DNA from: an uncultured cyanobacterium
GTDB taxonomy: Bacteria > Cyanobacteriota > Cyanobacteriia > Pseudanabaenales > Pseudanabaenaceae
Assembly: GCA_963703315.1 (NCBI GenBank)
Contig: OY969811.1
Span: 2,688,001-2,752,000 of the forward strand
Length of the DNA: 64,000 nucleotides
Reading direction: 5' to 3'
Shown piece after piece: positions 1 to 64,000 of this stretch. Below the pieces are notes generated by a model that worked only from the letters and a program-made list of their open reading frames with translations, was not told where the DNA came from and made no database searches. A program made the translations under genes and the position numbers. The first letter of the stretch is position 1, and the number at the start of each line of letters is the position of its first letter.

Positions 1-48
1 CGCTTCGCGGCGCTTTTAAAAATTGGGCTGCTAATAAAAAACAGCGCT

Positions 49-144
49 TAGCGCGTTTCCCAATCTAGTGAAGTACGGGTTTGTTTCCCCGCCGAAGGCG
101 GGGAAACAAACCCCTGCACCTCGCTTGCTTGAAAAGCGCTATAG
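49..144. repeat. MITE-like element with central hairpin (TTGTTTCCCCGCC-GAA-GGCGGGGAAACAA)
   Basis: Closely similar copy at 54719-54814 and a partial inverted copy at 40191-40281; ends TAGCG...CGCTATA. Confidence 0.7.
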
Positions 145-165
145 CGCTGTTTTTTATGCTGTTTG

Positions 166-2640
166 TTATTGCGACTCACCAATTAAAGTAAAAGCTGCCC
201 AGTTTAGAGGATCTGGGTACTTAGCTTTAGTGGCAAGCATCGCCTGACGTAGAGCTTGTGCCTTATCAGGATTTTCTTGAAACTTTTTGTAGAAGGTGGT
301 CATGAGCATTGCGGTGGGATCATCAGGGACTGACCATAAAGATACGACTACGCTCGGAACCCCTGCCGTAATGAGCGATCGCGATAAGCCGATTACCCCA
401 TCACCTGTTAATAAGCCCTGTCCAGTCTTGCAAGCACTGAGTACCACCATCTCCGCATTCAGCCGCATCGCAATAATTTCGCTAGCTGTCAAAAAGCCAT
501 CATCGGTTTGACCATCGGTTTTACTCGGTGCAAGGGCGATCGCCCCCGGAATGTCGCCTTTACGATATTCCTCTAACAAACCGTGAGTTGCTAAGTGGAT
601 AAATCTTGCAGATTTCATTTTTTCGACTACTTCCACTTTGGTAGCTTGATCACCCTTTAAAAAAGTGGTGTTTAGCAGAGTGGCGATATCCTTAGCTTCT
701 TTTTCTGCTCCTAGTAAAGATGATAATTGCCTCGGTGGATTGCCCAGACTCGGCATGGTGGGATTGCCAACGATCAGAATCTCTTGCAAATTAACTTTTT
801 GGACTTGCTGACGGATTTGGTGAGTCAGGTCGAGAACCTGAATCGCGGGAGCAATTTGCACTGTATATTTATCGATCAGAAATTTATCTTGAGAATCGAT
901 GAGTGCGGCAAATGGAACTAGAAAAAGTATTGATTGAGGCAAGAAAATTACTCTGGTATTAGCATCCTTCGGTAGCAATTCCTGAATCGGCTGGATCAGA
1001 ATATGATGGAGTTGCTTCAGTTCTTTATATTTAGCGACTACATCTTTAGGATTTGTCTCAATGGAGCCAGCATCATTAAATAATCCTCTTATATCGGCGA
1101 TCAGATCAATGATCGGCGTATCCACCAAATCAACGATGGGCGTATTTAGTTTAGTCAAATCAACTTCCCGAAAGGCGATCGCCCCTGATGGCTGGATTAC
1201 CCAAATATATAGTTTGATATATTCGCCTTTGAGCTTTCCCTGTCCAATAAAACTGGGATTGGCAATCAGAGAATATTCCACCATTACCGCCTTCTGTTGT
1301 TGAGCAATCCGACGAATATCGGCAATATTGACCGACGGTAAATCTGTAACTTTGCGATCGCTTTTTAATTCTGATTTGGATACTGAACTGGAGTTAAGGC
1401 GGAGAGAGAGCAGTTCTGCAAAGGCACGGGCGCGTCCACGCTCCGCAATTTCTAAGGCTACTTCAGGCTTGCCTTGAGCCACCATAATCTGCTGAAGGAG
1501 ATTAAACGCATGAAGTTGGGTATCAAAAATAGAAACCTTATCGTTATCACTTAAATTAGACCTCAAGGATTCTAATAGTTTCAGGCTAGCAAGAAATTTT
1601 TGTTCGGCTTCGGCATACTTTTGCGATCGCCACAATGTATATCCCCAATTGCTCAAAGTTTGTGCTTCCAGTTTGCGATCGCCAATTTGCTGAGCTAGTT
1701 GCCAACTTTTTTCTTGCAAAGCTAAAGCTTGATCATATTTTTCCAAAAATACAGAGGCTAATCCCAAACCACCGATTGCGGCTCCTTCAATTTGGGGATT
1801 TTTGATTTCCTTGGCAATTACTAAAGCGCGTTCATAATAGGCGATCGCTTCTTGGTAATTACCCTGAACGTGAGCGAAAGAACCAATATTATTGAGGGCA
1901 TTCCCTTCAGCGATGCGAAAGCCAATTTTCTGAGCAATCGTCAAGCTTTGTTTGTAATAGGCGATCGCTTCTTGATATTCTTCTCTAGCTCCAGCGATTC
2001 CTCCTAAATTATTAAGTAAGAGAACTACACCTTCTTCATTACCAACGGATTTAGCAATTTCAAGACTTTGAAGATAGAAAGCATTAGCTTTACCATAGTT
2101 ACCAAGATCATAGTGAATACTACCGAGACTAGCCAGAACCTGTCCTTCTCTTCGGCGATTACCTAAGTCATGCCAAATTGTGCGACTTTGATTCTGCGAT
2201 TCTAGAGCCTTGTCATAGTTACCAATAATGCGATAGGTATTGCCCAGATTACCTAATGCAGATGCTTCGGTTGGGCGATCGTTGAGACTTTGTGCTAAAG
2301 CTAATAATTGCTGCGAGTAGGCGAGCGCTTGTTTGTATTCACCCAGCATTTTCGATGCTTGTGCTAGCCCTTCCAAAGCAGCCATCTCACCCTTGCGATT
2401 TTGTTGCTGTTGATAGAGTTGAAGGGCTTGCTGCCAAATTTCGATCGCCAGATCAAACTTTTGTAAGGCAAATTGCTGTACACCGTTTTGAATCAGTTCA
2501 TCTGCTGATAATCGAGTTTCGGGAATGGGAATTGTCGGATTGTTACTTCCTCCTGATGCCAGAGCCGAAATTGGATTTATTAAGCCAATTTCTAATAAAA
2601 TGACGATTAAAGCGGCGATCGCAAGGTCTTTCGTTTTCAT
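166..2640 (-). CDS. TPR-repeat + CHAT (caspase-like HetF family) domain protein
   Basis: N-terminal signal-like segment, many TPR repeats, CHAT motifs IHLATHG, VVLSACKTG, SLWSV, WAAFTLIG. Confidence 0.92.
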   Translation of the reverse strand: MKTKDLAIAALIVILLEIGLINPISALASGGSNNPTIPIPETRLSADELIQNGVQQFALQKFDLAIEIWQQALQLYQQQQNRKGEMAALEGLAQASKMLGEYKQALAYSQQLLALAQSLNDRPTEASALGNLGNTYRIIGNYDKALESQNQSRTIWHDLGNRRREGQVLASLGSIHYDLGNYGKANAFYLQSLEIAKSVGNEEGVVLLLNNLGGIAGAREEYQEAIAYYKQSLTIAQKIGFRIAEGNALNNIGSFAHVQGNYQEAIAYYERALVIAKEIKNPQIEGAAIGGLGLASVFLEKYDQALALQEKSWQLAQQIGDRKLEAQTLSNWGYTLWRSQKYAEAEQKFLASLKLLESLRSNLSDNDKVSIFDTQLHAFNLLQQIMVAQGKPEVALEIAERGRARAFAELLSLRLNSSSVSKSELKSDRKVTDLPSVNIADIRRIAQQQKAVMVEYSLIANPSFIGQGKLKGEYIKLYIWVIQPSGAIAFREVDLTKLNTPIVDLVDTPIIDLIADIRGLFNDAGSIETNPKDVVAKYKELKQLHHILIQPIQELLPKDANTRVIFLPQSILFLVPFAALIDSQDKFLIDKYTVQIAPAIQVLDLTHQIRQQVQKVNLQEILIVGNPTMPSLGNPPRQLSSLLGAEKEAKDIATLLNTTFLKGDQATKVEVVEKMKSARFIHLATHGLLEEYRKGDIPGAIALAPSKTDGQTDDGFLTASEIIAMRLNAEMVVLSACKTGQGLLTGDGVIGLSRSLITAGVPSVVVSLWSVPDDPTAMLMTTFYKKFQENPDKAQALRQAMLATKAKYPDPLNWAAFTLIGESQ

Positions 2641-2649
2641 AGGAGTAGG

Positions 2650-5223
2650 TTACTCCTTACATAGTGGCAGATTAGAACGATTAGAATTTTGGGCTGTGCG
2701 TGTTGGCAACGTAGGCAAAGATGCCGTGATCGTCAAAAGTGGTTTCTTTGTCCTTGTCGGTTCGCAGTCTTTCACTTGACTAGCATTTGCCTGTAAGTCA
2801 GCCGTTCGAGCAGCTTGAATTGCTGAAGAATTATTCACTGTTGTATTATTCGCAATCTGAGTTGTTGATGGATTATTCGCAGTCAAGGTTCCAGTTCCGC
2901 CGTTATTACTACCTAGATTCAAATTAGAACTAAAGGACTGGTCAGAAACTAACACAAAAACATTGGGGGGAATCGAAGAGACACCTTGAGAAATAGCACC
3001 ATTTGTGCCACTTGTACCTGCGGCGATCGCCTGTGGATAAACTGAAAAGGTCGTGTCTTGGAGAATGGTGATAGAAATAATTGGGATGCCACTTCCTGCG
3101 ATCGTGCGCGGAGCCGCATCCCCCGGTAAAGTAAGCTGAACACTACGGACAGGTATTGACGTAAATGTTCCAGCAGGATCGGTTGTAAAGGCTGCATAGG
3201 CAATCAAACTAGTAGGATTCTGTTGACCGTTGTTCACAAAACCTGTTGCATCGCCAACATTAACAAAATTAGCATTGAAAGATAAAGGATTAATCGCAGT
3301 AAATCTTTGAGCGGTAATTGTAATCTTGCCATCATTACTCGCATTGTTAGCAGTGCCAGCTTGAATGAAACCATCAAGCAGAATGGAACCATTATTGGCT
3401 CTTAGCTCTACATTAGAACCTATAGCGGAAATTGATTTAATGGAACCAGTGGAAATATTACCATTGGTACTGACGATAGAGACATTGCTTGCTTCGATTG
3501 CAGGAGTGAAAAAATTATTTCCCTGTGAAGCGATCGCAATGTTACCCGTAGCAGTTAGGCTAACTAACGGGTCACCACCATTATTGCCAAGCCTACCAGC
3601 AATGTTCATGTTTCCCGCCGTAAAACTAATCGCACCATTATTTGTGATAACACTCACTCCAGAAGCAACAGTCAAGGTATTTCCCGCCGTAACTGTCAGC
3701 CCCACACCATTATTATTGAAGAAAACACTGTTATTGAAGGTGATATTGTTCGATGCTACAAGCGTCACATTGGCAAGTGCATTTGCAATTGTGGCAGGAT
3801 CGATCGTAAAAGTATTGGTAATATCGGCTCCATTAGATACATTTAGCAATGTTGCTCCACCTCCATTTGCCACAATAATGTCAAATGGATCGAGCAGCCA
3901 ATTGCCTGCGTTACCATTAACAGCCGAAGCATCAACGGAAGCATTTTGGACGTTGAGATGATTTTTGCCAGAGGTTTCGACAAAGCCTCCATTACCGCCA
4001 TTCATGCCACCACGCACGGAGATGTTGCCACTAAAACTAGTTTTGTCATTAGCCCAAGCAATCACCTTACCTCCATCTCCTGTTTGCAGGGCATCAGCTT
4101 GAATAGTAGAAGCATTGTCGATAAAAGTAATTTGGGCGTTGGGAACAATCCCTTTACCCAAATAATCACCACCAATCAATACAGTGCCACCACCGATCGC
4201 CCCTGAAGCATTGAGATTGCCTCCAACTAAGCCAACGCGATCGCCTAAAACATTAATCTCTCCACCTTTGCCAGTGGCGCTAGATACATTGATCGTTCCT
4301 GAAGCGATCGCTGTTCCTGCAACATTAGGAATGGAACTATTCGCCACTAGCACATTGCCTGAGTTATCCACATTTAAGCCTGTCATGCTCTTAAGGGTTG
4401 CGGAACCAGTCAGCAAAGTAGGCAAATCTGTAACCAAAATGGGCGATTGCGCTAATTCATTCTGAGAGGCAATGGGAAGTTCTAAACTCAGCAAACTTCC
4501 TTCAGGTGTAATTTTGACATACTTCCCATTCGGTACTGCGGCGATCGTCACTTTACCTGCGGGTGAAGAGATTGTGCCTGTATTGATGACAAGACCACCG
4601 ACGAGAGTAATACTTTGACCTGTTGTTGTTGTCAAATTACCTGCATTAGCGATCGCTGCTACTGGTTGTTCACTCGAAGTAGAACTAGCAAAGCCAAAAG
4701 CTTGAGGAGTGCCTGTTAAATTGTTGACATCATTAATCCCTGTATGTACACCAAACCAGCCATTACCGACCTGAATTCCATTGGCAGTCGTTGCCGTAAA
4801 AGCCGCAGGAACATTCAAACTCGCATTTGCACCAAAAATAATACCAGCAGGATTTAACAAATAGAGATTAGAATTACCACCTGTAACCTGAATTAATCCA
4901 TTAATTATCGATGGATTACCACCACTCACCCGCGCCAGAATATTCTGAATGCTGGGATTGGACATAAAGTTCGCAATCTGTCCTTGAGTCAAGCCGAACT
5001 GCTGAAAACTGTGAAATAGATTTGCACCTGCTTGTGTACCACCAGAAATATTGAATTGCTGGGGATTATCAGCAGAATTGCCAACGGTAGTACCAAGTTC
5101 GTTGCTGGCTGGAACAACCTGAGCCAGTGCTAGTCCCGCACGCAAAGACTGTGCGCAGAGCAGTCCGACAAGTGCTGAAACAAGGCTGAGAATGGCTTTG
5201 TTGGTAACAGTAACTCGACGCAT
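2650..5223 (-). CDS. Filamentous hemagglutinin-like TpsA protein (TPS N-terminal domain)
   Basis: NLFHSFQQFGL and LLNPAGIIFG secretion-domain motifs, GGFVETSGK and WLLDP; start set at ATG 5223 after a GGAG RBS. Confidence 0.88.
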   Translation of the reverse strand: MRRVTVTNKAILSLVSALVGLLCAQSLRAGLALAQVVPASNELGTTVGNSADNPQQFNISGGTQAGANLFHSFQQFGLTQGQIANFMSNPSIQNILARVSGGNPSIINGLIQVTGGNSNLYLLNPAGIIFGANASLNVPAAFTATTANGIQVGNGWFGVHTGINDVNNLTGTPQAFGFASSTSSEQPVAAIANAGNLTTTTGQSITLVGGLVINTGTISSPAGKVTIAAVPNGKYVKITPEGSLLSLELPIASQNELAQSPILVTDLPTLLTGSATLKSMTGLNVDNSGNVLVANSSIPNVAGTAIASGTINVSSATGKGGEINVLGDRVGLVGGNLNASGAIGGGTVLIGGDYLGKGIVPNAQITFIDNASTIQADALQTGDGGKVIAWANDKTSFSGNISVRGGMNGGNGGFVETSGKNHLNVQNASVDASAVNGNAGNWLLDPFDIIVANGGGATLLNVSNGADITNTFTIDPATIANALANVTLVASNNITFNNSVFFNNNGVGLTVTAGNTLTVASGVSVITNNGAISFTAGNMNIAGRLGNNGGDPLVSLTATGNIAIASQGNNFFTPAIEASNVSIVSTNGNISTGSIKSISAIGSNVELRANNGSILLDGFIQAGTANNASNDGKITITAQRFTAINPLSFNANFVNVGDATGFVNNGQQNPTSLIAYAAFTTDPAGTFTSIPVRSVQLTLPGDAAPRTIAGSGIPIISITILQDTTFSVYPQAIAAGTSGTNGAISQGVSSIPPNVFVLVSDQSFSSNLNLGSNNGGTGTLTANNPSTTQIANNTTVNNSSAIQAARTADLQANASQVKDCEPTRTKKPLLTITASLPTLPTRTAQNSNRSNLPLCKE

Positions 5224-5340
5224 ATTCTCTCCTGGGGGATATGTAAAAAAGAGGGTTCCCACAATGATGATCGCCATTGAGAATTCTGTTTTAGAATCGT
5301 TGACTCAACTTGTGAATATTTGATCGCTTTTTAAAAACTG

Positions 5341-8300
5341 CTACTCGCGATTTTTGACTTCTAGTTTGATTACAGGGGATTCGTTTTGGGGTAAGAGTAG
5401 GATCGCGCGATCGCACTCATAACCCCTTCTCAAATTTGGGTCATAACTACGACTGAAGCCAGATTCATAAATACATTCTACCTTTTGCCATTCCCTTTCT
5501 AAACGAGTCAGGGTGTCAGCAGTTAAAGTTAGAGATGTTGTGGTTGTAGTTGTAGGTGTAACTACTACTGGCGCGGCTGGGGGCGCACAACTACTATTCA
5601 AACAAATTAAACCCAGAGTACTATCATTTAATTCGTGGTTTAGCCCGCTTTCCACAACATTGTATTGAGCTAAAGTCAAATTCTGCCCCGCCACATTATT
5701 AAATTGAGCCGCCGAAGCATCAATGCGTTGATTGTCCAGCGCATTATTGCTTAGGGCAATAAATCTACTGGTTTGTCCTGAGAAAGACGTATTGTTGATG
5801 GTTAATCCTGTTAAAGCACTACCAGAATCTTGTATAGATATACCAATATTGCCCCCAGTAATCGTATTATTGCTACCAATTGTCGCCGTAGCACCATTTG
5901 CCATCACTGTACCGCCAATCACTTGCAATCCTACTGAATTATTACTCAGCGTAGAATTTTGGATGTTGAGGGTGAGTTGACGATTGGCTAAGGTGGAATT
6001 ATATTGCGTTTGAACGCCTGCTCTAGTAGAATTCTGCACGGTTACACCATTAACATTTAAAGTGCTTCGACCAGTTCCTGCATCGCCAAAGTTAGGGTCA
6101 AGATTATAGAGGGAAATCCCATACTGATTATTACTCAGCGTGCCGCCAGTAATTTGGGCTGTTCCAGATGTGGTAATTTTCCAAGCTTGAATTCCCGATC
6201 TCGAATTACTGATATTATTATTGTTAACATTAACTGAAGTAGTCCCAGTTACCGAACTAAGCATGATCCCCGTATTCGCATTAGGCGAAGTACCTGCGTT
6301 GGTCTTGATTGCATTTACAAACGTATCACCTGGAACTGACCAAGAAGTATAATCAGAAGCAGAAAGATTATTATTCGCAATCGTGTAGGTAGCGTTATTA
6401 GCAGTGACGGGGTTATGCCAAATACCAAAGAAATAGGATTCAATGGTGTTATTGCTAATATTCGTCCGCGTGCCAAGGGTAGTTGAACTCTGAGGTTGTA
6501 TTTGCACCCCAATTAAGGCACGAGTAATGTAGTTATTGGTAACATCGGCATAGGCGTTCCTTAATAGGTACACTCCGCGTCCGCCGTCAGGAGTATTGCC
6601 TGCTGACATATTATCAAAACGATTATTAGTAATTACATTGCCATCCATTGTCGTAGCAGCGGACGAAAACAGCAGCACCCCAGAACGATTGGTATTAGCA
6701 ATGATATTGTTTTTAACGGTCAAGTTTTGAATAGGGGTGTAGCTTGTCCCATCTGTTCCATTGGCTATCCCTCTAGCCGCATTTACATCTATTCCATTTA
6801 AACTACGTCCGCCAGCTAAAGCAGTATTATCCCCATCAAGTTTAAAACCGTCAATTGTGACATTATTTGCCCTGACCGTAATAATATTGCCATCGGTAAT
6901 ACTATTTGCGGCTGGCACAATGATTGCTTCTGCCCCGCGACTGGTGGCGCTAGAATTACCAGCAGAAACTCCCGCAAAGGGACCATTTAAAGTGACATTA
7001 CTGATAGTATTAGGAATTATTAAATTTTCTTGATAGGTTCCCGCTGCCACATTTACAGTAGTGCCGCCGTTAACTGTGCCAATAGTATCAATGGCATTTT
7101 GAATTGTATTCGCAGGCGGCGCAGCATTAGTATTCACAGAGTTTAGATTGAGAACTAGATTGCTACCTGCTCCCGTTAAACTAATAGTTGAGCCACCAGA
7201 ACGACTAATATAGCGTCCAGTCAGAGTTAGGGTGCGTCCAGCAGTAGCAGAACTAACGCTAGAATTTAAAAAGATATCGCCATTACCACCAGCCCCCCCA
7301 GAAGTCGTAATGGAGACATTGCCAGTTGTTAAATTTGTGAGGATTGTAGCGACTGTTAGAACTGCTGGACTAGCAGTGGTATTGAAATTTGGCGCACCAG
7401 CAATGTTAGAGTCAGCAGTAGTATTGATTGTCAGGTCGCTAGGATCGAGGAGCCAAGTACCATCTTGACCATTGGGAGCTAACGTATTGATTTGGCTACC
7501 ATTAACATCTAAGTTGATCTTTCCAGAAGTTTCTACAAAGCCGCCATCACCACTTTGGGTTCCCCCTCTAGCAAAAATATTGCCGTAGAAACGAGTAGTA
7601 TTATCTGCCCACAAAATTACTTTACCGCCATTGCCATTAGTTAAGGCCTCGGCTTGTATAACGGTATCTTGACTGCCAAAGGTAAACTCGGCATTGGGTA
7701 CGCTACCTTTGCCTTGATAGTCGCCCCCCACCAGCACCGTACCGCCCCCGATCGCCCCTGAAGCATTGAGGTTTGCCGAAATTAGACCAACGCGATCGCC
7801 TAAAACATTAATCTCACCGCCTTTACCAGTGGCGCTAGACACATTGATCGTTCCTGAAGCGATCGCTGTTCCTGCAACATTAGGAATGGAACTATTCGCC
7901 ACTAGTACATTTCCTGAGCTATCCACATTTAAGCCTGTCATATTTTGAAGGGATGCGGAACCAGTCAGCAAAGTAGGCAAATCTGTAACCAAAATCGGCG
8001 ACTGCGCTAATTCATTCTGGGAGGCTATGGGAAGTTCTAAACTTAAGAGACTTCCTTCAGGCGTAATTTTGACATACTTCCCATTTGGTACGGCGGCGAT
8101 TGTCACTTTGCCTGCGGGTGTAGCGATCGTGCCTGTATTGATGACAAGACCACCGACGAGAGTAATACTTTGACCTGTTGTTGTTGTCAAATTACCTGCA
8201 TTAGCGATCGCTGCTACTGGTTGCTCACTCGAAGTAGAACTAGCAAAGCCAAAAGCTTGAGGAGTACCTGTTAAATTGTTGACATCATTAATCCCTGTAT

Positions 8301-8784
8301 GCACACCAAACCAGCCATTACCCACCTGAATTCCATTGGCAGTCGTTGCCGTAAAAGCCGCAGGAACATTCAAACTCGCATTTGCACCAAAAATAATTCC
8401 CGCAGGGTTTAACAAATAGAGATTAGAATTACCTCCTGTAACCTGAATTAATCCATTGATTATCGATGGATTACCACCACTCACCCGCGCCAGAATATTC
8501 TGAATGTTGGGATTGGACATAAAATTGGCAATCTGTCCCTGAGTTAAGCCAAATTGCTGAAAACTATGAAATAGATTCGCACCTGCTTGCATCCCACCCG
8601 AAATATTGAATTGCTGAGCATTAGTCACGTCAGGGGCTACTTGAGTTCCCAAATTGCCCACGCCTTGAGTTGGCACAATGGACTGAGCCAATGCTGAACT
8701 TCCCATAACAAAGGGTTGTATCAGTAGTAGTGCGATCGCTGTTTGTCTAATTTGTGTGAAATGACTCTTGACAACTACAGACAT
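5341..8784 (-). CDS. Filamentous hemagglutinin-like TpsA protein with parallel beta-helix passenger
   Basis: Same TPS domain motifs; N/T/G-rich pectin-lyase-like repeats (AAGTYQENL, TIDGFKLDG). Confidence 0.88.
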   Translation of the reverse strand: MSVVVKSHFTQIRQTAIALLLIQPFVMGSSALAQSIVPTQGVGNLGTQVAPDVTNAQQFNISGGMQAGANLFHSFQQFGLTQGQIANFMSNPNIQNILARVSGGNPSIINGLIQVTGGNSNLYLLNPAGIIFGANASLNVPAAFTATTANGIQVGNGWFGVHTGINDVNNLTGTPQAFGFASSTSSEQPVAAIANAGNLTTTTGQSITLVGGLVINTGTIATPAGKVTIAAVPNGKYVKITPEGSLLSLELPIASQNELAQSPILVTDLPTLLTGSASLQNMTGLNVDSSGNVLVANSSIPNVAGTAIASGTINVSSATGKGGEINVLGDRVGLISANLNASGAIGGGTVLVGGDYQGKGSVPNAEFTFGSQDTVIQAEALTNGNGGKVILWADNTTRFYGNIFARGGTQSGDGGFVETSGKINLDVNGSQINTLAPNGQDGTWLLDPSDLTINTTADSNIAGAPNFNTTASPAVLTVATILTNLTTGNVSITTSGGAGGNGDIFLNSSVSSATAGRTLTLTGRYISRSGGSTISLTGAGSNLVLNLNSVNTNAAPPANTIQNAIDTIGTVNGGTTVNVAAGTYQENLIIPNTISNVTLNGPFAGVSAGNSSATSRGAEAIIVPAANSITDGNIITVRANNVTIDGFKLDGDNTALAGGRSLNGIDVNAARGIANGTDGTSYTPIQNLTVKNNIIANTNRSGVLLFSSAATTMDGNVITNNRFDNMSAGNTPDGGRGVYLLRNAYADVTNNYITRALIGVQIQPQSSTTLGTRTNISNNTIESYFFGIWHNPVTANNATYTIANNNLSASDYTSWSVPGDTFVNAIKTNAGTSPNANTGIMLSSVTGTTSVNVNNNNISNSRSGIQAWKITTSGTAQITGGTLSNNQYGISLYNLDPNFGDAGTGRSTLNVNGVTVQNSTRAGVQTQYNSTLANRQLTLNIQNSTLSNNSVGLQVIGGTVMANGATATIGSNNTITGGNIGISIQDSGSALTGLTINNTSFSGQTSRFIALSNNALDNQRIDASAAQFNNVAGQNLTLAQYNVVESGLNHELNDSTLGLICLNSSCAPPAAPVVVTPTTTTTTSLTLTADTLTRLEREWQKVECIYESGFSRSYDPNLRRGYECDRAILLLPQNESPVIKLEVKNRE

Positions 8785-9215
8785 TGAGTTTCTCCTGTAT
8801 TACAAGTTAGAGAAAATATTAACTGATTGTAATTTGTTTGTAATTATTTAAAACTAGAAAATATTTGAGCTAAGTTGTCTCAAGCTTAATCTTCACAAAT
8901 ATTCTGACATCAATAGACATACTTAGTTTTAGCATAGTATATACCAGTTAATTAAGTAGGCTTAATTAACTGTAAAACTCTAAGCCATGTAGCACACGCT
9001 GGGCATATACTACAGGGCTTAAATTTGTTTTTTGATTTTGCCGAGATAGTTATACTTTATGTAGTGTTATAGAACAATTTACTTAAGCCATTTGTCTGCT
9101 ATTCACTAGCTCAAGAAACGCTATGTTAAATATAAAATAAAAATTTATGCTCTAAATTTAAAATCTCAAGTTATTCTATATTGCACTGTCGCTAATCGAA
9201 GTTGATATTAGGATC

Positions 9216-10859
9216 ATGCACTTATTCAAGCTAATTAGTATTTACAGATCATCTTTCCTTGTTTTTGCCTATATTCTCGTTGGCTCAGCAAAAATAGCGA
9301 CAGCAGAAACTATTAATCCAAGTAATCCCCTAACTACGCCATCATCCGTAGTTTTATCGCCAATCGCTCAAGCGATCGCAATTAAAAAAGTTGAGATCAT
9401 TGGTAGCACTATACTAAGTAAATCCGAACTAGAAACTATCTCTAAAACCCTTGAAGGGAAACAGGTAACTACGGAGCAGATTCAAGCAGCAGCCCAAGCC
9501 ATCACGCAAATCTATGCCGATCGCGGCTACATCACTTCTCAAGCAGTAGTCGATCCTCAAAAAATCGTTGATGGCATAGTGACCATTCAAGTAATTGAAG
9601 GTCGGGTTGAAAAAATTGAAATTCAGGGCTTAAACATCACCAATCCTGATTATGTGCGATCGCGAATAGAGTTAGGTACTAGCACTCCTCTCAATGCCAA
9701 CAAACTCGAAGATCAGTTGCGATTATTACGCGCAGATCCCATCTTTAGCAATGTTGAAGCTAGTTTAAAGTCAGGCAATCAGCCCGATAGCAGTATTGTC
9801 GTCGTTAAAGTTGAAGAAGCAAAGCAGTTTGGAGGATTTGCAAGTATCGACAACTTTTCTCCTCCCGCAGTCGGTTCCGAGCGCTATGGTGGCGGACTAT
9901 TTTTTCGGAATCTGTCGGGTAATGGTGACACTCTCTCTGCTTCCTATTATGGAACGACTACAGGTGGATCAAATCAATACGATTTATCCTATAGTATTCC
10001 CCTTAATCCGATGAATGGAACTTTATCGCTGCGATATTCTCCAAGCAACTATCGAATTACGCAAGCTCCCTTTGATGTGCTGAATATTCGTGGCAATAGT
10101 AATTTGTTTGATTTGAATTTCCGACAGCCATTAGTTAGAACCAGTGTAGAAGAATTTGCTATCTCCCTCGGCTATAGCTATCAAAAAGGACAGACCTTTA
10201 CCTTTAATGATCTTGCCACTCCCTTTGGAATCGGACCAGAAACAGATGGCACAACTCGCACCAGTGTGATCAAATTTGGACAGGACTATACATTACGGGA
10301 TTCCTTTGGAGCTTGGTCTTTGCGATCGCAGTTTAATCTAGGTACAGGTTTATTTGGTTCCACGAACGTGACTACCCCTAGTGGCTCATTTCTAAGCTGG
10401 TTAGGACAAGTTCAGCGCGTTCAAGCATTAGGTACGGATTCACTCCTGATCGGCTCTTTCGATCTCCAATTATCGGCTGATCCTCTGTTAGCTTCACAGC
10501 AATTTACGATCGGTGGTGGGCAATCTTTGCGAGGCTTTCGTCAAAATGCGCGGACTGGTGATAATGGTATCCGCTTCTCTTTAGAAAATCGATTTGTAGT
10601 GCTTCGCAATGACCAAAATGCAGCGCTATTGCAAGTTATCCCTTTTCTAGATACTGGTACAATTTGGAACCATCCTAATAATCCTAACCCTTTACCCAAT
10701 CAGAACTTTTTAGCAGGTGGCGGAGTTGGACTTCTATTTACGCCCTTTAGTCAGCTAAATTTGCGTTTAGATTACGCCTTGCCCTTTGTTAACCTCAGCG
10801 ATCGCGGTTCTAATCTACAAGAATCTGCCGTTTATTTTAGTTTAGGCTATCAATTCTAG
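9216..10859 (+). CDS. ShlB/FhaC/HecB family TpsB outer-membrane transporter
   Basis: POTRA-like N-terminus (IYADRGYITS), IGGGQSLRGF motif, C-terminal Phe; divergent from the TpsA genes. Confidence 0.9.
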   Translation: MHLFKLISIYRSSFLVFAYILVGSAKIATAETINPSNPLTTPSSVVLSPIAQAIAIKKVEIIGSTILSKSELETISKTLEGKQVTTEQIQAAAQAITQIYADRGYITSQAVVDPQKIVDGIVTIQVIEGRVEKIEIQGLNITNPDYVRSRIELGTSTPLNANKLEDQLRLLRADPIFSNVEASLKSGNQPDSSIVVVKVEEAKQFGGFASIDNFSPPAVGSERYGGGLFFRNLSGNGDTLSASYYGTTTGGSNQYDLSYSIPLNPMNGTLSLRYSPSNYRITQAPFDVLNIRGNSNLFDLNFRQPLVRTSVEEFAISLGYSYQKGQTFTFNDLATPFGIGPETDGTTRTSVIKFGQDYTLRDSFGAWSLRSQFNLGTGLFGSTNVTTPSGSFLSWLGQVQRVQALGTDSLLIGSFDLQLSADPLLASQQFTIGGGQSLRGFRQNARTGDNGIRFSLENRFVVLRNDQNAALLQVIPFLDTGTIWNHPNNPNPLPNQNFLAGGGVGLLFTPFSQLNLRLDYALPFVNLSDRGSNLQESAVYFSLGYQF

Positions 10860-11012
10860 ACCAAGGAGATTGACTGTTAGGGATGCACAGTAAAATTCTT
10901 GGCACGGCGGCGTAGCCACGCTAAAAAAATTGCTTCTTTAGCAATATTGCTTTCCCATAGGGGATAGCTTCTTGGTAAACTGGCAAAATATCCGCCCACT
11001 ATTGCATGACCC

Positions 11013-11507
11013 ATGACTTGTCCAGTTCCTAAAGATCAACAGCCATTAAATGAATATATTGAGCTTAAGGAAGCTTTCTTTTACCGTTGGGCAAAACTGG
11101 CGCGATCGCAATACTTAAAAGTTTTATTTCTGATGTGGCTGGGTTTTACGGTCATTTTTTCACCAGTTGCCATGAGCATCGCATCACCTAGTCGTCATTT
11201 GTGGCAATTTATCTGCGTGGCAAGCATCGGCGGCATGGTAGGGCTAATTTTGCCAGTATTGCTATTACTCTCAGGATGGAGTCATGTGAAGCAACGCCTT
11301 GATAGCGCTAAGATTTTTTATGAAGAGTCGGGGTGGTATGACGGACAAACATGGGAAAAGCCAGAAGCAGATTTGACAAAGGATCGCTTGCTGGTTGCCT
11401 ATGAAATTAAGCCTATTTTAAATAGATTACAAATAACACTATTGACAATCATTGGGGTTCTTGTACTTAGCTTTGGCACTTTAAAGATTTTCGGCTCTGC
11501 AATTTAA
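11013..11507 (+). CDS. ycf36: CGLD27/Ycf36 (DUF1230) family protein
   Basis: CPVP..QQP.NEY and YEESGWYDGQTWEKP motifs. Confidence 0.85.
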   Translation: MTCPVPKDQQPLNEYIELKEAFFYRWAKLARSQYLKVLFLMWLGFTVIFSPVAMSIASPSRHLWQFICVASIGGMVGLILPVLLLLSGWSHVKQRLDSAKIFYEESGWYDGQTWEKPEADLTKDRLLVAYEIKPILNRLQITLLTIIGVLVLSFGTLKIFGSAI

Positions 11508-11531
11508 TCAAAAGTTGGTTAGTACAAACAT

Positions 11532-11584
11532 AAACCCAAGAAGCGAGTGGCGGCGCTCCGCGCCGCCACTCGCTTCTTGGGTTT
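11532..11584. repeat. Intergenic long-hairpin repeat (25-bp perfect stem, 3-nt loop)
   Basis: AAACCCAAGAAGCGAGTGGCGGCGC-TCC-GCGCCGCCACTCGCTTCTTGGGTTT; family member. Confidence 0.85.
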
Positions 11585-11647
11585 TGTCCTAAGCAAAACT
11601 TTTTTGCTATAAAACTAAAAATGGCGTAGCCATTTTTAGTTTTGGTA

Positions 11648-12337
11648 TTACCATGCAGGATGCGAAAAAATTGCCTGCATGGTTTTATTGCCACGCAATT
11701 GATTAGAGAGCGGTAAATGCCCTCTTGGTGCATCAAGGCTCCAAATAAACTCATTGGGATAACGAGTAAAGGAACCATCTTTTTTCCAGCCTATCTTTAA
11801 CCAAAACTTTTCCCAACCTTTGCCCAAACTTAGCCAGATTTTACGCTGTACCGAGAAGCCAAACTTGCCTTCGGAATATACTAGCCATAGTTGATTAATT
11901 GTCTGTAAATCACTTACAGGGATTAACTTTGCTTCTGTGAAATATAGCCAACCTCTTGCGAAGGCATCAGCACTCGCCGCTTCGCATAGTTTTTTGCTAG
12001 TAATTCGATCCGCTTCTTCAAAGTCTTGTTTTGCTAGCAAAATTTGAATTGGTTGATAGTCGATCGCCTTTTCCGACTTTAAGGTAACGACACCATGAGG
12101 ATAATGGGTTTGGGCTAATTCCATCGCTCTTGGCAAATCACTTTGTAATAAGACTTGATGGATTTTGCCATCAATCCAAGTCACTTCAGTATTTGTAGCT
12201 TTACGAGTTTGAATAAATTCATCCAATATTTGTAAGCCTTCTTCGCCAAATTTGACTATTTCAGCGATCGCAGGTAATTGATTTGCCTCTTTACCTGAAA
12301 ATAATTTATCTTTTAACGCGGTCAGTTGTGTATCCAT
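11648..12337 (-). CDS. gun4: GUN4 (Ycf53) porphyrin-binding Mg-chelatase activator
   Basis: LW..YS.GKFGFSVQRKIW and APRGHLP motifs. Confidence 0.88.
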   Translation of the reverse strand: MDTQLTALKDKLFSGKEANQLPAIAEIVKFGEEGLQILDEFIQTRKATNTEVTWIDGKIHQVLLQSDLPRAMELAQTHYPHGVVTLKSEKAIDYQPIQILLAKQDFEEADRITSKKLCEAASADAFARGWLYFTEAKLIPVSDLQTINQLWLVYSEGKFGFSVQRKIWLSLGKGWEKFWLKIGWKKDGSFTRYPNEFIWSLDAPRGHLPLSNQLRGNKTMQAIFSHPAW

Positions 12338-12398
12338 CAGATCTTAAAAAATCGCAAAAATCGCACCACTTTGAATTTACACCTTTAATACCAAAACT

Positions 12399-12452
12399 AA
12401 AACCCAAGAAGCGATTTGCGGCGCAAAGCGCCGCAAATCATCTTCTGGTTTT
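12399..12452. repeat. Intergenic long-hairpin repeat (imperfect)
   Basis: GATTTGCGGCGC-AAA-GCGCCGCAAATC core with AAAACC/GGTTTT arms. Confidence 0.75.
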
Positions 12453-12480
12453 ATGTCCTCAGCAAAACTTGCACAGAACT

Positions 12481-12513
12481 TAAAAAGCAGCACCCATTGG
12501 GTGCTGCTTTTTA
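12481..12513. terminator. Rho-independent terminator
   Basis: TAAAAAGCAGCACCCA-T-TGGGTGCTGCTTTTTA just downstream of the 12527-13105 gene. Confidence 0.7.
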
Positions 12514-12526
12514 AAATTTTAGCTAA

Positions 12527-13105
12527 TTAGTCGATGTAACCCATAAGTCCTGCATTGTCGATCGCATTAGACGCAACAGGTCTTGTCCCACCCATTTGCG
12601 AGTAAGTGTCATTGATTACTAAGCCTGCGGAGCCGACAGGACGCTCACCAGCGATATAAAACTTATCAACAATCACAAAGCCATCTTCGACCACAGGACG
12701 CTCGCCTGAGGAGAAAAATGTACTTGTGACATGGACACCACCACTGGTGATCGGACGGATTGCACCCATTGAGTTGTAAGAACTACTAATTACTAACTTG
12801 CTAGCCTCAACAGGACGTTCACCCGAACTGTTGAAATATTCAACGGCACGGAAGCCACCATCAACAATGGGGCGATCGCCATAATGCTTAATAGTTTCAG
12901 TCACAATTAATGATCCTTTTTGAGCGATTGAGGCGGCGACAGGCTTAGAGTCTTCTTTGACTGCTAAAGCTGCGATATCGACAGTACCAGTCGCTTGATT
13001 TTTGGTAGCAGTGGACTCAGTTTCAGACTTAGCCTTGGTAGGACGATTTTTGTCTGTATTTTCAGTTTTGGGGCTATCTGCCTTAGCTTCGGGGCTGTTA
13101 CTCAT
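12527..13105 (-). CDS. Hypothetical protein with about six tandem ~19-20 aa G-x-RP(I/V) repeats
   Basis: 192 aa ORF; repeats GDRPI, GERPV, AIRPI, GERPV, GERPV, GTRPV; ends LMGYID. Confidence 0.7.
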   Translation of the reverse strand: MSNSPEAKADSPKTENTDKNRPTKAKSETESTATKNQATGTVDIAALAVKEDSKPVAASIAQKGSLIVTETIKHYGDRPIVDGGFRAVEYFNSSGERPVEASKLVISSSYNSMGAIRPITSGGVHVTSTFFSSGERPVVEDGFVIVDKFYIAGERPVGSAGLVINDTYSQMGGTRPVASNAIDNAGLMGYID

Positions 13106-13394
13106 ACTGGTTTAATCCTCAAATTTATTCCTAAAAAAATCTTGATTACTTGTAATTGCTCTTAATTTTTTCGCGATCGCTAAAAAACTTTTAAAGTTAT
13201 AACCTTTCAAGTTAATTCTACAGAAAAAGTCAATGTTATTAATCTTTTGACAAATTGCTTATTGATTGACCCAGAAAACAGTCAAGCCCCACCAAATTAA
13301 CCAAAACCCTTTTACAAGCAAGATTCTCCAACTGTTGGATCTTATTTCATAGGACATTGTGATAAGACTCATCAGATATCGCAATATTAAGTCA

Positions 13395-13445
13395 AAACCC
13401 AGTAGAGAGTGGCGGCGCATAGCGCCGCCACTCTCTACTGGGTTT
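13395..13445. repeat. Intergenic long-hairpin repeat (24-bp stem)
   Basis: AAACCCAGTAGAGAGTGGCGGCGC-ATA-GCGCCGCCACTCTCTACTGGGTTT. Confidence 0.85.
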
Positions 13446-13470
13446 GTCTACGACACATTGTGTCGTGATT

Positions 13471-14022
13471 TTATCCCACTGCTGGCATGACTCTAGGTAG
13501 CTCTAGACGTTGCTGGGCAGATGGACGGCGGGTACGACCTGACAAACGGAAACTGAGGCTTTGCAATTCGATGTGCAACTGACGGTTTTCCTTTTGCAGC
13601 GCTTCAATTTTTTGTTTGATGGGGACAATGCGCTCAGCAAACTTAGCGCGATAAATATTTGGCAATTCCTGTACGACCTGTTCTAACATCCGATTGCGAT
13701 CGCTCATTTCTTGAATGGTTTGACGAAGTTCAACGGCTTCGCGATCGCGATCTTGGATTTGGGCTTGGGTTGCCATCAATTGATTTTCGACCATTGCCAG
13801 CTTTTGTTCCAAAAAGCGCATTTCTTCTGAATGCTGCTCATGCACTTCAGGATTGGGCAGAAAAGCGGTATTCCCCTTTACCAAGCGAAAAAGCTCTTCG
13901 GAAAGCTGCTGTACGAGTAGATCTTTTTGCTCTAGCTCGACCTTAAGTAAATTAATTTCCTGCTGAAGATTTACTGCTGTATTCTCGGAGGGATTTGCTA
14001 GGGTATTTACTGTGGCATTCAT
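13471..14022 (-). CDS. Conserved cyanobacterial coiled-coil protein (Npun_F5560-like)
   Basis: LVQQLSEELFRLVKGN and LEQVVQELP.IYR.KF motifs; heptad pattern. Confidence 0.75.
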   Translation of the reverse strand: MNATVNTLANPSENTAVNLQQEINLLKVELEQKDLLVQQLSEELFRLVKGNTAFLPNPEVHEQHSEEMRFLEQKLAMVENQLMATQAQIQDRDREAVELRQTIQEMSDRNRMLEQVVQELPNIYRAKFAERIVPIKQKIEALQKENRQLHIELQSLSFRLSGRTRRPSAQQRLELPRVMPAVG

Positions 14023-14136
14023 AGCTGCGATTCTTTGGGGGATTTAGGCTAAGATTTATAGCACACAAGTACTGAATTGGCAATTTTTTGAAACATCTTT
14101 GAAGCAGCATACTCAGAATCGCGCCTAAACCCTAAC

Positions 14137-14766
14137 ATGATCAACACCCAAGAATCGCCAATTAACCATTATTTGCCTATAACTCCTTTTCAAGGAAACC
14201 TCGAAGATCATATATTGCTAGCTGCTACTCAGTCGGCACTTCAGTTACAAACCTATTTACTCAAAAACTCAATTTCCTACGCTCAATCCGTAAGTGGAAA
14301 TCTCATTCTCAAAACCACGCTCAAAAACACATTGGAAACCCTCACCAAATCTACGGAAGCGGATGAAGGCAGTATTTTTTTGATAGATGAAGACGGGGTG
14401 ATCATGGAGAGCATTTTGGCGCGAGGTCCCGTCACTCGGGATCTCAAGGATTCGGTAATTTCTAAGGTATTAGATGATGGCTTAGCGGGTTGGGCATTGC
14501 GACATCGACAAATTGGGCTTATCTATGATGCAGTTCTGGACGATCGCTGGGTACAGTTACCCGATCAACCATACATAGCGCGTTCGGCTCTGGCAGTTCC
14601 TTTAATCTATGGGATTGAGGCGATCGGCATTATTACGCTGACCCATGCTCAGCCAAATCATTTTGATGAGGCGATCGCGATGATGATGCAATATGCGATG
14701 GAGGGAATTACGGCGATTATTCTAAATGCTAGATTACATTCAGAATATCGACCTTTAGGGCTATAG
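14137..14766 (+). CDS. GAF domain protein
   Basis: GLAGW, RSALAVPL, IGIITL GAF-like motifs. Confidence 0.8.
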   Translation: MINTQESPINHYLPITPFQGNLEDHILLAATQSALQLQTYLLKNSISYAQSVSGNLILKTTLKNTLETLTKSTEADEGSIFLIDEDGVIMESILARGPVTRDLKDSVISKVLDDGLAGWALRHRQIGLIYDAVLDDRWVQLPDQPYIARSALAVPLIYGIEAIGIITLTHAQPNHFDEAIAMMMQYAMEGITAIILNARLHSEYRPLGL

Positions 14767-14801
14767 TTTGATGAACAAGGGGCTTAAACCCCTTGCCCGT
14801 G

Positions 14802-16415
14802 CTAATTTTCAGGTGGCAAAGAAATAGGACTGAGTTTGAGATTTGGGTGATCGGACTTAATTTGTTCTAGATTCCATTGGTTTTTAAACAGCAACACAGG
14901 ACGTTCCCAACGATCTTTGACGACAAAGGTGTTGAATAAACGACCAACTTTTTCCAGCGCTTCCCAGCCATCCACCACCCACTGAGCCACAGAATAGGGT
15001 AGTAGTTCCAAATAGGTTTCTACACCGTACTCTTGAGCTAAGCGAAACTGAACTACCTCAAACTGAAGCTGTCCAACTGCCGCCAGTACAGGGTCACGCT
15101 TACTTTCATCAGTGGAATTGAGAATTTGCACGGCTCCTTCCTCTTGGAGTTCCGAAACGCCTTTATTGAAACTCTTGTACTTAGTCGGATCGGTATTGCG
15201 GAGGTAGGCAAATAGCTCAGGAGAAAATGATGGAATGCTGGGAAAGCGCAGTTTGGAGCCAACACAGACCGTATCGCCAATCACAAAGCTTCCCGGATTA
15301 TTTAAGCCCACTACATCGCCAGCGTAGGCAGTCTCTACAGTCTCGCGATCCTGAGCAAATAATTTTTGCGGACGAGATAGGCGCATTGTTTTGCCAGTTC
15401 GCGCATGGGTGACCACCATATCCTTCTCAAACTTGCCCGAACAAACTCGCAGAAAGGCGATGCGATCGCGATGTTTGGGGTCCATATTCGCTTGCAACTT
15501 AAAGACAAAACCTGAAAATTCGGGGCTTGTGGGCAAGACTTCACCGCGATCGCTATTATGGGGAGTTGGCTTGAGGGCATATTCTAAAAATGCTTCCAGA
15601 AATAGCTCTACCCCAAAATTATTCATGGCACTGCCAAAAAATACGGGTGTGACTTTGCCGTGATGAATTGCTGCTAAGTCCAGTTCGCCGCCAAGCCCAT
15701 CAAGGAGTTCTAAATCTTCTAATAATTGCGCGTACAAATTAGGATCGAGCAATGACTCAATTTCAGGATCATCAAGAGCAACCACAGTTTCATTGGCTTT
15801 TTTGCTACCGTGAGAAGTTCTCGTAAATAAATGAATGACTTGCTGGCGGCGATCGTAGACACCTTGAAACTGATCACCCGTACCGATCGGCCAATTCACG
15901 ACATAGGTGGTTAAGCCAAGTTCCTGCTCGATTTCGTCAATCAGTTCTAGGGGTGTCATACTAGGGCGATCGAGCTTATTGATAAAGGTAAAAATCGGCA
16001 GCGATCGCATTCGACAAACTTCAAACAATTTACGGGTTTGCGTTTCTAGTCCTTTAGCCGCATCAATTAGCATCACTGCATTATCCGCCGCCGCTAAAGT
16101 ACGATAGGTATCTTCACTAAAATCTTGGTGTCCTGGGGTATCAAGTAAATTTAGTAAGTGCTTTTGATATTCAAACTGCATCACTGTGGAGGTAATGGAA
16201 ATACCACGCTGTTGTTCCATTTCCATCCAGTCAGAAGTGGCACTCCGTTGCGATCGCTTTGCCTTAACTGCTCCTGCTTCTTGAATTGCACCTCCATATA
16301 GCAATAATTTTTCCGTAAGTGTGGTTTTACCTGCGTCAGGGTGAGAAATAATCGCAAAATTACGGCGGCGATCGACTTCTATCCCTAATTCGGCAGCAAT
16401 TGGGTCAATTTGCAT
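14802..16415 (-). CDS. prfC: Peptide chain release factor 3
   Basis: [51 protein letters not shown]. Confidence 0.97.
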
Positions 16416-16745
16416 AAATTTCTAATTTTAGACTGTTATTGATAAACTGTAACGATGAAACCTTCTCCAACTTCTTCTATTTCTTCCTTAAACTTCTCCA
16501 TTGATCAGTTACCTGGATTAAGTGCCGAGGATTGTGCCAAGCTCAAAGATCATGGTATCACCACGACTATATCTTTGCTAAAAAAGGCAGGTCGGAGCCG
16601 ATCGCAAAAAGAAGCTCTAGCCATTGCTCTGGGGGTCAGATTTCAACTATTAACAAAATGGTTAGCTTTTGCGGACTTAGCGCGTATTCCCTCGGTGGGT
16701 TGTCAACATTGCGGCGCGATCGTGCATAGTGGTATTGTGTCTATA

Positions 16746-17647
16746 GAACCCATTTGATATCTTAAGAAGTAGCGGCAAGACGCTTAAGCATAAGCCTGAT
16801 AAAGCATAACTTGAGTCTAGCATTGGCATTGACCAGAGTTCTGTCAAAGTTTTTAACAAGGCTTTTACATCTCTCCACCCAAGCATTGCTTCTTTCCACA
16901 ATCCAACGCATAGGAATAACAACGAAACCAGATATTCCTTGAGATTTCTTTTCATGCTTAGACATTTTCGGTGCAACCTTAAACCTAATCTTGGTCATAA
17001 TCTGAGAGTAAATCTTTTCTAATTCTTTAGTTAAATATTCAGGATTGTAGCCGTGATCTACCATGACTGTGATCTTAGGAATGTTGACGGGTTTGGCTTT
17101 GAAGTAATCTATGTTTGCCTCAAACATCTCAATCAAGCCCATGTCATCAGACACACTAGCTTTGGTGCAATGAGTAAAGAAAGGAAAACCAAGCGAATCA
17201 ATACCCAAATGTCGTTTGATGCCGTTAGTAGCTTTGTAGAAGCAGAAACCTTTGGAATCAACACTTGCATTACAAGTATTTTTTGTAGCTTGTGAATCAA
17301 CAATAATTAAGGTTGTCCACTTAGGCTTTTTTTTTACTTGTTCTCTTGTCTGCGCGTGTAATTGTTCGCTAATTGTATCTAGGACTCTTGCTTCGCGCCA
17401 TTGCTTGTAGTACCAATACACTGTGGAGTAAGGCGGTAGATCTTTGGGTAAGTCTGCCCAATTGCATCCATTCTTCAGTTGGTAGAATATTCCATTGAGT
17501 ATTTCGCGTTTTGTCCATTCTGGTGGTCTTGTCTTCTTTTTCTTTGGTAATAGAGGTTCTATGATCTCCCACTCTTTATCGCTTAAGTCTGTTGTATATC
17601 CCATCTTTTAGCCGTTTTTACTTTATTATAAGATATCAAATGGGTTC
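16746..17647 (-). mobile_element. IS5-family insertion sequence
   Basis: 19-bp terminal inverted repeats GAACCCATTTGATATCTTA; TATA on both flanks (exact TSD length ambiguous). Confidence 0.9.
16762..17604 (-). CDS. IS5-family DDE transposase
   Basis: Y.TDLSD.EW, W.DLP.D.PP.STVY, IVDSQ, RWIVER motifs. Confidence 0.92.
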   Translation of the reverse strand: MGYTTDLSDKEWEIIEPLLPKKKKTRPPEWTKREILNGIFYQLKNGCNWADLPKDLPPYSTVYWYYKQWREARVLDTISEQLHAQTREQVKKKPKWTTLIIVDSQATKNTCNASVDSKGFCFYKATNGIKRHLGIDSLGFPFFTHCTKASVSDDMGLIEMFEANIDYFKAKPVNIPKITVMVDHGYNPEYLTKELEKIYSQIMTKIRFKVAPKMSKHEKKSQGISGFVVIPMRWIVERSNAWVERCKSLVKNFDRTLVNANARLKLCFIRLMLKRLAATS

Positions 17648-18016
17648 TATAGAGCAGCTTGCCCAAACTCCCCTTGATAAGCTCCATCAACAAATTATGC
17701 GGTTACAAGTTCAAAACTTTCAAAGAGCTGATTTGTGTCCCAATATTGCCGAAATGTCAATCTGGATTAAGCAAGCTAAACAATTGACATCTGCTAAAGT
17801 ACGCAAAAATTCGGATTAGTGAAGATAGATAGTTAGCTAGTAGCTGAACGTCACAGACTTTATGAATTTTGAGTAGGTTCGGGGTTGATCCTCAACGGGA
17901 TTGTGATTAGGGGTGTAAGAGCAATTCATGTAAAATAAAATAAGATAAAACCAAAAATATTTTGATATCGTTATTTGAGATATGAATGCTATAAGAGAGC
18001 TTATTTTAGGTAAGTT

Positions 18017-18247
18017 ATGAACTACCGAAATCACATCACGATTGAACCTAATAAGCGCAGTGGTAAACCATGTGTACGTGGTTTGCGAATTACGGTTTAT
18101 GAAGTGCTTGATTATCTAGCTTCTGATATGACGGAAGCAGAAATACTCGAAGACTTTCCCGATCTGACGCAGGAAGATTTGAAGGCGTGTATTGCTTATG
18201 CGGCTGACCGAGAGCGTCGGTTTATGACAGTGCCAATATCCGCATGA
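18017..18247 (+). CDS. DUF433 family antitoxin
   Basis: GKPCVRGLRITV...EILEDFPDL; overlaps the next gene (ATGA). Confidence 0.88.
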   Translation: MNYRNHITIEPNKRSGKPCVRGLRITVYEVLDYLASDMTEAEILEDFPDLTQEDLKACIAYAADRERRFMTVPISA

Positions 18248-18576
18248 ATTTACTTTTTGATGAAAATCTGTCTCCCCAGTTGCCGATCCGTTTGAATGAC
18301 ATTTTCCCAAATTCGTTACACGTTCGAGATGTGGGGATGAAATCAACTATCGATCCCATAGTTTGGGATTATGCCAAGTCCAATGATTTGATGATTGTCT
18401 CGAAAGATTCTGATATGCACGACCTCAGCTTAGTATTCGGGAATCCCCCAAAGGTTATTTGGATTCGGCTTGGTAACTGTTCGACTTCACAAGTGGAAAG
18501 CCTTCTAAGAAAAGATTTTGAGGCGATCGCCTTATTTTATCAAGATAAGTATTTATCTCTGCTTTCCTTAGGATGA
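18244..18576 (+). CDS. DUF5615 PIN-like toxin
   Basis: LLFDENLS, IVSKDSD, PPKVIWIRLGN. Confidence 0.88.
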   Translation: MNLLFDENLSPQLPIRLNDIFPNSLHVRDVGMKSTIDPIVWDYAKSNDLMIVSKDSDMHDLSLVFGNPPKVIWIRLGNCSTSQVESLLRKDFEAIALFYQDKYLSLLSLG

Positions 18577-18613
18577 AATAGTGCAATCTGACAATGAGTA
18601 AGTCCTAAGTCCT

Positions 18614-18964
18614 ATGTCACAGTTTTATTTAGATTTAATTCGGAATTTGCAAGGTCAGTTAAAAATATTGCAAGAGGCGATCTCCCTCCAGTTAGAACCT
18701 GCACCTGAAATTGTCAAAGACTGGCAGCGATCGCATAGTGCCATCCAAACTTTTTTCCAAACTAATATTGTGAATACTCAGCTAGAAGTCACACCTCACA
18801 ATTTGTCTTTACAGGTAGAAATCGACAAACAGCTAAAAATGCTTCGTGTAGATTTGACCATGTTGCAAACTTCACGCAATCCTACGACATGGCAAAAGCG
18901 ACATCAGCAGGCTGGCGATCGCTTGCGGTTATTACAAAAATATTGCCAAATGCACGCTAATTAG
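18614..18964 (+). CDS. PatD-like protein
   Basis: EIDKQLKML..DL..LQ.SR...T...R motif resembles the PatD family. Confidence 0.6.
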   Translation: MSQFYLDLIRNLQGQLKILQEAISLQLEPAPEIVKDWQRSHSAIQTFFQTNIVNTQLEVTPHNLSLQVEIDKQLKMLRVDLTMLQTSRNPTTWQKRHQQAGDRLRLLQKYCQMHAN

Positions 18965-19124
18965 CCACTTAATTAGACACAGACCCAGCCAAGAATTGCG
19001 CCGCAATTCTTGGCTGGGTTTTCTGATCATTGGTCAAATTTGGGCGCGAAACGTTTTGCTGTAAACTTATACAATAATTGATAGATATTAGTATAAACAT
19101 AGTAAAAACTCTATAGTAAAATCA

Positions 19125-20996
19125 ATGATCCTAGAAACAGCTTGGTTACTTCCTTGCTATGGTTTGCTGGGTGCAGGGCTGACACTTCCTTGGTCATTAA
19201 GGATAGTGCGTCGTACTGGCCCGCGCCCTGCGGTTTACCTAAATATATTAATGACAGTGCTTACCCTAGTGCATAGTTGCTGGCTACTAACCTCAATTTG
19301 GGGTCAACCGACTCAACAGTTTGAGTTTGTTTGGTTTCAAGCTCTTGATTTAAATATTGCTTGTTCTTTAGAAATTTCTACGATTAGCGCTGGTGCATCG
19401 GTAATGATCGCCACCATGAGCTTAATCTCGCAGGTCTATGGATTAGGCTCTCTAGAAACTGACTGGGCGATCGCCAGATTTTGCGCGTTGATTGGCTTTT
19501 TTGAAGCAGCGATTACAGGAATAGCTTTTAGTGACTCGTTATTTTTTAGCTATGCCTTGCTGGAAATGCTTACCTTGTCTACTTATTTATTAGTAGGCTT
19601 CTGGTATGCCCAGCCTTTAGTAGTGACCGCCGCTAGAGATGCCTTTTGGACAAAGCGAGTTGGTGACTTATTTTTATTAATGGGTGTGGTCACACTCGCT
19701 AATCTCACTAATAGCCTCAATTTTTCTGATTTAAAGGAATGGGCTGCGGCTCCAGAAACGATCGCCTATTTTGCGGATCATCAACAATTTGGCACTTTAC
19801 TAGGCTTAGCTCTCATCGCAGGTCCTCTAGGTAAATGCGCTCAGTTTCCATTGCACCTATGGCTTGATGAAGCGATGGAAGGACCTAACCCCGCATCGAT
19901 TTTACGAAATTCGGTGGTTGTGGGAGCAGGAGCTTATGTGTTGATTAAGTTTCAGCCAATTTTATCGTTGTTCCCAGTTGCCTCGGAAGCTTCAGTGATC
20001 ATTGGTGCGATTACAGCGATCGGGACTTCTTTGGTGGCGATCGCCCAGATCGACATGAAACGTGCCTTGGCTCACTCTACCAGTGCTTATCTTGGTTTGG
20101 TGTTCATCGCTGTGGGGATGCAACAAACAGACCTTGCACTAGGTTTGCTCTTTAGTCATGGTATCAGTAAATCTCTGTTATTCCTCAGTTCTGGTGCAGT
20201 GATGATGACCACGATGACTCAAGATCTCACAGAAATGGGTGGATTGAGAACCAGAATGCCCGCAACTCTAGTTGGTTTCATTGTCGGCTCCCTCGGTCTA
20301 GTGGCTTTGTTTCCCTTTGGTGGATTTTGGACACTTTTACGATGGGAAGAAACTTTTTGGGATAGCAACTCTTGGCTAGTAATCATTGCTTTATCAGTTA
20401 ACTGCATTACTACCTTCGGACTCACCCGAATGTTTGGGATGGTTTTCTTGGGACAAATTCAACCCAAAACCCGTCGCGCTCCTGAAGTAGCTTGGCAAGT
20501 AGCAACTCCCCTAATCGCTCTGACGATCATTACTTTGCTCGTTCCCATTTTGTTGCCATCATGGGGATTTGTGAATATTGACTTAAATACAGTTGATATT
20601 GCGGGTAGTGTGGCGCTAATTACATCAGGTTTACTAGGATTTGGTTTAGGTGCATATATCTATATGAAACCCTATGAAACAGGTAGCTCAGTACCATTGC
20701 CTCCAAGATTTCTGCGTGGCTCATGGAAAGCTATCTACGATTTACTTGCCTACGACCTATATGTACAAGCAATTTATAAATATACCGTAGTCTTAATCGT
20801 CGGTGGTGGCTCCAAGCTTCTATCTTGGGTCGATCGCTACTTGGTTGATGGTTCTGTTAACTTTGTGGGATTTGCTTCCATTTTTAGCGGAGAAAGCCTG
20901 AAATACACAGTAACAGGTCGATTACAGCAATACGTTTTAACAATCTTAATTGGTTTAATTCTGATCGGCTTTGCCGCTTTTTATAGATTGAACTAA
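19125..20996 (+). CDS. ndhF4: NDH-1 subunit F of the CO2-uptake complex (probably NdhF4)
   Basis: RTGPRPA.Y.N, WLDEAMEGPNPASILRNS; F3 versus F4 assignment by eye. Confidence 0.8.
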   Translation: MILETAWLLPCYGLLGAGLTLPWSLRIVRRTGPRPAVYLNILMTVLTLVHSCWLLTSIWGQPTQQFEFVWFQALDLNIACSLEISTISAGASVMIATMSLISQVYGLGSLETDWAIARFCALIGFFEAAITGIAFSDSLFFSYALLEMLTLSTYLLVGFWYAQPLVVTAARDAFWTKRVGDLFLLMGVVTLANLTNSLNFSDLKEWAAAPETIAYFADHQQFGTLLGLALIAGPLGKCAQFPLHLWLDEAMEGPNPASILRNSVVVGAGAYVLIKFQPILSLFPVASEASVIIGAITAIGTSLVAIAQIDMKRALAHSTSAYLGLVFIAVGMQQTDLALGLLFSHGISKSLLFLSSGAVMMTTMTQDLTEMGGLRTRMPATLVGFIVGSLGLVALFPFGGFWTLLRWEETFWDSNSWLVIIALSVNCITTFGLTRMFGMVFLGQIQPKTRRAPEVAWQVATPLIALTIITLLVPILLPSWGFVNIDLNTVDIAGSVALITSGLLGFGLGAYIYMKPYETGSSVPLPPRFLRGSWKAIYDLLAYDLYVQAIYKYTVVLIVGGGSKLLSWVDRYLVDGSVNFVGFASIFSGESLKYTVTGRLQQYVLTILIGLILIGFAAFYRLN

Positions 20997-21028
20997 ATGT
21001 CATCATCTTTTCCTTTTCCTTCCTAAAT

Positions 21029-22540
21029 ATGCTAAGTACATTAGTCTGGTTCCCGATCGCTGGTGCGCTGGTTATCGTTTTATTAGGAGGAGTACTTGAC
21101 TCCAAACAGTTACGCAATATCTCTTTAGCAATAGCGATCGCCACCTTTGGCTGGTCATTATTTCTCATCACCAAATTTGATCTCCATCTTGCCACGATTC
21201 AATTCAGTGAATCACTAAGTTGGTTAGATCAAATTGGACTGAGTTATCGATTGGGTATCGATGGTCTGTCATTCCCCTTGGTTTTGCTAAATGGATTACT
21301 CCTCAGCATCGCTATTTACATCAGTAATGACATTCCACGCCCGAAGTTGTATTTTCCATTGCTTTTACTACTTGGCGGTGGTGTGAATGGAGCCTTTCTC
21401 GCTCAAAACTTGCTACTATTCTTCTTGTTTTTTGAAGTTGAACTAATTCCCCTTTATCTCTTAATTGCGATTTGGGGTGGTGAAAGGCGTGGCTATGCGG
21501 CAACTAAGTTTCTGATTTATACCGCTATTTCAGGGGTGTTGATTTTAGCCGCCTTTTTTGGAATGGCAGCCTTTGGCAGTGGCGATAACACTGGTTTTAC
21601 CTTTAACTATCAAGACTTAAATCTGGCAAATGTATCCAAATCCACCCAAGGAATTTTACTAGTTCTACTTCTATTAGGTTTTGGCATCAAAATTCCGATC
21701 GTGCCATTACATACATGGTTGCCCGATGCTCACGTTGAAGCTTCAACCCCTGTTTCGACCCTACTCGCAGGTGTTCTGCTCAAGCTCGGAACTTATGGAC
21801 TATTGCGCTTTGGCTTGGGGTTACTACCCGATGCATGGCAAGCGATCGCCCCTTTCCTTGCAGGTTGGGCAGTGGTCAGCGTCATCTATGGCTGCTTGAC
21901 TGCGATCACCCAAACTGACATGAAAAAAATGGTTGCCTATAGCTCTGTCGGTCACATGGGTTATATTCTCTTAGCCCTAGCTGCTGCGACACCCCTTTCC
22001 CTATTGGGTGCAACCTTTCAAATGGTTAGTCATGGTCTGATTTCAGCCTTATTATTCATTTTGGTTGGCATTGTTTACAAAAAAACAGGAACCCGCAATC
22101 TCAATGCGCTCAATGGTTTGCTCAATCCTGAACGAGGCTTACCGATTACAGGTTCGATGATGATTTTGGCAGCAATGGCAAGTGCTGGGACTCCCGGCAT
22201 GGTGGGCTTTATTGCGGAGTTTGTGATCTTTCGTAGCAGTTTTGCAGTTTTCCCAATCCAGACACTGCTTTGTATGATTGGCACTGGCTTGACTGCGGTG
22301 TATTTCCTGATCATGATCGATCGCGTATTCTTTGGTCGCCTATCTGTAGAGAAAGCTGGTAGCCCAGAACCAATTCAGACTTTTCCTTTTGCCAAATGGC
22401 AAGAAAAATCTCCTGCGATCATTCTGGCGCTGATTATCATTTTCTTTGGTTTGCTACCTAACTTTGCGACCAAGATGATGGAGAGATCTGTACAGGCGCT
22501 CGCCCCAAATCGCACTTACATCAGTCAAATAATTAATTGA
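21029..22540 (+). CDS. ndhD4: NDH-1 subunit D of the CO2-uptake complex (probably NdhD4)
   Basis: PLHTWLPDAHVEA, QTDMKKMVAYSS, GLLNPERGLP. Confidence 0.8.
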   Translation: MLSTLVWFPIAGALVIVLLGGVLDSKQLRNISLAIAIATFGWSLFLITKFDLHLATIQFSESLSWLDQIGLSYRLGIDGLSFPLVLLNGLLLSIAIYISNDIPRPKLYFPLLLLLGGGVNGAFLAQNLLLFFLFFEVELIPLYLLIAIWGGERRGYAATKFLIYTAISGVLILAAFFGMAAFGSGDNTGFTFNYQDLNLANVSKSTQGILLVLLLLGFGIKIPIVPLHTWLPDAHVEASTPVSTLLAGVLLKLGTYGLLRFGLGLLPDAWQAIAPFLAGWAVVSVIYGCLTAITQTDMKKMVAYSSVGHMGYILLALAAATPLSLLGATFQMVSHGLISALLFILVGIVYKKTGTRNLNALNGLLNPERGLPITGSMMILAAMASAGTPGMVGFIAEFVIFRSSFAVFPIQTLLCMIGTGLTAVYFLIMIDRVFFGRLSVEKAGSPEPIQTFPFAKWQEKSPAIILALIIIFFGLLPNFATKMMERSVQALAPNRTYISQIIN

Positions 22541-22587
22541 CACAAAAAAAGGAGGATGGGCTTTGCCCATCCTCCTTTTTTTGTGTC
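22539..22587. terminator. Bidirectional terminator
   Basis: A-run, GGAGGATGGGC-TTT-GCCCATCCTCC, T-run between convergent ndhD and desA. Confidence 0.8.
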
Positions 22588-22589
22588 GA

Positions 22590-23630
22590 TTAAGCTGCTT
22601 TGTTAGCGGCATCTACTTCAGCAAAAGATTTGTAACACTTCTCAGCATCGTAAATATGGCAGCGATCGCCGATATCCTTCATCAATTCCCAAGAGAACTT
22701 AGTTTTGTACATATACTGCCCCCAATTCTCATCAAGAGACTTATGCGCTAAACGTAAATTATAGGAAGGAATACCCGTAGAAACGTGATGAGGAACATGG
22801 ACATTAATATCGTGACACAGCCATTCTATCCAAGCAGGATAGTCGCAATGTACGGTTCCAGTTAGCTGATCGGTCGCTGCGTGCCATTTGTCCTGATCTT
22901 TAAATTGAATATCAGGCATTGTGTGGTGAACGATCGTGAAGGTACTCATCCAGAAATGATAGACCAACCAAGGCATCAGGAAGAAATTAACAAATCCTAA
23001 GAAACCTGTGGTGTAAATCAAAGCTGGTAAAGCGATCGCCGCGAAAACAATCACTAAGCGATAGGAAAACTTAACTTGCTCTTGCTGACGCTCAGGATAG
23101 AGACTGGCATCAAAGTGTAAATTTGCCCAGTGAATAATCGAACCAATCCACCAGAAACGGGTGCGGATCAGACGATATACACCAGAAATCAAACCTTTGC
23201 CTTGCTCATATTCTTCAACAGTGAAAGGATACCAAGCATTATCTTCACCCATTTTATTGGTATGGAGGTGATGGTGATCATGCTTGAAGCGCCAGCAATG
23301 AAAAGGATAGAGCAAAGGTAAGAAAGCGATATGTCCGACTAGATCGTTAATCCAATTCTTGTTAGAAAAGGAGCGATGACCGCAGTCATGACCGATTACA
23401 AACCAACCTGTGAGGGCAGTACCTGTAAAAAACCAAGCAAAAGGCAATAAATACCAAGGAGAAAATGCGATCGCTGCGTAACCCAGTGCGGCGGCGGTTA
23501 CAGACAATAAAACACCCAACCAAGCCTTGAGAGGCTTTTTCTCAAAGTATTCAGAAGGGATAGTTTTGATAATGTCGCGGAGGCTAGTCTCAGGGGTAAG
23601 AGTGTGTGAGGAGTTTTGTATGGCAACCAC
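22590..23630 (-). CDS. desA: Delta-12 acyl-lipid desaturase
   Basis: His boxes [26 protein letters not shown]. Confidence 0.9.
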
Positions 23631-23812
23631 TACTGAGCACTCCCTGCGGTGGTCAAACGTTGACGGCTCAAGCTTTGCAATTGCTGGAAAAGAACATCAA
23701 TATCAGATTGTAATTCCGCTAGTTCAGCTTGCACTTCTTCGGAATATAACTTTTTCGCGGTTACGTTCAATGTAGAAATCTCTTTGGTTGGGGCTTCAGT
23801 TTGTTTGCTCAT
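23630..23812 (-). CDS. Small hypothetical protein upstream of desA
   Basis: 60 aa, RBS (AAGGAAG) upstream, stop overlaps the desA start. Confidence 0.6.
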
Positions 23813-24056
23813 ACTTCCTTTTAAAACGCTTTTAAAACGTTGCGATCACACCACAAAAATATTTATGGAACAGATTCTAGCGTATGTGATGTGTATTTTT
23901 GTATACCCATAAACATATCTAATAAGTAATTATACGGATTAAGTGTAATTTTAACTGTCATTTGCACCACATTAACTACGCAGACAGGGGTAATAAACTC
24001 GTTGTTCCTAGATGTTTCGCAAATCTTGAAAGTTTTTAAGTTTAGTTTTATATAGC

Positions 24057-24111
24057 AAAACCCAAGAAGTGAGTTGCGGCGCGAAGCGCCGCAACTCACT
24101 TCTTGGGTTTT
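24057..24111. repeat. Intergenic long-hairpin repeat (26-bp stem, GAA loop)
   Basis: Perfect inverted repeat around GCGGCGC-GAA-GCGCCGC. Confidence 0.85.
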
Positions 24112-24166
24112 ATGTCCTAAGCAAAGCTTGAATTGCTTCATCTAAGTAGGTTGCGCCGCAACCTGC

Positions 24167-24586
24167 TTAGTATTTAGTACCAAGAGGTGTGTCAGCAAAG
24201 AGGATAGGGGCGATCGCGGCGGCTGATCCTAAACGATCATCTTGATATTCTTCGAGGCTATAGTACTGATCCATGCGATCGCATAGCCCTTCTGGACTCA
24301 GGCTTTGGATATTGTGACTAATAATATAGCTTTGAGCCGCAGAGCCACGGAAGGCTGCAAATGCTTCTTGACAATAGGCTTGCTTAGAATCATTGGAGGC
24401 GGTGATCCAATCTGAGCCATGCATATTTCCACTGAGAATTGGCTGACCATGAGCAGGGATCACAGGGTGACGTTCGGCAGCGATCGCTTGATTTGGTGCA
24501 GTGAATAGAGCTACAAGCGTCACAATAACTAAACAAAAGCCTATTAGAGTCCGAAAACGAAAAATTTGGCTCATAGATTTGTTCAT
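24167..24586 (-). CDS. Secreted or periplasmic hypothetical protein
   Basis: Signal-peptide-like N-terminus (AIAA); two Cys in the mature part. Confidence 0.65.
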   Translation of the reverse strand: MNKSMSQIFRFRTLIGFCLVIVTLVALFTAPNQAIAAERHPVIPAHGQPILSGNMHGSDWITASNDSKQAYCQEAFAAFRGSAAQSYIISHNIQSLSPEGLCDRMDQYYSLEEYQDDRLGSAAAIAPILFADTPLGTKY

Positions 24587-24818
24587 TGTTCACATAAAAA
24601 GTGCTTAAAGTCGTTAAGGTTTGATAACATTTTCTGATTAATCGCACCAAACATATCAAAATAGTAATCGAAATAATACTGAATAGGTTGTATAGTCTAA
24701 ATTCTGGGGGTTGTTTAGATTTTTTTTAATCCCCAAACGATCAAGGTTTCGTTCAACATCTGTTGTTTACGATACAGAAAGGTTACTCTTCATATCCACT
24801 AAATTTTCAGCCCGCCCA

Positions 24819-25088
24819 ATGTCCGAACATTATCTAAATCATCCTACCTTTGGCTTGCTATCTCGCCTGTGCCAAGTAGATGAGTTTCGTAGTTTGTTCA
24901 CAACTCTCTACGCACAAAGGTTATTTTTCTTGATCACTACCTCGCCTGATGGTGTTCAGTTTGATCCCGTCTCGCGAGCAGATGCTAAGCTAATGGTCGA
25001 AAATCAGATGCGATCGCTGCGGCGTTCTGGCTCTGACGACGACCAAAAAAATTTACAACATATCCATAAGCGAACTTTTTCTCAATGA
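24819..25088 (+). CDS. pipX: PII/NtcA-interacting protein PipX
   Basis: MSE.YLNHPTFGLL...LF.TLYAQRLFF; start at ATG 24819. Confidence 0.92.
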   Translation: MSEHYLNHPTFGLLSRLCQVDEFRSLFTTLYAQRLFFLITTSPDGVQFDPVSRADAKLMVENQMRSLRRSGSDDDQKNLQHIHKRTFSQ

Positions 25089-25993
25089 CCTCGCATATTT
25101 CTCTTAAGGCGGCGGCAAAAATTAATCTCTATTTAGAGATCACAGGTAATCGTCCTGATGGTTATCACAATCTGGCGATGATCTTGCAGAGCATTGATCT
25201 ATGCGATCGCGTGGATATTCGGAAAATTGGTACAGATGAAATTAAAGTGCATTGTACGAATCCTGAAGTACCTTGTGATCACACAAATCTTGCTTACAAA
25301 GCTGCTGCATTAATGCAGAATGCCTATCCAGATATCGGGGGACTAGAAATTGCACTCGACAAGCAAATTCCGATGGGTGCTGGTTTAGCTGGCGGATCTG
25401 CCAATGCAGCAGCAGTTTTAGTGGGGATTGATCGCCTTTGGGAGCTAGGACTTACGCAATCACAACTTTGTGAATTTGCGGCACTATTAGGCTCAGATAT
25501 TCCGTTTTGCGTTACTGGCGGTACGGCTCTAGCCACAGGTCGGGGTGAGATTCTCTCGCCTTTGCCAGACCTAAAGGATATGGTATTAGTCATTTGTAAG
25601 CCGCGTCAGGTGGCGATCGCGACGGCATGGGCATATCAAACTTTTAGGGCGCAAGGTTTACTCGCAACCAGCAGAATTAAGGATCAAAATCTATCTAGCC
25701 AGATGGTTGCCGCGATCGCTTCTGGTGGAGAATCTGCTGCTACTAAAATTGGACGATTGCTTTATAACGATCTAGAGCGAGTAGTTTTACCCGAATATCC
25801 TGTGATCGCTGATCTCAAAAATAAATTACTGGATCAAGAATGTCTTGGTGCAATGATGTCAGGTTCGGGATCAACGGTATTTGCGATCGCCGCCGATCTT
25901 GATCGCGCCCATAAAATTGCTGAAGCCGTCAAAACTGATGAGATCGATATATGGGTAGTGAAGAGCTTAGTAAGATCGATCTTTGATGCTTAG
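25085..25993 (+). CDS. ispE: 4-diphosphocytidyl-2-C-methyl-D-erythritol kinase
   Basis: AKINLYLEI.G.RPDGYH, IPMGAGLAGGS, MSGSGST. Confidence 0.96.
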   Translation: MTSHISLKAAAKINLYLEITGNRPDGYHNLAMILQSIDLCDRVDIRKIGTDEIKVHCTNPEVPCDHTNLAYKAAALMQNAYPDIGGLEIALDKQIPMGAGLAGGSANAAAVLVGIDRLWELGLTQSQLCEFAALLGSDIPFCVTGGTALATGRGEILSPLPDLKDMVLVICKPRQVAIATAWAYQTFRAQGLLATSRIKDQNLSSQMVAAIASGGESAATKIGRLLYNDLERVVLPEYPVIADLKNKLLDQECLGAMMSGSGSTVFAIAADLDRAHKIAEAVKTDEIDIWVVKSLVRSIFDA

Positions 25994-26029
25994 ACATCGT
26001 AGAAAAAGGGTCTTAGGGACGTGCAGTGA

Positions 26030-26092
26030 AATCAAGGAACCAGTTTTTTGTGGCGCGGCTACGCCGCGCCACAAAAAACTGGTTCCTTGATT
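26030..26092. repeat. Intergenic long-hairpin repeat (30-bp stem, TAC loop)
   Basis: Perfect inverted repeat. Confidence 0.85.
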
Positions 26093-26178
26093 AAGGATTT
26101 TCAAATTTTAGTTTTGGGATTAAGGTTAAAGTGGAGTCAAGCTCACACTTTACAACCTTAAAATCAATCTGCTCTGCT

Positions 26179-26781
26179 ATGTCCTACGATACTCCGCGCA
26201 TTGCCAAAGTCCACCGTAAAACTGGCGAAACCGATGTCACTGTGATGCTAAATCTTGATGGCACAGGTAAAGGCAATATCAATACAGGTATTCCTTTTCT
26301 CGATCATATGCTGCATCAGATTTGCTCTCATGGCTTAATCGATCTTGATGTCCAAGCCACAGGTGACTTGCATATCGATGACCACCACACCAACGAGGAT
26401 GTGGGAATTGTATTAGGACAAGCGCTCGGACAAGCATTAGGCGATCGCAAAGGGATTAACCGCTTTGGTCATTTTGTTGCACCTCTTGATGAGGCTTTGG
26501 TACAGGTTGCCCTTGATTTTTCTGGTCGTCCCTATTTAGTCTATGGATTAGTCATTCCCAATCAAAGGGTAGGAACTTACGATACAGAATTGGTGAAAGA
26601 GTTTTTCCAAGCTGTCGTCAATCATGCCCAGATGACTTTGCATATCAGGCTTTTAGAAAGCGGTAATTCTCACCACATTATTGAAGCAGGATTTAAAGCT
26701 TTTGCCCGCGCCATCAAGATGGCGATCGAAGTTGATCCACGCCGTGCCAGCGTGATTCCTAGCTCTAAAGGTGTTTTATAG
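26179..26781 (+). CDS. hisB: Imidazoleglycerol-phosphate dehydratase
   Basis: [34 protein letters not shown]. Confidence 0.96.
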
Positions 26782-26899
26782 ATAAAAATGGTGCAAAGCG
26801 CCATTTTTATCCATTTGGGAATGGTGTTTTATGTTAGTGTCAGGAATTATTCGTGTTTACGATGATCTTGATGTAGATACTGTCTTGAGTACCAAAAAG

Positions 26900-27886
26900 T
26901 CAAGAGGGAATTTGAACAAAATTTGGGTCGAAAGAACGCTGAGACTTGAGAACGCCAAAGACCTGTCGTAACAGCTTGTGCATGACAGCCCCAATGACAG
27001 ACATTTTGGACTTACCCTTAGCCGTAAGGCGAGCGCAGAAAGCAGCAATCGGCAAATTATAACGACGGGCAACAATCGCAGGCATAAACAAAGCTTTACG
27101 CAAACGCGAATTACCAATTTTAGATAAACGTGGCTTACCATGAATCGAAGAACCAGATGAGAACTCACGGGGAGTTAAACCCGCAAAAGCTGCCAGTTGA
27201 TCAGCAGTATCAAAGGCAGAAATATCCCGAATTTCCGCCAGTAATATAGTTGCGGTCAGTTCAGCAATACCAGGAATAGAAGTCAACAAATCCCGTTGAG
27301 ATTTCAAATGAGGGTGTTGATCAAAGTGCTGACGGATCAATTTTTTGGTCATCTCAATTTGCTCTTTGAGAAAATCAATGTGAGCATTAATTGCCTCAAC
27401 CAAAATTGGATCAGCCGTAGCAAGACGATTCTGCTCTTGCTGCTGCATAGCAGTTAAGCTATCTAAACGATGCACCAATGCTTGTAGTTGCTCAATTTCT
27501 AATGCTGGTGGTGTCCAAAGAGCAGGTTTTAAGGCTGCACAAAATCTAGCAATGACTTTAGCATCAGCACGGTCAGTCTTTGTACGACTTAACTCACTCT
27601 TGCCAAAGGCTTTGGGACGGGATGGATTAACAATACTTACTTTGTATCCTGCCTCTACTAAGAATCTAGCTAACCCATTGCCGTAAGTGCTGGTAGCTTC
27701 CATACAACTATGCAAGTTTGTCACATTTTGAAGGTTTAGCCATTCTTGTAATTCAGCAAATCCTTCAGGATTGTTGGCAAATACTTTGCTCTTGATTTTG
27801 GCGTTGCCTTGGATTAGAGCAACATCAAATTTGGCTTTGCTGATATCTATTCCTAAAACATCATATACTTCATTGTTATTGTTCAT
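26900..27886 (-). CDS. IS110 DEDD recombinase/transposase
   Basis: GIDISK, MEAT, KTDRADA, SIPGI, GL.P....SGSS motifs. Confidence 0.95.
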   Translation of the reverse strand: MNNNNEVYDVLGIDISKAKFDVALIQGNAKIKSKVFANNPEGFAELQEWLNLQNVTNLHSCMEATSTYGNGLARFLVEAGYKVSIVNPSRPKAFGKSELSRTKTDRADAKVIARFCAALKPALWTPPALEIEQLQALVHRLDSLTAMQQQEQNRLATADPILVEAINAHIDFLKEQIEMTKKLIRQHFDQHPHLKSQRDLLTSIPGIAELTATILLAEIRDISAFDTADQLAAFAGLTPREFSSGSSIHGKPRLSKIGNSRLRKALFMPAIVARRYNLPIAAFCARLTAKGKSKMSVIGAVMHKLLRQVFGVLKSQRSFDPNFVQIPS

Positions 27887-27926
27887 TGGGGGGCAGTCCT
27901 CTTGCTAGATTTGTCCATCAAGCAAT

Positions 27927-28120
27927 CAGTGGTATTGAACTATCCTTGTGAATGCAGGTTTACCCGTTGGGCGACCTCTGATACTGTCCAGTCTTTACTT
28001 GTTTCCACTGTTTAAGCAGAGACGACTCTATCTACAAAACGGGCTTGGTGTCCCTAGGGGCAGATCGAGTTTATCTCTGCTTTTGCTTTTTCGGATTGTA
28101 GTAAAGATTTTATCCTTTAC
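27927..28120 (-). ncRNA. Predicted bridge RNA, IS110 copy 1
   Basis: Reverse complement of 28331-28524 with one substitution (28066); ends approximate. Confidence 0.75.
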
Positions 28121-28139
28121 TTTTCCTCCTAGATACAAG

Positions 28140-28311
28140 GGGCAGAGCATTCCCACAGAAATTCATGGATTTTGAGATTGTTTTAATTTGGGAATGCTCT
28201 GCCCTAAACCCGCAACGCAGGGACAATTTATCGATGAAAGCGAAGAGGGTAGAGCATTTGCGTTTCGAGATGATGGATGAGTATCAAAATCTTGGCGCAA
28301 ATGCTCTACCC
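28140..28311. repeat. REP/REPIN-like doublet targeted at both outer ends by IS110
   Basis: Two inverted pairs GGGCAGAGCATTCCC/GGGAATGCTCTGCCC and GGGTAGAGCATTTGCG/CGCAAATGCTCTACCC; removing the ISs restores GTAG...CTAC termini. Confidence 0.8.
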
Positions 28312-28330
28312 CTTGTATCTAGGAGGAAAA

Positions 28331-28524
28331 GTAAAGGATAAAATCTTTACTACAATCCGAAAAAGCAAAAGCAGAGATAAACTCAATCTGCCCCTAGGGA
28401 CACCAAGCCCGTTTTGTAGATAGAGTCGTCTCTGCTTAAACAGTGGAAACAAGTAAAGACTGGACAGTATCAGAGGTCGCCCAACGGGTAAACCTGCATT
28501 CACAAGGATAGTTCAATACCACTG
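28331..28524 (+). ncRNA. Predicted bridge RNA, IS110 copy 2
   Basis: 5' hairpin 28331-50; target-binding loop with TCTGCCCCT (28387-95) and TGTAG (28415-19); donor-binding loop with ACAGTATC (28464-71) and ACAAG (28502-06); ends approximate. Confidence 0.8.
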
Positions 28525-28563
28525 ATTGCTTGATGGACAAATCTAGCAAGAGGACTGCCCCCA

Positions 28564-29550
28564 ATGAACAATAACAATGAAGTATATGATGTTTTAGGAA
28601 TAGATATCAGCAAAGCCAAATTTGATGTTGCTCTAATCCAAGGCAACGCCAAAATCAAGAGCAAAGTATTTGCCAACAATCCTGAAGGATTTGCTGAATT
28701 ACAAGAATGGCTAAACCTTCAAAATGTGACAAACTTGCATAGTTGTATGGAAGCTACCAGCACTTACGGCAATGGGTTAGCTAGATTCTTAGTAGAGGCA
28801 GGATACAAAGTAAGTATTGTTAATCCATCCCGTCCCAAAGCCTTTGGCAAGAGTGAGTTAAGTCGTACAAAGACTGACCGTGCTGATGCTAAAGTCATTG
28901 CTAGATTTTGTGCAGCCTTAAAACCTGCTCTTTGGACACCACCAGCATTAGAAATTGAGCAACTACAAGCATTGGTGCATCGTTTAGATAGCTTAACTGC
29001 TATGCAGCAGCAAGAGCAGAATCGTCTTGCTACGGCTGATCCAATTTTGGTTGAGGCAATTAATGCTCACATTGATTTTCTCAAAGAGCAAATTGAGATG
29101 ACCAAAAAATTGATCCGTCAGCACTTTGATCAACACCCTCATTTGAAATCTCAACGGGATTTGTTGACTTCTATTCCTGGTATTGCTGAACTGACCGCAA
29201 CTATATTACTGGCGGAAATTCGGGATATTTCTGCCTTTGATACTGCTGATCAACTGGCAGCTTTTGCGGGTTTAACTCCCCGTGAGTTCTCATCTGGTTC
29301 TTCGATTCATGGTAAGCCACGTTTATCTAAAATTGGTAATTCGCGTTTGCGTAAAGCTTTGTTTATGCCTGCGATTGTTGCCCGTCGTTATAATTTGCCG
29401 ATTGCTGCTTTCTGCGCTCGCCTTACGGCTAAGGGTAAGTCCAAAATGTCTGTCATTGGGGCTGTCATGCACAAGCTGTTACGACAGGTCTTTGGCGTTC
29501 TCAAGTCTCAGCGTTCTTTCGACCCAAATTTTGTTCAAATTCCCTCTTGA
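28564..29550 (+). CDS. IS110 DEDD recombinase/transposase
   Basis: Protein identical to copy 1. Confidence 0.95.
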   Translation: MNNNNEVYDVLGIDISKAKFDVALIQGNAKIKSKVFANNPEGFAELQEWLNLQNVTNLHSCMEATSTYGNGLARFLVEAGYKVSIVNPSRPKAFGKSELSRTKTDRADAKVIARFCAALKPALWTPPALEIEQLQALVHRLDSLTAMQQQEQNRLATADPILVEAINAHIDFLKEQIEMTKKLIRQHFDQHPHLKSQRDLLTSIPGIAELTATILLAEIRDISAFDTADQLAAFAGLTPREFSSGSSIHGKPRLSKIGNSRLRKALFMPAIVARRYNLPIAAFCARLTAKGKSKMSVIGAVMHKLLRQVFGVLKSQRSFDPNFVQIPS

Positions 29551-29632
29551 CTTTTTGGTACTCAAGACAGTATCTACAAGTTCGTTGTTGTAAATCGTTA
29601 AGAGTGCTTTGCGCCGCCTTTATTTCAGAATT

Positions 29633-32206
29633 TTAAGGAAAGAAATCCTTGAGAAAGAGAGATACTTCGGCGCGATCGCTAACATTAAAGAAGTCAAGGG
29701 GAACAACTCCATCCAAATGCCGACTGACGACACTAAAACCTTGTCTGGCGCGACGATAGTTGATGACTAGAGGACTATTAGCTGGTAAGGGCGATCGCCA
29801 CCAAGCATCAAAATTCGCAGCATTTGCCATGCGATCGCTCATTACCTTGACTGTTAAAGCAGCACGCTCATCAAGAAGATTACTGGTGGCAAAGACATAG
29901 GCGCGTTCTAATAACTTGTCTCGCAAGTTAGGATTTAACCAAGCGGAAATCACCATTTCTAGAGGAGTTTGGGGATTTTGCTTCACTGCTTGCAAGGCGT
30001 TAGTGTCATTGGCGATCGCCTTGGCAAGTAATATCGCTGTCGGATTTTTAGTTTGCTTGAGTTCAGCAATGGCATCAGGTTTACCAGTCCACCATCGCAA
30101 AATAGCAAGGTTCAGTGATTGATTGGAAGTCTTGCTATATATTTCCTCAAGCTTGGCAACTACCTGTGGATAAAGGGGTTGAAAAGTTGGTTCTGTCCAA
30201 ATGGGACTCGTAATAAAGATCGGATCATTAATTACCTCACGGGTCATCGCGGCGATCGCTTCAGGGGTTTTACCTTGACGCAATAAACTCACACCTAAAC
30301 CAAAATAGAGAGACCGCTTCAGAGGGACTAGTTCTAAACCACGACGGAAGTAGCTCTCAGCTTCTTGAGCAGCACTAGTTTCAGGCTGTCGAATACTTAG
30401 CCATGCGGCGGCATTATACACCGCCTCATTATTAGGATTTGTGGCGATCGCTTTTTTGATCCATGCTAAGCCATCTTTTTGCCATGCGGCGGACTGCGGT
30501 AAGTTGGGATAATTCAGGGCGAGATCCGCTAAGTTCCATCCTAATTGATAGGGATAGTAAGGCTCCCAAGGAGCTAGTTGATTAGCTAATTTGAGCCGAT
30601 CTTGAAACTTGTCAATGGAAGTGAGGGCTTCCGTGAGAGATTCCTGTTTATTGCGATCTTCCATCAAATTGCTTTTTGCCCTTGATAGATATAGGAATCC
30701 CACACTAGAGGCTTGCCAAGCGGTATTTACGGGAACTAGCCATGCGATCGCCGCGATTAAATAGACTGTGGCAACAATTGCTAACCAAAGGCGAGGCTGC
30801 TTTTGATAGCCCAAGGTAATCAATTGACGGGTATGGATTTGTCCGAGATAGGCAAGACTTGCGAAGATAATTACCAAGCCGCCGCTAATTGCAGGGACAT
30901 CAAGCTGATAGTCGGTAATTGCTAACAGACCATATCCCAGCAAACTACCGAATAAACCATAGGCGATCGCCTGATCCTGTGGATGCGTTTGCCAACTCTG
31001 AGATTTATGTAACTTGATAAATAAGGTAATGATCGCCATGAGCAAAAAGACAAAGGTAATCACTGCCCCGATTCCCAGTTCTGCCCAAAGATGCACGGGG
31101 GTGCTGTGCAACTGAAATAAAAGCTCCGCTTCACGTCCAGCCCATTGTGGACGATATTGCTGATAGAGCATCACGGCGGAACCTGCCCCTGCCCCAAAGA
31201 GCCAATGCTCCAAACCAATCCGCCAACCCGTATCTGCGGCGATCGCCCTGAATAATAGCTCTCCTGAGCCTTGAGCAGGATTAGCAAAACTTGTGAATAG
31301 TCCTGAAATCAGCGATCTCAACCGATTATTCGCCGCGATCAAAAATCCTAAAATGGCGATCGCCGCACTACTGCCCCAAAACACTAACCAGCGATTGCCA
31401 CGATTCCGTAACAGAGCGACAATGACTCCAAACAAAACAATGCCCCCTAGTCCCAGAAAGCCCCCCCGTGAACTGGTGGTATATAAATCGAGTAAACCTA
31501 AGCCGATCGCTGTCAGCCATAGTGATCGCCATATCCCCTGTTGAGCGATCGCTAAGCTAGCAAAAATTGGTAAAACCAACATCAAAAATCCTGCCACATA
31601 ATTTTGATGCCCCATCGGAGCCCAATTGCGGGATTGCAAATCGGAAAAGTCATAACTAAGATTCAGCCCCCATTGATTGAGCTTGGCAAAACTAGCTAAC
31701 TGGGGTAACCATGTTTGGGTCGTCCACAAAAATAAGCTTTCTAAAATTACAGCAAGTCCTAACAAGCCATGAAAACGCATGATTGGTAAGAGTGCCGATG
31801 TTTTTTCTACAGTTGGCTCCAGATATTCTCTAGTTTTGGGTTCTCTAGTCTGGGGTTCAACAACCTCCCTATGCAAAAAATTATTAGTTACATACAGCGC
31901 TATAAAATAACCGAATGCAGTTAGGGCATACCACATACCCTGATTGGGAAACCGTGAAAACATCGTCGATAAGCACAGCGTTACGAAGCCAGAGCCAATT
32001 GCCCAGTCAAAGCCATTACCCAATAGCAAAAATGGTTTATCGCGTCGCCATAAATTCAGTAACCCTGCGATCGCAAAACAGAGTAATCCCATTTGCCATA
32101 GCAATACCCAAGGGAAAGACACCATCTGGGTACTGCTATCGGGCAGTAATGTAAATAAGATATAGGCAGCAAAGCCTAACTGGACGATTAACCGACCTGT
32201 ACTCAT
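29633..32206 (-). CDS. O-antigen ligase (Wzy_C)-family membrane protein with C-terminal TPR-like region
   Basis: Many TM segments; GHQNYVAG, TSSRGG, HSTPVHLWAELG motifs. Confidence 0.8.
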   Translation of the reverse strand: MSTGRLIVQLGFAAYILFTLLPDSSTQMVSFPWVLLWQMGLLCFAIAGLLNLWRRDKPFLLLGNGFDWAIGSGFVTLCLSTMFSRFPNQGMWYALTAFGYFIALYVTNNFLHREVVEPQTREPKTREYLEPTVEKTSALLPIMRFHGLLGLAVILESLFLWTTQTWLPQLASFAKLNQWGLNLSYDFSDLQSRNWAPMGHQNYVAGFLMLVLPIFASLAIAQQGIWRSLWLTAIGLGLLDLYTTSSRGGFLGLGGIVLFGVIVALLRNRGNRWLVFWGSSAAIAILGFLIAANNRLRSLISGLFTSFANPAQGSGELLFRAIAADTGWRIGLEHWLFGAGAGSAVMLYQQYRPQWAGREAELLFQLHSTPVHLWAELGIGAVITFVFLLMAIITLFIKLHKSQSWQTHPQDQAIAYGLFGSLLGYGLLAITDYQLDVPAISGGLVIIFASLAYLGQIHTRQLITLGYQKQPRLWLAIVATVYLIAAIAWLVPVNTAWQASSVGFLYLSRAKSNLMEDRNKQESLTEALTSIDKFQDRLKLANQLAPWEPYYPYQLGWNLADLALNYPNLPQSAAWQKDGLAWIKKAIATNPNNEAVYNAAAWLSIRQPETSAAQEAESYFRRGLELVPLKRSLYFGLGVSLLRQGKTPEAIAAMTREVINDPIFITSPIWTEPTFQPLYPQVVAKLEEIYSKTSNQSLNLAILRWWTGKPDAIAELKQTKNPTAILLAKAIANDTNALQAVKQNPQTPLEMVISAWLNPNLRDKLLERAYVFATSNLLDERAALTVKVMSDRMANAANFDAWWRSPLPANSPLVINYRRARQGFSVVSRHLDGVVPLDFFNVSDRAEVSLFLKDFFP

Positions 32207-32337
32207 GAAAATAGTTAATAGTTCTGCGATTTAATTTGTTATGGCGCGTCTTTGCAGTGCCATAACAAATCTGGTTCCTTATTTTACTCATCTTTAACCA
32301 AATGTATAGCTGTAGTCAGTTATGTTAGGACAAAACC

Positions 32338-32390
32338 AAAACCCAAAAGAGAGTTGCGGCGCTTTGCGCCGCAACTCTCTTTTGGGTTTT
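32338..32390. repeat. Intergenic long-hairpin repeat (25-bp stem)
   Basis: Perfect inverted repeat around GCGGCGC-TTT-GCGCCGC. Confidence 0.85.
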
Positions 32391-32525
32391 ATGTCTTAAC
32401 TTGCTTGGCTATGGCTATATCAAAAAGATGAGTGACGGTGCTTTGCGGCGCAAAGCACCTTTCTGTGATAGTGCTAAAAACCATAAATAAAGATATTATG
32501 GCGATCGCTTATATTGCCGTAGCTT

Positions 32526-33692
32526 ATGAATGAGGTTCCATCATTTTCTGATTCCAGTAAAAAGCTAGAATTTGAGGCGATTGTGACAGCAATGCTCTCA
32601 AGTACTAGTCCAGAGGATCTATTAAAAATTTTTTTAACTAGTTTAGGGGAACATCTAGATGTTAGTCGTGCTGCAATCTATCAGTTTACTAGTCGATCAG
32701 AAGGAATTGTTTTAGTCGAAGCGATCGCTCCCGATGTTCAGAGCATTAAAAATCAAAAATATCCAATTAGCTATTTTGGGATCGATGCGCTCCACAACTA
32801 TCCTCATAATCGACCGATCATTTTGTCAGATATTGCCCAAATCACTGAGACTTTGATCGTCCATCAACGTTGGCAAAAAGCAGAGGTTAAAGCAATGATC
32901 TCTGCACCAATTTTATTTGATTCATTAAATCCAGTTGATCAACTTTGGGGATTAGCCTTTGTGCAGAAATGCGATCGCCCAAAAGAATGGCAACCACAAG
33001 AAGCTGATTTTCTATTCAACTTAACTCAAGTTTTAGGTGGATGTTTACAGTCTTGGGAGTTAAAGTTGCGATCGCCCACAAATCAGAAAATTATTAAAAG
33101 CGAAGTAACGGATCAGGAGGAATTTATTGCTAAAAGAATAGAACTATCTGAGGATTTAGCAGCGATCGCTTCAGTACCACTAGATTTAATTTTAGAAGAT
33201 ATCGCCAGCAAAAGTAACTTTATCCTCTCTGATGATGAAGAGAATGAATTGCTAAATAGAATCTACATCAAGGATAGTGAAGATTCGATTAATCAGGCTA
33301 TTCATCTAGCAATGCAAAGACTGGATCAAAAAGTACAACAGATACCTAGTCCTTATGCTGGTTCTTTGATCGAAGTTGACGATGCTCAAAATATTTATGG
33401 TGTTGATCTAGAATCAAGCACCCTAGAAGATATTCTAGAAAATTGTACTCAAGATCAAGCCCAGTCAAAAGTTGAGTATTTACATCAAAGAGTTGGTGAA
33501 TTAGTCGAAAATTTACAACAAAGACTAGAAGAAATTGCTGTGCTTCAGAGCCAAATTCAGGAGTTAACGCGATCGCAACAAGAATTTCGTCAAATATTGC
33601 TAGATTTACAATCCGAAAACTTAACCCAAAATATTAGAGCAACAGTTGTGGAAATGTATCAATCGCTTTTGTCTAAGGATTCTGCGATTTGA
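32526..33692 (+). CDS. GAF domain protein with C-terminal coiled coil
   Basis: LDVSRAAIYQF, LWGL...QKCD.P.EW; acidic and coiled-coil tail. Confidence 0.75.
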   Translation: MNEVPSFSDSSKKLEFEAIVTAMLSSTSPEDLLKIFLTSLGEHLDVSRAAIYQFTSRSEGIVLVEAIAPDVQSIKNQKYPISYFGIDALHNYPHNRPIILSDIAQITETLIVHQRWQKAEVKAMISAPILFDSLNPVDQLWGLAFVQKCDRPKEWQPQEADFLFNLTQVLGGCLQSWELKLRSPTNQKIIKSEVTDQEEFIAKRIELSEDLAAIASVPLDLILEDIASKSNFILSDDEENELLNRIYIKDSEDSINQAIHLAMQRLDQKVQQIPSPYAGSLIEVDDAQNIYGVDLESSTLEDILENCTQDQAQSKVEYLHQRVGELVENLQQRLEEIAVLQSQIQELTRSQQEFRQILLDLQSENLTQNIRATVVEMYQSLLSKDSAI

Positions 33693-33714
33693 TTTTTGTT
33701 TAAGAAGTAAACTT

Positions 33715-33765
33715 AAAACCAGAGCTTGTGCCGCCCGCGTAGCGGGCGGCACAAGCTCTGGTTTT
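33715..33765. repeat. Intergenic long-hairpin repeat (24-bp stem, GTA loop)
   Basis: Perfect inverted repeat. Confidence 0.8.
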
Positions 33766-33782
33766 GTTTTTTAGCTACTTAG

Positions 33783-33980
33783 TTAATCACGAGTTACAAC
33801 AGCTTCTACATGAGCAACTTGCTTTGTCAAATTGGTGCTTGTATCAACTTGGCTTTGTACTGCGGCGATCGCCCAACGTAATGGTTCACCATGTTTTGCT
33901 AGTTCCTGCTCAACGGTTTTCGCGATCGCCTCTTGATTCTCATTAATCTCAATTTCCGCATTAATAAAATGTGTAGTCAT
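33783..33980 (-). CDS. Conserved small cyanobacterial hypothetical protein
   Basis: MTTHFI.AEI...GEPLRWAI...A.VEAVVT. Confidence 0.7.
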   Translation of the reverse strand: MTTHFINAEIEINENQEAIAKTVEQELAKHGEPLRWAIAAVQSQVDTSTNLTKQVAHVEAVVTRD

Positions 33981-34139
33981 GATGGTTCTGTCCCTATTAA
34001 CAAATATTTTGTTAATAGCTGGGCGTAAACCCCAAAACCTGTGGCACATCTGCGCCACAGGTTTTGGCTTTGGTTTTTAATTATGTCCAGCTACTTAAGT
34101 AGGATTGTATAGCAATCCTATTGCCTTCCCACTAAAAAT

Positions 34140-34290
34140 TAGGACTTACGCAAACCAACCAAGAACTAAAGTTCTTGGCTCAAAGCTAAAGTCAGCTAAA
34201 GCGGACTAAAAAGCGCCCTCCGATCAACCCGTTTCAACGGGTTTAAGCTTTCAGCCCGTAATTTATTACAGGGCTATTGCGTAAGTCCTA
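34140..34290. mobile_element. MITE-like element with TAGGACTTACGCA terminal inverted repeats
   Basis: TAGGACTTACGCA...TGCGTAAGTCCTA; internal short palindromes. Confidence 0.7.
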
Positions 34291-34344
34291 AAAATAATAG
34301 GTATAGCGTGGCTAAGCCGCACTATACCTATTATTTTTAGTTTA

Positions 34345-36459
34345 TTAAGCAGCAACAGCAACAGGACTATCGAGCTTCTTCAATTGCTGAACTAGTAAGC
34401 TGAGGAATAGACCAACATCAGTAACTACGCCAACGGACTCAACTGACCCACGATCTGAGAGTTTGGTCACCACCGCAGGATTGATATCCACACAAACCAT
34501 CTTCACACCTGCGGGAGTCATGTTACCCACACCGATAGAATGCAGCATGGACGACAGCATCAAAATCATGTCAGCGCCGCGAATTTGTTCACTGTATAGG
34601 CGTTGTGCTTCCAATAAATCCATTACAGTGTCAGGCAAAGGTCCATCATCACGAATGGAACCAGCAAGGACAAAGGGAATATCATTCTTAACACATTCGT
34701 ACATTACACCAGTCTTCACAAAACCAGCTTCAACTGCTTTGTGGATGCTGCCATAGCGACGCACTGAATTAATCACTTTTAGGTGATGGCGATGTCCACC
34801 TTTGACGCTGATACCACGCTTGAGATCGACACCGAGGGAAGTTCCCATTGAAGACTGTTCCATGTCGTGAACGGCGATCGCATTACCACCAAGCATCGAC
34901 TGCACATAGCCTTCACGAATCAAGTAAGCTAAATGAGGCGCACCGCCAGTATGCACAACTACGGGACCACAGGAGACAACTAACTTGCCGCCGCGATCGC
35001 GAATTTGGCGAAGTTCCCATGCGATTTGCTCGACCACGAGTTCGACGCGACGTTCGCTAGATACACCAGCACCCATGAAGGAAAATTCTTCTTTCTTGAC
35101 ATTATCTCGTGCCTCAGGTTTACGCACAGTCCGCACACCATCGTAACCAACTACCACGCGATCGCCAACAACGAGATCACGTAAAAGCTTGCAGGTAGCA
35201 GTTTTGCCATCGGGACTAATGGCGATCGCGGCATCCATACGCTGATTAGTACAACGAATCCACTCGCCATCCACACAGGCATCGGTAGGATAAATTGTGG
35301 ATACATAGAAGTCATCGGGAGCGACTCCATCTTGCAAGACTGGCTCAAGATTGGCAGCACAAGTATCACGATCTTGTAATACTGCACCAATCTCAATCAG
35401 TTCACCCATGATTGTTTCCATGAGGTCATGGGATGGAGCCGAAATCCGAATCCGTGCTAAAGATGTACTTTGTCTCTGCTCACCAAGATTAAACTCTAAT
35501 ACTTGGAAACTACCACCGTTATCGGTTACCAAATCAAGAGCGCGATTAATAATGCCAGAATCAAGCAAATGTCCTGTTAATTCGACAATTCTTGCTTCGA
35601 CTCCACCTAGCTCAATAGCTTGATCGCTTTCTGCGGCAATAGGAACTTCAATGGTTCTTAGAGTTAAGCATTTTGCTGCGCCACCTGCTTTTAGGAACTC
35701 AGTTAAAGGAGTTTCAATTACATTAAAACCCGCATTAGTAATGCGTTGTTTTAAGCGATCGCTGATTTTGTTCATCACCACATTGCGATCGACGTTGACC
35801 GCATTACAGGCAAAATTCACCGCATCGGCTTCTTCAATGGCAATGCGCTTTTCCGCAGGAACCCGCATCTCAATCAAGCGATTAGAATAGGAATCAAAGG
35901 CAGGTGGATAGTAGAGTAAATAGCCGCCTGTTAAAGGACAGAAACAGGTGTCGAGGTGATAAAAGCGATTGTCAATTAAGCGTAGTGAGAGAACTTCAAC
36001 ATCTAACCATTTAGCCAAATAGGGATGGGCATCCAACTCAGAACGGAAGCCATAGCCTGCCCATAGCCAACCGCCACTGCGATCGAATAAAGCGTCACCC
36101 GCACCTTCAAAGGGTAAATCCTTGGGTAGTTCATACACTGTAAAGCCCTTCGACTCAAACCATGCTTTGAAATATGGCTCTTCACCCTGACGTTCTTTGT
36201 GTAAAAAACGGCTCAATACAGCTTTGTCGCCTAATACCAATCCAGCATTAGCAGTAAATACCATGTCTGGCCAGCCCTTTGCAGGTGTCACTAGTTCAAC
36301 ATTGACTAAACCCTTAAGGACTCCATACAGTTTTTGCCATTGCTCGACAGCGCGATCGCGGCTTGATTTGTGAACGTTGCCCTCCATCCAAGGATTGATC
36401 ACATAGTCTACGTCGTAGTGATCGGGGGCGCACATCAGATAATTCAGTTGGGCAGTCAT
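34345..36459 (-). CDS. argZ: Arginine dihydrolase ArgZ/AgrE
   Basis: Amidinotransferase-like N-terminal domain (INPWM, FEGAGD, YHLDTCF, GAAKCL) fused to a LOR/SDH-like C-terminal part; start at ATG 36459. Confidence 0.9.
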   Translation of the reverse strand: MTAQLNYLMCAPDHYDVDYVINPWMEGNVHKSSRDRAVEQWQKLYGVLKGLVNVELVTPAKGWPDMVFTANAGLVLGDKAVLSRFLHKERQGEEPYFKAWFESKGFTVYELPKDLPFEGAGDALFDRSGGWLWAGYGFRSELDAHPYLAKWLDVEVLSLRLIDNRFYHLDTCFCPLTGGYLLYYPPAFDSYSNRLIEMRVPAEKRIAIEEADAVNFACNAVNVDRNVVMNKISDRLKQRITNAGFNVIETPLTEFLKAGGAAKCLTLRTIEVPIAAESDQAIELGGVEARIVELTGHLLDSGIINRALDLVTDNGGSFQVLEFNLGEQRQSTSLARIRISAPSHDLMETIMGELIEIGAVLQDRDTCAANLEPVLQDGVAPDDFYVSTIYPTDACVDGEWIRCTNQRMDAAIAISPDGKTATCKLLRDLVVGDRVVVGYDGVRTVRKPEARDNVKKEEFSFMGAGVSSERRVELVVEQIAWELRQIRDRGGKLVVSCGPVVVHTGGAPHLAYLIREGYVQSMLGGNAIAVHDMEQSSMGTSLGVDLKRGISVKGGHRHHLKVINSVRRYGSIHKAVEAGFVKTGVMYECVKNDIPFVLAGSIRDDGPLPDTVMDLLEAQRLYSEQIRGADMILMLSSMLHSIGVGNMTPAGVKMVCVDINPAVVTKLSDRGSVESVGVVTDVGLFLSLLVQQLKKLDSPVAVAA

Positions 36460-36663
36460 AAATAAGATTAAATAATTAGGAGAGAACGCAAAATTTGGTA
36501 CATCCATACTGGCAGCCACCAAAACTTGCCAAACAATTGTTAAGCTGCCAATCTCTAATCATACCGAATGCTTCATGCTGTAATCCCTTGCAAAAGTTAT
36601 CGTCTCTTGATAATTGTCACTCCTCACTGTTGGGAAATGTCTTAAAAAATTTTCTAAAAACCC

Positions 36664-36692
36664 TTGCAAATATAGATGAATTGGTATAGATT
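36664..36692 (+). promoter_or_regulatory. Sigma70-type promoter of the GEMM-like RNA
   Basis: TTGCAA-N17-TAGATT. Confidence 0.6.
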
Positions 36693-36731
36693 ACTAGCAG
36701 ACCCATCCTATTCCCCCCCGTGTGGGTCTAG

Positions 36732-36836
36732 TATCCCCGAAATGGCAATTACTTCCGAAAGGGGTAAGCGCAAATCAGTAGACCTAGAGCTATCCGCTAC
36801 ACATACGGTATGGTGGCTACTGATGCCGAAGGGATA
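36732..36836 (+). ncRNA. c-di-GMP-I (GEMM-I)-like aptamer
   Basis: GGCAA-TTACTTCC-GAAA-GGGGTAA-GCGCAAA, TCAGTA/TACTGA stem, GATGCCGAA, closing TATCCC/GGGATA. Confidence 0.72.
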
Positions 36837-36860
36837 TTTTGTATTCTTACAACTAAATAA

Positions 36861-36894
36861 AAAAGAAAGCTCGCATTGCGAGCCTTCTTTTTTT
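36861..36894. terminator. Bidirectional terminator
   Basis: A-run, GCTCGCA-T-TGCGAGC, then CTTC and a T-run. Confidence 0.75.
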
Positions 36895-36923
36895 GTAGCA
36901 AAGTTTCGCACAGCGAATCCTTA

Positions 36924-37907
36924 TTAGCCGCCAATTTGTGACATGGTACGAAAATAGCTTTTTTGATCACCTATGCCGCGATCGCGTTCTTTAAAATTAA
37001 TTTCGTCTTTGAGATTTAGCAAATCCCTAACCGCTATCCGTAACTCCGCAAAACTTTTGTCTTGACGCAGTAATGTCTTGAGATTAATTTGTCCAGACTC
37101 ATTTAATAGGCAAGGGCGCAGCAAGCCATCTGCCGATAAACGCATCCGATTACAGCGATCGCAAAAACACTCCGACATTTGACTAATAAACCCTAAAGTC
37201 CCCTTGGCATTAGGAATCTGAAATACATCGGCGGGACCATTACCTTTGCAATTGCTAGCTTGTAAGCCATAGCGATCTCCTATGTGTTGGCGTAGGGTTG
37301 CCGAGTCCACCCAACCTTTATGGGTAAACAAACTGTCATTACCAATTGGCATAAATTCAATAAACCTGATATGCCAACGGCGATCGATGCTGAGGGCAGC
37401 TAAATCTAATATTTCGCGATCGTTTACATCTGGCACAACCACCACATTTAACTTCAGAGGATCAAACCCCACCTCGTAAGCCGCTAAAATTCCCGCCCAT
37501 ACTTTTTCCCAGAGATTACGCCCTGTAATTTGCCGAAACACATCGCGATCGAGGGAGTCAAGACTGATATTAATACGCCGTAAACCTGCCTCGTATAAAG
37601 GCTTTGCTAAATCATCTAGCAAAAAACCATTAGTCGTCATTGATAAATCTGTGACCCCTTGTAAATTGGCGATCGCCTCTACTAAGCTCACCAAATCCCG
37701 CCGCAATAAAGGCTCGCCCCCTGTCAACCGAAACTTTTTAAAACCCAGTGGAATAAATACCTCTTTTAATAGGGTAATTAGTTCGGTATTGGTGAGACTC
37801 TCCTGAGCCTGAATATAATTGACTTCTGAGCCTTCGGGCATACAGTAAGTGCAGCGAAAATTGCAGCGATCGATCAAACTGATGCGAAGGTAGTCAACAG
37901 TATTCAC
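36924..37907 (-). CDS. moaA: GTP 3',8-cyclase
   Basis: YLRISL.DRCNFRC.YC, C..CNR.RL...G...PCL, MSQIGG. Confidence 0.96.
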
Positions 37908-38077
37908 AGATTTTTTCCCTTATGACGTTCATGGCAGAAAGTGGATTATGTCACCGAGTGGTTACAATCACTTTTCTCAGTTTTAAGTTGTAGCGTAAAG
38001 CACTATAACTAATTTTCTGAGTTTTGATTTGTCCTAGCTATATGATAGAAAAATAATTGATCAAGATGTGTTAAACC

Positions 38078-38998
38078 ATGACCTTACAGTACGCCTATAT
38101 ACGCGGAGCATTTGTCCCTCTCGAAGATGCCACAATTAATGTCCGCACCCATGCATTTCTATATGGTACGGCTGTTTTTGAAGGGATTAAGGCGTATTGG
38201 CTACCTGAAGAAAATCGCCTTGCAGCGTTTCGTCTAAAAGAGCATTATCAACGCTTAATCCAAAGCTGTCGTATTATCGGGCTGCAACCTCCTCTAGATG
38301 TTGACGCAATGATAAACCTGACTACAGAGTTATTACAGCGCAATCAATGCAATTCAGCCACTTATCTGCGTCCGATTATTTACAAATCTGATCTCCGTAT
38401 TGGACCGATTCTCAAAGTTCCCCACACCCACGATGATTTCTGTTTGTTCAGCTTACCGATGGATGGCTACCTCGATACTAACAATGGCATCAAAGTCGGT
38501 GTATCTTCATGGCGACGTTTAGATGACAATGCAATTCCTGCTAGAGCCAAAGTGAATGGTGCTTATGTAAATACGGCTCTTGCAAAAACCGATGGCTATG
38601 CTTCTGGTTTCGATGATGTGATTGTCTTGACCAATGACGGTCATGTTGCAGAAGGAAGCGCGATGAATCTCTTTTTAGTAAGAGATGGAAAACTGATCAC
38701 TAGTTCAGTTACTGACAATATTCTCGAAGGAATCACCCGTAATTCAATTGTTGAGCTAGCCGCAAAAGAATTGGGAGTCGAAACGGTATCTCGCACTATT
38801 GACCGCACTGAGCTATATATTGCTGATGAAGCATTTTTTGTAGGTACTGCTGCTGAAGTTACACCCATTGTGAGTGTCGATCATCGTCCTGTTGGTGATG
38901 GACTAGTTGGAGAAATCACAGGCAAACTCCGTGACTTATACAGCAAAACCGTTCAAGGTCTCTTGCCCGATTATCACCACTGGCTAACTAAAGTCTAA
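38078..38998 (+). CDS. ilvE: Branched-chain amino acid aminotransferase
   Basis: YGTAVFEGIK, EGSAMNLF, ILEGITR, EAFFVGTAAEVTP. Confidence 0.92.
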   Translation: MTLQYAYIRGAFVPLEDATINVRTHAFLYGTAVFEGIKAYWLPEENRLAAFRLKEHYQRLIQSCRIIGLQPPLDVDAMINLTTELLQRNQCNSATYLRPIIYKSDLRIGPILKVPHTHDDFCLFSLPMDGYLDTNNGIKVGVSSWRRLDDNAIPARAKVNGAYVNTALAKTDGYASGFDDVIVLTNDGHVAEGSAMNLFLVRDGKLITSSVTDNILEGITRNSIVELAAKELGVETVSRTIDRTELYIADEAFFVGTAAEVTPIVSVDHRPVGDGLVGEITGKLRDLYSKTVQGLLPDYHHWLTKV

Positions 38999-39089
38999 TA
39001 CCAAAGCTAAAAATGGCGTTGCCATTTTTAGCTTTGAAAAACCTTACTGGGTTTAGTTTTTAATTGCCAAGAGTTAGTTAGTACAAACA

Positions 39090-39144
39090 CAAAACCAGAA
39101 AGAGAGTTGCAGCGCTCCGCGCCGCAACTCTCTTTCTGGTTTTG
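39090..39144. repeat. Intergenic long-hairpin repeat
   Basis: Same flanks as 11532 copy (TTAGTACAAACA...CCTAAGCAAAACTTTTT). Confidence 0.8.
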
Positions 39145-39248
39145 TATCCTAAGCAAAACTTTTTTTGCTATAACTCATGTTCGTGTTTTGTTCTCTGCTA
39201 ATTACTTGCGGGGAACAAAACCTAGAAATAATTCAGTTTGCAAACATT

Positions 39249-40160
39249 CTACAAACATTTCCATCCCCAATCTTTAATTCGTTCAGTTGCGCGTTCAGCA
39301 TTTAAAGTAGCAAGATAATTGGGTGGTTCCCATGGATGAATTAGATTCTTACTTGGAGATTCAAGTATTGGTCTCCAGAAGCTCTTCCAGATTCGGAATA
39401 TAGTATATCCATTTGATTCTAAAAAATCAGTTAATGGACTGGGGTAACTGTTATGTTCTTCAAATATGATATCGCGAACGTGATGTTTACAAATTAAATT
39501 TCCAGCACCTTGCAAAACTTCTAGTTCATGTCCTTCTACATCAATTTTTAATACCCCTACATTATTTTTTTCTTTTTCTAAAAAGTTGTCTAACCGCTCA
39601 ATGTTAACAACACAAGCCTCCTTACTATTAGCTTGAATATTCACGACTTTTTGACTTGTATCAATAAAGACTTCACCTCTATTTTTAGGTGTTAAATTTA
39701 AAACTCCATTACCAGAGTAATTGGAAAGAGCAATCTGTTGAGGACTAATGTTGTCATATCCTTTAATTTTCCAGCTTTCTATATTAATGGTCAGTTCTTT
39801 ATAAACTTCTGGATTGGGTTCAAAACACCATACTCTACCTGTTTTACCAACTTTTACAGACATAATACTGGTGACATAACCAATATTTGCCCCAATGTCT
39901 ATAGCAGTTTCACCTATTTCAATTAATCTCCAAATTACCTCAGTTAAAACTAAATCATAAATTCCATATATTGAAATTGCTTTTAAAAGAGAGTCATTTG
40001 TAAATATTGGTATTTTTATCGACAATTGCCAAGGTAAAATAATTTCTTGAAACTTATTGGTTGAACTAGAATTTCGTCCAAATAATCTGTGATAGATTTG
40101 CCACGGTCTAAAGATATATTCTGGTCTATTGATGTAGTGCTTTAGATTTTGAATTTTCAT
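39249..40160 (-). CDS. FkbM family methyltransferase
   Basis: IDIGANIG, FEPNP, KIDVEGHE; AT-rich. Confidence 0.9.
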   Translation of the reverse strand: MKIQNLKHYINRPEYIFRPWQIYHRLFGRNSSSTNKFQEIILPWQLSIKIPIFTNDSLLKAISIYGIYDLVLTEVIWRLIEIGETAIDIGANIGYVTSIMSVKVGKTGRVWCFEPNPEVYKELTINIESWKIKGYDNISPQQIALSNYSGNGVLNLTPKNRGEVFIDTSQKVVNIQANSKEACVVNIERLDNFLEKEKNNVGVLKIDVEGHELEVLQGAGNLICKHHVRDIIFEEHNSYPSPLTDFLESNGYTIFRIWKSFWRPILESPSKNLIHPWEPPNYLATLNAERATERIKDWGWKCL

Positions 40161-40392
40161 TAATGTGAGTTCGGGTTAAGAAATAGGGTATATAGCATTT
40201 TTCAAGCAAGCGAGGTATAGAGAATTGGTTCACCGCCTTTGGCGGTAAACCAATTCTCTATACCAGATGCTAAAGCGCTATGTTAGTAAATATAAATAAT
40301 GATGGCGTGTAGCGCCATCAATTTTGTAATGAAGCAGATGATTGAGATACACTTGTAGACTGTTATTGATTAAAAATAATAAGCAAAGCTTT

Positions 40393-40524
40393 ATGTCAGA
40401 GGTTGTTCTTTTAAACTCTTTTTTCTGGATTGCCGTACTACTACTAGCACTAGCCACAGGTGGTATCGGTTATCTCACTTATTTAGAATGGCAAGATCGT
40501 CGCCGTCGTGGAGGAAAAAGTTAA
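40393..40524 (+). CDS. Small single-TM protein (43 aa)
   Basis: Hydrophobic helix followed by GGIGYLT..EW.DRRRR, resembling a conserved cyanobacterial small protein. Confidence 0.65.
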
Positions 40525-42172
40525 ACCATTCATACATCCGATCCACTAACCAAGGATTGTGCCAAGCTAGACCGAGATTAATCGTTTCTGCAAAACTAGT
40601 AGGCAAATCTGAGTCGTTGATTGCTATGCAAAATTTAAAACTCGTGACCTGCTCCCACTGTTTTAAATGCTTGAATACCCGTACGATCGCCTGACGATAA
40701 GGATGATTGGGTTGTGAGTACCAATCATCCGAAGTTTCGTTGGAGAGATCAAAGCCTAGATGCACAATTGTCAGCTTCTTAATAGCATTTCCATCGGCAT
40801 TGTCTGGGTCTTGAGTATCAGCATTCGCAAATAAACTGGCAAATTCTGTAGATGTTTCTTCTTGCAACAGCAAATCATTATTTGCAGCCACTTCTCGCAA
40901 TTGATCAAGACATTCAGGAGACTGCTGATCTGTCCAACGAATGCCGAGGGTTACGAGTTTAGTTTTTAAAAGCAAATGTCCAAGTTTTTCGGCTTTGGTT
41001 TCTAAATAGCGAAAATTATGTTCATTGGTTTCGATTAGTAGTGGCAAGCGTCCAACTATTTCGATATCAAAGCCCTTTAGTCCCGCCAGTTTACGAGGAT
41101 TGTTCGTAATCAAGCGCATCTTTTTAATGCCTAGATCATGCAGAATTTGCGCTCCAACCCCGTATGTACGCAGATCTGCGCCAAATCCTAGCTTTTCGTT
41201 AGCTTCAACGGTATCTAAGCCGCCATCTTGGAGGCAATAGGCTTTAATTTTGTTAATTAAGCCAATGCCGCGACCTTCTTGGCGCAAATAGACGACGACA
41301 CCCCAATTAGCAAACTCGATCATTTTCAAGGCACTTTGCAATTGTCCACGACAATCACAACGTAATGATCCTAGAGCATCACCTGTAAGGCATTCAGAAT
41401 GGACACGTACTAAGACTTCATGGTTCGCAAATTCGTTGAGGTTACCTTTGACGATCGCTAGATGTTCAGTATCGTCCAATGTATTGCGATAGGCATAGAC
41501 GCGAAAATCACCAAATAAGGATGGCAACTTGGCGATCGCCTCTCTCTTGACAAAGCGATCGTGCGCCAGACGATAGCTAATTAAGTCAGCAATGCTGATT
41601 AATTTTAGATTATGTAACTTGGCATATTCGATTAGTTCAGGCAGCCTTGCCATCGAGCCGTCATCATTCTGGATTTCGCAGATCACACCTGCGGGATACA
41701 GTCCTGACATTTGCGCCAAGTCTACCGCCGCCTCAGTATGTCCTGCACGCTTGAGTACACCACCATCCTTTGCCCTAAGGGGAAAGACATGACCAGGGCG
41801 ACGAAGATCGTTGGGGCGCGTATGGGGATTAATTGCCGCTTGAATTGTCCGCGATCGATCCTCTGCCGAAATACCTGTGGATGTCCCTTCTACGGCATCA
41901 ATGCTGACCGTGAAGGCAGTTTGTTGACTATCAGTATTGCGATCGACCATCAGTGGTAAATCTAAGGCATCAAGGCGATCGCCTGTCATTGCAAGGCAAA
42001 TTAAGCCCCTTGCCTTGACCGCCATAAAATTCACCATTTCAGGAGTGGCAAATTGGGCTGCACCAATCAGATCGCCTTCATTCTCACGGTTTTCATCATC
42101 GACAACGACAATGAGACGACCAGATTGGAGATCGTTAAGGGCATCGGGAATAGAGTCAAATTGAAATGTCAA
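40475..42172 (-). CDS. ribBA: Bifunctional DHBP synthase / GTP cyclohydrolase II
   Basis: [27 protein letters not shown]...SLRCDC. Confidence 0.95.
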
Positions 42173-42365
42173 GGCTTACTATCAGGGATTCAAGCTGTTT
42201 ATATCTATCATATAACAATCTCTATAGAGCTAATACCAAAGCCCAAAATGGCTATGCCATTTTGGGCTTTGGTATTTATAGCTGTTGCCATTTGTATACC
42301 CAAGAAGCGTCACTACTCGTCTTCTGATTTTGTGTCCGAACAAGACTGGTGACCGCTATAGTGAG

Positions 42366-43431
42366 GGCACTGGTCAGTAAATTAGTGATATGAGAAAATA
42401 GAGGCAGAGTAAAGGAAAAAGCTATGGAATGCCCCCACTGCGATAGTCAAAAGATCATCAAAAATGGCAAACATCACCATCAAGACGGCAAAGCCATCCA
42501 AAACTATTTATGCAAAGAATGCGGCAAAAGATTCAGTGAAAGGACAGGAACGCCAATGTCAAGGCTGAGAACACCAGAAAATGTGGTTTCATTAGCACTT
42601 AAGATGAGGAGTGAAGGAATGGGGATTAGAGCCAGTGGAAGAGTTCTAGAAAAATCTCATGTCAGCATCATGAGATGGGAGCAAAAATTGGCAACTCAGT
42701 CACAGCAATGGAGTCCAGATGCCCCAACAGGAGGAGATATAACAGTCGAGGGAGATGAGGTTTACACTCGCGTAGGCGAGAACCTCCCCCCCTCAGAGTC
42801 AAAAGGGTGGACAATCACATTTATTGAGCGTGGGAGTCGCTACTGGATTGAAGCAAAAGCAGGAATGAAAACAACGGACTTATTTAAGCAAGCCATCAAC
42901 ACTGCATGGTCATGGGCAAAAACTAGTCAATACATTCGATGGTTTACCGATGGTGAAAGACGCTACGCTCAACAACTATGGCAAATGGCAAGTGTTTATC
43001 TCAAATCATCGGAAGTCACTCGTGAATATGGACATCGCAAGGTATGGCGCTATGGATTGGAAGTTGCCATGAAAATTAAAGGTTCACAGGGAAAGCGTCG
43101 AGTCGAATGGGTCAAACCTGAGCATCCTTATACTGCCATCAGCGATAAGAGTGACGTTCATGCTAATCATAATGAAGCTAACAACAGTGCTTTGAGAAGA
43201 AGGTGTAGTGCTTTTCGCCGCAGACAAAACCTGTATGCTAAAAATACCGAGGGCTTGCAACGAGCAGTCACGGTACAACGCTTAATTCACAATTGGGTAC
43301 GACCTCATGAGGGTTTGGGCAAGAACAAGACCCCTGCTATGGCAATCGGACTTTTTAATCGTCCCGTTTCTATGCTGGAATTACTATCATTAAGGGGCTT
43401 TCATTACCTCACTAATTAACTGACCAGTGCC
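42366..43431 (+). mobile_element. IS1-family insertion sequence
   Basis: 23-bp IRs GGCACTGGTCAGT(A/T)AATTAGTGA with 1 mismatch; no target duplication visible. Confidence 0.88.
42424..43419 (+). CDS. IS1-family transposase (single ORF)
   Basis: CP.C...C..C zinc ribbon, HTH, DE / TDG / E..N..LR catalytic motifs. Confidence 0.88.
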   Translation: MECPHCDSQKIIKNGKHHHQDGKAIQNYLCKECGKRFSERTGTPMSRLRTPENVVSLALKMRSEGMGIRASGRVLEKSHVSIMRWEQKLATQSQQWSPDAPTGGDITVEGDEVYTRVGENLPPSESKGWTITFIERGSRYWIEAKAGMKTTDLFKQAINTAWSWAKTSQYIRWFTDGERRYAQQLWQMASVYLKSSEVTREYGHRKVWRYGLEVAMKIKGSQGKRRVEWVKPEHPYTAISDKSDVHANHNEANNSALRRRCSAFRRRQNLYAKNTEGLQRAVTVQRLIHNWVRPHEGLGKNKTPAMAIGLFNRPVSMLELLSLRGFHYLTN

Positions 43432-43706
43432 ATCGTTCAATTCGTAAGGATCTAGAACCTCTGATTGAGAAACTAAAATCAGGAGAAGTTCTAGGTGATC
43501 AAATTTCTGGTTTGAATAATCAAGTATTTAAAGTTCGTCTCAAAAATAGCAATATTCAAAAGGGGAAAAGTGCGGGTTATCGGGTTATTTATTATGTGAA
43601 AACTGAAGCCAGTGTGGTTTTGGTAACGATTTATTCTAAGTCCGACACATCAGATATAGAGAATAATGTGATCGAAAAAATTATTAAAGAATTTGTGGAG
43701 GAATAG
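43432..43706 (+). pseudogene. 5'-truncated RelE/ParE (HigB-like) toxin
   Basis: Frame open from the IS edge: RSIRKDLEPLIEKL...KGKSAGYRVIYY; N-terminus missing. Confidence 0.75.
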
Positions 43707-43717
43707 GTATCGTTGAA

Positions 43718-43816
43718 GCGATCGCCTAAAAATCACTCACAGTAATAGCGATCGCCTTTAGAAGATAGATTGTTGATGCGATCGCCTAGAAATCACGACT
43801 CACAGTAATAGCGATC
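43718..43816 (+). repeat. HIP1-anchored module A-B-A
   Basis: GCGATCGCCTAAAAATCACTCACAGTAATA, GCGATCGCCTTTAGAAGATAGATTGTTGAT, GCGATCGCCTAGAAATCACGACTCACAGTAATA. Confidence 0.9.
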
Positions 43817-43871
43817 AAACAATCCGTATTATTTCACTTCGCAAAGCTTTACCTTAACAAACAAAAAAGTT

Positions 43872-44396
43872 ATGAATATTATCCCTCTATTCAATGATAT
43901 AGGTGAAGAAGGCGCTGAGTTTTACTGCCTAGCGTATGCTCCCGTTTGGTATCACCAGACCAAGAAGCCTGCACTTCCATCGGCGTTAGGAATTTACTTT
44001 TGCTCACATAAAGATTTCACGCAATTTAGTCAACACAGCTTCGCAGAGGATGGTCATCGCCTCTCGTATTCGCGAGGCGATGATAAGCGCGATACGCTAG
44101 AGTTTGTATTCTTGTCCGTACTCTTAGAAAGTTCCGTTCACCCTGCCATGTGGAGGTTGTTTCCTCGTGCGAAGATTCCGCACAGTTTTCAGTCAGATAA
44201 GTACGAGCAGGCACGTCGTCAGCTTTGCTGTTTATTGTTTCACTTCCGAAGTCAGGAGATGGTGGCACGACTTACATCTGATTTGCCTAAGCAGCCATTG
44301 ATGACTTGTGACGAGTCCGCCAGACGAGTAGCTTTCGGCGACTTCACAGAAGAGGATAAAGAACTTGAGCAAGCTATCATAGAGGAGAATAATTGA
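43872..44396 (+). CDS. Hypothetical protein (accessory)
   Basis: 174 aa ORF between repeat modules. Confidence 0.55.
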   Translation: MNIIPLFNDIGEEGAEFYCLAYAPVWYHQTKKPALPSALGIYFCSHKDFTQFSQHSFAEDGHRLSYSRGDDKRDTLEFVFLSVLLESSVHPAMWRLFPRAKIPHSFQSDKYEQARRQLCCLLFHFRSQEMVARLTSDLPKQPLMTCDESARRVAFGDFTEEDKELEQAIIEENN

Positions 44397-44397
44397 T

Positions 44398-44437
44398 GCG
44401 ATCGCCTATAAATCACGGCTCACAGTAATAGCGATCG
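44398..44437 (+). repeat. HIP1-anchored module A
   Basis: GCGATCGCCTATAAATCACGGCTCACAGTAATAGCGATCG. Confidence 0.85.
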
Positions 44438-44498
44438 TCTTCACCAACCCTTTTAACAGATAGAGAATTGAGGCGATCGCTCAGAAAATTGATATTCG

Positions 44499-45216
44499 CT
44501 AATGAGGATCTTCTCTTGTTTGCAACTTCAACATTTCAGACTGAACATTCATCCCAATAACTAAAGCATCGCTCAGCAGAGAACTATACTGATTAGCTTG
44601 ATTTTGCACTTCTAAAGATTTTAAAGCTATCAAATTTTGCTCAATATTATTGAAAAGATCACGATGGCTACTTAAAAAACGACGATGCTCTCGGAGGATC
44701 TTTTCGGTTGTCAAGCCACAAATGAGGCTATCTCTAGTTAACTCAAGTGCCTGTAGGACATCCTCACGATGATTAAGATTTGCTGATTGATTACCGACAG
44801 ACTTTAAGCGATCGCACAGATCCATCGCTGCAATTACTTGATTATATTTATCGACCTCATCTAACAGATGGGACAAACCAGAACATATTTTTCGCTCTAA
44901 TCCAAGCAACAAGATTCCAACCTGCAAGCAGAATTAATACTAGCAGAAATACAAAAATGGCAAACCCAATCTGCTCTTGACGAGTATTTATGGATTTGCC
45001 AAGAGATTGAAATAGGAGAATGCTAATTGGCAAACTAAAAATCGCAATCAAAAATAAAGCGATCGCCTCACTCACCAAAAAAGGAACTAAGTATTTAGGA
45101 TTATTTAATAGAGAAATTCTATATACGCTGCCTATAAATAAATAGGTGATTTCCCTACCTGTGACCCTTGCTAGATCCTGTTCAGTAATCTGCAAATTCC
45201 TAATATCTGTTTGCAT
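44499..45216 (-). pseudogene. Membrane hypothetical gene split by a frameshift
   Basis: ORFs 44857-45216 and 44499-44927 join across an A5 run (44888-92): WIRAK/ICSGLSHLLDEV. Confidence 0.65.
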
Positions 45217-45237
45217 AATTGTTAGGCAATCTCAGAT

Positions 45238-45954
45238 TTATGTAAAAAACAAGCTTTTAATTGTATTCCATATTGCTAGATAAAAATTGCCTTCACGGGG
45301 ACGAAAAATATCAAATTTAGAACCAAAGGAACCGAAAAATGGTCTCAATGTCCAAGCCATCTGACTACCAACAAAAGCATAGAGTCCCAGCCAGAACTTG
45401 AGTATGGAGATACGAATTTTACGGTTTTTATCAATGGCTGTATCGTCAATAGCTAAGTCTTTATCTGCGATAATAGTTTCAGTTTTTGGTAGTAAAACCT
45501 GATAGAGAAAGTAAACTCCAATAACTCCTGTCAGAGTAAATATGGCAACATTTAACAAAAGGAAAAATGAATAATTGTCGGCTGTAATTAAGAAAAATAG
45601 AGTGACTGGTGCAAAACCAAATAGTAACGTACTAGTAATTGTTACTGCACAAAGCAAAATTGCCGCATACTGGCTAAGTGTAGTTTTTGAGCCGAAATAA
45701 ATATTAAAGAAATAGAGTGCTGGTAAACAAATCGCTAATGTGATTAGAAACAGGAATGGTAGCTTTGCGGCTGAAGAGACGATCTGCATCCAAGAGCTAA
45801 TCGCACCAATTAAACCACCATAAATTGCTAAAAATATAGAGCTACATATTAATAAGCCCACTATTTTGGTGTTAATTTTAACTCCATCATAAATTTCTTT
45901 GATGAACTGATCGCGATCGCTAAGTAAGGCAAGAAGAACCGAGAAAAATGGCAT
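45238..45954 (-). CDS. Conserved multi-TM membrane protein
   Basis: K.P.LFL.TL.ICLPALY and FVGSQ.AW.LRPF motifs. Confidence 0.75.
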   Translation of the reverse strand: MPFFSVLLALLSDRDQFIKEIYDGVKINTKIVGLLICSSIFLAIYGGLIGAISSWMQIVSSAAKLPFLFLITLAICLPALYFFNIYFGSKTTLSQYAAILLCAVTITSTLLFGFAPVTLFFLITADNYSFFLLLNVAIFTLTGVIGVYFLYQVLLPKTETIIADKDLAIDDTAIDKNRKIRISILKFWLGLYAFVGSQMAWTLRPFFGSFGSKFDIFRPREGNFYLAIWNTIKSLFFT

Positions 45955-46355
45955 ATGGATTTTAGATAAATTTCAAGATGGGAATGCTGGTAACTCACCT
46001 TACGCGGAACGTTTTAACCTCATAGCATTTCCTAATTAGGGTTTAGGGATTTGCCACTTTCTGGGTTTTATTCCCCCTCTCCTGCAAGGAGAGGATTTAG
46101 GGGAGAGGCTTACAAGGTTATCTGCGTAACATCGGGTAGTAATTTAGTGCAAAAACAGTTTACCTATGGAGTTTTGTAAAATTGTAATAGCAATTTACAT
46201 AATCTTTGCTCCACCGATTTAGACTAAGTAAATAGGCACTGTGTTCCTATATATTTTTTGTGGTGGAACTCATCTAAAGCTATTGACCACATTACAAGGC
46301 GATCGCTATTTGTTAAAAGTAAAGCTGCGATGCCCCCTCAACACCTAAAACATCA

Positions 46356-46453
46356 CGATCGCCTAAAAATCACTCACAGTAATAGCGATCGCCTTTAGAA
46401 GATAGATTGTTGATGCGATCGCCTAGAAATCACGAATCACAGTAATAGCGATC
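46356..46453 (+). repeat. HIP1-anchored module A-B-A
   Basis: Nearly identical to 43718-43816. Confidence 0.9.
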
Positions 46454-46649
46454 AAAATACATTTCTCTTCTGAGATTGTAGACCTTGTAGGGTTTGTTAA
46501 TGCAATGTAACGCACCCAAAATTTTATTTTTACACTTATTTAGCTGCTTTATATGACAGTTTATGGAATATTTATCTTTATACAAGTATTTATCCTAATA
46601 ATCTGCAAGATAATACATAGTTAGCAGTTCTCTATTAGAAATCAGAAGG

Positions 46650-47153
46650 ATGGATATGTCTAAAAAATGGAAGGGTCGGGAACAGCCAAATCTTGATCAT
46701 TTGATGTCACTTTTCTCGGATGACACCATTTCTGCATTCATTACTGGGCATCTAGTTATTGAATCTCTTCTTGTACAAATGATCGATCTAAAACTAGAAC
46801 ATCCTGATGAATTTGATACATTTAGTCTTAACTTCCCAGCAAAAACTAATCTGTGTAAGGCATTAGGATTAATTGATTCTGATATGACAAACTTTCTTCT
46901 TGAGATGAACACAATCAGAAATCGTTTTGCTCACAGGCTTGGATACAGCTTTTCCTTTGATGATGCGTTTAGCTTTGCTCAAGCTGCTGCCAAAGGGGGG
47001 ATAGACTTTTCAGATGATTCCATATACATGGATAAGGAGAATTCTGAAGAATGGTATGGCATCAAAGGAATTATTCAGGAAGTTTTTCAAAATACTGCTC
47101 AAGACCTCTCATTCATCATGGAGGAAAATGGTGGTGAATTTCAGTTTGGGTGA
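46650..47153 (+). CDS. Hypothetical protein in an integron-type gene cassette
   Basis: Preceded by GTTAGCAGTT (46620) and followed by its complement AACTGCTAAC (47168) starting an attC site. Confidence 0.75.
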   Translation: MDMSKKWKGREQPNLDHLMSLFSDDTISAFITGHLVIESLLVQMIDLKLEHPDEFDTFSLNFPAKTNLCKALGLIDSDMTNFLLEMNTIRNRFAHRLGYSFSFDDAFSFAQAAAKGGIDFSDDSIYMDKENSEEWYGIKGIIQEVFQNTAQDLSFIMEENGGEFQFG

Positions 47154-47170
47154 TCGAAATACTACTCAAC

Positions 47171-47246
47171 TGCTAACAATGGTGGTGCAGAAGATTGTTG
47201 GCAAAGTTGTAAAGTTTTTGGCAACCGCTGACCACAAACGTTCAGC
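47171..47246 (+). other. attC-like recombination site
   Basis: R'' TGCTAAC, 5 bp, L'' TGGTGCAG ... L' CTGACCA, 5 bp, R' GTTCAGC; extrahelical G. Confidence 0.78.
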
Positions 47247-47288
47247 TTCAGCGCACAGCTTTAACGCAAATTAAGTAAACTTTGACGT

Positions 47289-48059
47289 ATGAAACCTCAT
47301 GTATCTTTACTCGACAGAATTGAAATATTAAAGACGCAAAATCCAATTCAGGGAGCTTCGTATTACTGCGTCACATTGCTTGGCACTAAAGAGGGGAAAA
47401 TAAACCGATACTGCCAATCCGAGGTGTGCGGATACACTGATACAAAACCCCGCAGAGAAATTCGAGCAGGATGCTTGGTTGAGCCAACTAAGATGCGTGA
47501 TTTGTTTCAAGTGATTAAAGAACCGTCAGTTCTCGTGAATACATACAGTGACTTGTACGTATTTCTTCTGATTGGCGGTCATGGGATAATTGAGAAAAGT
47601 CTAGGTGAAAAGTACTTCGGTGATTTGTTGGCTGCGGAGGCGACAGTATTCTCCCATACAAAAGGACTTTTGCGGGTTCGTAGTTCGCCAAAAGCAATAA
47701 TTCAACACGCGCCAAGCAAGAAAACCCGAATGATAATCTTGAAACGTGATAATTATCGCTGTAAGGTATGTGGACGTTCACCAGAAAACCACGTTGATAT
47801 TGAATTGCACGTACATCATATACATCCTTGGGGAGAAGGCGGAGTAACTGAAGAAGATAACCTTATTACCCTTTGTAATACCTGTCATGACGGGCTTGAT
47901 CCCCATTTTGAGACAGACTTATTCCCTCTCATTGGTATCCAGCCTTATGTGAATATTATAAAAGCAGACCCTAACTACGTCGTTGGTGTTGTGAATTACC
48001 GTAAAGTATCCGTGAAAGCATATAAAACACTCGCCGAAAAAATGCCGCCACGCTCGTAA
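47289..48059 (+). CDS. HNH endonuclease domain protein
   Basis: RDNYRCKVCG...LHVHHI.P...GG.....NLITLC..CH. Confidence 0.85.
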   Translation: MKPHVSLLDRIEILKTQNPIQGASYYCVTLLGTKEGKINRYCQSEVCGYTDTKPRREIRAGCLVEPTKMRDLFQVIKEPSVLVNTYSDLYVFLLIGGHGIIEKSLGEKYFGDLLAAEATVFSHTKGLLRVRSSPKAIIQHAPSKKTRMIILKRDNYRCKVCGRSPENHVDIELHVHHIHPWGEGGVTEEDNLITLCNTCHDGLDPHFETDLFPLIGIQPYVNIIKADPNYVVGVVNYRKVSVKAYKTLAEKMPPRS

Positions 48060-48192
48060 ACAGTTCGATCGCCGATCTTGTAGTTAATGAAGTGCAACGC
48101 ACCTTATTTTTGTTCGTATTGACACTGACTTGAACACAGTTACAATTTTTTAGCTAGACTACTGAGTAATAACTTTCAATCTAGGCGCAGCC

Positions 48193-48405
48193 ATGCTAGA
48201 CACATCAACACTTGAGCAACGCTTGATAACCCTTGAACAAGTAGTTTTCGATCTTCAAAATAAATTTGAAAGTAAGCCTAGCTCCGACAATTGGCTTGAT
48301 AGACTCATAGGTTCCATCTCTGATGACTCAGCTTTTCTTGAAGCTCTAGAATATGGACGTGCATTTCGGCTGTCTGATAAACCTATTGACGACACTGACA
48401 AATAA
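48193..48405 (+). CDS. Putative VapB-like antitoxin
   Basis: 70 aa, directly upstream of a PIN toxin remnant. Confidence 0.6.
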   Translation: MLDTSTLEQRLITLEQVVFDLQNKFESKPSSDNWLDRLIGSISDDSAFLEALEYGRAFRLSDKPIDDTDK

Positions 48406-48407
48406 TC

Positions 48408-48560
48408 GTGAAATAGATGCGAAGTCAAAAAGTTCGTGTGTCTACAATGGACTTGAGAATTGCCGCGATCGCCATTTCTAACAACTTGGTATTACTTACC
48501 CGAAATACTGGAGACTTCAGTAAAGTTCCGAGTTTAGTAACCGAAGATTGGACAGTGTAG
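48408..48560 (+). pseudogene. VapC/PIN toxin remnant with internal deletion
   Basis: GTG AAA TAG then MRSQKVRVSTMDLRIAAIAISNNLVLLTRNTGDFSKVPSLVTEDWTV (PIN C-terminus only). Confidence 0.72.
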
Positions 48561-48666
48561 CGCTGAAGGGCTTCCTTACAGTTAGCAAATAGATAGATCA
48601 TTGAGGCGATCGTAAGATATCTCAAAGCTATAATGTGAGGTAGCAAAAGATCTTCAGGTTAGGGGT

Positions 48667-49017
48667 ATGACTACAGTATCAATCTTGCCAATATCTAGTG
48701 TTAGCGGTGAAAAATCCTATCGGGCGATCGCAGGAGATAAGCAGTGGGTTGGTAAAACTGCGGGGCAAGCTCTAGATGGATTAACTGCTCAGTTAGGTGA
48801 AGCTGATTTCAGTGCGCTGATCGTTATCAACAGTTTTCATCCAGATCTATTTTTTAGCGCCGATCAACAAAAACGGTTATCGGAGTTAATGAATTTATGG
48901 CGAGTAGCACGCGATCGGGGAGAAACATTACTACTGGAACAACAAGCAGAGCTAGATAATTTAGTTGATGCTGAACTAAGGGCAGCAACTGCACGAACAA
49001 CCGCCTTAATGCAGTAA
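48667..49017 (+). CDS. Hypothetical protein paired with an HNH gene
   Basis: 116 aa; GKTAGQALD, QQ.RL.ELM..WR. Confidence 0.65.
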   Translation: MTTVSILPISSVSGEKSYRAIAGDKQWVGKTAGQALDGLTAQLGEADFSALIVINSFHPDLFFSADQQKRLSELMNLWRVARDRGETLLLEQQAELDNLVDAELRAATARTTALMQ

Positions 49018-49025
49018 CTAAGTAT

Positions 49026-49241
49026 ATGAATCCCTATTACAGTGCGATCGCAGAACGTGCTAATCATCGTTGTGAATACTGCCATGCCCCAGAATTGGTT
49101 TTTAACTTCCCTTTTGAGGTTGAACATATCATCCCTCTCTCCCAGCAAGGGACAAATGACGAGTCGAATCTAGCTCTTGCCTGTCGATCCTGCAATCTTC
49201 GTAAAGGCACTCGTATTAGCGGCATTGATGCGATCGCCTAA
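49026..49241 (+). pseudogene. HNH endonuclease, probably 3'-truncated at a HIP1 module
   Basis: RA..RCEYC...EVEHIIP...NLALAC..CN.RKG; stop codon lies inside the repeat. Confidence 0.7.
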
Positions 49242-49298
49242 AACTCATGCCTTACAGTAATAGCGATCGCCTTGAGGAGATAGATTGTTAATGCGATT
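49230..49298 (+). repeat. HIP1-anchored module A-B
   Basis: GCGATCGCCTAAAACTCATGCCTTACAGTAATA, GCGATCGCCTTGAGGAGATAGATTGTTAAT. Confidence 0.85.
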
Positions 49299-49356
49299 AC
49301 CAAAGTAATTAAGCCATAATTGCATTACAAACCTAATTTATCTGGCTCGAATGTAT

Positions 49357-49881
49357 ATGAAAAATGAGAAGATCAAAGCAATACAAAATATCTTTAGTTC
49401 TAGACTCGACACGTTGAGCCATCTCTTAACAGTAGCAGAGAGCCATTTCGGAACCGATGTAGAGCCTATATTGCAGCGCCGTATAGCTCCCGATATGTTT
49501 CCCTTCGGTACACAAATTGTATTTACTTGCAATCAGCCCCGCAACTTTGCCTTGTGGTGCTTAGGACAGGCGGCGAATAACTTACCTCCCGACGTAGCAT
49601 CCCTAGATGAGGCGCGTACTCATATTTCATCTACAAAGGAACTGTTAGCAAGTATCAATGTTAGCGATACTATGCTTGCAGAGATCAAGCGGATTGAACT
49701 TGGAGAAGGTCTATACCTCGAACTATCTGGACTCTCATACGTGGATGATTTTCTGATGCCAAACTTTTACTTCCATTTGACCACAGCCTACGACATCCTG
49801 CGTATGGAAGGAGTACCCATAGGTAAGCACGATTTCATGATGCATTTGATACCTTTTGTAAAGCATCAAGGTAATTCATAA
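49357..49881 (+). CDS. DUF1993 (DinB-like) family protein
   Basis: R.APDMFP, PNFYFH.TTAY.ILR..GV.IGK.DF. Confidence 0.85.
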   Translation: MKNEKIKAIQNIFSSRLDTLSHLLTVAESHFGTDVEPILQRRIAPDMFPFGTQIVFTCNQPRNFALWCLGQAANNLPPDVASLDEARTHISSTKELLASINVSDTMLAEIKRIELGEGLYLELSGLSYVDDFLMPNFYFHLTTAYDILRMEGVPIGKHDFMMHLIPFVKHQGNS

Positions 49882-49894
49882 CATGGAGTAAAAA

Positions 49895-50377
49895 ATGTCA
49901 TTATCTGAACCAATTAGCATTCAGCAGCTTTTCGCCAATGACTTGGCACTTATGGAAGAATTATTAACTGTCTTTGGTGAAGCTTTTGAAGAAGTTGATA
50001 CCTATAGCTCATCTCGTCCAAATGGTGCTTATCTCCAGCGTTTACTAGGTCGCGATTATTTCATTGCACTTGCAGCGTTAAAAAATGGATCGGTGGTTGG
50101 AGGTCTAGCCGCATACGAACTCCAGAAGTTTGAGCAAGAACGGAGTGAAATTTATATTTATGATCTAGCTGTTGCCGCCGCACATCGACGGCAAGGCATT
50201 GCCACGGCATTAATTCAAGAATTAAAGAAGATTGCTGTAGCGCGAGGAGCTTACGTTGTTTTTGTGCAGGCTGACATTGGAGATGACCCTGCGATCGCAC
50301 TTTATACAAAGCTTGGTGTGCGTGAAGATGTGCTTCATTTTGACATTGCTGTTGACGATAATAGCGATCGCCTTTAG
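49895..50377 (+). CDS. AAC(3)-I family aminoglycoside N-acetyltransferase (GNAT)
   Basis: [16 protein letters not shown]...[11 protein letters not shown] and VQAD.GDDPA.ALYTKLG.RE.V.HFDI. Confidence 0.85.
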
Positions 50378-50401
50378 GAGATAGATTGTTGAGGCGATCG
50401 C
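50364..50401 (+). repeat. HIP1-anchored module B
   Basis: GCGATCGCCTTTAGGAGATAGATTGTTGAGGCGATCGC; supplies the stop codon of the GNAT gene. Confidence 0.85.
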
Positions 50402-50513
50402 GCTTGAATTAAAGTAGAATTTGCGGCAAATTTTTCCTCAATCAAATAATTAAACTGCAAGTGCTTTACAACTCCAAGCAATGTGTCTCTACGACCATTA
50501 AAATTCGCCTGTT

Positions 50514-50957
50514 TCAAATCTTCTGCTCACCTCGTTCAAGTTTGTTTTTCTGCAATTGATTTGGTTGTCTAGACCGATTTTTGCCAGCAATACGGAGAAG
50601 ACGAAGAAATTTTGGACATTCAAAATGGTTTGGCGCTTTGCAAACTGCCGCGTGACGAAGCCCATCACGCATTGAGGTCAGTTCCTTTATTTTCTTATCC
50701 AACTCCTCTGCTTTAGCTGAAAGCAGTGCAACATTAATTTCAACACCTTCAGGGGTAAACATTTCCGCGATCTCATCCAGAGAGAAACCAGCATTTCGTC
50801 CCAAAGCAATTAAAGCCAGCCGATCTATAACATCATCACTGAATTGACGACGTAGACCACTTCGACCATTGGACTGAATCAGCCCCTTCTCTTCGTAAAA
50901 GCGTAGCGTTGAGGCAGGCAACCCTGATGCCTTTGCAACTTCAGATATATCCATCAT
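50514..50957 (-). CDS. MerR-family transcriptional regulator
   Basis: ISEVAK.SG...STLRFYEEKGLI HTH; C-terminal C.AP.H..C. Confidence 0.9.
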   Translation of the reverse strand: MMDISEVAKASGLPASTLRFYEEKGLIQSNGRSGLRRQFSDDVIDRLALIALGRNAGFSLDEIAEMFTPEGVEINVALLSAKAEELDKKIKELTSMRDGLRHAAVCKAPNHFECPKFLRLLRIAGKNRSRQPNQLQKNKLERGEQKI

Positions 50958-50976
50958 GTCACTTTGCAATTAACAC

Positions 50977-51007
50977 TTGACTTCAAGTTAACTTGAACTT
51001 GTATTGT
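50977..51007 (+). promoter_or_regulatory. MerR-type promoter and operator
   Basis: TTGACT-N19-TATTGT with dyad TTCAAGTTAACTTGAA in the spacer. Confidence 0.85.
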
Positions 51008-51039
51008 AGCCTCATACAAGATTTTATGAGCTAAAAACT

Positions 51040-51849
51040 ATGCTAAATATTGAATGGATATTGTTATACATCGCGTTGGGCGGCTTTGTTGGTTTTATGG
51101 GAGGCTTGCTCGGTGTTGGTGGTGGTGGAATCTTAGTTCCTCTCCTAGCATCAATTCTTGTTTACCAAGGTATCGGTGGAGATGAAGTAGTCCATTTGTC
51201 CTTGGGAACATCATTGATGTGCATGATCATTTCTTCCATCGCAAGTACTCGCGCACATTCATCTCGAAAAGCTGTAGTGTGGAAAGTCGTTGGCGGAATG
51301 GCTCCTGGAATTATTCTCGGCGCTCTCCTAACTACCCAAGTTGCGGCAACCCTCAAATCAGCTTACATTGCGCTTTTTATGGCACTTTTCATGGTGCTTG
51401 TAGCAGTGCAAATGTTTGTTAATTGGAAACCGAAACCTAGCTTGAAGCCAATTACATTTCGCGGATTACTGACAGTTGGAGTTGCGATCGGCTCGGTATC
51501 AGCACTAGCCGCAGTGGGCGGCGGTTTTCTCACAGTTACCTACTTGAGCTATAAGAATATCGTCATGAAAAGAGCAGTTGGCACTTCAGCCGCAATTGGA
51601 CTTCCGATCGCTATTTCAGGAACGATTGGTTACATGATTAGCGGCTGGTCTAAGACATTGAGCGCTCCCTATACTATTGGATTCATTTACTTACCAGCAT
51701 TTTTGGCAATATCGATTGCCAGTTCTATTGCTGCTCCTTATGGCGCTCGCTGCTCACATCGTTTACCTGAGGCTTATTTAAAAAAGATATTTGCAGTTAT
51801 CTCACTCATCTTAAGCTTAACGATGCTACGCTCATTTGTTAAATTTTGA
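51040..51849 (+). CDS. TauE/SafE (TSUP) family exporter
   Basis: GLLGVGGGGILVP, GTSL, AVGTSAA; multiple TM segments. Confidence 0.88.
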   Translation: MLNIEWILLYIALGGFVGFMGGLLGVGGGGILVPLLASILVYQGIGGDEVVHLSLGTSLMCMIISSIASTRAHSSRKAVVWKVVGGMAPGIILGALLTTQVAATLKSAYIALFMALFMVLVAVQMFVNWKPKPSLKPITFRGLLTVGVAIGSVSALAAVGGGFLTVTYLSYKNIVMKRAVGTSAAIGLPIAISGTIGYMISGWSKTLSAPYTIGFIYLPAFLAISIASSIAAPYGARCSHRLPEAYLKKIFAVISLILSLTMLRSFVKF

Positions 51850-51863
51850 ACTAGAAGTATCGC

Positions 51864-52505
51864 CTAAATACTCAAATCACCAATATAAGACCCAATTTGC
51901 TTAAGTCCTTGCAAAACCTGAACACGTTCCATTGTGTTTTCGAGTAATCGATAAGTATGCGATCGCGTATATTGAGGGATATTTTGGTGGCGATCGCACT
52001 TCAAAAACAATACTTCTCTTCCATTTGTAACCATTCCATAGCAACTTGACTGTAAATTAGGAGCGCTCAACAAATAAGTAAGTGCTTGGGGAATTCCTGC
52101 CGTAACGTCTAACCTTGCAGGTTTTGATTCAATTACCAAAATCCAAAAGCTATCTTGGATTACCAAAATATCAATTCGACCTTGAACTGCCATAGCATTA
52201 GATTCATCCGCAACTTCGATATTAGTACTTACTTCTGCTTTTACCAAAAAAGGAAATTGATAGAAACCCGCCAAATCTAGCAATGGTGATATAACCACAA
52301 GCTTAACAATTTCTTCGAGGGGTGGTTCCTCTTGACTGAGATAGGTATAGTTGCGAGTGAGGCGATCTAGTCCTTGTAGTTCCGCCTCGGTTAGAGTCGG
52401 CGCATTATTTAACCATTCATCAAAAAAGCGATCGCTAGAGTTGAGTCTCAAGCCAAAGGTTTGACGGAGATTGCCAAGGGTAAGGCTACTAGCATTTGTA
52501 ATCAC
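51864..52505 (-). CDS. Type I restriction enzyme R N-terminal-like (PD-(D/E)XK) protein
   Basis: GRIDILV...IESK...Q..TY, GMVTNG; GTG start. Confidence 0.75.
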   Translation of the reverse strand: MITNASSLTLGNLRQTFGLRLNSSDRFFDEWLNNAPTLTEAELQGLDRLTRNYTYLSQEEPPLEEIVKLVVISPLLDLAGFYQFPFLVKAEVSTNIEVADESNAMAVQGRIDILVIQDSFWILVIESKPARLDVTAGIPQALTYLLSAPNLQSSCYGMVTNGREVLFLKCDRHQNIPQYTRSHTYRLLENTMERVQVLQGLKQIGSYIGDLSI

Positions 52506-52589
52506 GGTTAAATCCTTTAAGTAATTACATGAAGTTTAGAAGTCTAGGCATTTGATCTAGGCGCTAATACCTAATATACGATAAAAATT

Positions 52590-52630
52590 GCGATCGCCTA
52601 ATAATCACGACTCACAGTAATAGCGATCGC
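52590..52630 (+). repeat. HIP1-anchored module A
   Basis: GCGATCGCCTAATAATCACGACTCACAGTAATAGCGATCGC. Confidence 0.85.
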
Positions 52631-52722
52631 TTTATATTTGCTAAATGATGATTGAATGAAATATGAATAACCTAACCCCGCAGTCTTCTTTAACTCGATT
52701 AAATTTTTGTTAGCCTTTATCT

Positions 52723-53181
52723 ATGGAAACAACTCCTAAAAACATCAACCTCGAACCAGAACTAGCCCTAGCTCTTGATTTAGACTTGGTGCGTCAACAG
52801 CTAGCAACTCGCGCCCAAAATCTGGCGATTCCCCAAATCGAAAAACATTTATTTCTATGTGCTGACCAAACCAAACCCCTCTGCTGCCAAAAGGAAGTGG
52901 GATTGCAAGCATGGGACTATCTAAAACGACGCATCAAGGAACTCAACTTAGAAGCAAAAATCTTTCGGACTAAGACTAACTGCTTGCGTGTATGCGATCG
53001 CGGACCGATTTTATTAGTCTATCCAGATGGTGTTTGGTATCATTCGGCAACCACAGAGATTTTAGAAAGGATACTCCAAGAGCATATTATTGGTGGCAAC
53101 ATCGTTATAGATTACGCCTTTGTCTCACCCCAAAAGGGTTCCTCGACTTCGGCGGGAAACCCATCCTGTAAAACGCAATAA
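52723..53181 (+). CDS. Thioredoxin-like [2Fe-2S] ferredoxin
   Basis: [20 protein letters not shown]...VYPDGVWY. Confidence 0.88.
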
Positions 53182-53210
53182 GATACAGCGCTTTGCGCTA
53201 AATTAAAATA

Positions 53211-53261
53211 CAAAGAAATTTTTGAAAGCGCGGCAGAGCCGCGCTTTCAAAAATTTCTTTG
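53211..53261. repeat. Intergenic long-hairpin repeat (24-bp stem)
   Basis: Perfect inverted repeat around GCGCGGC-AGA-GCCGCGC. Confidence 0.8.
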
Positions 53262-53296
53262 GACTACTTCAAGCCTCAACAGCCTGTAGCTATATC

Positions 53297-54652
53297 TTAT
53301 TGCGAGAGTGAAACTTTGCGAGAGTCGAATAACTGAAGTACGGCACTTTTAATCATTGACATCACATGGGGATCACAGCTTGCAATTAGCTCTTCGCGGG
53401 GCAGGTTGCCTTTAAAAAACTCTTTGGAAAGTCTGAGCATTCTTTGCATTTCAGGAAATCCAAGAGATTTCACCATAAAGGTTGCCACAGGAGAATTCCG
53501 CACATCGTAGCTAGAATCAACGCTTCGTCCCTTATCTAATAATTCTAATACTTCCGCTTCGATAGGCGTTGACGGCTGGTGTGGCACTTCAATTTGTGGC
53601 AAGAACTGTTCTAAGCCATCTACGGGATTATCTGATGGTAATTCCCCCATCATTGTTGAGAGTGAAATATCACGTCCAATGCGTAATGATAGTGCTTCTA
53701 GAATGGCGATCGAGGTTAACTTTGTACCTAAGTACAGTCTTGACACTTCCAGATTGTGATTAGTTTGGGCAAGTAGCTTGTAATAGTTTTTTTGATCAGG
53801 TTCATCACGATAACGTCGGAAAACGATTTCAGGCGAAAGGAAGTTCATAAAGCTTTCCATTTTTTGCATGGAAACTCGATAACCATGCACACTATAGGAA
53901 TTAGAATTTTTAAGATCGTGATTTGTTTCAGGAATTAAATTCCAAGTATTGTTGAGAAAAAGCGATGAATTTGGACTAGCAAAGTTTTTTACATCGCGGT
54001 TAGATAGGCGGACGGCTCTCTTGACGATTTCAGCAATATCTTGATCACCCCAGCCAAATTGAAATACTTCATTGGCATTAACTAAACGACCAAATAGGAG
54101 ATCAGAACAAGTTAGACCAGAATCTAGCTGCGGACGAAATGGAATAGTCGCTTCAATACAAGCTGTAATCTCGGCAAGCTTGTTGAGAGGCAACATATTT
54201 TCTAGGACTTTGATCGCAATGATGGCACTCAGAAATTCATTTTGCCCAGACATCGGTAATAAGGGCTGTCCATGCTCAAAGCCAAATAGCATCGATACCA
54301 TTTTGAAAATGATATCTTCTTGCAGTTCAGGGGCTTCGAGAATTACCAGTTGCTCACGGTCTTCTTTGATGTAGGGAGAAATGTAGCGACTGATATTGAC
54401 ACTAATACCTTGATCAACCTGTACATACACCAGATCATGAAATATTGCTGATATGACTTCGATCGCGTCTCCCCCTTCACCCACCTCAAAAATATGGTTG
54501 GGTGTGTGAAACGATCGCCAAGGACCAGTCATCGTTTGAATGATCAAATTGGAGATTTTAGTCAACTGTTCTTGGTCAACATGACCTTGCAAGTCGGCGA
54601 TCGCTTGCGTGAGGCGGTCTAGACATTTCTGTTTATCCGTTGCAGTACTCAT
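53297..54652 (-). CDS. Conserved hypothetical protein (possible HD-fold hydrolase)
   Basis: FHT..H and FHD motifs; start at ATG 54652. Confidence 0.65.
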   Translation of the reverse strand: MSTATDKQKCLDRLTQAIADLQGHVDQEQLTKISNLIIQTMTGPWRSFHTPNHIFEVGEGGDAIEVISAIFHDLVYVQVDQGISVNISRYISPYIKEDREQLVILEAPELQEDIIFKMVSMLFGFEHGQPLLPMSGQNEFLSAIIAIKVLENMLPLNKLAEITACIEATIPFRPQLDSGLTCSDLLFGRLVNANEVFQFGWGDQDIAEIVKRAVRLSNRDVKNFASPNSSLFLNNTWNLIPETNHDLKNSNSYSVHGYRVSMQKMESFMNFLSPEIVFRRYRDEPDQKNYYKLLAQTNHNLEVSRLYLGTKLTSIAILEALSLRIGRDISLSTMMGELPSDNPVDGLEQFLPQIEVPHQPSTPIEAEVLELLDKGRSVDSSYDVRNSPVATFMVKSLGFPEMQRMLRLSKEFFKGNLPREELIASCDPHVMSMIKSAVLQLFDSRKVSLSQ

Positions 54653-54718
54653 CCAATCATCTCCACATTTAACTTCTTCGTATTTACAGCAGCGTTTCTC
54701 CACTCATTTCAACCACAA

Positions 54719-54814
54719 CTATAGCGTTTCACAGCTTAGTGAAGTACGGGATTGTTTCCCCGCCTTCGGCGGGGAAACAATCCTCTGTATCTCGCTTGCT
54801 TGAAAAGCGCTATA
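54719..54814. repeat. MITE-like element (same family as 49-144)
   Basis: CTATAGCG...TAGTGAAGTACGGG, hairpin, CTCGCTTGCTTGAAAAGCGCTATA. Confidence 0.75.
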
Positions 54815-55014
54815 TGCTAGTAATGATCTAGATAAATTGTGGTAATTGTTTAATGGCTTGACATTATTTGGGTGATTTTTATTAAATCGTAAAGTTTTAA
54901 AGACTCTGTATTGCATGAAACTTAAACTGACCTGTGTGTTTAACTAATGAGATTTGCTGTTTTAGCTCGGATGGGGATCTGATCAGGATAGTTAGCTCTT
55001 TACACTGCACATTC

Positions 55015-55491
55015 TTACATATTAATGGGATTCTCTGAAGATGCCAGAAAGTCTAATATGATCTGACGATGGCTGGGGGCAAGTGGACGATCCTGTAATA
55101 TGCGACGGGAATAGTGACTACCTTGGATAATCTCTTGCGGTGAAAGCAAATCCATGTCGCATCCTTCATTGAGTTCGAGCATATTTAGCCCTACATCTAA
55201 ACAACCATAAAATACATATCTAATTACTTGATCTCCTAAATAGCTGCGAAAAAATCTAATTTCTTGAGGAATATACCCGATTTCTTCTTGAAGTTCTCGG
55301 AGCATACCCATCTCAGGTTTTTCATTTATTTCTAGATGTCCGCCAAACATTGTCCAAACCCCCGGATGTACGATAGTTGGGATGTCATCACGCAGTTGCA
55401 TCAAAAATTGGTTTTGATGCTGCAAAATGGCGATCGCTACTGATCGGATAGTCTCTTCAGCGTTAACCACATCTAGCTCGTTATCCATCAT
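55015..55491 (-). CDS. NUDIX hydrolase
   Basis: QLRDD, GG..E..E......RELQEEIG Nudix box. Confidence 0.88.
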   Translation of the reverse strand: MMDNELDVVNAEETIRSVAIAILQHQNQFLMQLRDDIPTIVHPGVWTMFGGHLEINEKPEMGMLRELQEEIGYIPQEIRFFRSYLGDQVIRYVFYGCLDVGLNMLELNEGCDMDLLSPQEIIQGSHYSRRILQDRPLAPSHRQIILDFLASSENPINM

Positions 55492-55590
55492 TAATTAAGT
55501 TGGAGATTATGTAAATCGTAAGTTTGGCTTGAAATATATTAGTACTTACGCAAAGTAAAAAGGCTCAATATAGCAATACTTGGTTAAGTT

Positions 55591-55641
55591 AGCCCAAAAG
55601 ATTAATAGCGGCGCGAAGCGCCGCTATTAATCTTTTGGGCT
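55591..55641. repeat. Intergenic long-hairpin repeat (24-bp stem, GAA loop)
   Basis: Perfect inverted repeat. Confidence 0.8.
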
Positions 55642-55769
55642 TTATGGAGGCATTTGCGCCGCAAATCTCCAGATGTCATTAATGTTGAGTTTGCGATTAG
55701 CTTTATACAAACTTAGAGTGCGATCGCTGTTACCATCAGTGATAATTTCTGGAAAGGAGTAAGCATTCG

Positions 55770-56732
55770 ATGTCCGCAGTCAATCAGCAAGAAGTTTTGG
55801 CAAGCTTTAAGGTTTTGGTAAGCATGGCAAAAGCCGACGGCAAATTGCTCGAAGAAGAGTTTGCCAGTCTCGCCGATACTTTTGAAGAAATTCATCTGCC
55901 TGAAGGTATGACCGTCGATAGCCTGTTGAATGAAGATGAGCAACCAATCGACACATTACTTTCACAAATTACCAGTGATATCGCACAGGAGATGGTTTAT
56001 CAGTCTGCCTACGCGATGGCAAATATCGATGGAGAGTGTAGTTCCGAAGAAAAAGAACTGTTAGACAAAATTGGGACAACTTTTACCAGTTCAAAACTTT
56101 GGGGCAAACAAGAATGGCTAGAAACCCTAGAGCGCCGTTCTACAAAATCAGCGATCGCTGCACAAATCAGTCAAATTGATGATCCTGAGAAACGGGCGAT
56201 GGAGGTCGAAAATGCGATCACCGATGCTTGTTTTCTTAATGCAGTTTTAGGCGCATTCCCGATCCCCGGAATTGCGATCGCCTTTGATATGTTGATCTAC
56301 TGGAATCAACTCGATCTCGCCCAAACCATTGGTCAAAGCTGGGGCTACGATCGCGACAATGAAAATCTTCGCAAAGCCTTATTTGGAAGCTTAGGGATCA
56401 CAGGAACCCGCATTGCTGTTAGCAATTTAGCCAAGCTCGTTCCTGTCTTTGGCATGGTAGTCGGCGCGACTACTGCTTATGCAAGTACATGGGCGCTAGG
56501 CAAAGTTGCTAATGAATACTTTGCCTCAGGTGGCGAGATGGATGCTTTTAGCTTACGTCAAGCCTTTAAGCAAGCGAAGAAAGAGGGTGAAGCCTTGTAT
56601 AAAACCAAAGCTGATGAAATTGCTGAGAAGAAAAAAGCGATCGAGCCTCAAGTGCAACTGCTCAATGAGGAACTGAAAGCTGGCAGTATTACGCCTGAAG
56701 AATATCAGGAAAAATTGAAAAATCTACTTTAA
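55770..56732 (+). CDS. TerB-like + DUF697-like domain protein
   Basis: MAKADG...EE and ANIDG....EEK; PIPG..FD, LAKLVPVFG. Confidence 0.72.
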   Translation: MSAVNQQEVLASFKVLVSMAKADGKLLEEEFASLADTFEEIHLPEGMTVDSLLNEDEQPIDTLLSQITSDIAQEMVYQSAYAMANIDGECSSEEKELLDKIGTTFTSSKLWGKQEWLETLERRSTKSAIAAQISQIDDPEKRAMEVENAITDACFLNAVLGAFPIPGIAIAFDMLIYWNQLDLAQTIGQSWGYDRDNENLRKALFGSLGITGTRIAVSNLAKLVPVFGMVVGATTAYASTWALGKVANEYFASGGEMDAFSLRQAFKQAKKEGEALYKTKADEIAEKKKAIEPQVQLLNEELKAGSITPEEYQEKLKNLL

Positions 56733-56766
56733 AAAAGAGAGGACGCATAGCGTCCTCTCTTTTTTT
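56731..56766. terminator. Bidirectional terminator
   Basis: A-run, GAGAGGACGC-ATA-GCGTCCTCTC, T-run. Confidence 0.75.
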
Positions 56767-57209
56767 TAGAAACCACCAACCCGAATACCTGCGCCTAAAA
56801 CTACGAATAAGACAGCTAGACTGGTCACTCCCACAATGTGATAAGCCAAAGAGTTTAAAGTCTCTTTAGTGAGATTAGGAATAATGAAAAATCGCGCATG
56901 AATTGCTAAGGCGATCGTTCCTAATAGGAGTAATAGTTTGATGCCGATATAAGTGGAGAGATAGGAATCAAATGCTAGAAAACTCTCGAAATTAGGAAAA
57001 TAAGTCCATGTGAGCCATAGCCCTGTGATCACCTGTAATAGCAGGGCTGCGAGTCCAAATCCTTCAAAATGTTCTTCAAATTGATGAATGCGATCAGGAT
57101 CGCGATGTTTGAGAGCTTGAGGTAAAACGGTTGCTGCTAGTACCAGATGCCCACCTGTCCAGACAGTGGCTCCTAAAATATGCAAAACAACTAAGATTTT
57201 AAATAACAT
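56766..57209 (-). CDS. CopD-family membrane protein
   Basis: LH.LGA.VW.GG, four TM segments. Confidence 0.75.
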   Translation of the reverse strand: MLFKILVVLHILGATVWTGGHLVLAATVLPQALKHRDPDRIHQFEEHFEGFGLAALLLQVITGLWLTWTYFPNFESFLAFDSYLSTYIGIKLLLLLGTIALAIHARFFIIPNLTKETLNSLAYHIVGVTSLAVLFVVLGAGIRVGGF

Positions 57210-57368
57210 GGGGTTATGTCAAGATTTGTTGACTTATGGTTATAGAATTGGCGATCACTTTAAGATTTGGTAAAAATAGATACAAAAATAATTGCATTTT
57301 TATAAGTCTACTTTGGATTTTGACAAAGGGCGATTGATTTCACCAACTTGCATCAAGAGGCGAAAGCT

Positions 57369-57614
57369 ATGAATACAGCGATTGATTGGGATGAAGTATT
57401 TGAATATCCACCCAGAACCATCGTAGAACTCAAAGCAAAGCCAGATGTTTTATACGAGATTGATTGGTATGAGGCGATGATGGTTCCACCGATCTGGTTA
57501 GTGGGCGATCCGCGTCCTCGCTATCCCCACGAATTGCGAATCGTGTCGCGCCTAAAATTACAACTTTGTGATTTAACATTTTGTGATTTAGCGGCGCAAC
57601 CTGCCTTGGTTTAG
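57369..57614 (+). CDS. Small conserved hypothetical protein
   Basis: MMVPPIWL.GDPRPRYP.EL motif. Confidence 0.6.
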   Translation: MNTAIDWDEVFEYPPRTIVELKAKPDVLYEIDWYEAMMVPPIWLVGDPRPRYPHELRIVSRLKLQLCDLTFCDLAAQPALV

Positions 57615-57628
57615 GTTTCAGAAATATA

Positions 57629-57669
57629 GCGATCGCCTAAAAATCAAGACTCAAAGTAATAGCGATCGC
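57629..57669 (+). repeat. HIP1-anchored module A
   Basis: GCGATCGCCTAAAAATCAAGACTCAAAGTAATAGCGATCGC. Confidence 0.85.
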
Positions 57670-57760
57670 CAAAGTCGCACCACCGCTAATATCTCCTACC
57701 TTCCCAAAGTTGAAGTAGGGTCTTGGATATAGAATGTATTTAGTGCTACAGCCTATAGCT

Positions 57761-58018
57761 ATGACTATTAAAGAACAAATTATTCAAGAACTTGATCGCA
57801 TCCCTGAGTCTTATCTGGAGAAAGTGCTTAGTTTTTTGTATTGTTTAGAAACTCCATCGACTCATGATGTTGAGCAGTTAAGCAAGGCGGAAGCAATTAT
57901 CCAAAATGGATTAAATACTGCGCTATCCAAGCCAAAGCGATCGTCATTGGAAATCTGGGCAGAATTTGCATCTATTCGCAATAGAATTTCTGAAAGTATT
58001 GTTGATATGATCGCCTAG
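57761..58018 (+). CDS. Antitoxin-like (DUF2281-like) small protein
   Basis: MTIKEQIIQEL..IP...L..VL.FL; stop codon inside the repeat. Confidence 0.55.
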   Translation: MTIKEQIIQELDRIPESYLEKVLSFLYCLETPSTHDVEQLSKAEAIIQNGLNTALSKPKRSSLEIWAEFASIRNRISESIVDMIA

Positions 58019-58076
58019 AAATTACGACTCAAAGTACAAGCGATCGCCTTTAAGAAATAGATTGTTGATGCGATCG
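58009..58076 (+). repeat. HIP1-anchored module A-B
   Basis: GATCGCCTAGAAATTACGACTCAAAGTACAA, GCGATCGCCTTTAAGAAATAGATTGTTGAT. Confidence 0.8.
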
Positions 58077-58197
58077 TGGGTTGTTGATGTTTGAGTTGGA
58101 GGCGATCAATTTTTGATAAGTTGTTTCAGGCGATCTCTATCAAGCCTATTATTGACAAGTGCGTTACTATTATATTAATTGCTCTAGGTAATTGATT

Positions 58198-58674
58198 ATG
58201 AAATGGGAAGAAGTTTGTGAGAATAAACAGCTACAAGATTTACCATTCAAAATTGAATTAAACAAGTGGGGGCAAATCGTAATGAGTCCAGTCAAAATCA
58301 AGCATTCTTTTCACCAAGGAAGACTCCAGCGTTTATTGGAGTCTTTGTTGAGTAATGGGGAAGTGATGCCAGAATGTGCGATCGACACAACAGACGGTGT
58401 TAAAGTTGCTGATGTTGTCTGGTGTTCTGCGGAAAGATTTGACAAAATTCAGGATGAAGTTTCAGCATCTATTGCCCCAGAAATTTGTATAGAAGTTAAA
58501 TCTATTGGGAATACTTTGGGTGAAATGGAATTCAAGAAAAAGTTGTATTTTGAAGCCCAAGCGCTTGAGGTATGGCTATGTGATGAAAAAGGTAAAATAA
58601 GATTTTATAATGAGCAAGGGGAATTAGAGCAATCTTTGTTAGTCCCTGATTTCCCGAAGCAAATTAAACGATAA
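58198..58674 (+). CDS. Uma2 family (DUF820) endonuclease-fold protein
   Basis: G.IVMSP, VADV.W, APEICIEV.S, Y....A.EVW. Confidence 0.88.
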   Translation: MKWEEVCENKQLQDLPFKIELNKWGQIVMSPVKIKHSFHQGRLQRLLESLLSNGEVMPECAIDTTDGVKVADVVWCSAERFDKIQDEVSASIAPEICIEVKSIGNTLGEMEFKKKLYFEAQALEVWLCDEKGKIRFYNEQGELEQSLLVPDFPKQIKR

Positions 58675-58723
58675 ATTATATTGCTTGTGTTTTAGTTGAT
58701 CGCCTATTCTCTCAAACAAAACA

Positions 58724-58795
58724 GCGATCGCCTTGAGAAGATTGATTGTTAATGCGATCGCCTAAAAATCATAACTCACAGTATATAGCGATCGC
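58724..58795 (+). repeat. HIP1-anchored module B-A
   Basis: GCGATCGCCTTGAGAAGATTGATTGTTAAT, GCGATCGCCTAAAAATCATAACTCACAGTATATA. Confidence 0.85.
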
Positions 58796-58934
58796 ATTGT
58801 CTATATGGAAGATGGTAAATTGATGCCAAATGTTGAAGCTTGTCATTAGAGCGATTGCGATAGCCTACATTAAACTCTTTAGAAAATGAATTGTTGAGGC
58901 GATCGCGAAGTCAAGAAGTTGATAGGCGATCAGG

Positions 58935-59018
58935 GTATAACAAATCATTGAAGCAAGCCAACAGCTATGATTTAGGCAAACTAAAAATGTCTACTCCTGT
59001 TCAATTTAGCCGTTAAGC
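58935..59018 (+). other. attC-like site
   Basis: R'' GTATAAC, 5 bp, L'' ATTGAAGC ... L' GTTCAAT, 6 bp, R' GTTAAGC. Confidence 0.72.
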
Positions 59019-59031
59019 TTTAGGAATACAT

Positions 59032-59649
59032 ATGAGCTTTTTCGATGCATCAGCACTGTTTGTAATCATGGTAACGCTCGCCATGATTCCTAGTACGAGT
59101 GTTGCCTTGGTGATTACACGCTCAGCCACATTAGGCTTTTCAAATGGGGCTGCCGTCTCAATGGGCATTGTACTAGGGGATTTGATTTTCGTATCGTCGG
59201 CAATTTTTGGACTAACGGCTCTGTCGGAACTGATGGGAACCTTCTTTTTAGTAATTAGATACGCTGCTGGCGTTTACCTTATTTGGTTTGGTGTAACCTT
59301 GATCAGAAGTAGAGCGAAAGCGTACTCTCTTCAATCCTATAGCGCTCGGGGCGGAATCGTTGCTAGTTTTTTTGCGGGTCTTTTTGTAACACTTGGTGAT
59401 GTTAAGGCTATATTTTTCTATGCGAGTTTATTTCCAGCATTTGTAGAATTATCGGCACTCAAAACACTAGACATTTTTGTGATTCTATTTGTAACTACAA
59501 TCACAGTTGGTGGTGTCAAGTTGACCTACGCCTTGATCGCCAAGAAAGTGGTGATTATGAGCAAAGGACTAGCAATTGAAAAAGAAGCTAAGTTGGCATC
59601 AGGTGCTCTTATGGTTGGCACTGGAACTTATCTCATTGCAAAAGTTTAA
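59032..59649 (+). CDS. LysE/RhtB family translocator (gene cassette)
   Basis: P......VI.RS...G...G.....G...GD; YL.W.G; flanked by attC-like sites. Confidence 0.88.
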   Translation: MSFFDASALFVIMVTLAMIPSTSVALVITRSATLGFSNGAAVSMGIVLGDLIFVSSAIFGLTALSELMGTFFLVIRYAAGVYLIWFGVTLIRSRAKAYSLQSYSARGGIVASFFAGLFVTLGDVKAIFFYASLFPAFVELSALKTLDIFVILFVTTITVGGVKLTYALIAKKVVIMSKGLAIEKEAKLASGALMVGTGTYLIAKV

Positions 59650-59713
59650 CAAAGCATTGTAACGGACAAGCCTCTGAATGCGTCATTATACTGAAACTAT
59701 ACGACCGTTAAGG
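59644..59713 (+). other. Degenerate attC-like site
   Basis: R'' GTTTAAC overlapping the LysE stop, R' GTTAAGG; L boxes pair poorly. Confidence 0.55.
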
Positions 59714-59821
59714 GTGTCTGTTTCTAGTCGAGATTAGGTAAGCAAAAATGGTTGGCTTTGTTGTTGAGTACAGAGTAGTTATCTGCGATCACCAAGCATA
59801 AGTAATTGATAAGTGATCGCA

Positions 59822-59909
59822 GCATAACAAAACATTGGAGCGGATAGAAGCGTGATATTTTGGTGTTGAGTTGAAGGCGATCTATTGTCGCTCAATTCAG
59901 CCGTTATGC
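59822..59909 (+). other. attC-like site
   Basis: R'' GCATAAC, 5 bp, L'' ATTGGAGC ... L' GCTCAAT, 6 bp, R' GTTATGC; extrahelical G. Confidence 0.8.
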
Positions 59910-60028
59910 TCAATCGCGAAGTCCGTAAGTGAATGGTTTCTAGCCAAGATTGAGCAAGCAAATATCACCGACTTCGATGTTCAGTTCCGAGAAGTTATCG
60001 GCGATCGCAAAAACAAATAATTATTTAA

Positions 60029-60068
60029 CGATCGCCTAGAAATCATAACTCACAGTAATAGCGATCGC
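60029..60068 (+). repeat. HIP1-anchored module A
   Basis: CGATCGCCTAGAAATCATAACTCACAGTAATAGCGATCGC. Confidence 0.85.
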
Positions 60069-60078
60069 TTAATTCTAA

Positions 60079-60801
60079 TTAGCTTTGATTTGCTTTGACT
60101 TTCTCTAGAGCGATCGCCTTAGGAAACAGCACATTGTTTTCCTTGTGAATATGTTGGTGCATATCTTGCTCAAAGTTTAGCAAACCATCAAGCATGGCGC
60201 GATAGGTGTTACAAGCCCAGTCAGGGGCAGTGTAATTATCCGTGAGTTGACGCAATTGACCGAGGGCAATGCCAGCTTCATCATGCTCAAATTCCATTTG
60301 ATGTACAGGATTAGCGATCGTGCCGCAATGGAAAGATGGAACTGTGGCGCTAGATTCTAACTGACGGATCATCGGGAATAAAATCTTTTCTTCCTTCTGT
60401 AAATGTGTTTCTAATTCTTGAGATACAGCGAGAAATATATCTTTGATTTGGTGGAGGCGTGGTTCCTTCTCACCATGTACCGCCGCGACTTTGGTTACCA
60501 TCTTCTCCAAGCGAGGTAGCTCAGTATGCAGATAAGCATGGTGAGTATATTCGATGTGATCAGCTAGTTCGGTGAGGGATAAATTCGCGACGGTTATCTC
60601 AGGATCTTCAGTTGAATTAGCGATCGCCTCTAGTTGGATGAGAAATGTCTGCGGATCAATACCTTGCTTGCGACAGGCTTCATCAATTGTTTTCTTGCCG
60701 CCACAACAATAGTCAACTTTGGCTTGTTCAAACAATCGAGAAAGAGAAGGGCGATCGCGCACAATTTCGCCGACGGTATCGCTGATTTGAAAAGTTGCCA
60801 T
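60079..60801 (-). CDS. ric: Iron-sulfur cluster repair di-iron protein (Ric/YtfE/ScdA)
   Basis: DYCCGG, HH.YL, H..KEE.ILFP, EH, HIHKENNVLFP. Confidence 0.93.
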   Translation of the reverse strand: MATFQISDTVGEIVRDRPSLSRLFEQAKVDYCCGGKKTIDEACRKQGIDPQTFLIQLEAIANSTEDPEITVANLSLTELADHIEYTHHAYLHTELPRLEKMVTKVAAVHGEKEPRLHQIKDIFLAVSQELETHLQKEEKILFPMIRQLESSATVPSFHCGTIANPVHQMEFEHDEAGIALGQLRQLTDNYTAPDWACNTYRAMLDGLLNFEQDMHQHIHKENNVLFPKAIALEKVKANQS

Positions 60802-60864
60802 ATATTTAGTTTCCTGTTTGTTCTACTTCGAGAGTGCGGCTTTGCCGCGCTTTCGAGAAAATAA

Positions 60865-61239
60865 TTAGCCGTTCAAGACATCTTTCTTATGTTGAGGAGC
60901 CGCCGCTACTGCCGCCACCTCTCCCAAAAGATCATCAGGTACGCCCATTTCTTTGAGGGTGAGCATCAAATCCTCGGCAACCGCATCAAAGTGATCGCTG
61001 TTTAAACCTTGATGTGCCACTAGATCCTTGTGAGCTTCACGCATCTGCGCCCCACTATATTTGTCAGTACCACCAAAGGCATAGGTGAGAAAAGCTTTTT
61101 GGTGCATTCGTTGCTTTTGCATATCGGTATTCTCAAAAAAGTGTTTGATGCGATCGTCCTGCAACACTCTTTCATAGAAGCGATCGACCGCGATATCAAA
61201 CGCTTCAGCACCACCAAGTTTTTCAAATAATGTTGTCAT
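60865..61239 (-). CDS. glbN: Group 1 truncated hemoglobin (GlbN/cyanoglobin-like)
   Basis: LFEKLGG, FYERVLQDDRIKHFF, HQKAFL..AFGG, MREAH. Confidence 0.9.
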   Translation of the reverse strand: MTTLFEKLGGAEAFDIAVDRFYERVLQDDRIKHFFENTDMQKQRMHQKAFLTYAFGGTDKYSGAQMREAHKDLVAHQGLNSDHFDAVAEDLMLTLKEMGVPDDLLGEVAAVAAAPQHKKDVLNG

Positions 61240-61302
61240 GGGATTTCTTTTTTTCTACTTATCTACTGCTGACAGCATAAAAGAAGATCAGGGGATTAGT
61301 CT

Positions 61303-61316
61303 TTGACTTAAGTCAA
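61303..61316. promoter_or_regulatory. FNR/DNR-type palindromic box
   Basis: TTGACTTAAGTCAA (TTGA-N6-TCAA) upstream of glbN-ric and divergent from the Crp/Fnr gene. Confidence 0.7.
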
Positions 61317-61367
61317 GAACAACCTTAAAATATTCTTATATAGCTGTCGCCAGTCTTGTTAGGACAT

Positions 61368-61422
61368 AAACCCCAAAAGATGAATGGCGGCGCTTCGCGC
61401 CGCCATTCATCTTTTGGGGTTT
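61368..61422. repeat. Intergenic long-hairpin repeat (26-bp stem, TTC loop)
   Basis: Perfect inverted repeat. Confidence 0.85.
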
Positions 61423-61429
61423 GAGGCAA

Positions 61430-62110
61430 ATGTTAAATAGATTCGCCTTGAGTGAATGGTTACAAAGCATTCTAATCTTTCAGGGATCATCGGCAGAGCA
61501 GCTAGTTCCTTTAGCTCAGATTGCCCATCTGCAAACCTTCAAAAAAGATGAGACAATCTTCCATCAAGGTAATGAAGCAACAGGATTTTTTGTTGTCCAA
61601 ACTGGACGTGTCAAGGTAATTAAGACAGCATCTAATGGAAAAGAACATATTCTACATTTATTAAATAGATGTGATTACTTTGCCGAAGTTGCCACCTTTG
61701 ATGGCAAGGCTTTTCCAGCTTCAGCGATCGCACTAGAAGATACAGAATTAATCTTTTTCCCTCGGTTAGCTTTTCTAGATCTACTCCATCAAGATCCTGC
61801 GATCGCGATTAGTATGCTGACAAGTTTGGCAACCCGATCGCGTAAATTGGCGCAGATGGTGGAAGATCTCTCGTTTAAAGAAGTGCCACAGAGATTAGCG
61901 GCTTATTTACTGGATTTAAGCGATCGCGCTAATGGTGATCAAGTTATCCATCTAGATGTTACCAAAACTCAACTAGCTTCTATTTTAGGGACAATTTCGG
62001 CAACCCTCTCTAGAGCATTCTTGCATCTCAGCGATGAGGGATTAATTGCCATTCATGGTTCACATATTGAATTATTGGATCGCGATCGCTTGCAAGATTT
62101 AAGCGATTGA
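61430..62110 (+). CDS. Crp/Fnr family regulator (DNR/HcpR-like)
   Basis: cNMP-like domain (IFHQG, G.VKV, FAEV) and HTH (LASILGT..ATLSR). Confidence 0.9.
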   Translation: MLNRFALSEWLQSILIFQGSSAEQLVPLAQIAHLQTFKKDETIFHQGNEATGFFVVQTGRVKVIKTASNGKEHILHLLNRCDYFAEVATFDGKAFPASAIALEDTELIFFPRLAFLDLLHQDPAIAISMLTSLATRSRKLAQMVEDLSFKEVPQRLAAYLLDLSDRANGDQVIHLDVTKTQLASILGTISATLSRAFLHLSDEGLIAIHGSHIELLDRDRLQDLSD

Positions 62111-62201
62111 TTCCAGAATAAGAGTCCCAAGAGCATGATCAATATATTTATATCTTTTTCGTTTTTATGGGAGGGATGATGAAACACTCCTCCGTAAACA
62201 A

Positions 62202-62240
62202 AAAAACTGTGGCGCACGCTGCGCGTGCGCCACAGTTTTT
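62202..62240. repeat. Intergenic hairpin repeat
   Basis: AAAAACTGTGGCGCACGC-TGC-GCGTGCGCCACAGTTTTT followed by TTTTTAATTATGCCCAGCTA, as near 34030-34095. Confidence 0.75.
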
Positions 62241-62276
62241 GGCTCTAGTTTTTAATTATGCCCAGCTAATTAGTAG

Positions 62277-63449
62277 CTAGTATTTAGGAACCGAAGGATC
62301 GATCTGATCGCTCCATGCATTGATACCGCCCTGTACATTGATCCCATCAATGCCAGCTTGCTTGAGAATGCCCAGAGCCTTCATCGATCGCCCACCCATT
62401 TTGCAATGCGCGATCAGTTTATGCCCATTGAGCAACGACTTGACCTTTTCCACACCATTACCATTTTCGATTTCTGGTAAAGGCACTAGCACTGTATTGG
62501 GGATTCTGCCAATTTCCCATTCATTAGGGTTACGCACATCGATGATCACATAGTCCGATGCACCAGCATCAATGATCTCTTTGAGTTCTTTAACGGTAAT
62601 TTCGGCGATCGCCTTTTGTGCTTCCATTTCGGTTTCTTTTTGTTGAGGAATACCACAGAACTGCTGATAATCAATCAATTCGGTGATGACGGGACGCACT
62701 GGATTGGGACGCAGCTTGAGTTCGCGGAAGGTCATCTTCAAGGCATCGTAAAGCAACAAACGTCCACTCAGAGTATTGCCTTGTCCCAGAATGATTTTCA
62801 CGGTTTCTGTAGCTTGGATCACCCCAATGATTCCCGGCAAAATCCCTAAAACGCCGCCTTCAGCGCAGGAAGGAACTAGCCCAGGTGGTGGTGGCTCTGG
62901 GTAAAGATCGCGATAGTTAGGACCACCTTCATAATTGAAGACGGTAGCCTGTCCTTCAAAGCGGAAGATGGAGCCGTAGACGTTAGGCTTATTGAGTAAG
63001 ACACAGGCATCATTGACCAGATAGCGTGTGGGGAAGTTATCCGTACCATCCACAACAATGTCATAGGGAGCCATGATCTCTAGAGCATTGGCTGAGGATA
63101 GATGCGTGTTGTACAGATCAATTTGGCAATAGGGATTGATCTCCAAGATCCGCGCTTTAGCAGACTCGATCTTGGGTTTACCAACAGTACTAGTGCCATG
63201 AATGATTTGACGTTGCAGGTTGGAGGTATCCACCACATCGAAGTCCACGATACCGATGCGTCCGACACCTGCGGCGGCGAGGTATAACAACAAGGGCGCA
63301 CCCAAGCCACCCGTACCGATACACAGTACGCTAGCAGCCTTGAGGCGTTTTTGTCCTTCTACGCCAACCTCAGGCAAGATCAGGTGACGTGAGTAGCGCT
63401 CATAGTCATCTTGAGTGAGTTGAATCGAATTTGGGTCTGGGTTGAGCAT
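62277..63449 (-). CDS. moeB: Molybdopterin synthase adenylyltransferase with rhodanese domain (MoeB/MoeZ)
   Basis: RYSRH..LPEVG..GQ, G.GGLG, SNLQRQ, C-terminal rhodanese CKMGGRS. Confidence 0.94.
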   Translation of the reverse strand: MLNPDPNSIQLTQDDYERYSRHLILPEVGVEGQKRLKAASVLCIGTGGLGAPLLLYLAAAGVGRIGIVDFDVVDTSNLQRQIIHGTSTVGKPKIESAKARILEINPYCQIDLYNTHLSSANALEIMAPYDIVVDGTDNFPTRYLVNDACVLLNKPNVYGSIFRFEGQATVFNYEGGPNYRDLYPEPPPPGLVPSCAEGGVLGILPGIIGVIQATETVKIILGQGNTLSGRLLLYDALKMTFRELKLRPNPVRPVITELIDYQQFCGIPQQKETEMEAQKAIAEITVKELKEIIDAGASDYVIIDVRNPNEWEIGRIPNTVLVPLPEIENGNGVEKVKSLLNGHKLIAHCKMGGRSMKALGILKQAGIDGINVQGGINAWSDQIDPSVPKY

Positions 63450-63636
63450 GATTAAATAAATCGCACTTGGATGACAAAGGCAATCTTAATTAGCGATCGC
63501 CTTTGCTGATTTGTGACGTGTTTTTGTATTTCTATTGTAGTTTCCTAGTTTACGCTTTAGTGCGATGTTGTATGTTGGTTGCAGTTGGCTTAACTGCCAT
63601 AACTACGATATATAGCTGTCACCATTTACACTAAGT

Positions 63637-63681
63637 CCAAAAAGCGAGTGGCGGCGCTTCGCGCCACCACTCGCTTTTTGG
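63637..63681. repeat. Intergenic long-hairpin repeat
   Basis: CCAAAAAGCGAGTGGCGGCGC-TTC-GCGCCACCACTCGCTTTTTGG. Confidence 0.8.
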
Positions 63682-63834
63682 GTTAAGACTGGCAACAGCT
63701 ATAAAATTTACAAAAGTTTAGATTTTCAATCATTGCTAAGTAACTTCTCCGCAAGCTGTTCTGCCTGATACACGGACGGAACAGCTTGCGGGTTTTATAC
63801 TTAAATTAGAGTGTGACTAAATCCACGCAGTACT

Positions 63835-64000
63835 ATGGAGCTTATGGACACCCCTTACATTTACTACATTCCCATCTACCCTGACGATGATAATTGCGAA
63901 ACTCTAATGCACCTATTCATCGGTCAGCCTGGTTTAGATAACGAAATTCTCAGCTTACTGGAAACTCTGGATGATCGCGAACATTCAGGTGAAGCGGTTG
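63835..64000 (+). CDS. Partial ORF running off the window end
   Basis: Open frame MELMDTPYIYYIPIYPDDD... to the end; family not recognised. Confidence 0.4.
   Translation, partial: MELMDTPYIYYIPIYPDDDNCETLMHLFIGQPGLDNEILSLLETLDDREHSGEAV

What the first reader, a model, noticed from the sequence alone, without database searches (positions are those of the whole stretch)
28312..28563. IS110 bridge RNA whose guides match both insertion sites
Seen: the reconstructed targets are TCTGCCC-CT-ACAT (copy 1) and TCTACCC-CT-ACAA (copy 2), and the circle junction is ACAGTAT-CT-TGTAT. The non-coding left end has a 5' hairpin (28331-50). It then has a stem (28369-77/28429-37) enclosing TCTGCCCCT (28387-95, the left target) and TGTAG (28415-19, complement of CTACA). 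A further stem (28441-46/28519-24) encloses ACAGTATC (28464-71) and ACAAG (28502-06). Established: this is the IS621 bridge-RNA layout, and the donor matches the IS621 donor as I recall it. Inference: a naturally retargeted cyanobacterial bridge recombinase that tolerates one left-guide mismatch.
Basis: partly seen in the sequence, partly recalled or inferred. Interest (0 to 1): 0.8.

Follow-up and report, generated by a model that had tools for sequence, protein, structure and literature searches.

The report
Repeat-targeting RNA-guided jumping gene, cyanobacterium
A small jumping gene in a cyanobacterium carries its own guide RNA that steers it into the ends of the host's short hairpin repeats, as its well-studied E. 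coli relative does, and its close relatives show that guide changing letter by letter or being swapped between sister copies.

Summary
The element is an IS621-type IS110 bridge recombinase: 42% identical to IS621, same 14-bp donor, guides and conserved A/G nucleotides in IS621 register. The genome holds 7 near-identical copies. Six sit at the CTAC (GTAG) end of a REP hairpin family that also flanks the one RAYT gene found. Occupancy follows the guide: 5/10 perfect ends, 1/10 position-4 wobble ends, 0/45 other variants. The window's head-to-head pair fills both outer ends of one REP composite. The 'tolerated mismatch' is IS621's published rG:dT at position 4. The seventh copy has two left mismatches and interrupts a GmrSD-type gene. 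Across 59 sites in relatives, 13 left guides track their flanks (0/50,000 permutations) with the donor unchanged. Unexpected extras: one element has a sibling's guide on its own scaffold; some sit at a sibling's target; and three truncations break at the guide-coding DNA itself. Expression, circles and activity were not shown.

The parts
28312..29575 (+). IS110 element, copy 2 (1264 bp including both CT cores)
26875..28139 (-). IS110 element, copy 1 (1265 bp), head-to-head with copy 2
28312..28563 (+). non-coding left end encoding the predicted bridge RNA; CT core 28312-13, right donor half TGTAT 28314-18
28331..28350 (+). 5' stem-loop
   Evidence: 2 of 6 pairs with a change on both sides
28369..28437 (+). 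target-binding loop; outer stem with compensatory changes, inner hairpin 28397-28410
   Evidence: 5 of 8 outer-stem pairs with a change on both sides
28387..28395 (+). left target guide TCTGCCC-CT; the DNA here is itself a 10-of-11 match to the target
28385..28385 (+). equivalent of IS621's conserved G48: A in this copy only, G in the other six
28413..28421 (+). right target guide (GTAG 28416-19, extension TTT 28413-15) and handshake AT 28420-21
28441..28524 (+). donor-binding loop: left donor guide 28464-71, inner stems 28474-95, right donor guide 28498-99 plus 28502-06, handshake GA 28507-08
28564..29550 (+). IS110 recombinase, 328 aa (D14, E63, D105, D108, S244)
26900..27886 (-). identical recombinase of copy 1
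29547..29575 (+). right end: -35-like TTGACT 29547-52, left donor half ACAGTAT 29567-73, CT core 29574-75
   Evidence: promoter role inferred
28140..28311 (.). 172-bp REP composite between the copies: two inverted doublets (28140-54/28190-204 and 28247-62/28296-311); both outer CTAC ends are occupied
28305..28311 (+). left target half of copy 2, TCTACCC (position-4 wobble); right half ACAAG at 29576-80
28140..28146 (-). left target half of copy 1, TCTGCCC (perfect); right half at 26870-74 on the minus strand

Best explanation
An IS621-clade IS110 element. Shown in sequence: the left end encodes a two-loop RNA whose guides match the element's own RE-LE junction (ACAGTAT-CT-TGTAT) and the insertion sites (TCTGCCC-CT-AC, extendable to ACAAA). 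Inferred from IS621: the element circularises, the junction completes a promoter, and the RNA-bound recombinase (DEDD plus serine) recombines circle and target at the CT cores. The target is the CTAC end (the reverse strand of the GTAG tag) of a host REP family tied to a RAYT gene. The core and right guide read the constant GTAG tag, and the left guide picks which REP variant is used. Because one REP composite has two outward-facing CTAC ends, filling both gives the head-to-head pair in this window.
For: Recombinase: PF01548 + PF02371, NF033542 at 244.7 bits against a cut-off of 140; the only 2 PDB matches are ISCro4 and IS621; 137 of 325 aligned residues identical to IS621. Donor identical to IS621's. 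A covariance model built from 24 cyanobacterial left ends aligns to IS621's left end over all 218 positions, guides in register, E = 6.5e-5. 7 of 7 copies sit at CCC-CT-AC; 5 are perfect, 1 has the wobble, 1 has two left mismatches with a 7/7 right match. REP-type ends occupied: 5/10, 1/10 and 0/45, Fisher p = 4.7e-4. The one Y1_Tnp match in the genome passes NF047646 (85.7 against 80) and is flanked on both sides by these repeats. Relatives: guide positions 1-4 match the flank at 174 of 236 positions (shuffled mean 101, maximum 132 in 20,000); by guide class, 0 of 50,000 permutations reach the observed score; 23 of 23 right flanks start with AC; 43 of 55 left flanks have an inverted arm, against a shuffled mean of 5.5.
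Against: No expression, circle or activity shown: 0 donor junctions in the genome, and no RE-to-LE joint in 4 of 4 runs laid, all of them contigs. Empty orthologous sites could not be found because gene order differs: hisB lay beside the ligase gene in 0 of 13 loci. 17 of 59 sites in relatives have two or more strict mismatches, and 2 have five or more. Relatives are not independent, so the permutation figures overstate. All 10 perfect 11-mers lie in REP ends, so guide pairing and hairpin recognition cannot be separated in this genome. The donor-loop outer stem is weakly supported.
Confidence: 0.92

Rival explanations
1. Guide pairing is necessary, but the REP hairpin upstream is a second, structural requirement (the dual match reported for ISPpu10).
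For: 6 of 7 own sites and 43 of 55 sites in relatives have an inverted arm; the ISPpu10 preprint abstract reports this.
Against: The seventh own copy and 12 of 55 relatives lack such an arm. The arm distance varies (18-70 nt). Perfect 11-mers occur only in REPs in this genome, so the enrichment needs no structural explanation.
Confidence: 0.3
2. The protein alone recognises REP ends, and the guide-like matches are conserved relics or coincidence.
For: All sites share CCC-CT-AC; many sites in relatives mismatch their own guide.
Against: Occupancy among near-identical REP variants follows the guide (0 of 45 others). Elements about 90% alike in the gene use different flanks that track their guides. 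Guide control is proven for IS621.
Confidence: 0.04
3. The head-to-head pair arose by a local duplication-inversion or is an assembly artefact, not two insertions.
For: Two of the four REP composites with two eligible ends are doubly filled (read).
Against: Each copy has its own precise CT junctions and different flanks. Within both pairs the copies differ at 28557, although that is a C run prone to error.
Confidence: 0.05

Closest known systems
IS621 of Escherichia coli and its bridge RNA (PMC11208160, PMC11208158)
   Same: Identical 14-bp donor; CT core; guide, linker and handshake spacing; right guide GTAG; target at the CTAC end of a REP; rG:dT mismatch at target position 4; 42% protein identity.
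   Different: Left guide TCTGCCC rather than ATCGGGC; cyanobacterial REP family; A at the 161-equivalent gives a full donor pair where IS621 has G:T; G63 is S; different stems and a longer left end.
ISCro4 / IS622 (PDB 9t56; 10.1101/2025.05.14.653916)
   Same: Best PDB match (E = 3.5e-76); IS621-clade bridge recombinase.
   Different: Enterobacterial; its guides were not compared here.
ISPpu9 and ISPpu10 of Pseudomonas putida
   Same: Multi-copy IS110 elements inserted in conserved intergenic palindromic repeats (abstracts).
   Different: Sequence relationship not tested; the hairpin requirement shown for ISPpu10 is untested here.
GTAG REPs / REPtrons (PMC3733652)
   Same: GTAG-tagged palindromes in doublets flanking a RAYT gene; known in cyanobacteria.
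   Different: Whether this repeat is that paper's GTAG-15 or GTAG-16 family was not determined: their sequences were not in the passages seen.

Membership tests
IS110 bridge recombinase, IS621 type | DEDD RuvC-like domain plus Tnp domain with catalytic serine | tested here: met
   D14/E63/D105/D108/S244 align to IS621 D11/E60/D102/D105/S241. D102 and S241 are; D11, E60 and D105 are recalled.
IS110 bridge recombinase, IS621 type | CT core at both ends, no further target duplication | tested here: met
   7 of 7 copies
IS110 bridge recombinase, IS621 type | Long left end with a 5' stem-loop and two internal-loop modules | tested here: met
   donor-loop outer stem weakly supported
IS110 bridge recombinase, IS621 type | Target loop matches insertion sites and covaries with them | tested here: met
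IS110 bridge recombinase, IS621 type | Donor loop matches the RE-LE junction | tested here: met
   28464-71 and 28498-506 against 29567-75 and 28312-18; donor as
IS110 bridge recombinase, IS621 type | Conserved flipped A (43, 67, 116, 150) and syn G (48, 72, 121, 155); handshake positions | tested here: met
   A28380, A28406, A28457, A28491; G28411, G28462, G28496 (numbering); G48-equivalent is G in 6 of 7 copies, A in copy 2
IS110 bridge recombinase, IS621 type | Promoter completed across the circle junction | tested here: inconclusive
   TTGACT lies 18 nt before TATCT at the right end; the junction would supply a final T; not scanned or measured
IS110 bridge recombinase, IS621 type | Circular intermediate and expressed bridge RNA | tested here: inconclusive
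   no junction in the genome or in 4 contig sets; contigs cannot show absence
IS110 bridge recombinase, IS621 type | Guide-dependent recombination activity | not testable with these tools
   needs a recombination assay
GTAG REP / RAYT system (the target) | GTAG-tagged palindromes in inverted doublets, dispersed in the genome | tested here: met
GTAG REP / RAYT system (the target) | A RAYT gene flanked by the same repeats | tested here: met

The most novel reading that the evidence does not exclude
This cyanobacterial clade records how bridge RNAs retarget in nature. With the donor fixed and the right guide locked on the GTAG tag, the left guide walks by single substitutions among host REP variants (10 of 13 guides form one single-step network). 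It can be swapped between co-resident siblings (L097 has the L098 recombinase and scaffold but the L057 guide). Siblings sharing the donor can be delivered to each other's targets (L019 sits at L027's target). The DNA coding for the left guide is itself a near-target that the recombinase cuts, giving 84-bp stubs and nested left ends (L099, L079, L112).
Probability: 0.45. Interest if true: 0.62.

Novelty: new member of a known kind. Interest (0 to 1): 0.42.

Why it matters
The element itself repeats IS621 biology in another phylum, so it is not a surprise. It shows that IS621-type elements in E. coli and in cyanobacteria share the donor and the GTAG-reading right guide and differ in the left guide. 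It offers a likely recently active, 42%-identity bridge recombinase native to cyanobacteria, a candidate editing tool. Its relatives are a ready natural series for testing how guides change, whether siblings cross-mobilise, and whether the guide-coding DNA is a self-target. The last point matters for the stability of any construct that carries its bridge RNA gene beside the donor.

Tried and rejected
Rfam: no family reached its gathering score; 6 weak matches judged chance. Circle junction: none in the genome and none in runs X1, X2, X4, X5. RNA-run contigs cover part of the left end but cannot show transcription, so they were not used. Small-share runs were not used. Empty orthologous site: hisB was beside the ligase gene in 0 of 13 loci, and neighbours differ between genomes, so neither an empty site nor an IS-mediated inversion could be established. 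Phylum-wide pattern search: 2 of 401 genomes, the own one included; this only says the close clade was not found in the others searched. 7 of the 14 metagenome matches had no recognisable target loop. Counting guide changes on the tree gave 12 changes for 19 rows, with no control run, so it is uninformative. Local hopping as the cause of the paired copies: too few cases, and the paired copies differ at 28557. The seventh site as a donor half-match: rejected by inspection, since its left half does not match the donor in register. Earlier-findings look-ups by place and by sequence returned nothing.

Full report
Observation. The window holds two inverted copies of a 1.26-kb element, head-to-head around 172 bp, between convergent genes for imidazoleglycerol-phosphate dehydratase and an O-antigen-ligase/TPR protein. 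The left end folds better than 200 of 200 shuffles (z = -3.13). The single-sequence fold recovers the 5' hairpin and target loop but not the donor-loop outer stem. Rfam has no match at threshold.

The protein. The 328-aa ORF matches PF01548 and PF02371 and NF033542. Its only 2 PDB matches are ISCro4 and IS621. It is identical to IS621 at 137 of 325 aligned residues and keeps the DEDD and serine positions (D11, E60 and D105 recalled). The closest named records are mostly Pseudanabaena, with Phormidium and Chamaesiphon. The left end was found in 18 of 48 same-genus genomes, the own one included, and the donor-loop motif in 2 of 401 drawn from the phylum.

The RNA. The junction ACAGTAT-CT-TGTAT is the IS621 donor as listed in the supplement of PMC11208160. 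With IS621 numbering, all four flipped A and three of the four syn G positions are present at the same spacing from the guides. The fourth, the G48-equivalent at 28385, is A only in the window's copy 2 and G in the other 6 copies and in all 4 runs laid; it is a private mutation or a sequencing error. The handshake AT (28420-21) fits donor positions 6-7, and G28507 fits C at target position 7 in 7 of 7 sites. On 24 aligned left ends, 37 pairs are 93.9% paired against 32-51% when slid; 9 pairs change on both sides, 5 of them in the target-loop outer stem. The structure came from this sequence and the rows are related, so these figures lean in its favour. A model built from them aligns to IS621's left end over its whole length with all four guides in register (E = 6.5e-5, rough).

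All copies in the genome. There are 7, at 99.8-100% identity. Five sit at TCTGCCC-CT-AC, one at TCTACCC-CT-ACAAG and one at TATTCCC-CT-ACAAA. The position-4 G-guide/A-target pair is the rG:dT mismatch published for wild-type IS621. The two sites with left mismatches have the longest matches to the extended right guide TTTGTAG (6 and 7 of 7); with two cases this is only suggestive. The seventh copy interrupts a 598-codon frame whose N-terminal part matches GmrSD_N.

The target. Six of 7 sites are outer ends of a dispersed palindrome family ending in CTAC, the reverse strand of the GTAG tag of REPs. The single Y1_Tnp match in the genome (4 candidates scored) passes the RAYT model and is flanked on both sides by these composites, one of them carrying a copy of the element. 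Of 65 ends fitting my pattern for this family, 5 of 10 perfect, 1 of 10 wobble and 0 of 45 other variants are occupied (p = 4.7e-4; a few of the 45 may not be true REP ends); 22 inner arms have the left half but no CTAC, and no copy sits at one. The window's pair fills both outer ends of one composite, and a second such pair lies elsewhere in the genome.

Relatives. Of 72 rows with a target loop I dropped 10 duplicates and 7 without a left flank, and added 4 truncated elements, giving 59 sites in 20 genomes or contigs with 13 left guides. 23 match exactly, 19 have one mismatch and 17 have two or more; position 2 is often mismatched (21 of 59). Positions 1-4 match at 174 of 236 (shuffled maximum 132), and by guide class 0 of 50,000 permutations reach the observed score. 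Kinship inflates both figures. 23 of 23 right flanks begin with AC, and 43 of 55 left flanks have an inverted arm. The donor guides are nearly invariant.

Signs of how guides change. Ten of the 13 guides form one single-substitution network (no control run). Fourteen sites keep two or more mismatches after allowing wobble pairs. In 3 of them a co-resident sibling's guide fits with none left (L019, L075, L097), in 2 with one, 3 improve only partly, and 6 have no second guide known. L097 groups with L098 on the recombinase tree (100/99, zero branch lengths) and shares its scaffold, yet carries the guide of L057/L074: best read as a guide swap after insertion. L019 sits at the exact target of L027 from the same assembly, whose scaffold is quite different: best read as delivery in trans through the shared donor, which is known to work for IS621 in plasmids. 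Of 8 left ends I saw interrupted within contigs, 3 break at the guide's own CT (within one base): L099, where 84 bp of left end join directly to the usual right flank; L079; and L112, a second left end nested there, one base out of register and close to a contig end. The own element's guide DNA, TCTGCCC-CT-AG, matches the 11-mer target at 10 of 11. This was noticed after the fact, and microhomology deletion (3 shared bases) is not excluded.

What is not shown. No circle junction was found in the genome or in 4 contig sets, and transcription was not shown. Empty orthologous sites were not found because gene order differs.

Literature. PMC11208160: passages, section 9, and a search of 7 supplementary files (one picture PDF not searched, two files cut when stored). 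No row shown there was this element; other orthologues with GTCYGCCCC-type guides and CCCCTAC targets were shown, and a cyanobacterial IS621-clade protein is in its tree table. PMC11208158: abstract and sections 7, 8, 11. PMC13626964: passages. 10.64898/2026.08.31.748434: abstract and section 8. 10.64898/2026.03.19.712850: abstract. 10.1101/2025.05.14.653916, 10.64898/2026.08.14.744561, 10.1101/2025.10.25.684509 and PMC3733652: passages. ISPpu9: search listing only. Five searches listed no paper on a cyanobacterial bridge recombinase at REPs, on guide swaps between siblings, or on self-targeting of guide DNA. The library is partial and bioRxiv supplements are closed, so the ortholog screens of those preprints may include such elements.

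Verdict. A real IS621-type bridge recombinase that targets REP ends: a new member of a known kind. The core claim is solid but expected. The natural record of guide change in its relatives is the part worth following up. Interest 0.42.

Noticed in passing
G000:C1:3868924-3870187 (L014): The seventh copy interrupts a 598-codon GmrSD_N-family (restriction-type) gene; it is the only copy outside a REP end.
   Followed up: partly
L001:1336-1815 (G000:C1 near 348,800-349,280): RAYT gene flanked by the REP composites on both sides, with one IS110 copy inserted in the upstream composite (a REPtron hit by its REP's parasite).
   Followed up: yes
G000:C1:3075044-3077747: A second head-to-head pair of the same element around a 175-bp REP composite.
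   Followed up: partly
L099:298-400; L079; L112:413-531: Left ends that break, or carry a second left end, at the guide's own CT core.
   Followed up: partly
L097 compared with L098 and L057 (G044): Mosaic element: one sibling's recombinase and scaffold with another sibling's left guide.
   Followed up: partly
window 11527, 12395, 13389, 24053, 32333, 39086, 55585, 61364, 63628: A second palindrome family (about 55 nt, central GCGGCGC...GCGCCGC), unrelated to the targeted REP.
   Followed up: no
window 43713-60081: Cluster of 35-55-nt repeats bounded by GCGATCGC sites, including a 101-nt pair at 43719 and 46356.
   Followed up: no
window 53-143, 40190-40254, 54724-54815: A third dispersed hairpin repeat.
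   Followed up: no
window 4123-4422 and 7678-7977: 300-nt stretch shared at 85% between two neighbouring long ORFs.
   Followed up: no
L010, L062, L098, L102: In several relatives the match to the recombinase gene stops early or is displaced, suggesting other insertions in the gene.
   Followed up: no
G000:C1 near 3,985,000 (IS-free 3976213-3976910): Tandem array of six REP doublets of the targeted family, none occupied and none with a perfect outer end.
   Followed up: no

Follow-up and report, generated by a model that had tools for sequence, protein, structure and literature searches.

The window analysed here is a stretch of 64,000 nucleotides from an uncultured cyanobacterium of the family Pseudanabaenaceae (contig OY969811.1, positions 2,688,001 to 2,752,000), whose 4.565-Mb genome is referred to below as G000. 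It carries ten loci composed of short repeat units bounded by HIP1, all present at the positions and with the make-up that an earlier note had given: 43718 (A-B-A), 44398 (A), 46355 (A-B-A), 49230 (A-B), 50364 (B), 52590 (A), 57629 (A), 58007 (A-B), 58724 (B-A) and 60028 (A), with an additional partial B-class unit at 58877. That note had placed them in three clusters; they form two arrays instead, 43432-52630 and 57629-60068, because 46456-49230 is cargo too. Its assignment of core-like genes to the space between clusters fails in part, since a conserved gene pair at 44857-45954 sits within array 1. Array 1 and the insertion sequence at its left end are organized as follows.

42366-43431, plus strand: IS1-like insertion sequence with a 9-bp target duplication, splitting the first cassette (a RelE toxin-antitoxin pair)
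43432-43706, plus strand: 3' half of relE, from cassette family F0, which is shared more widely than any other (7 copies in 7 genomes)
43718-43816, plus strand: module A-B-A, its first A short by 3 bp; 99% identity to the 46355 module
43872-44396, plus strand: cargo ORF of 174 aa without Pfam or NCBIfam match
44398-44480, plus strand: unit A, then unit C
44857-45954, minus strand: two genes enclosed in the array, both kept at other places by relatives (77-89%)
46355-46453, plus strand: module A-B-A
46620-47246, plus strand: integron-type cassette with an R'-like box at 46620, a 167-aa ORF (weak DUF4145) and an attC-like site at 47171-47246
47289-48059, plus strand: HNH-domain gene 3' of the attC-like site, without an attC of its own
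48066-49228, plus strand: antitoxin with the remnant of a broken PIN toxin, 116-aa ORF and HNH gene
49230-49297, plus strand: module A-B
49351-50377, plus strand: DUF1993 gene and AAC(3)-I acetyltransferase gene, the 3' end of the latter fused to the next unit
50364-50480, plus strand: unit B and recurrent leader E, found 3' of B ahead of unrelated cargo
50514-51849, divergent: merR/tauE pair; a 94% identical block in G009 begins there at a B unit
51864-52505, minus strand: HSDR_N-like gene cassette
52590-52630, plus strand: unit A, right end of array 1

The 5' half of the split RelE cassette and its B unit now adjoin an opposite-facing IS1-like copy (G000:2619450-2619894), a position that an inversion of about 111 kb would explain. 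Within the integron-type cassette, the R'' of the attC-like site is the exact complement of R' at 46620, and the HNH gene of 48066-49228 is truncated at the next unit through a microhomology of a few bases. The HSDR_N-like cassette recurs over 725 bp at 89.7-91.6% identity in six genomes from outside the genus, of which two are Nostoc. An empty site sought at the left flank of array 1 was not found, between-species synteny there being too poor. In all eight relatives with a match to the right-flank gene, no unit stands upstream of it. A promoter scan returned 24 sites, fewer than the shuffle mean of 43.5, and none at leader E; therefore, no portable promoter is claimed.

Array 2 is organized as follows.

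57629-57669, plus strand: unit A, where array 2 begins on the left; the target HIP1 of the empty site corresponds to the first HIP1 of this unit
57734-58018, plus strand: antitoxin-like ORF truncated at the next unit; G005 and G023 have the full cassette with a PIN toxin
58007-58076, plus strand: module A-B
58192-58674, plus strand: cassette of family F7 with a Uma2-family gene, present in G032 as well
58724-58795, plus strand: module B-A
58866-58933, plus strand: partial B/C unit, then a D-type unit
58935-59909, plus strand: three attC-like sites around lysE (58935, 59643 and 59822, the second degenerate and identified by eye)
60001-60068, plus strand: units D and A, in that order, closing array 2 on the right

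The segment with lysE and its attC-like sites is probably a captured fragment of an integron array. The last HIP1 of array 2 meets the chromosomal flank 5' of an iron-sulfur repair gene, and the same site is a lone HIP1 in four relatives (G009, G013, G020 and G454) and holds different cargo in G002; the empty-site motif had no matches in metagenome contigs. Comparison thus shows that an array can start from a lone HIP1 on the chromosome, which comes to stand at both of its edges, and that the inner cargo is swapped later while the outer A units are retained.

Composition and conservation of the units

Units A and B are two members of a larger set that includes C and D. All are HIP1-bounded spacers with a whole HIP1 at both sides and periods of 33 bp (A), 30 bp (B), 41-42 bp (C, a long form of B) and 27 bp (D), so that each joint consists of HIP1 and an unstructured spacer of 19-34 nt; the HIP1-bounded length of 30-33 bp given earlier for A and B is borne out. 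A profile scan of G000, with units called at 20 bits or more, returned 14 A units, 11 of them in the window, and 11 B units, seven of them in the window. All 18 window copies lie on the plus strand and neither unit occurs in window positions 1-43717, as had been described. Calling is sharp: among 2010 HIP1-bounded segments, no A score lies between 5 and 15 and no B score between 4 and 16. Unit types alternate in 252 of 261 pairs of in-module neighbours, and units in the same module are hardly closer to each other than units from different genomes (4.35 vs 4.79 mismatches). Across genera there is a single consensus with a Poisson-like spread of 2-3 mismatches, and decayed copies are almost absent from G000.

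An Rfam scan of 42000-62000 brought no family near its gathering score, and folding and covariation analysis of A, B, AB and BA (241 A and 140 B sequences) revealed neither conserved structure nor compensatory covariation, pairing within units being essentially that of HIP1 with HIP1. A CRISPR array was rejected, since A and B are both conserved across genomes, unlike a constant repeat with unique spacers.

Cargo and distribution among cyanobacteria

The genes between units include toxin-antitoxin pairs, AAC(3)-I, regulators, defence genes and captured attC cassettes. The mobile cargo that the note had seen bracketed by units is confirmed by the RelE, HNH, DUF1993, MerR, TauE, Uma2 and LysE calls, and its aac(3)-I-like gene matches AAC(3)-I with 239 bits against an NCBIfam cut-off of 200. 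Cassettes are often regulator-enzyme pairs in either orientation; among array ORFs of at least 90 aa from a simple ORF caller, 276/397 follow the unit strand and 121/397 run opposite to it.

Units are present in 27 of 36 same-genus (Pseudanabaena) genomes and in 26 of 184 other cyanobacteria, reaching five other families and being richest in Pseudanabaena; they are mainly chromosomal, with copies on plasmids as well. An A match is absent from nine of the 36 same-genus genomes, the single-contig G006 among them, and unit A had no matches in viral contigs. In the stretches examined, the units are clustered and co-oriented, in line with the earlier proposal. Cargo is shared end to end at 88-99% identity, Nostoc included, and among 18 shared segment families with 47 copies no neighbour is repeated. 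Full-length cassettes with units on both sides recur across orders with changed neighbours, and one metagenome contig holds four adjacent cassettes, each about 98% identical to one in a different genome. By these comparisons, a cassette extends from HIP1 to HIP1 with fixed ends, lies between co-oriented A and B/C/D units and moves between species and orders as its neighbours change.

Such arrays resemble integron remnants lacking the integrase gene (CALIN; Cury et al. 2016, PMC4889954), and the units might be attC equivalents of decayed arrays served by IntI in trans. Consistent with this are the attC-like sites (in the window, three by an ad hoc rule and one by eye; in the arrays, eight on the unit strand and none on the other in 365 kb), the AAC(3)-I gene and toxin-antitoxin pairs typical of integron cargo, and an IntI match above cut-off in 17 of 37 genus genomes. 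The units themselves, however, have no R/L boxes, no covariation and only HIP1-HIP1 pairing; G000 has no IntI (the best TIGR02249 match, E 1.9e-7, is far below cut-off); units occur in 13/17 genomes with IntI and in 15/20 without it, the five unit-richest genomes being without full IntI; and the 121 opposing ORFs are foreign to this scheme, which makes it extremely improbable. The attC-like sites of the window fold no better than shuffles and are cargo, not joints, and some of the cargo is apparently integron-derived.

Breakpoints and the piece that moves

The units are far from random in strand: 474/474 were co-oriented, a larger count gave 582/582 on a single strand per stretch, and metagenome loci gave 325/325. 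Cross-genome homology ends within 20 bp of a unit in 196/547 cases, against 76/1121 for ORF ends and about 2% at random, in stretches that were picked for holding units and among related-genome pairs that are non-independent; breakpoints thus coincide with units much more often than ORF ends do, and 351/547 ends lie more than 20 bp away. For pairs of at least 97% identity, 44 of 45 ends are within 20 bp of a unit (raw ends, duplicates among them).

Cargo is 91-96% identical up to HIP1, the unit 83%, against a background of 78-80%, and the sequence beyond it 22-46%. Unit type is retained in 113 of 128 junction pairs. Cassette ends are base-precise; in 98% pairs the last mismatch falls at variable points near HIP1, and the crossovers are at the cargo-side HIP1 or no more than about 20 bp from it. 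From these profiles, the mobile piece is the segment from HIP1 to HIP1, the flanking unit apparently being left behind as a rule. Several window genes are cut at microhomologies, and at a distance from units many junctions likewise consist of microhomology truncations. Faster mutation or conversion of the unit than of the cargo could also account for the low unit identity.

The same distribution might arise if the units were small selfish or neutral SDR5-like repeats piling up in plastic regions, their delimitation of cargo being only apparent, the product of deletions from one HIP1 to another and of chance insertions. A repeat that inserts at HIP1 is known in SDR5 (PMC4390886, PMC5861425), excision between flanking HIP1 copies is known (PMC13756078), and a few lone units do exist in G000. 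That account is nevertheless quite unlikely: G000 offers 8231 HIP1 copies, yet 18 of its 25 unit copies are packed into 17 kb, and no opposite-facing unit was found in any stretch; one lone A (G000:1990933) is followed by a leader resembling, by eye, those recurrent after other modules; unit-bounded full-length cassettes recur across orders with new neighbours; and tandem units are not recent duplicates of one another.

Candidate enzymes

The window had been described as free of a dedicated recombinase. It does contain two IS110 recombinase genes and an IS1-like transposase gene, and the claim stands in that none of them targets the units. Among G000 enzyme candidates there is no IntI, resolvase or serine recombinase; present are one Y1 transposase, seven IS110 copies and two tyrosine-recombinase ORFs, one an HTH fusion without a clear catalytic set by eye. 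The IS110 bridge-recombinase target was rejected as well, as six of the seven copies abut another hairpin repeat, the seventh is 6 bp away from a plain HIP1 and none is at a unit. A dif-like motif has five matches in G000 at one mismatch, none at units.

A dedicated site-specific recombinase would cut HIP1, use the unit interiors as binding arms and pass through circular intermediates, in the manner of IntI/attC or XerCD/pdif. The single cross-genus consensus with almost no decay in G000 suggests a constrained site, the cassette ends are base-precise, the HIP1 spacings of 30, 33 and 41-42 bp approximate three and four helical turns (arithmetic only), and site-specific recombination at HIP1 in PCC 7002, as cited by Elhai 2015 (PMC4390886), also counts in its favour, as does a tyrosine recombinase ORF of G000 that is conserved across the genus. 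We regard this possibility as rather doubtful: apart from IS transposases and a single reverse transcriptase, 150 cargo proteins and 113 proteins in or around other-genus arrays include no recombinase, G000 has no serine recombinase, the IS110 copies occupy a different palindrome, the crossover points vary inside the unit, and the conserved tyrosine recombinase also occurs in G006, a genome without an A match.

A few pairs of flanking units match exactly or almost exactly (window 43718/46355; G000:974146/976144), which fits circle integration better. The sequencing runs compared with the window (X1 to X4) consisted of contigs. X1 agrees with the window at nearly every letter and may be the source of it. 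Unit-to-unit joints in X3 were ruled out as evidence of circles, as they belong to other organisms' arrays at 90% likeness, and the stretches left uncovered in X2-X4 carry no weight.

A model of integrase-free exchange

The units had been proposed as shared joints for swapping gene modules, and comparison supports this part of the proposal, while the recombination step and its enzyme are what we infer. We consider it fairly probable that the units are joints of an integrase-free gene-cassette system that spans several groups of cyanobacteria, in which host HIP1-assisted homologous exchange uses them as pairing arms. Incoming DNA, from natural transformation or a plasmid, would pair with a resident module through same-type units flanking the cargo, and the host's general recombination machinery together with HIP1 would carry out the exchange at the cargo-side HIP1 or up to about 20 bp away. 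Orientation, unit type and A/B alternation would be preserved in this way, whereas the unit allele would not. The units B, C and D may act between A units as cassettes without cargo, and loss of cargo may leave long ABAB runs behind. New genes would arrive by cruder events, namely microhomology joins, integron pieces and insertion sequences, and a newcomer would become mobile once flanked by two units.

The genes dprA and comEC and C5 methylases are present. By textbook standards, pairing arms of 30-60 bp that are about 80% identical offer RecA little length, and therefore an additional helper would be needed under homologous exchange. In PCC 7002, homologous HIP1 is reported to boost integration up to 7-fold, and more than 100-fold if methylated (Kamoku and Nielsen, 10.1101/2024.09.10.611283). 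Taken more broadly, it is quite probable that HIP1 serves as the crossover core and that the A, B, C and D spacers license a minority of HIP1 copies as landing pads; any gene that comes to lie between two spacers, a eukaryote-type actin included, would then enter an inter-order cassette pool through integrase-free exchange in several families.

Relation to known systems and significance

The BIMEs of REP/BIME mosaics are alternating short modules that form hairpins, are dispersed and are tied to an HUH transposase; the present units share the short alternating modules. In the minimal mobile elements of Neisseria, transformation swaps cassettes between conserved flanks and the arms are the flanking genes; the cassette replacement is alike, whereas the arms here are repeated 30-bp joints. 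A literature search for a Prochlorococcus island repeat yielded no matching publication.

Like integrons and CALIN as described in the available account, these arrays are co-oriented and consist of short accessory cassettes in which toxin-antitoxin, resistance and defence genes are frequent; distant hosts have cassettes in common, and some apparently true attC cassettes are embedded in the arrays. Unlike integrons, the joint is HIP1 with an unstructured spacer rather than a folded attC, IntI is absent from G000 and unlinked to units across the genus, regulator-enzyme pairs lie in either orientation, and joints are stacked as ABAB runs. The dif modules of Acinetobacter, in the part of the report available (PMC13141974), likewise have no in-element integrase, two alternating site types, toxin-antitoxin and resistance cargo and presumed host machinery; a pdif site, however, has a XerC arm, a 6-bp spacer and a XerD arm in alternating directions, while the units here are direct with an 8-bp palindrome at the centre. 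The alternating-orientation rule of pdif is excluded for units by their single strand in every stretch.

SDR5 of Nostocaceae, also a very short cyanobacterial repeat tied to HIP1, has 21 nt, inserts between HIP1 bases 3 and 4 and, in the portions of these sources available, is reported only there and with no known function (PMC4390886, PMC5861425, PMC13756078). This description sets it apart from the present units, which have 30-42-bp periods, are clustered, co-oriented and gene-delimiting and extend beyond Nostocaceae. HIP1-mediated excision (Gupta 1993, Robinson 1997 and Akiyama 1998, as cited in PMC4390886 and PMC13756078) and HIP1-enhanced transformation involve recombination at or aided by HIP1 and are the likely biochemical basis; they are described as single-site laboratory events, and spacer units, arrays and a shared pool are absent from the available descriptions.

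No published description of a HIP1-jointed cassette system was found in a literature search. Cassettes reordered in distant cyanobacteria with no integrase nearby point to an undescribed gene-swapping system; new in kind would be its site architecture and cassette pool, whereas in what it does it matches integrons and dif modules. What HIP1 is for has been an open question for 30 years in the available parts of the literature (PMC5861425, PMC13756078), and in the arrays HIP1 forms the base-precise boundary of genes recently moved between distant cyanobacteria. If the reading is true, integrons and dif modules would be joined by a third cassette system, and HIP1 would have a concrete function; once confirmed, it would provide a route for resistance, defence and stress genes in freshwater cyanobacteria that integron finders miss, and possibly a native landing-pad tool for cyanobacterial engineering. 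The minimal sequence to which the arrays point is A-marker-A against a resident A-B-A.

Repeat units and their arrangement

Units are short spacers bounded by HIP1, the common cyanobacterial palindromic octamer; adjoining units share one HIP1 and form modules, and the genes between modules are their cargo. All ten modules claimed in the earlier note were recovered with the make-up described. Unit A has the consensus GCGATCGC CTAGAAATCACGACTCACAGTAATA GCGATCGC with a period of 33 (243 copies), and unit B GCGATCGC CTTTAGGAGATAGATTGTTGAT GCGATCGC with a period of 30 (149 copies). Spacer C (41-42 bp), consisting of B plus an 11-12-nt addition, and spacer D (27 bp) also recur. The host genome, G000, a single contig of 4.565 Mb with 8231 HIP1 sites, contains 14 A and 11 B units at >=20 bits, of which 18 of 25 lie at window 43718-60068, all 18 on the + strand; positions 1-43717 hold none, agreeing with the absence noted for the first 43 kb.

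Co-orientation, likewise claimed earlier, extends well beyond the window, although stretches with one unit are co-oriented trivially: 474 units face one way and 0 the other in 15 genus genomes (32 stretches, 29 with units, picked for units or as orthologous sites), 582 versus 0 with other genera included (52/55 stretches), and 325 versus 0 in 45 metagenome loci, some overlapping. A and B alternate in 252 of 261 neighbour pairs within modules of the same 32 stretches. A units differ at 4.35 bases within a module versus 4.79 between genomes, and distances from the common consensus are Poisson-like (mean 3.1 in the genus, 2.3 in other genera), together indicating that ABAB runs are not local duplications, while the Poisson-like distances point to a single consensus across orders. 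The units display no compensatory covariation, folding being essentially HIP1 with HIP1. Decayed copies are almost absent from G000. That the units are selfish repeats is unlikely.

In many arrays, unrelated cargo is separated from the preceding unit B by a conserved leader of some 80 bp (window 50402-50480); 12 of 213 leaders fall in one cluster, and a promoter scan did not detect the leader as a sigma-70 promoter. Many arrays also have a recurrent trailer ahead of D-A whatever the cargo (window 59717-59790, 59938-60008), perhaps left over from the end of an old gene.

Distribution among cyanobacteria

Scanning relatives, as the earlier note proposed, with up to 3 mismatches (reversed-pattern control, 0 everywhere) revealed the A pattern in 27 of 36 same-genus genomes, at up to 47 copies each. 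Its absence from the other nine counts against generality; four of these are less than 90% complete, and one, G006, is a single contig. Among 400 genomes drawn from the phylum, the pattern occurs in 26 of the 184 that belong to the same class but another genus (five families, 1-10 copies) and in 0 of 215 from other classes, both denominators being summed from the results table; 24 single representatives of other families yielded none. Exact unit matches include Nostoc, Crocosphaera, Tychonema and Microcoleus records (among 80 of 93 stretches listed), and named unit-bearing records are mostly Pseudanabaena among the matches listed. Modules are also found on 8 of 72,556 plasmids, four from Pseudanabaena and four from Planktothrix, and in 48 metagenome stretches, with 0 matches in viral contigs.

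Cargo as cassettes

Judged by sequence comparison, the units are a real feature and so is a pool of cassettes, in which cargo moves as segments running from one HIP1 to another. The 174 segments between modules (median 1.2 kb) form 145 families, of which 18 are shared (47 copies), with no upstream or downstream neighbour ever repeated. The cargo proteins (150 scanned of 158 selected) include toxin-antitoxin pairs, GNATs, regulators with oxidoreductases, Uma2, Macro, Fic and AAA nucleases, as well as one IS transposase; no recombinase was found among these 150. Within the same genome pair, cargo identity exceeds core-gene identity: for G005, 90-93% in cargo versus 74-79% in core genes, and for G003, 98% over a 705-bp block versus 73-76%. 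The HSDR_N cassette of the window shares 725 bp with six other-genera genomes at 89.7-91.6%, and each of four neighbouring cassettes at one locus (L241) matches, at about 98% identity, a cassette from a different genome and meets a unit at either end.

Homology breakpoints fall at units more often than the controls do, and a majority lie elsewhere. With units masked, and 104 of 777 ends dropped because homology resumes past the module, 196 of 547 unique ends lay within 20 bp of a unit and 351 elsewhere, compared with 76 of 1121 ORF ends and 2.2% of random positions, the latter computed on unfiltered ends. Among metagenome-locus pairs, the share of ends that coincide with a unit in one or both partners climbs with identity, from 206/291 (90%) to 96/112 (95%) and 44/45 (97%). 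Of the rows at 97%, 17 duplicate one contig and 1 pairs two near-identical contigs; without them the count is 26/27, and these ends are not independent because about six cassette comparisons lie behind them. Several genes of the window, among them the second HNH gene, aac(3)-I and the 57734 ORF, are truncated at 3-5-base microhomologies to the unit tail.

The alignment of orthologous loci suggested earlier revealed empty and filled states of array 2 (57629-60068), compared over the stretch that separates an iron-sulfur repair gene from the gene region whose end lies near 57600. Four genomes (G009, G013, G020, G454) hold one HIP1 there, G006 has lost part of HIP1, and G000 carries A-cargo-D-A over 2.4 kb. 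G002 has the outer units of G000 with different cargo, and G007 has the right junction in common with G000, its cargo and left flank differing. The left A of G000 and that of G002 have the same rare base, which suggests that a single founding insertion later had its interior replaced.

Exchange point and mechanism

In cargo pairs about 94% identical (59 and 43 junction pairs), identity stays at 91-96% in every 25-bp step until HIP1 is reached, is 83% within the next unit, against a unit background of 80% (A) and 78% (B), and is 22-46% past it; unit type is conserved in 113 of 128 junction pairs. Between 98%-identical cassettes, flanking units differ at 2-7 positions, the cargo-nearest mismatch lying at variable points and a rare allele sometimes still being shared. 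The profile and the variable mismatch points fit a model in which same-type units would pair and exchange would occur near the HIP1 facing the cargo; alternatively, units may change faster than cargo. HIP1-assisted homologous exchange is probably the mechanism. G000 encodes dprA, comEC and three full C5 methylases.

Two near-identical flanking unit pairs in G000 better match circle integration. Cassettes driven by a dedicated site-specific recombinase are a rather unlikely alternative. G000 has no IntI and no serine recombinase, and the 113 ORFs scanned, of 117 around other-genera arrays, include no integrase, the four omitted being HSDR_N gene copies. In a single case, a Tn3 element carrying a tyrosine recombinase is situated some 8 kb from a Pseudanabaena plasmid array. 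An ORF at G000:4367588-4368844 fuses an N-terminal helix-turn-helix-like part to a weak tyrosine-recombinase match.

The arrays function like integrons and dif modules, yet fail the defining tests of integrons, dif modules and SDR5. Eight attC-like sites in 365 kb, a minority, indicate integron pieces among the cargo. Descent of the arrays from a decayed integron is highly improbable; within the genus, 13 of the 17 genomes that have IntI above the cut-off carry units, versus 15 of the 20 that do not. No title or opening abstract found on HIP1-linked repeats or cassettes in cyanobacteria describes the units or arrays, which Elhai et al. 2008, its supplements or subscription papers could contain.

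Individual cassettes and neighbouring elements

Genes beside units and insertion sequences
L204:12461-13678, - strand, intronless eukaryote-type actin gene, 772 bits versus beta-actin (G064, Microcoleus record)
L205:4881-6383, 501-aa reverse transcriptase, between A units, other genus
L211:9393-10847, mCpol protein, between A units, other genus
L209:3376-5175, GmrSD-Schlafen fusion, between A units, other genus
L204:11275-12081, DUF4238 protein, between A units, other genus
L225:6024-7247, gene annotated elongation factor Tu, abutted by unit A, Planktothrix plasmid
Window 26872-29582, two IS110 copies back to back, enclosing two short hairpin repeats
Window 42366-43431 and G000:2618383-2619449, opposite-facing IS1-like copies, each with half of relE

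The reverse transcriptase, mCpol, GmrSD-Schlafen and DUF4238 genes are candidate defence cassettes. The L204 actin is the lone gene of a 1.4-kb cassette, with an A-D module on one side and an A unit on the other. G061 carries a second actin between A units (L212:9272-10342), which is more diverged and shares no DNA similarity with the L204 gene. Island-borne actin has already been reported from Microcystis (PMC3254629).

Several families of intergenic hairpin repeats (50-90 bp, both orientations), scattered over window 11518-63694, are not related to the units. The family enclosed by the two IS110 copies is abutted by 6 of 7 IS110 copies in the genome and looks like the IS110 target, which differs from the units. 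The relE gene of the array's first cassette is split by an IS1-like element with a 9-bp duplication, and its halves are now about 111 kb apart, next to the opposite-facing copies, a layout that fits an inversion of roughly that length; the B unit at G000:2619860-2619894 is part of that first cassette.
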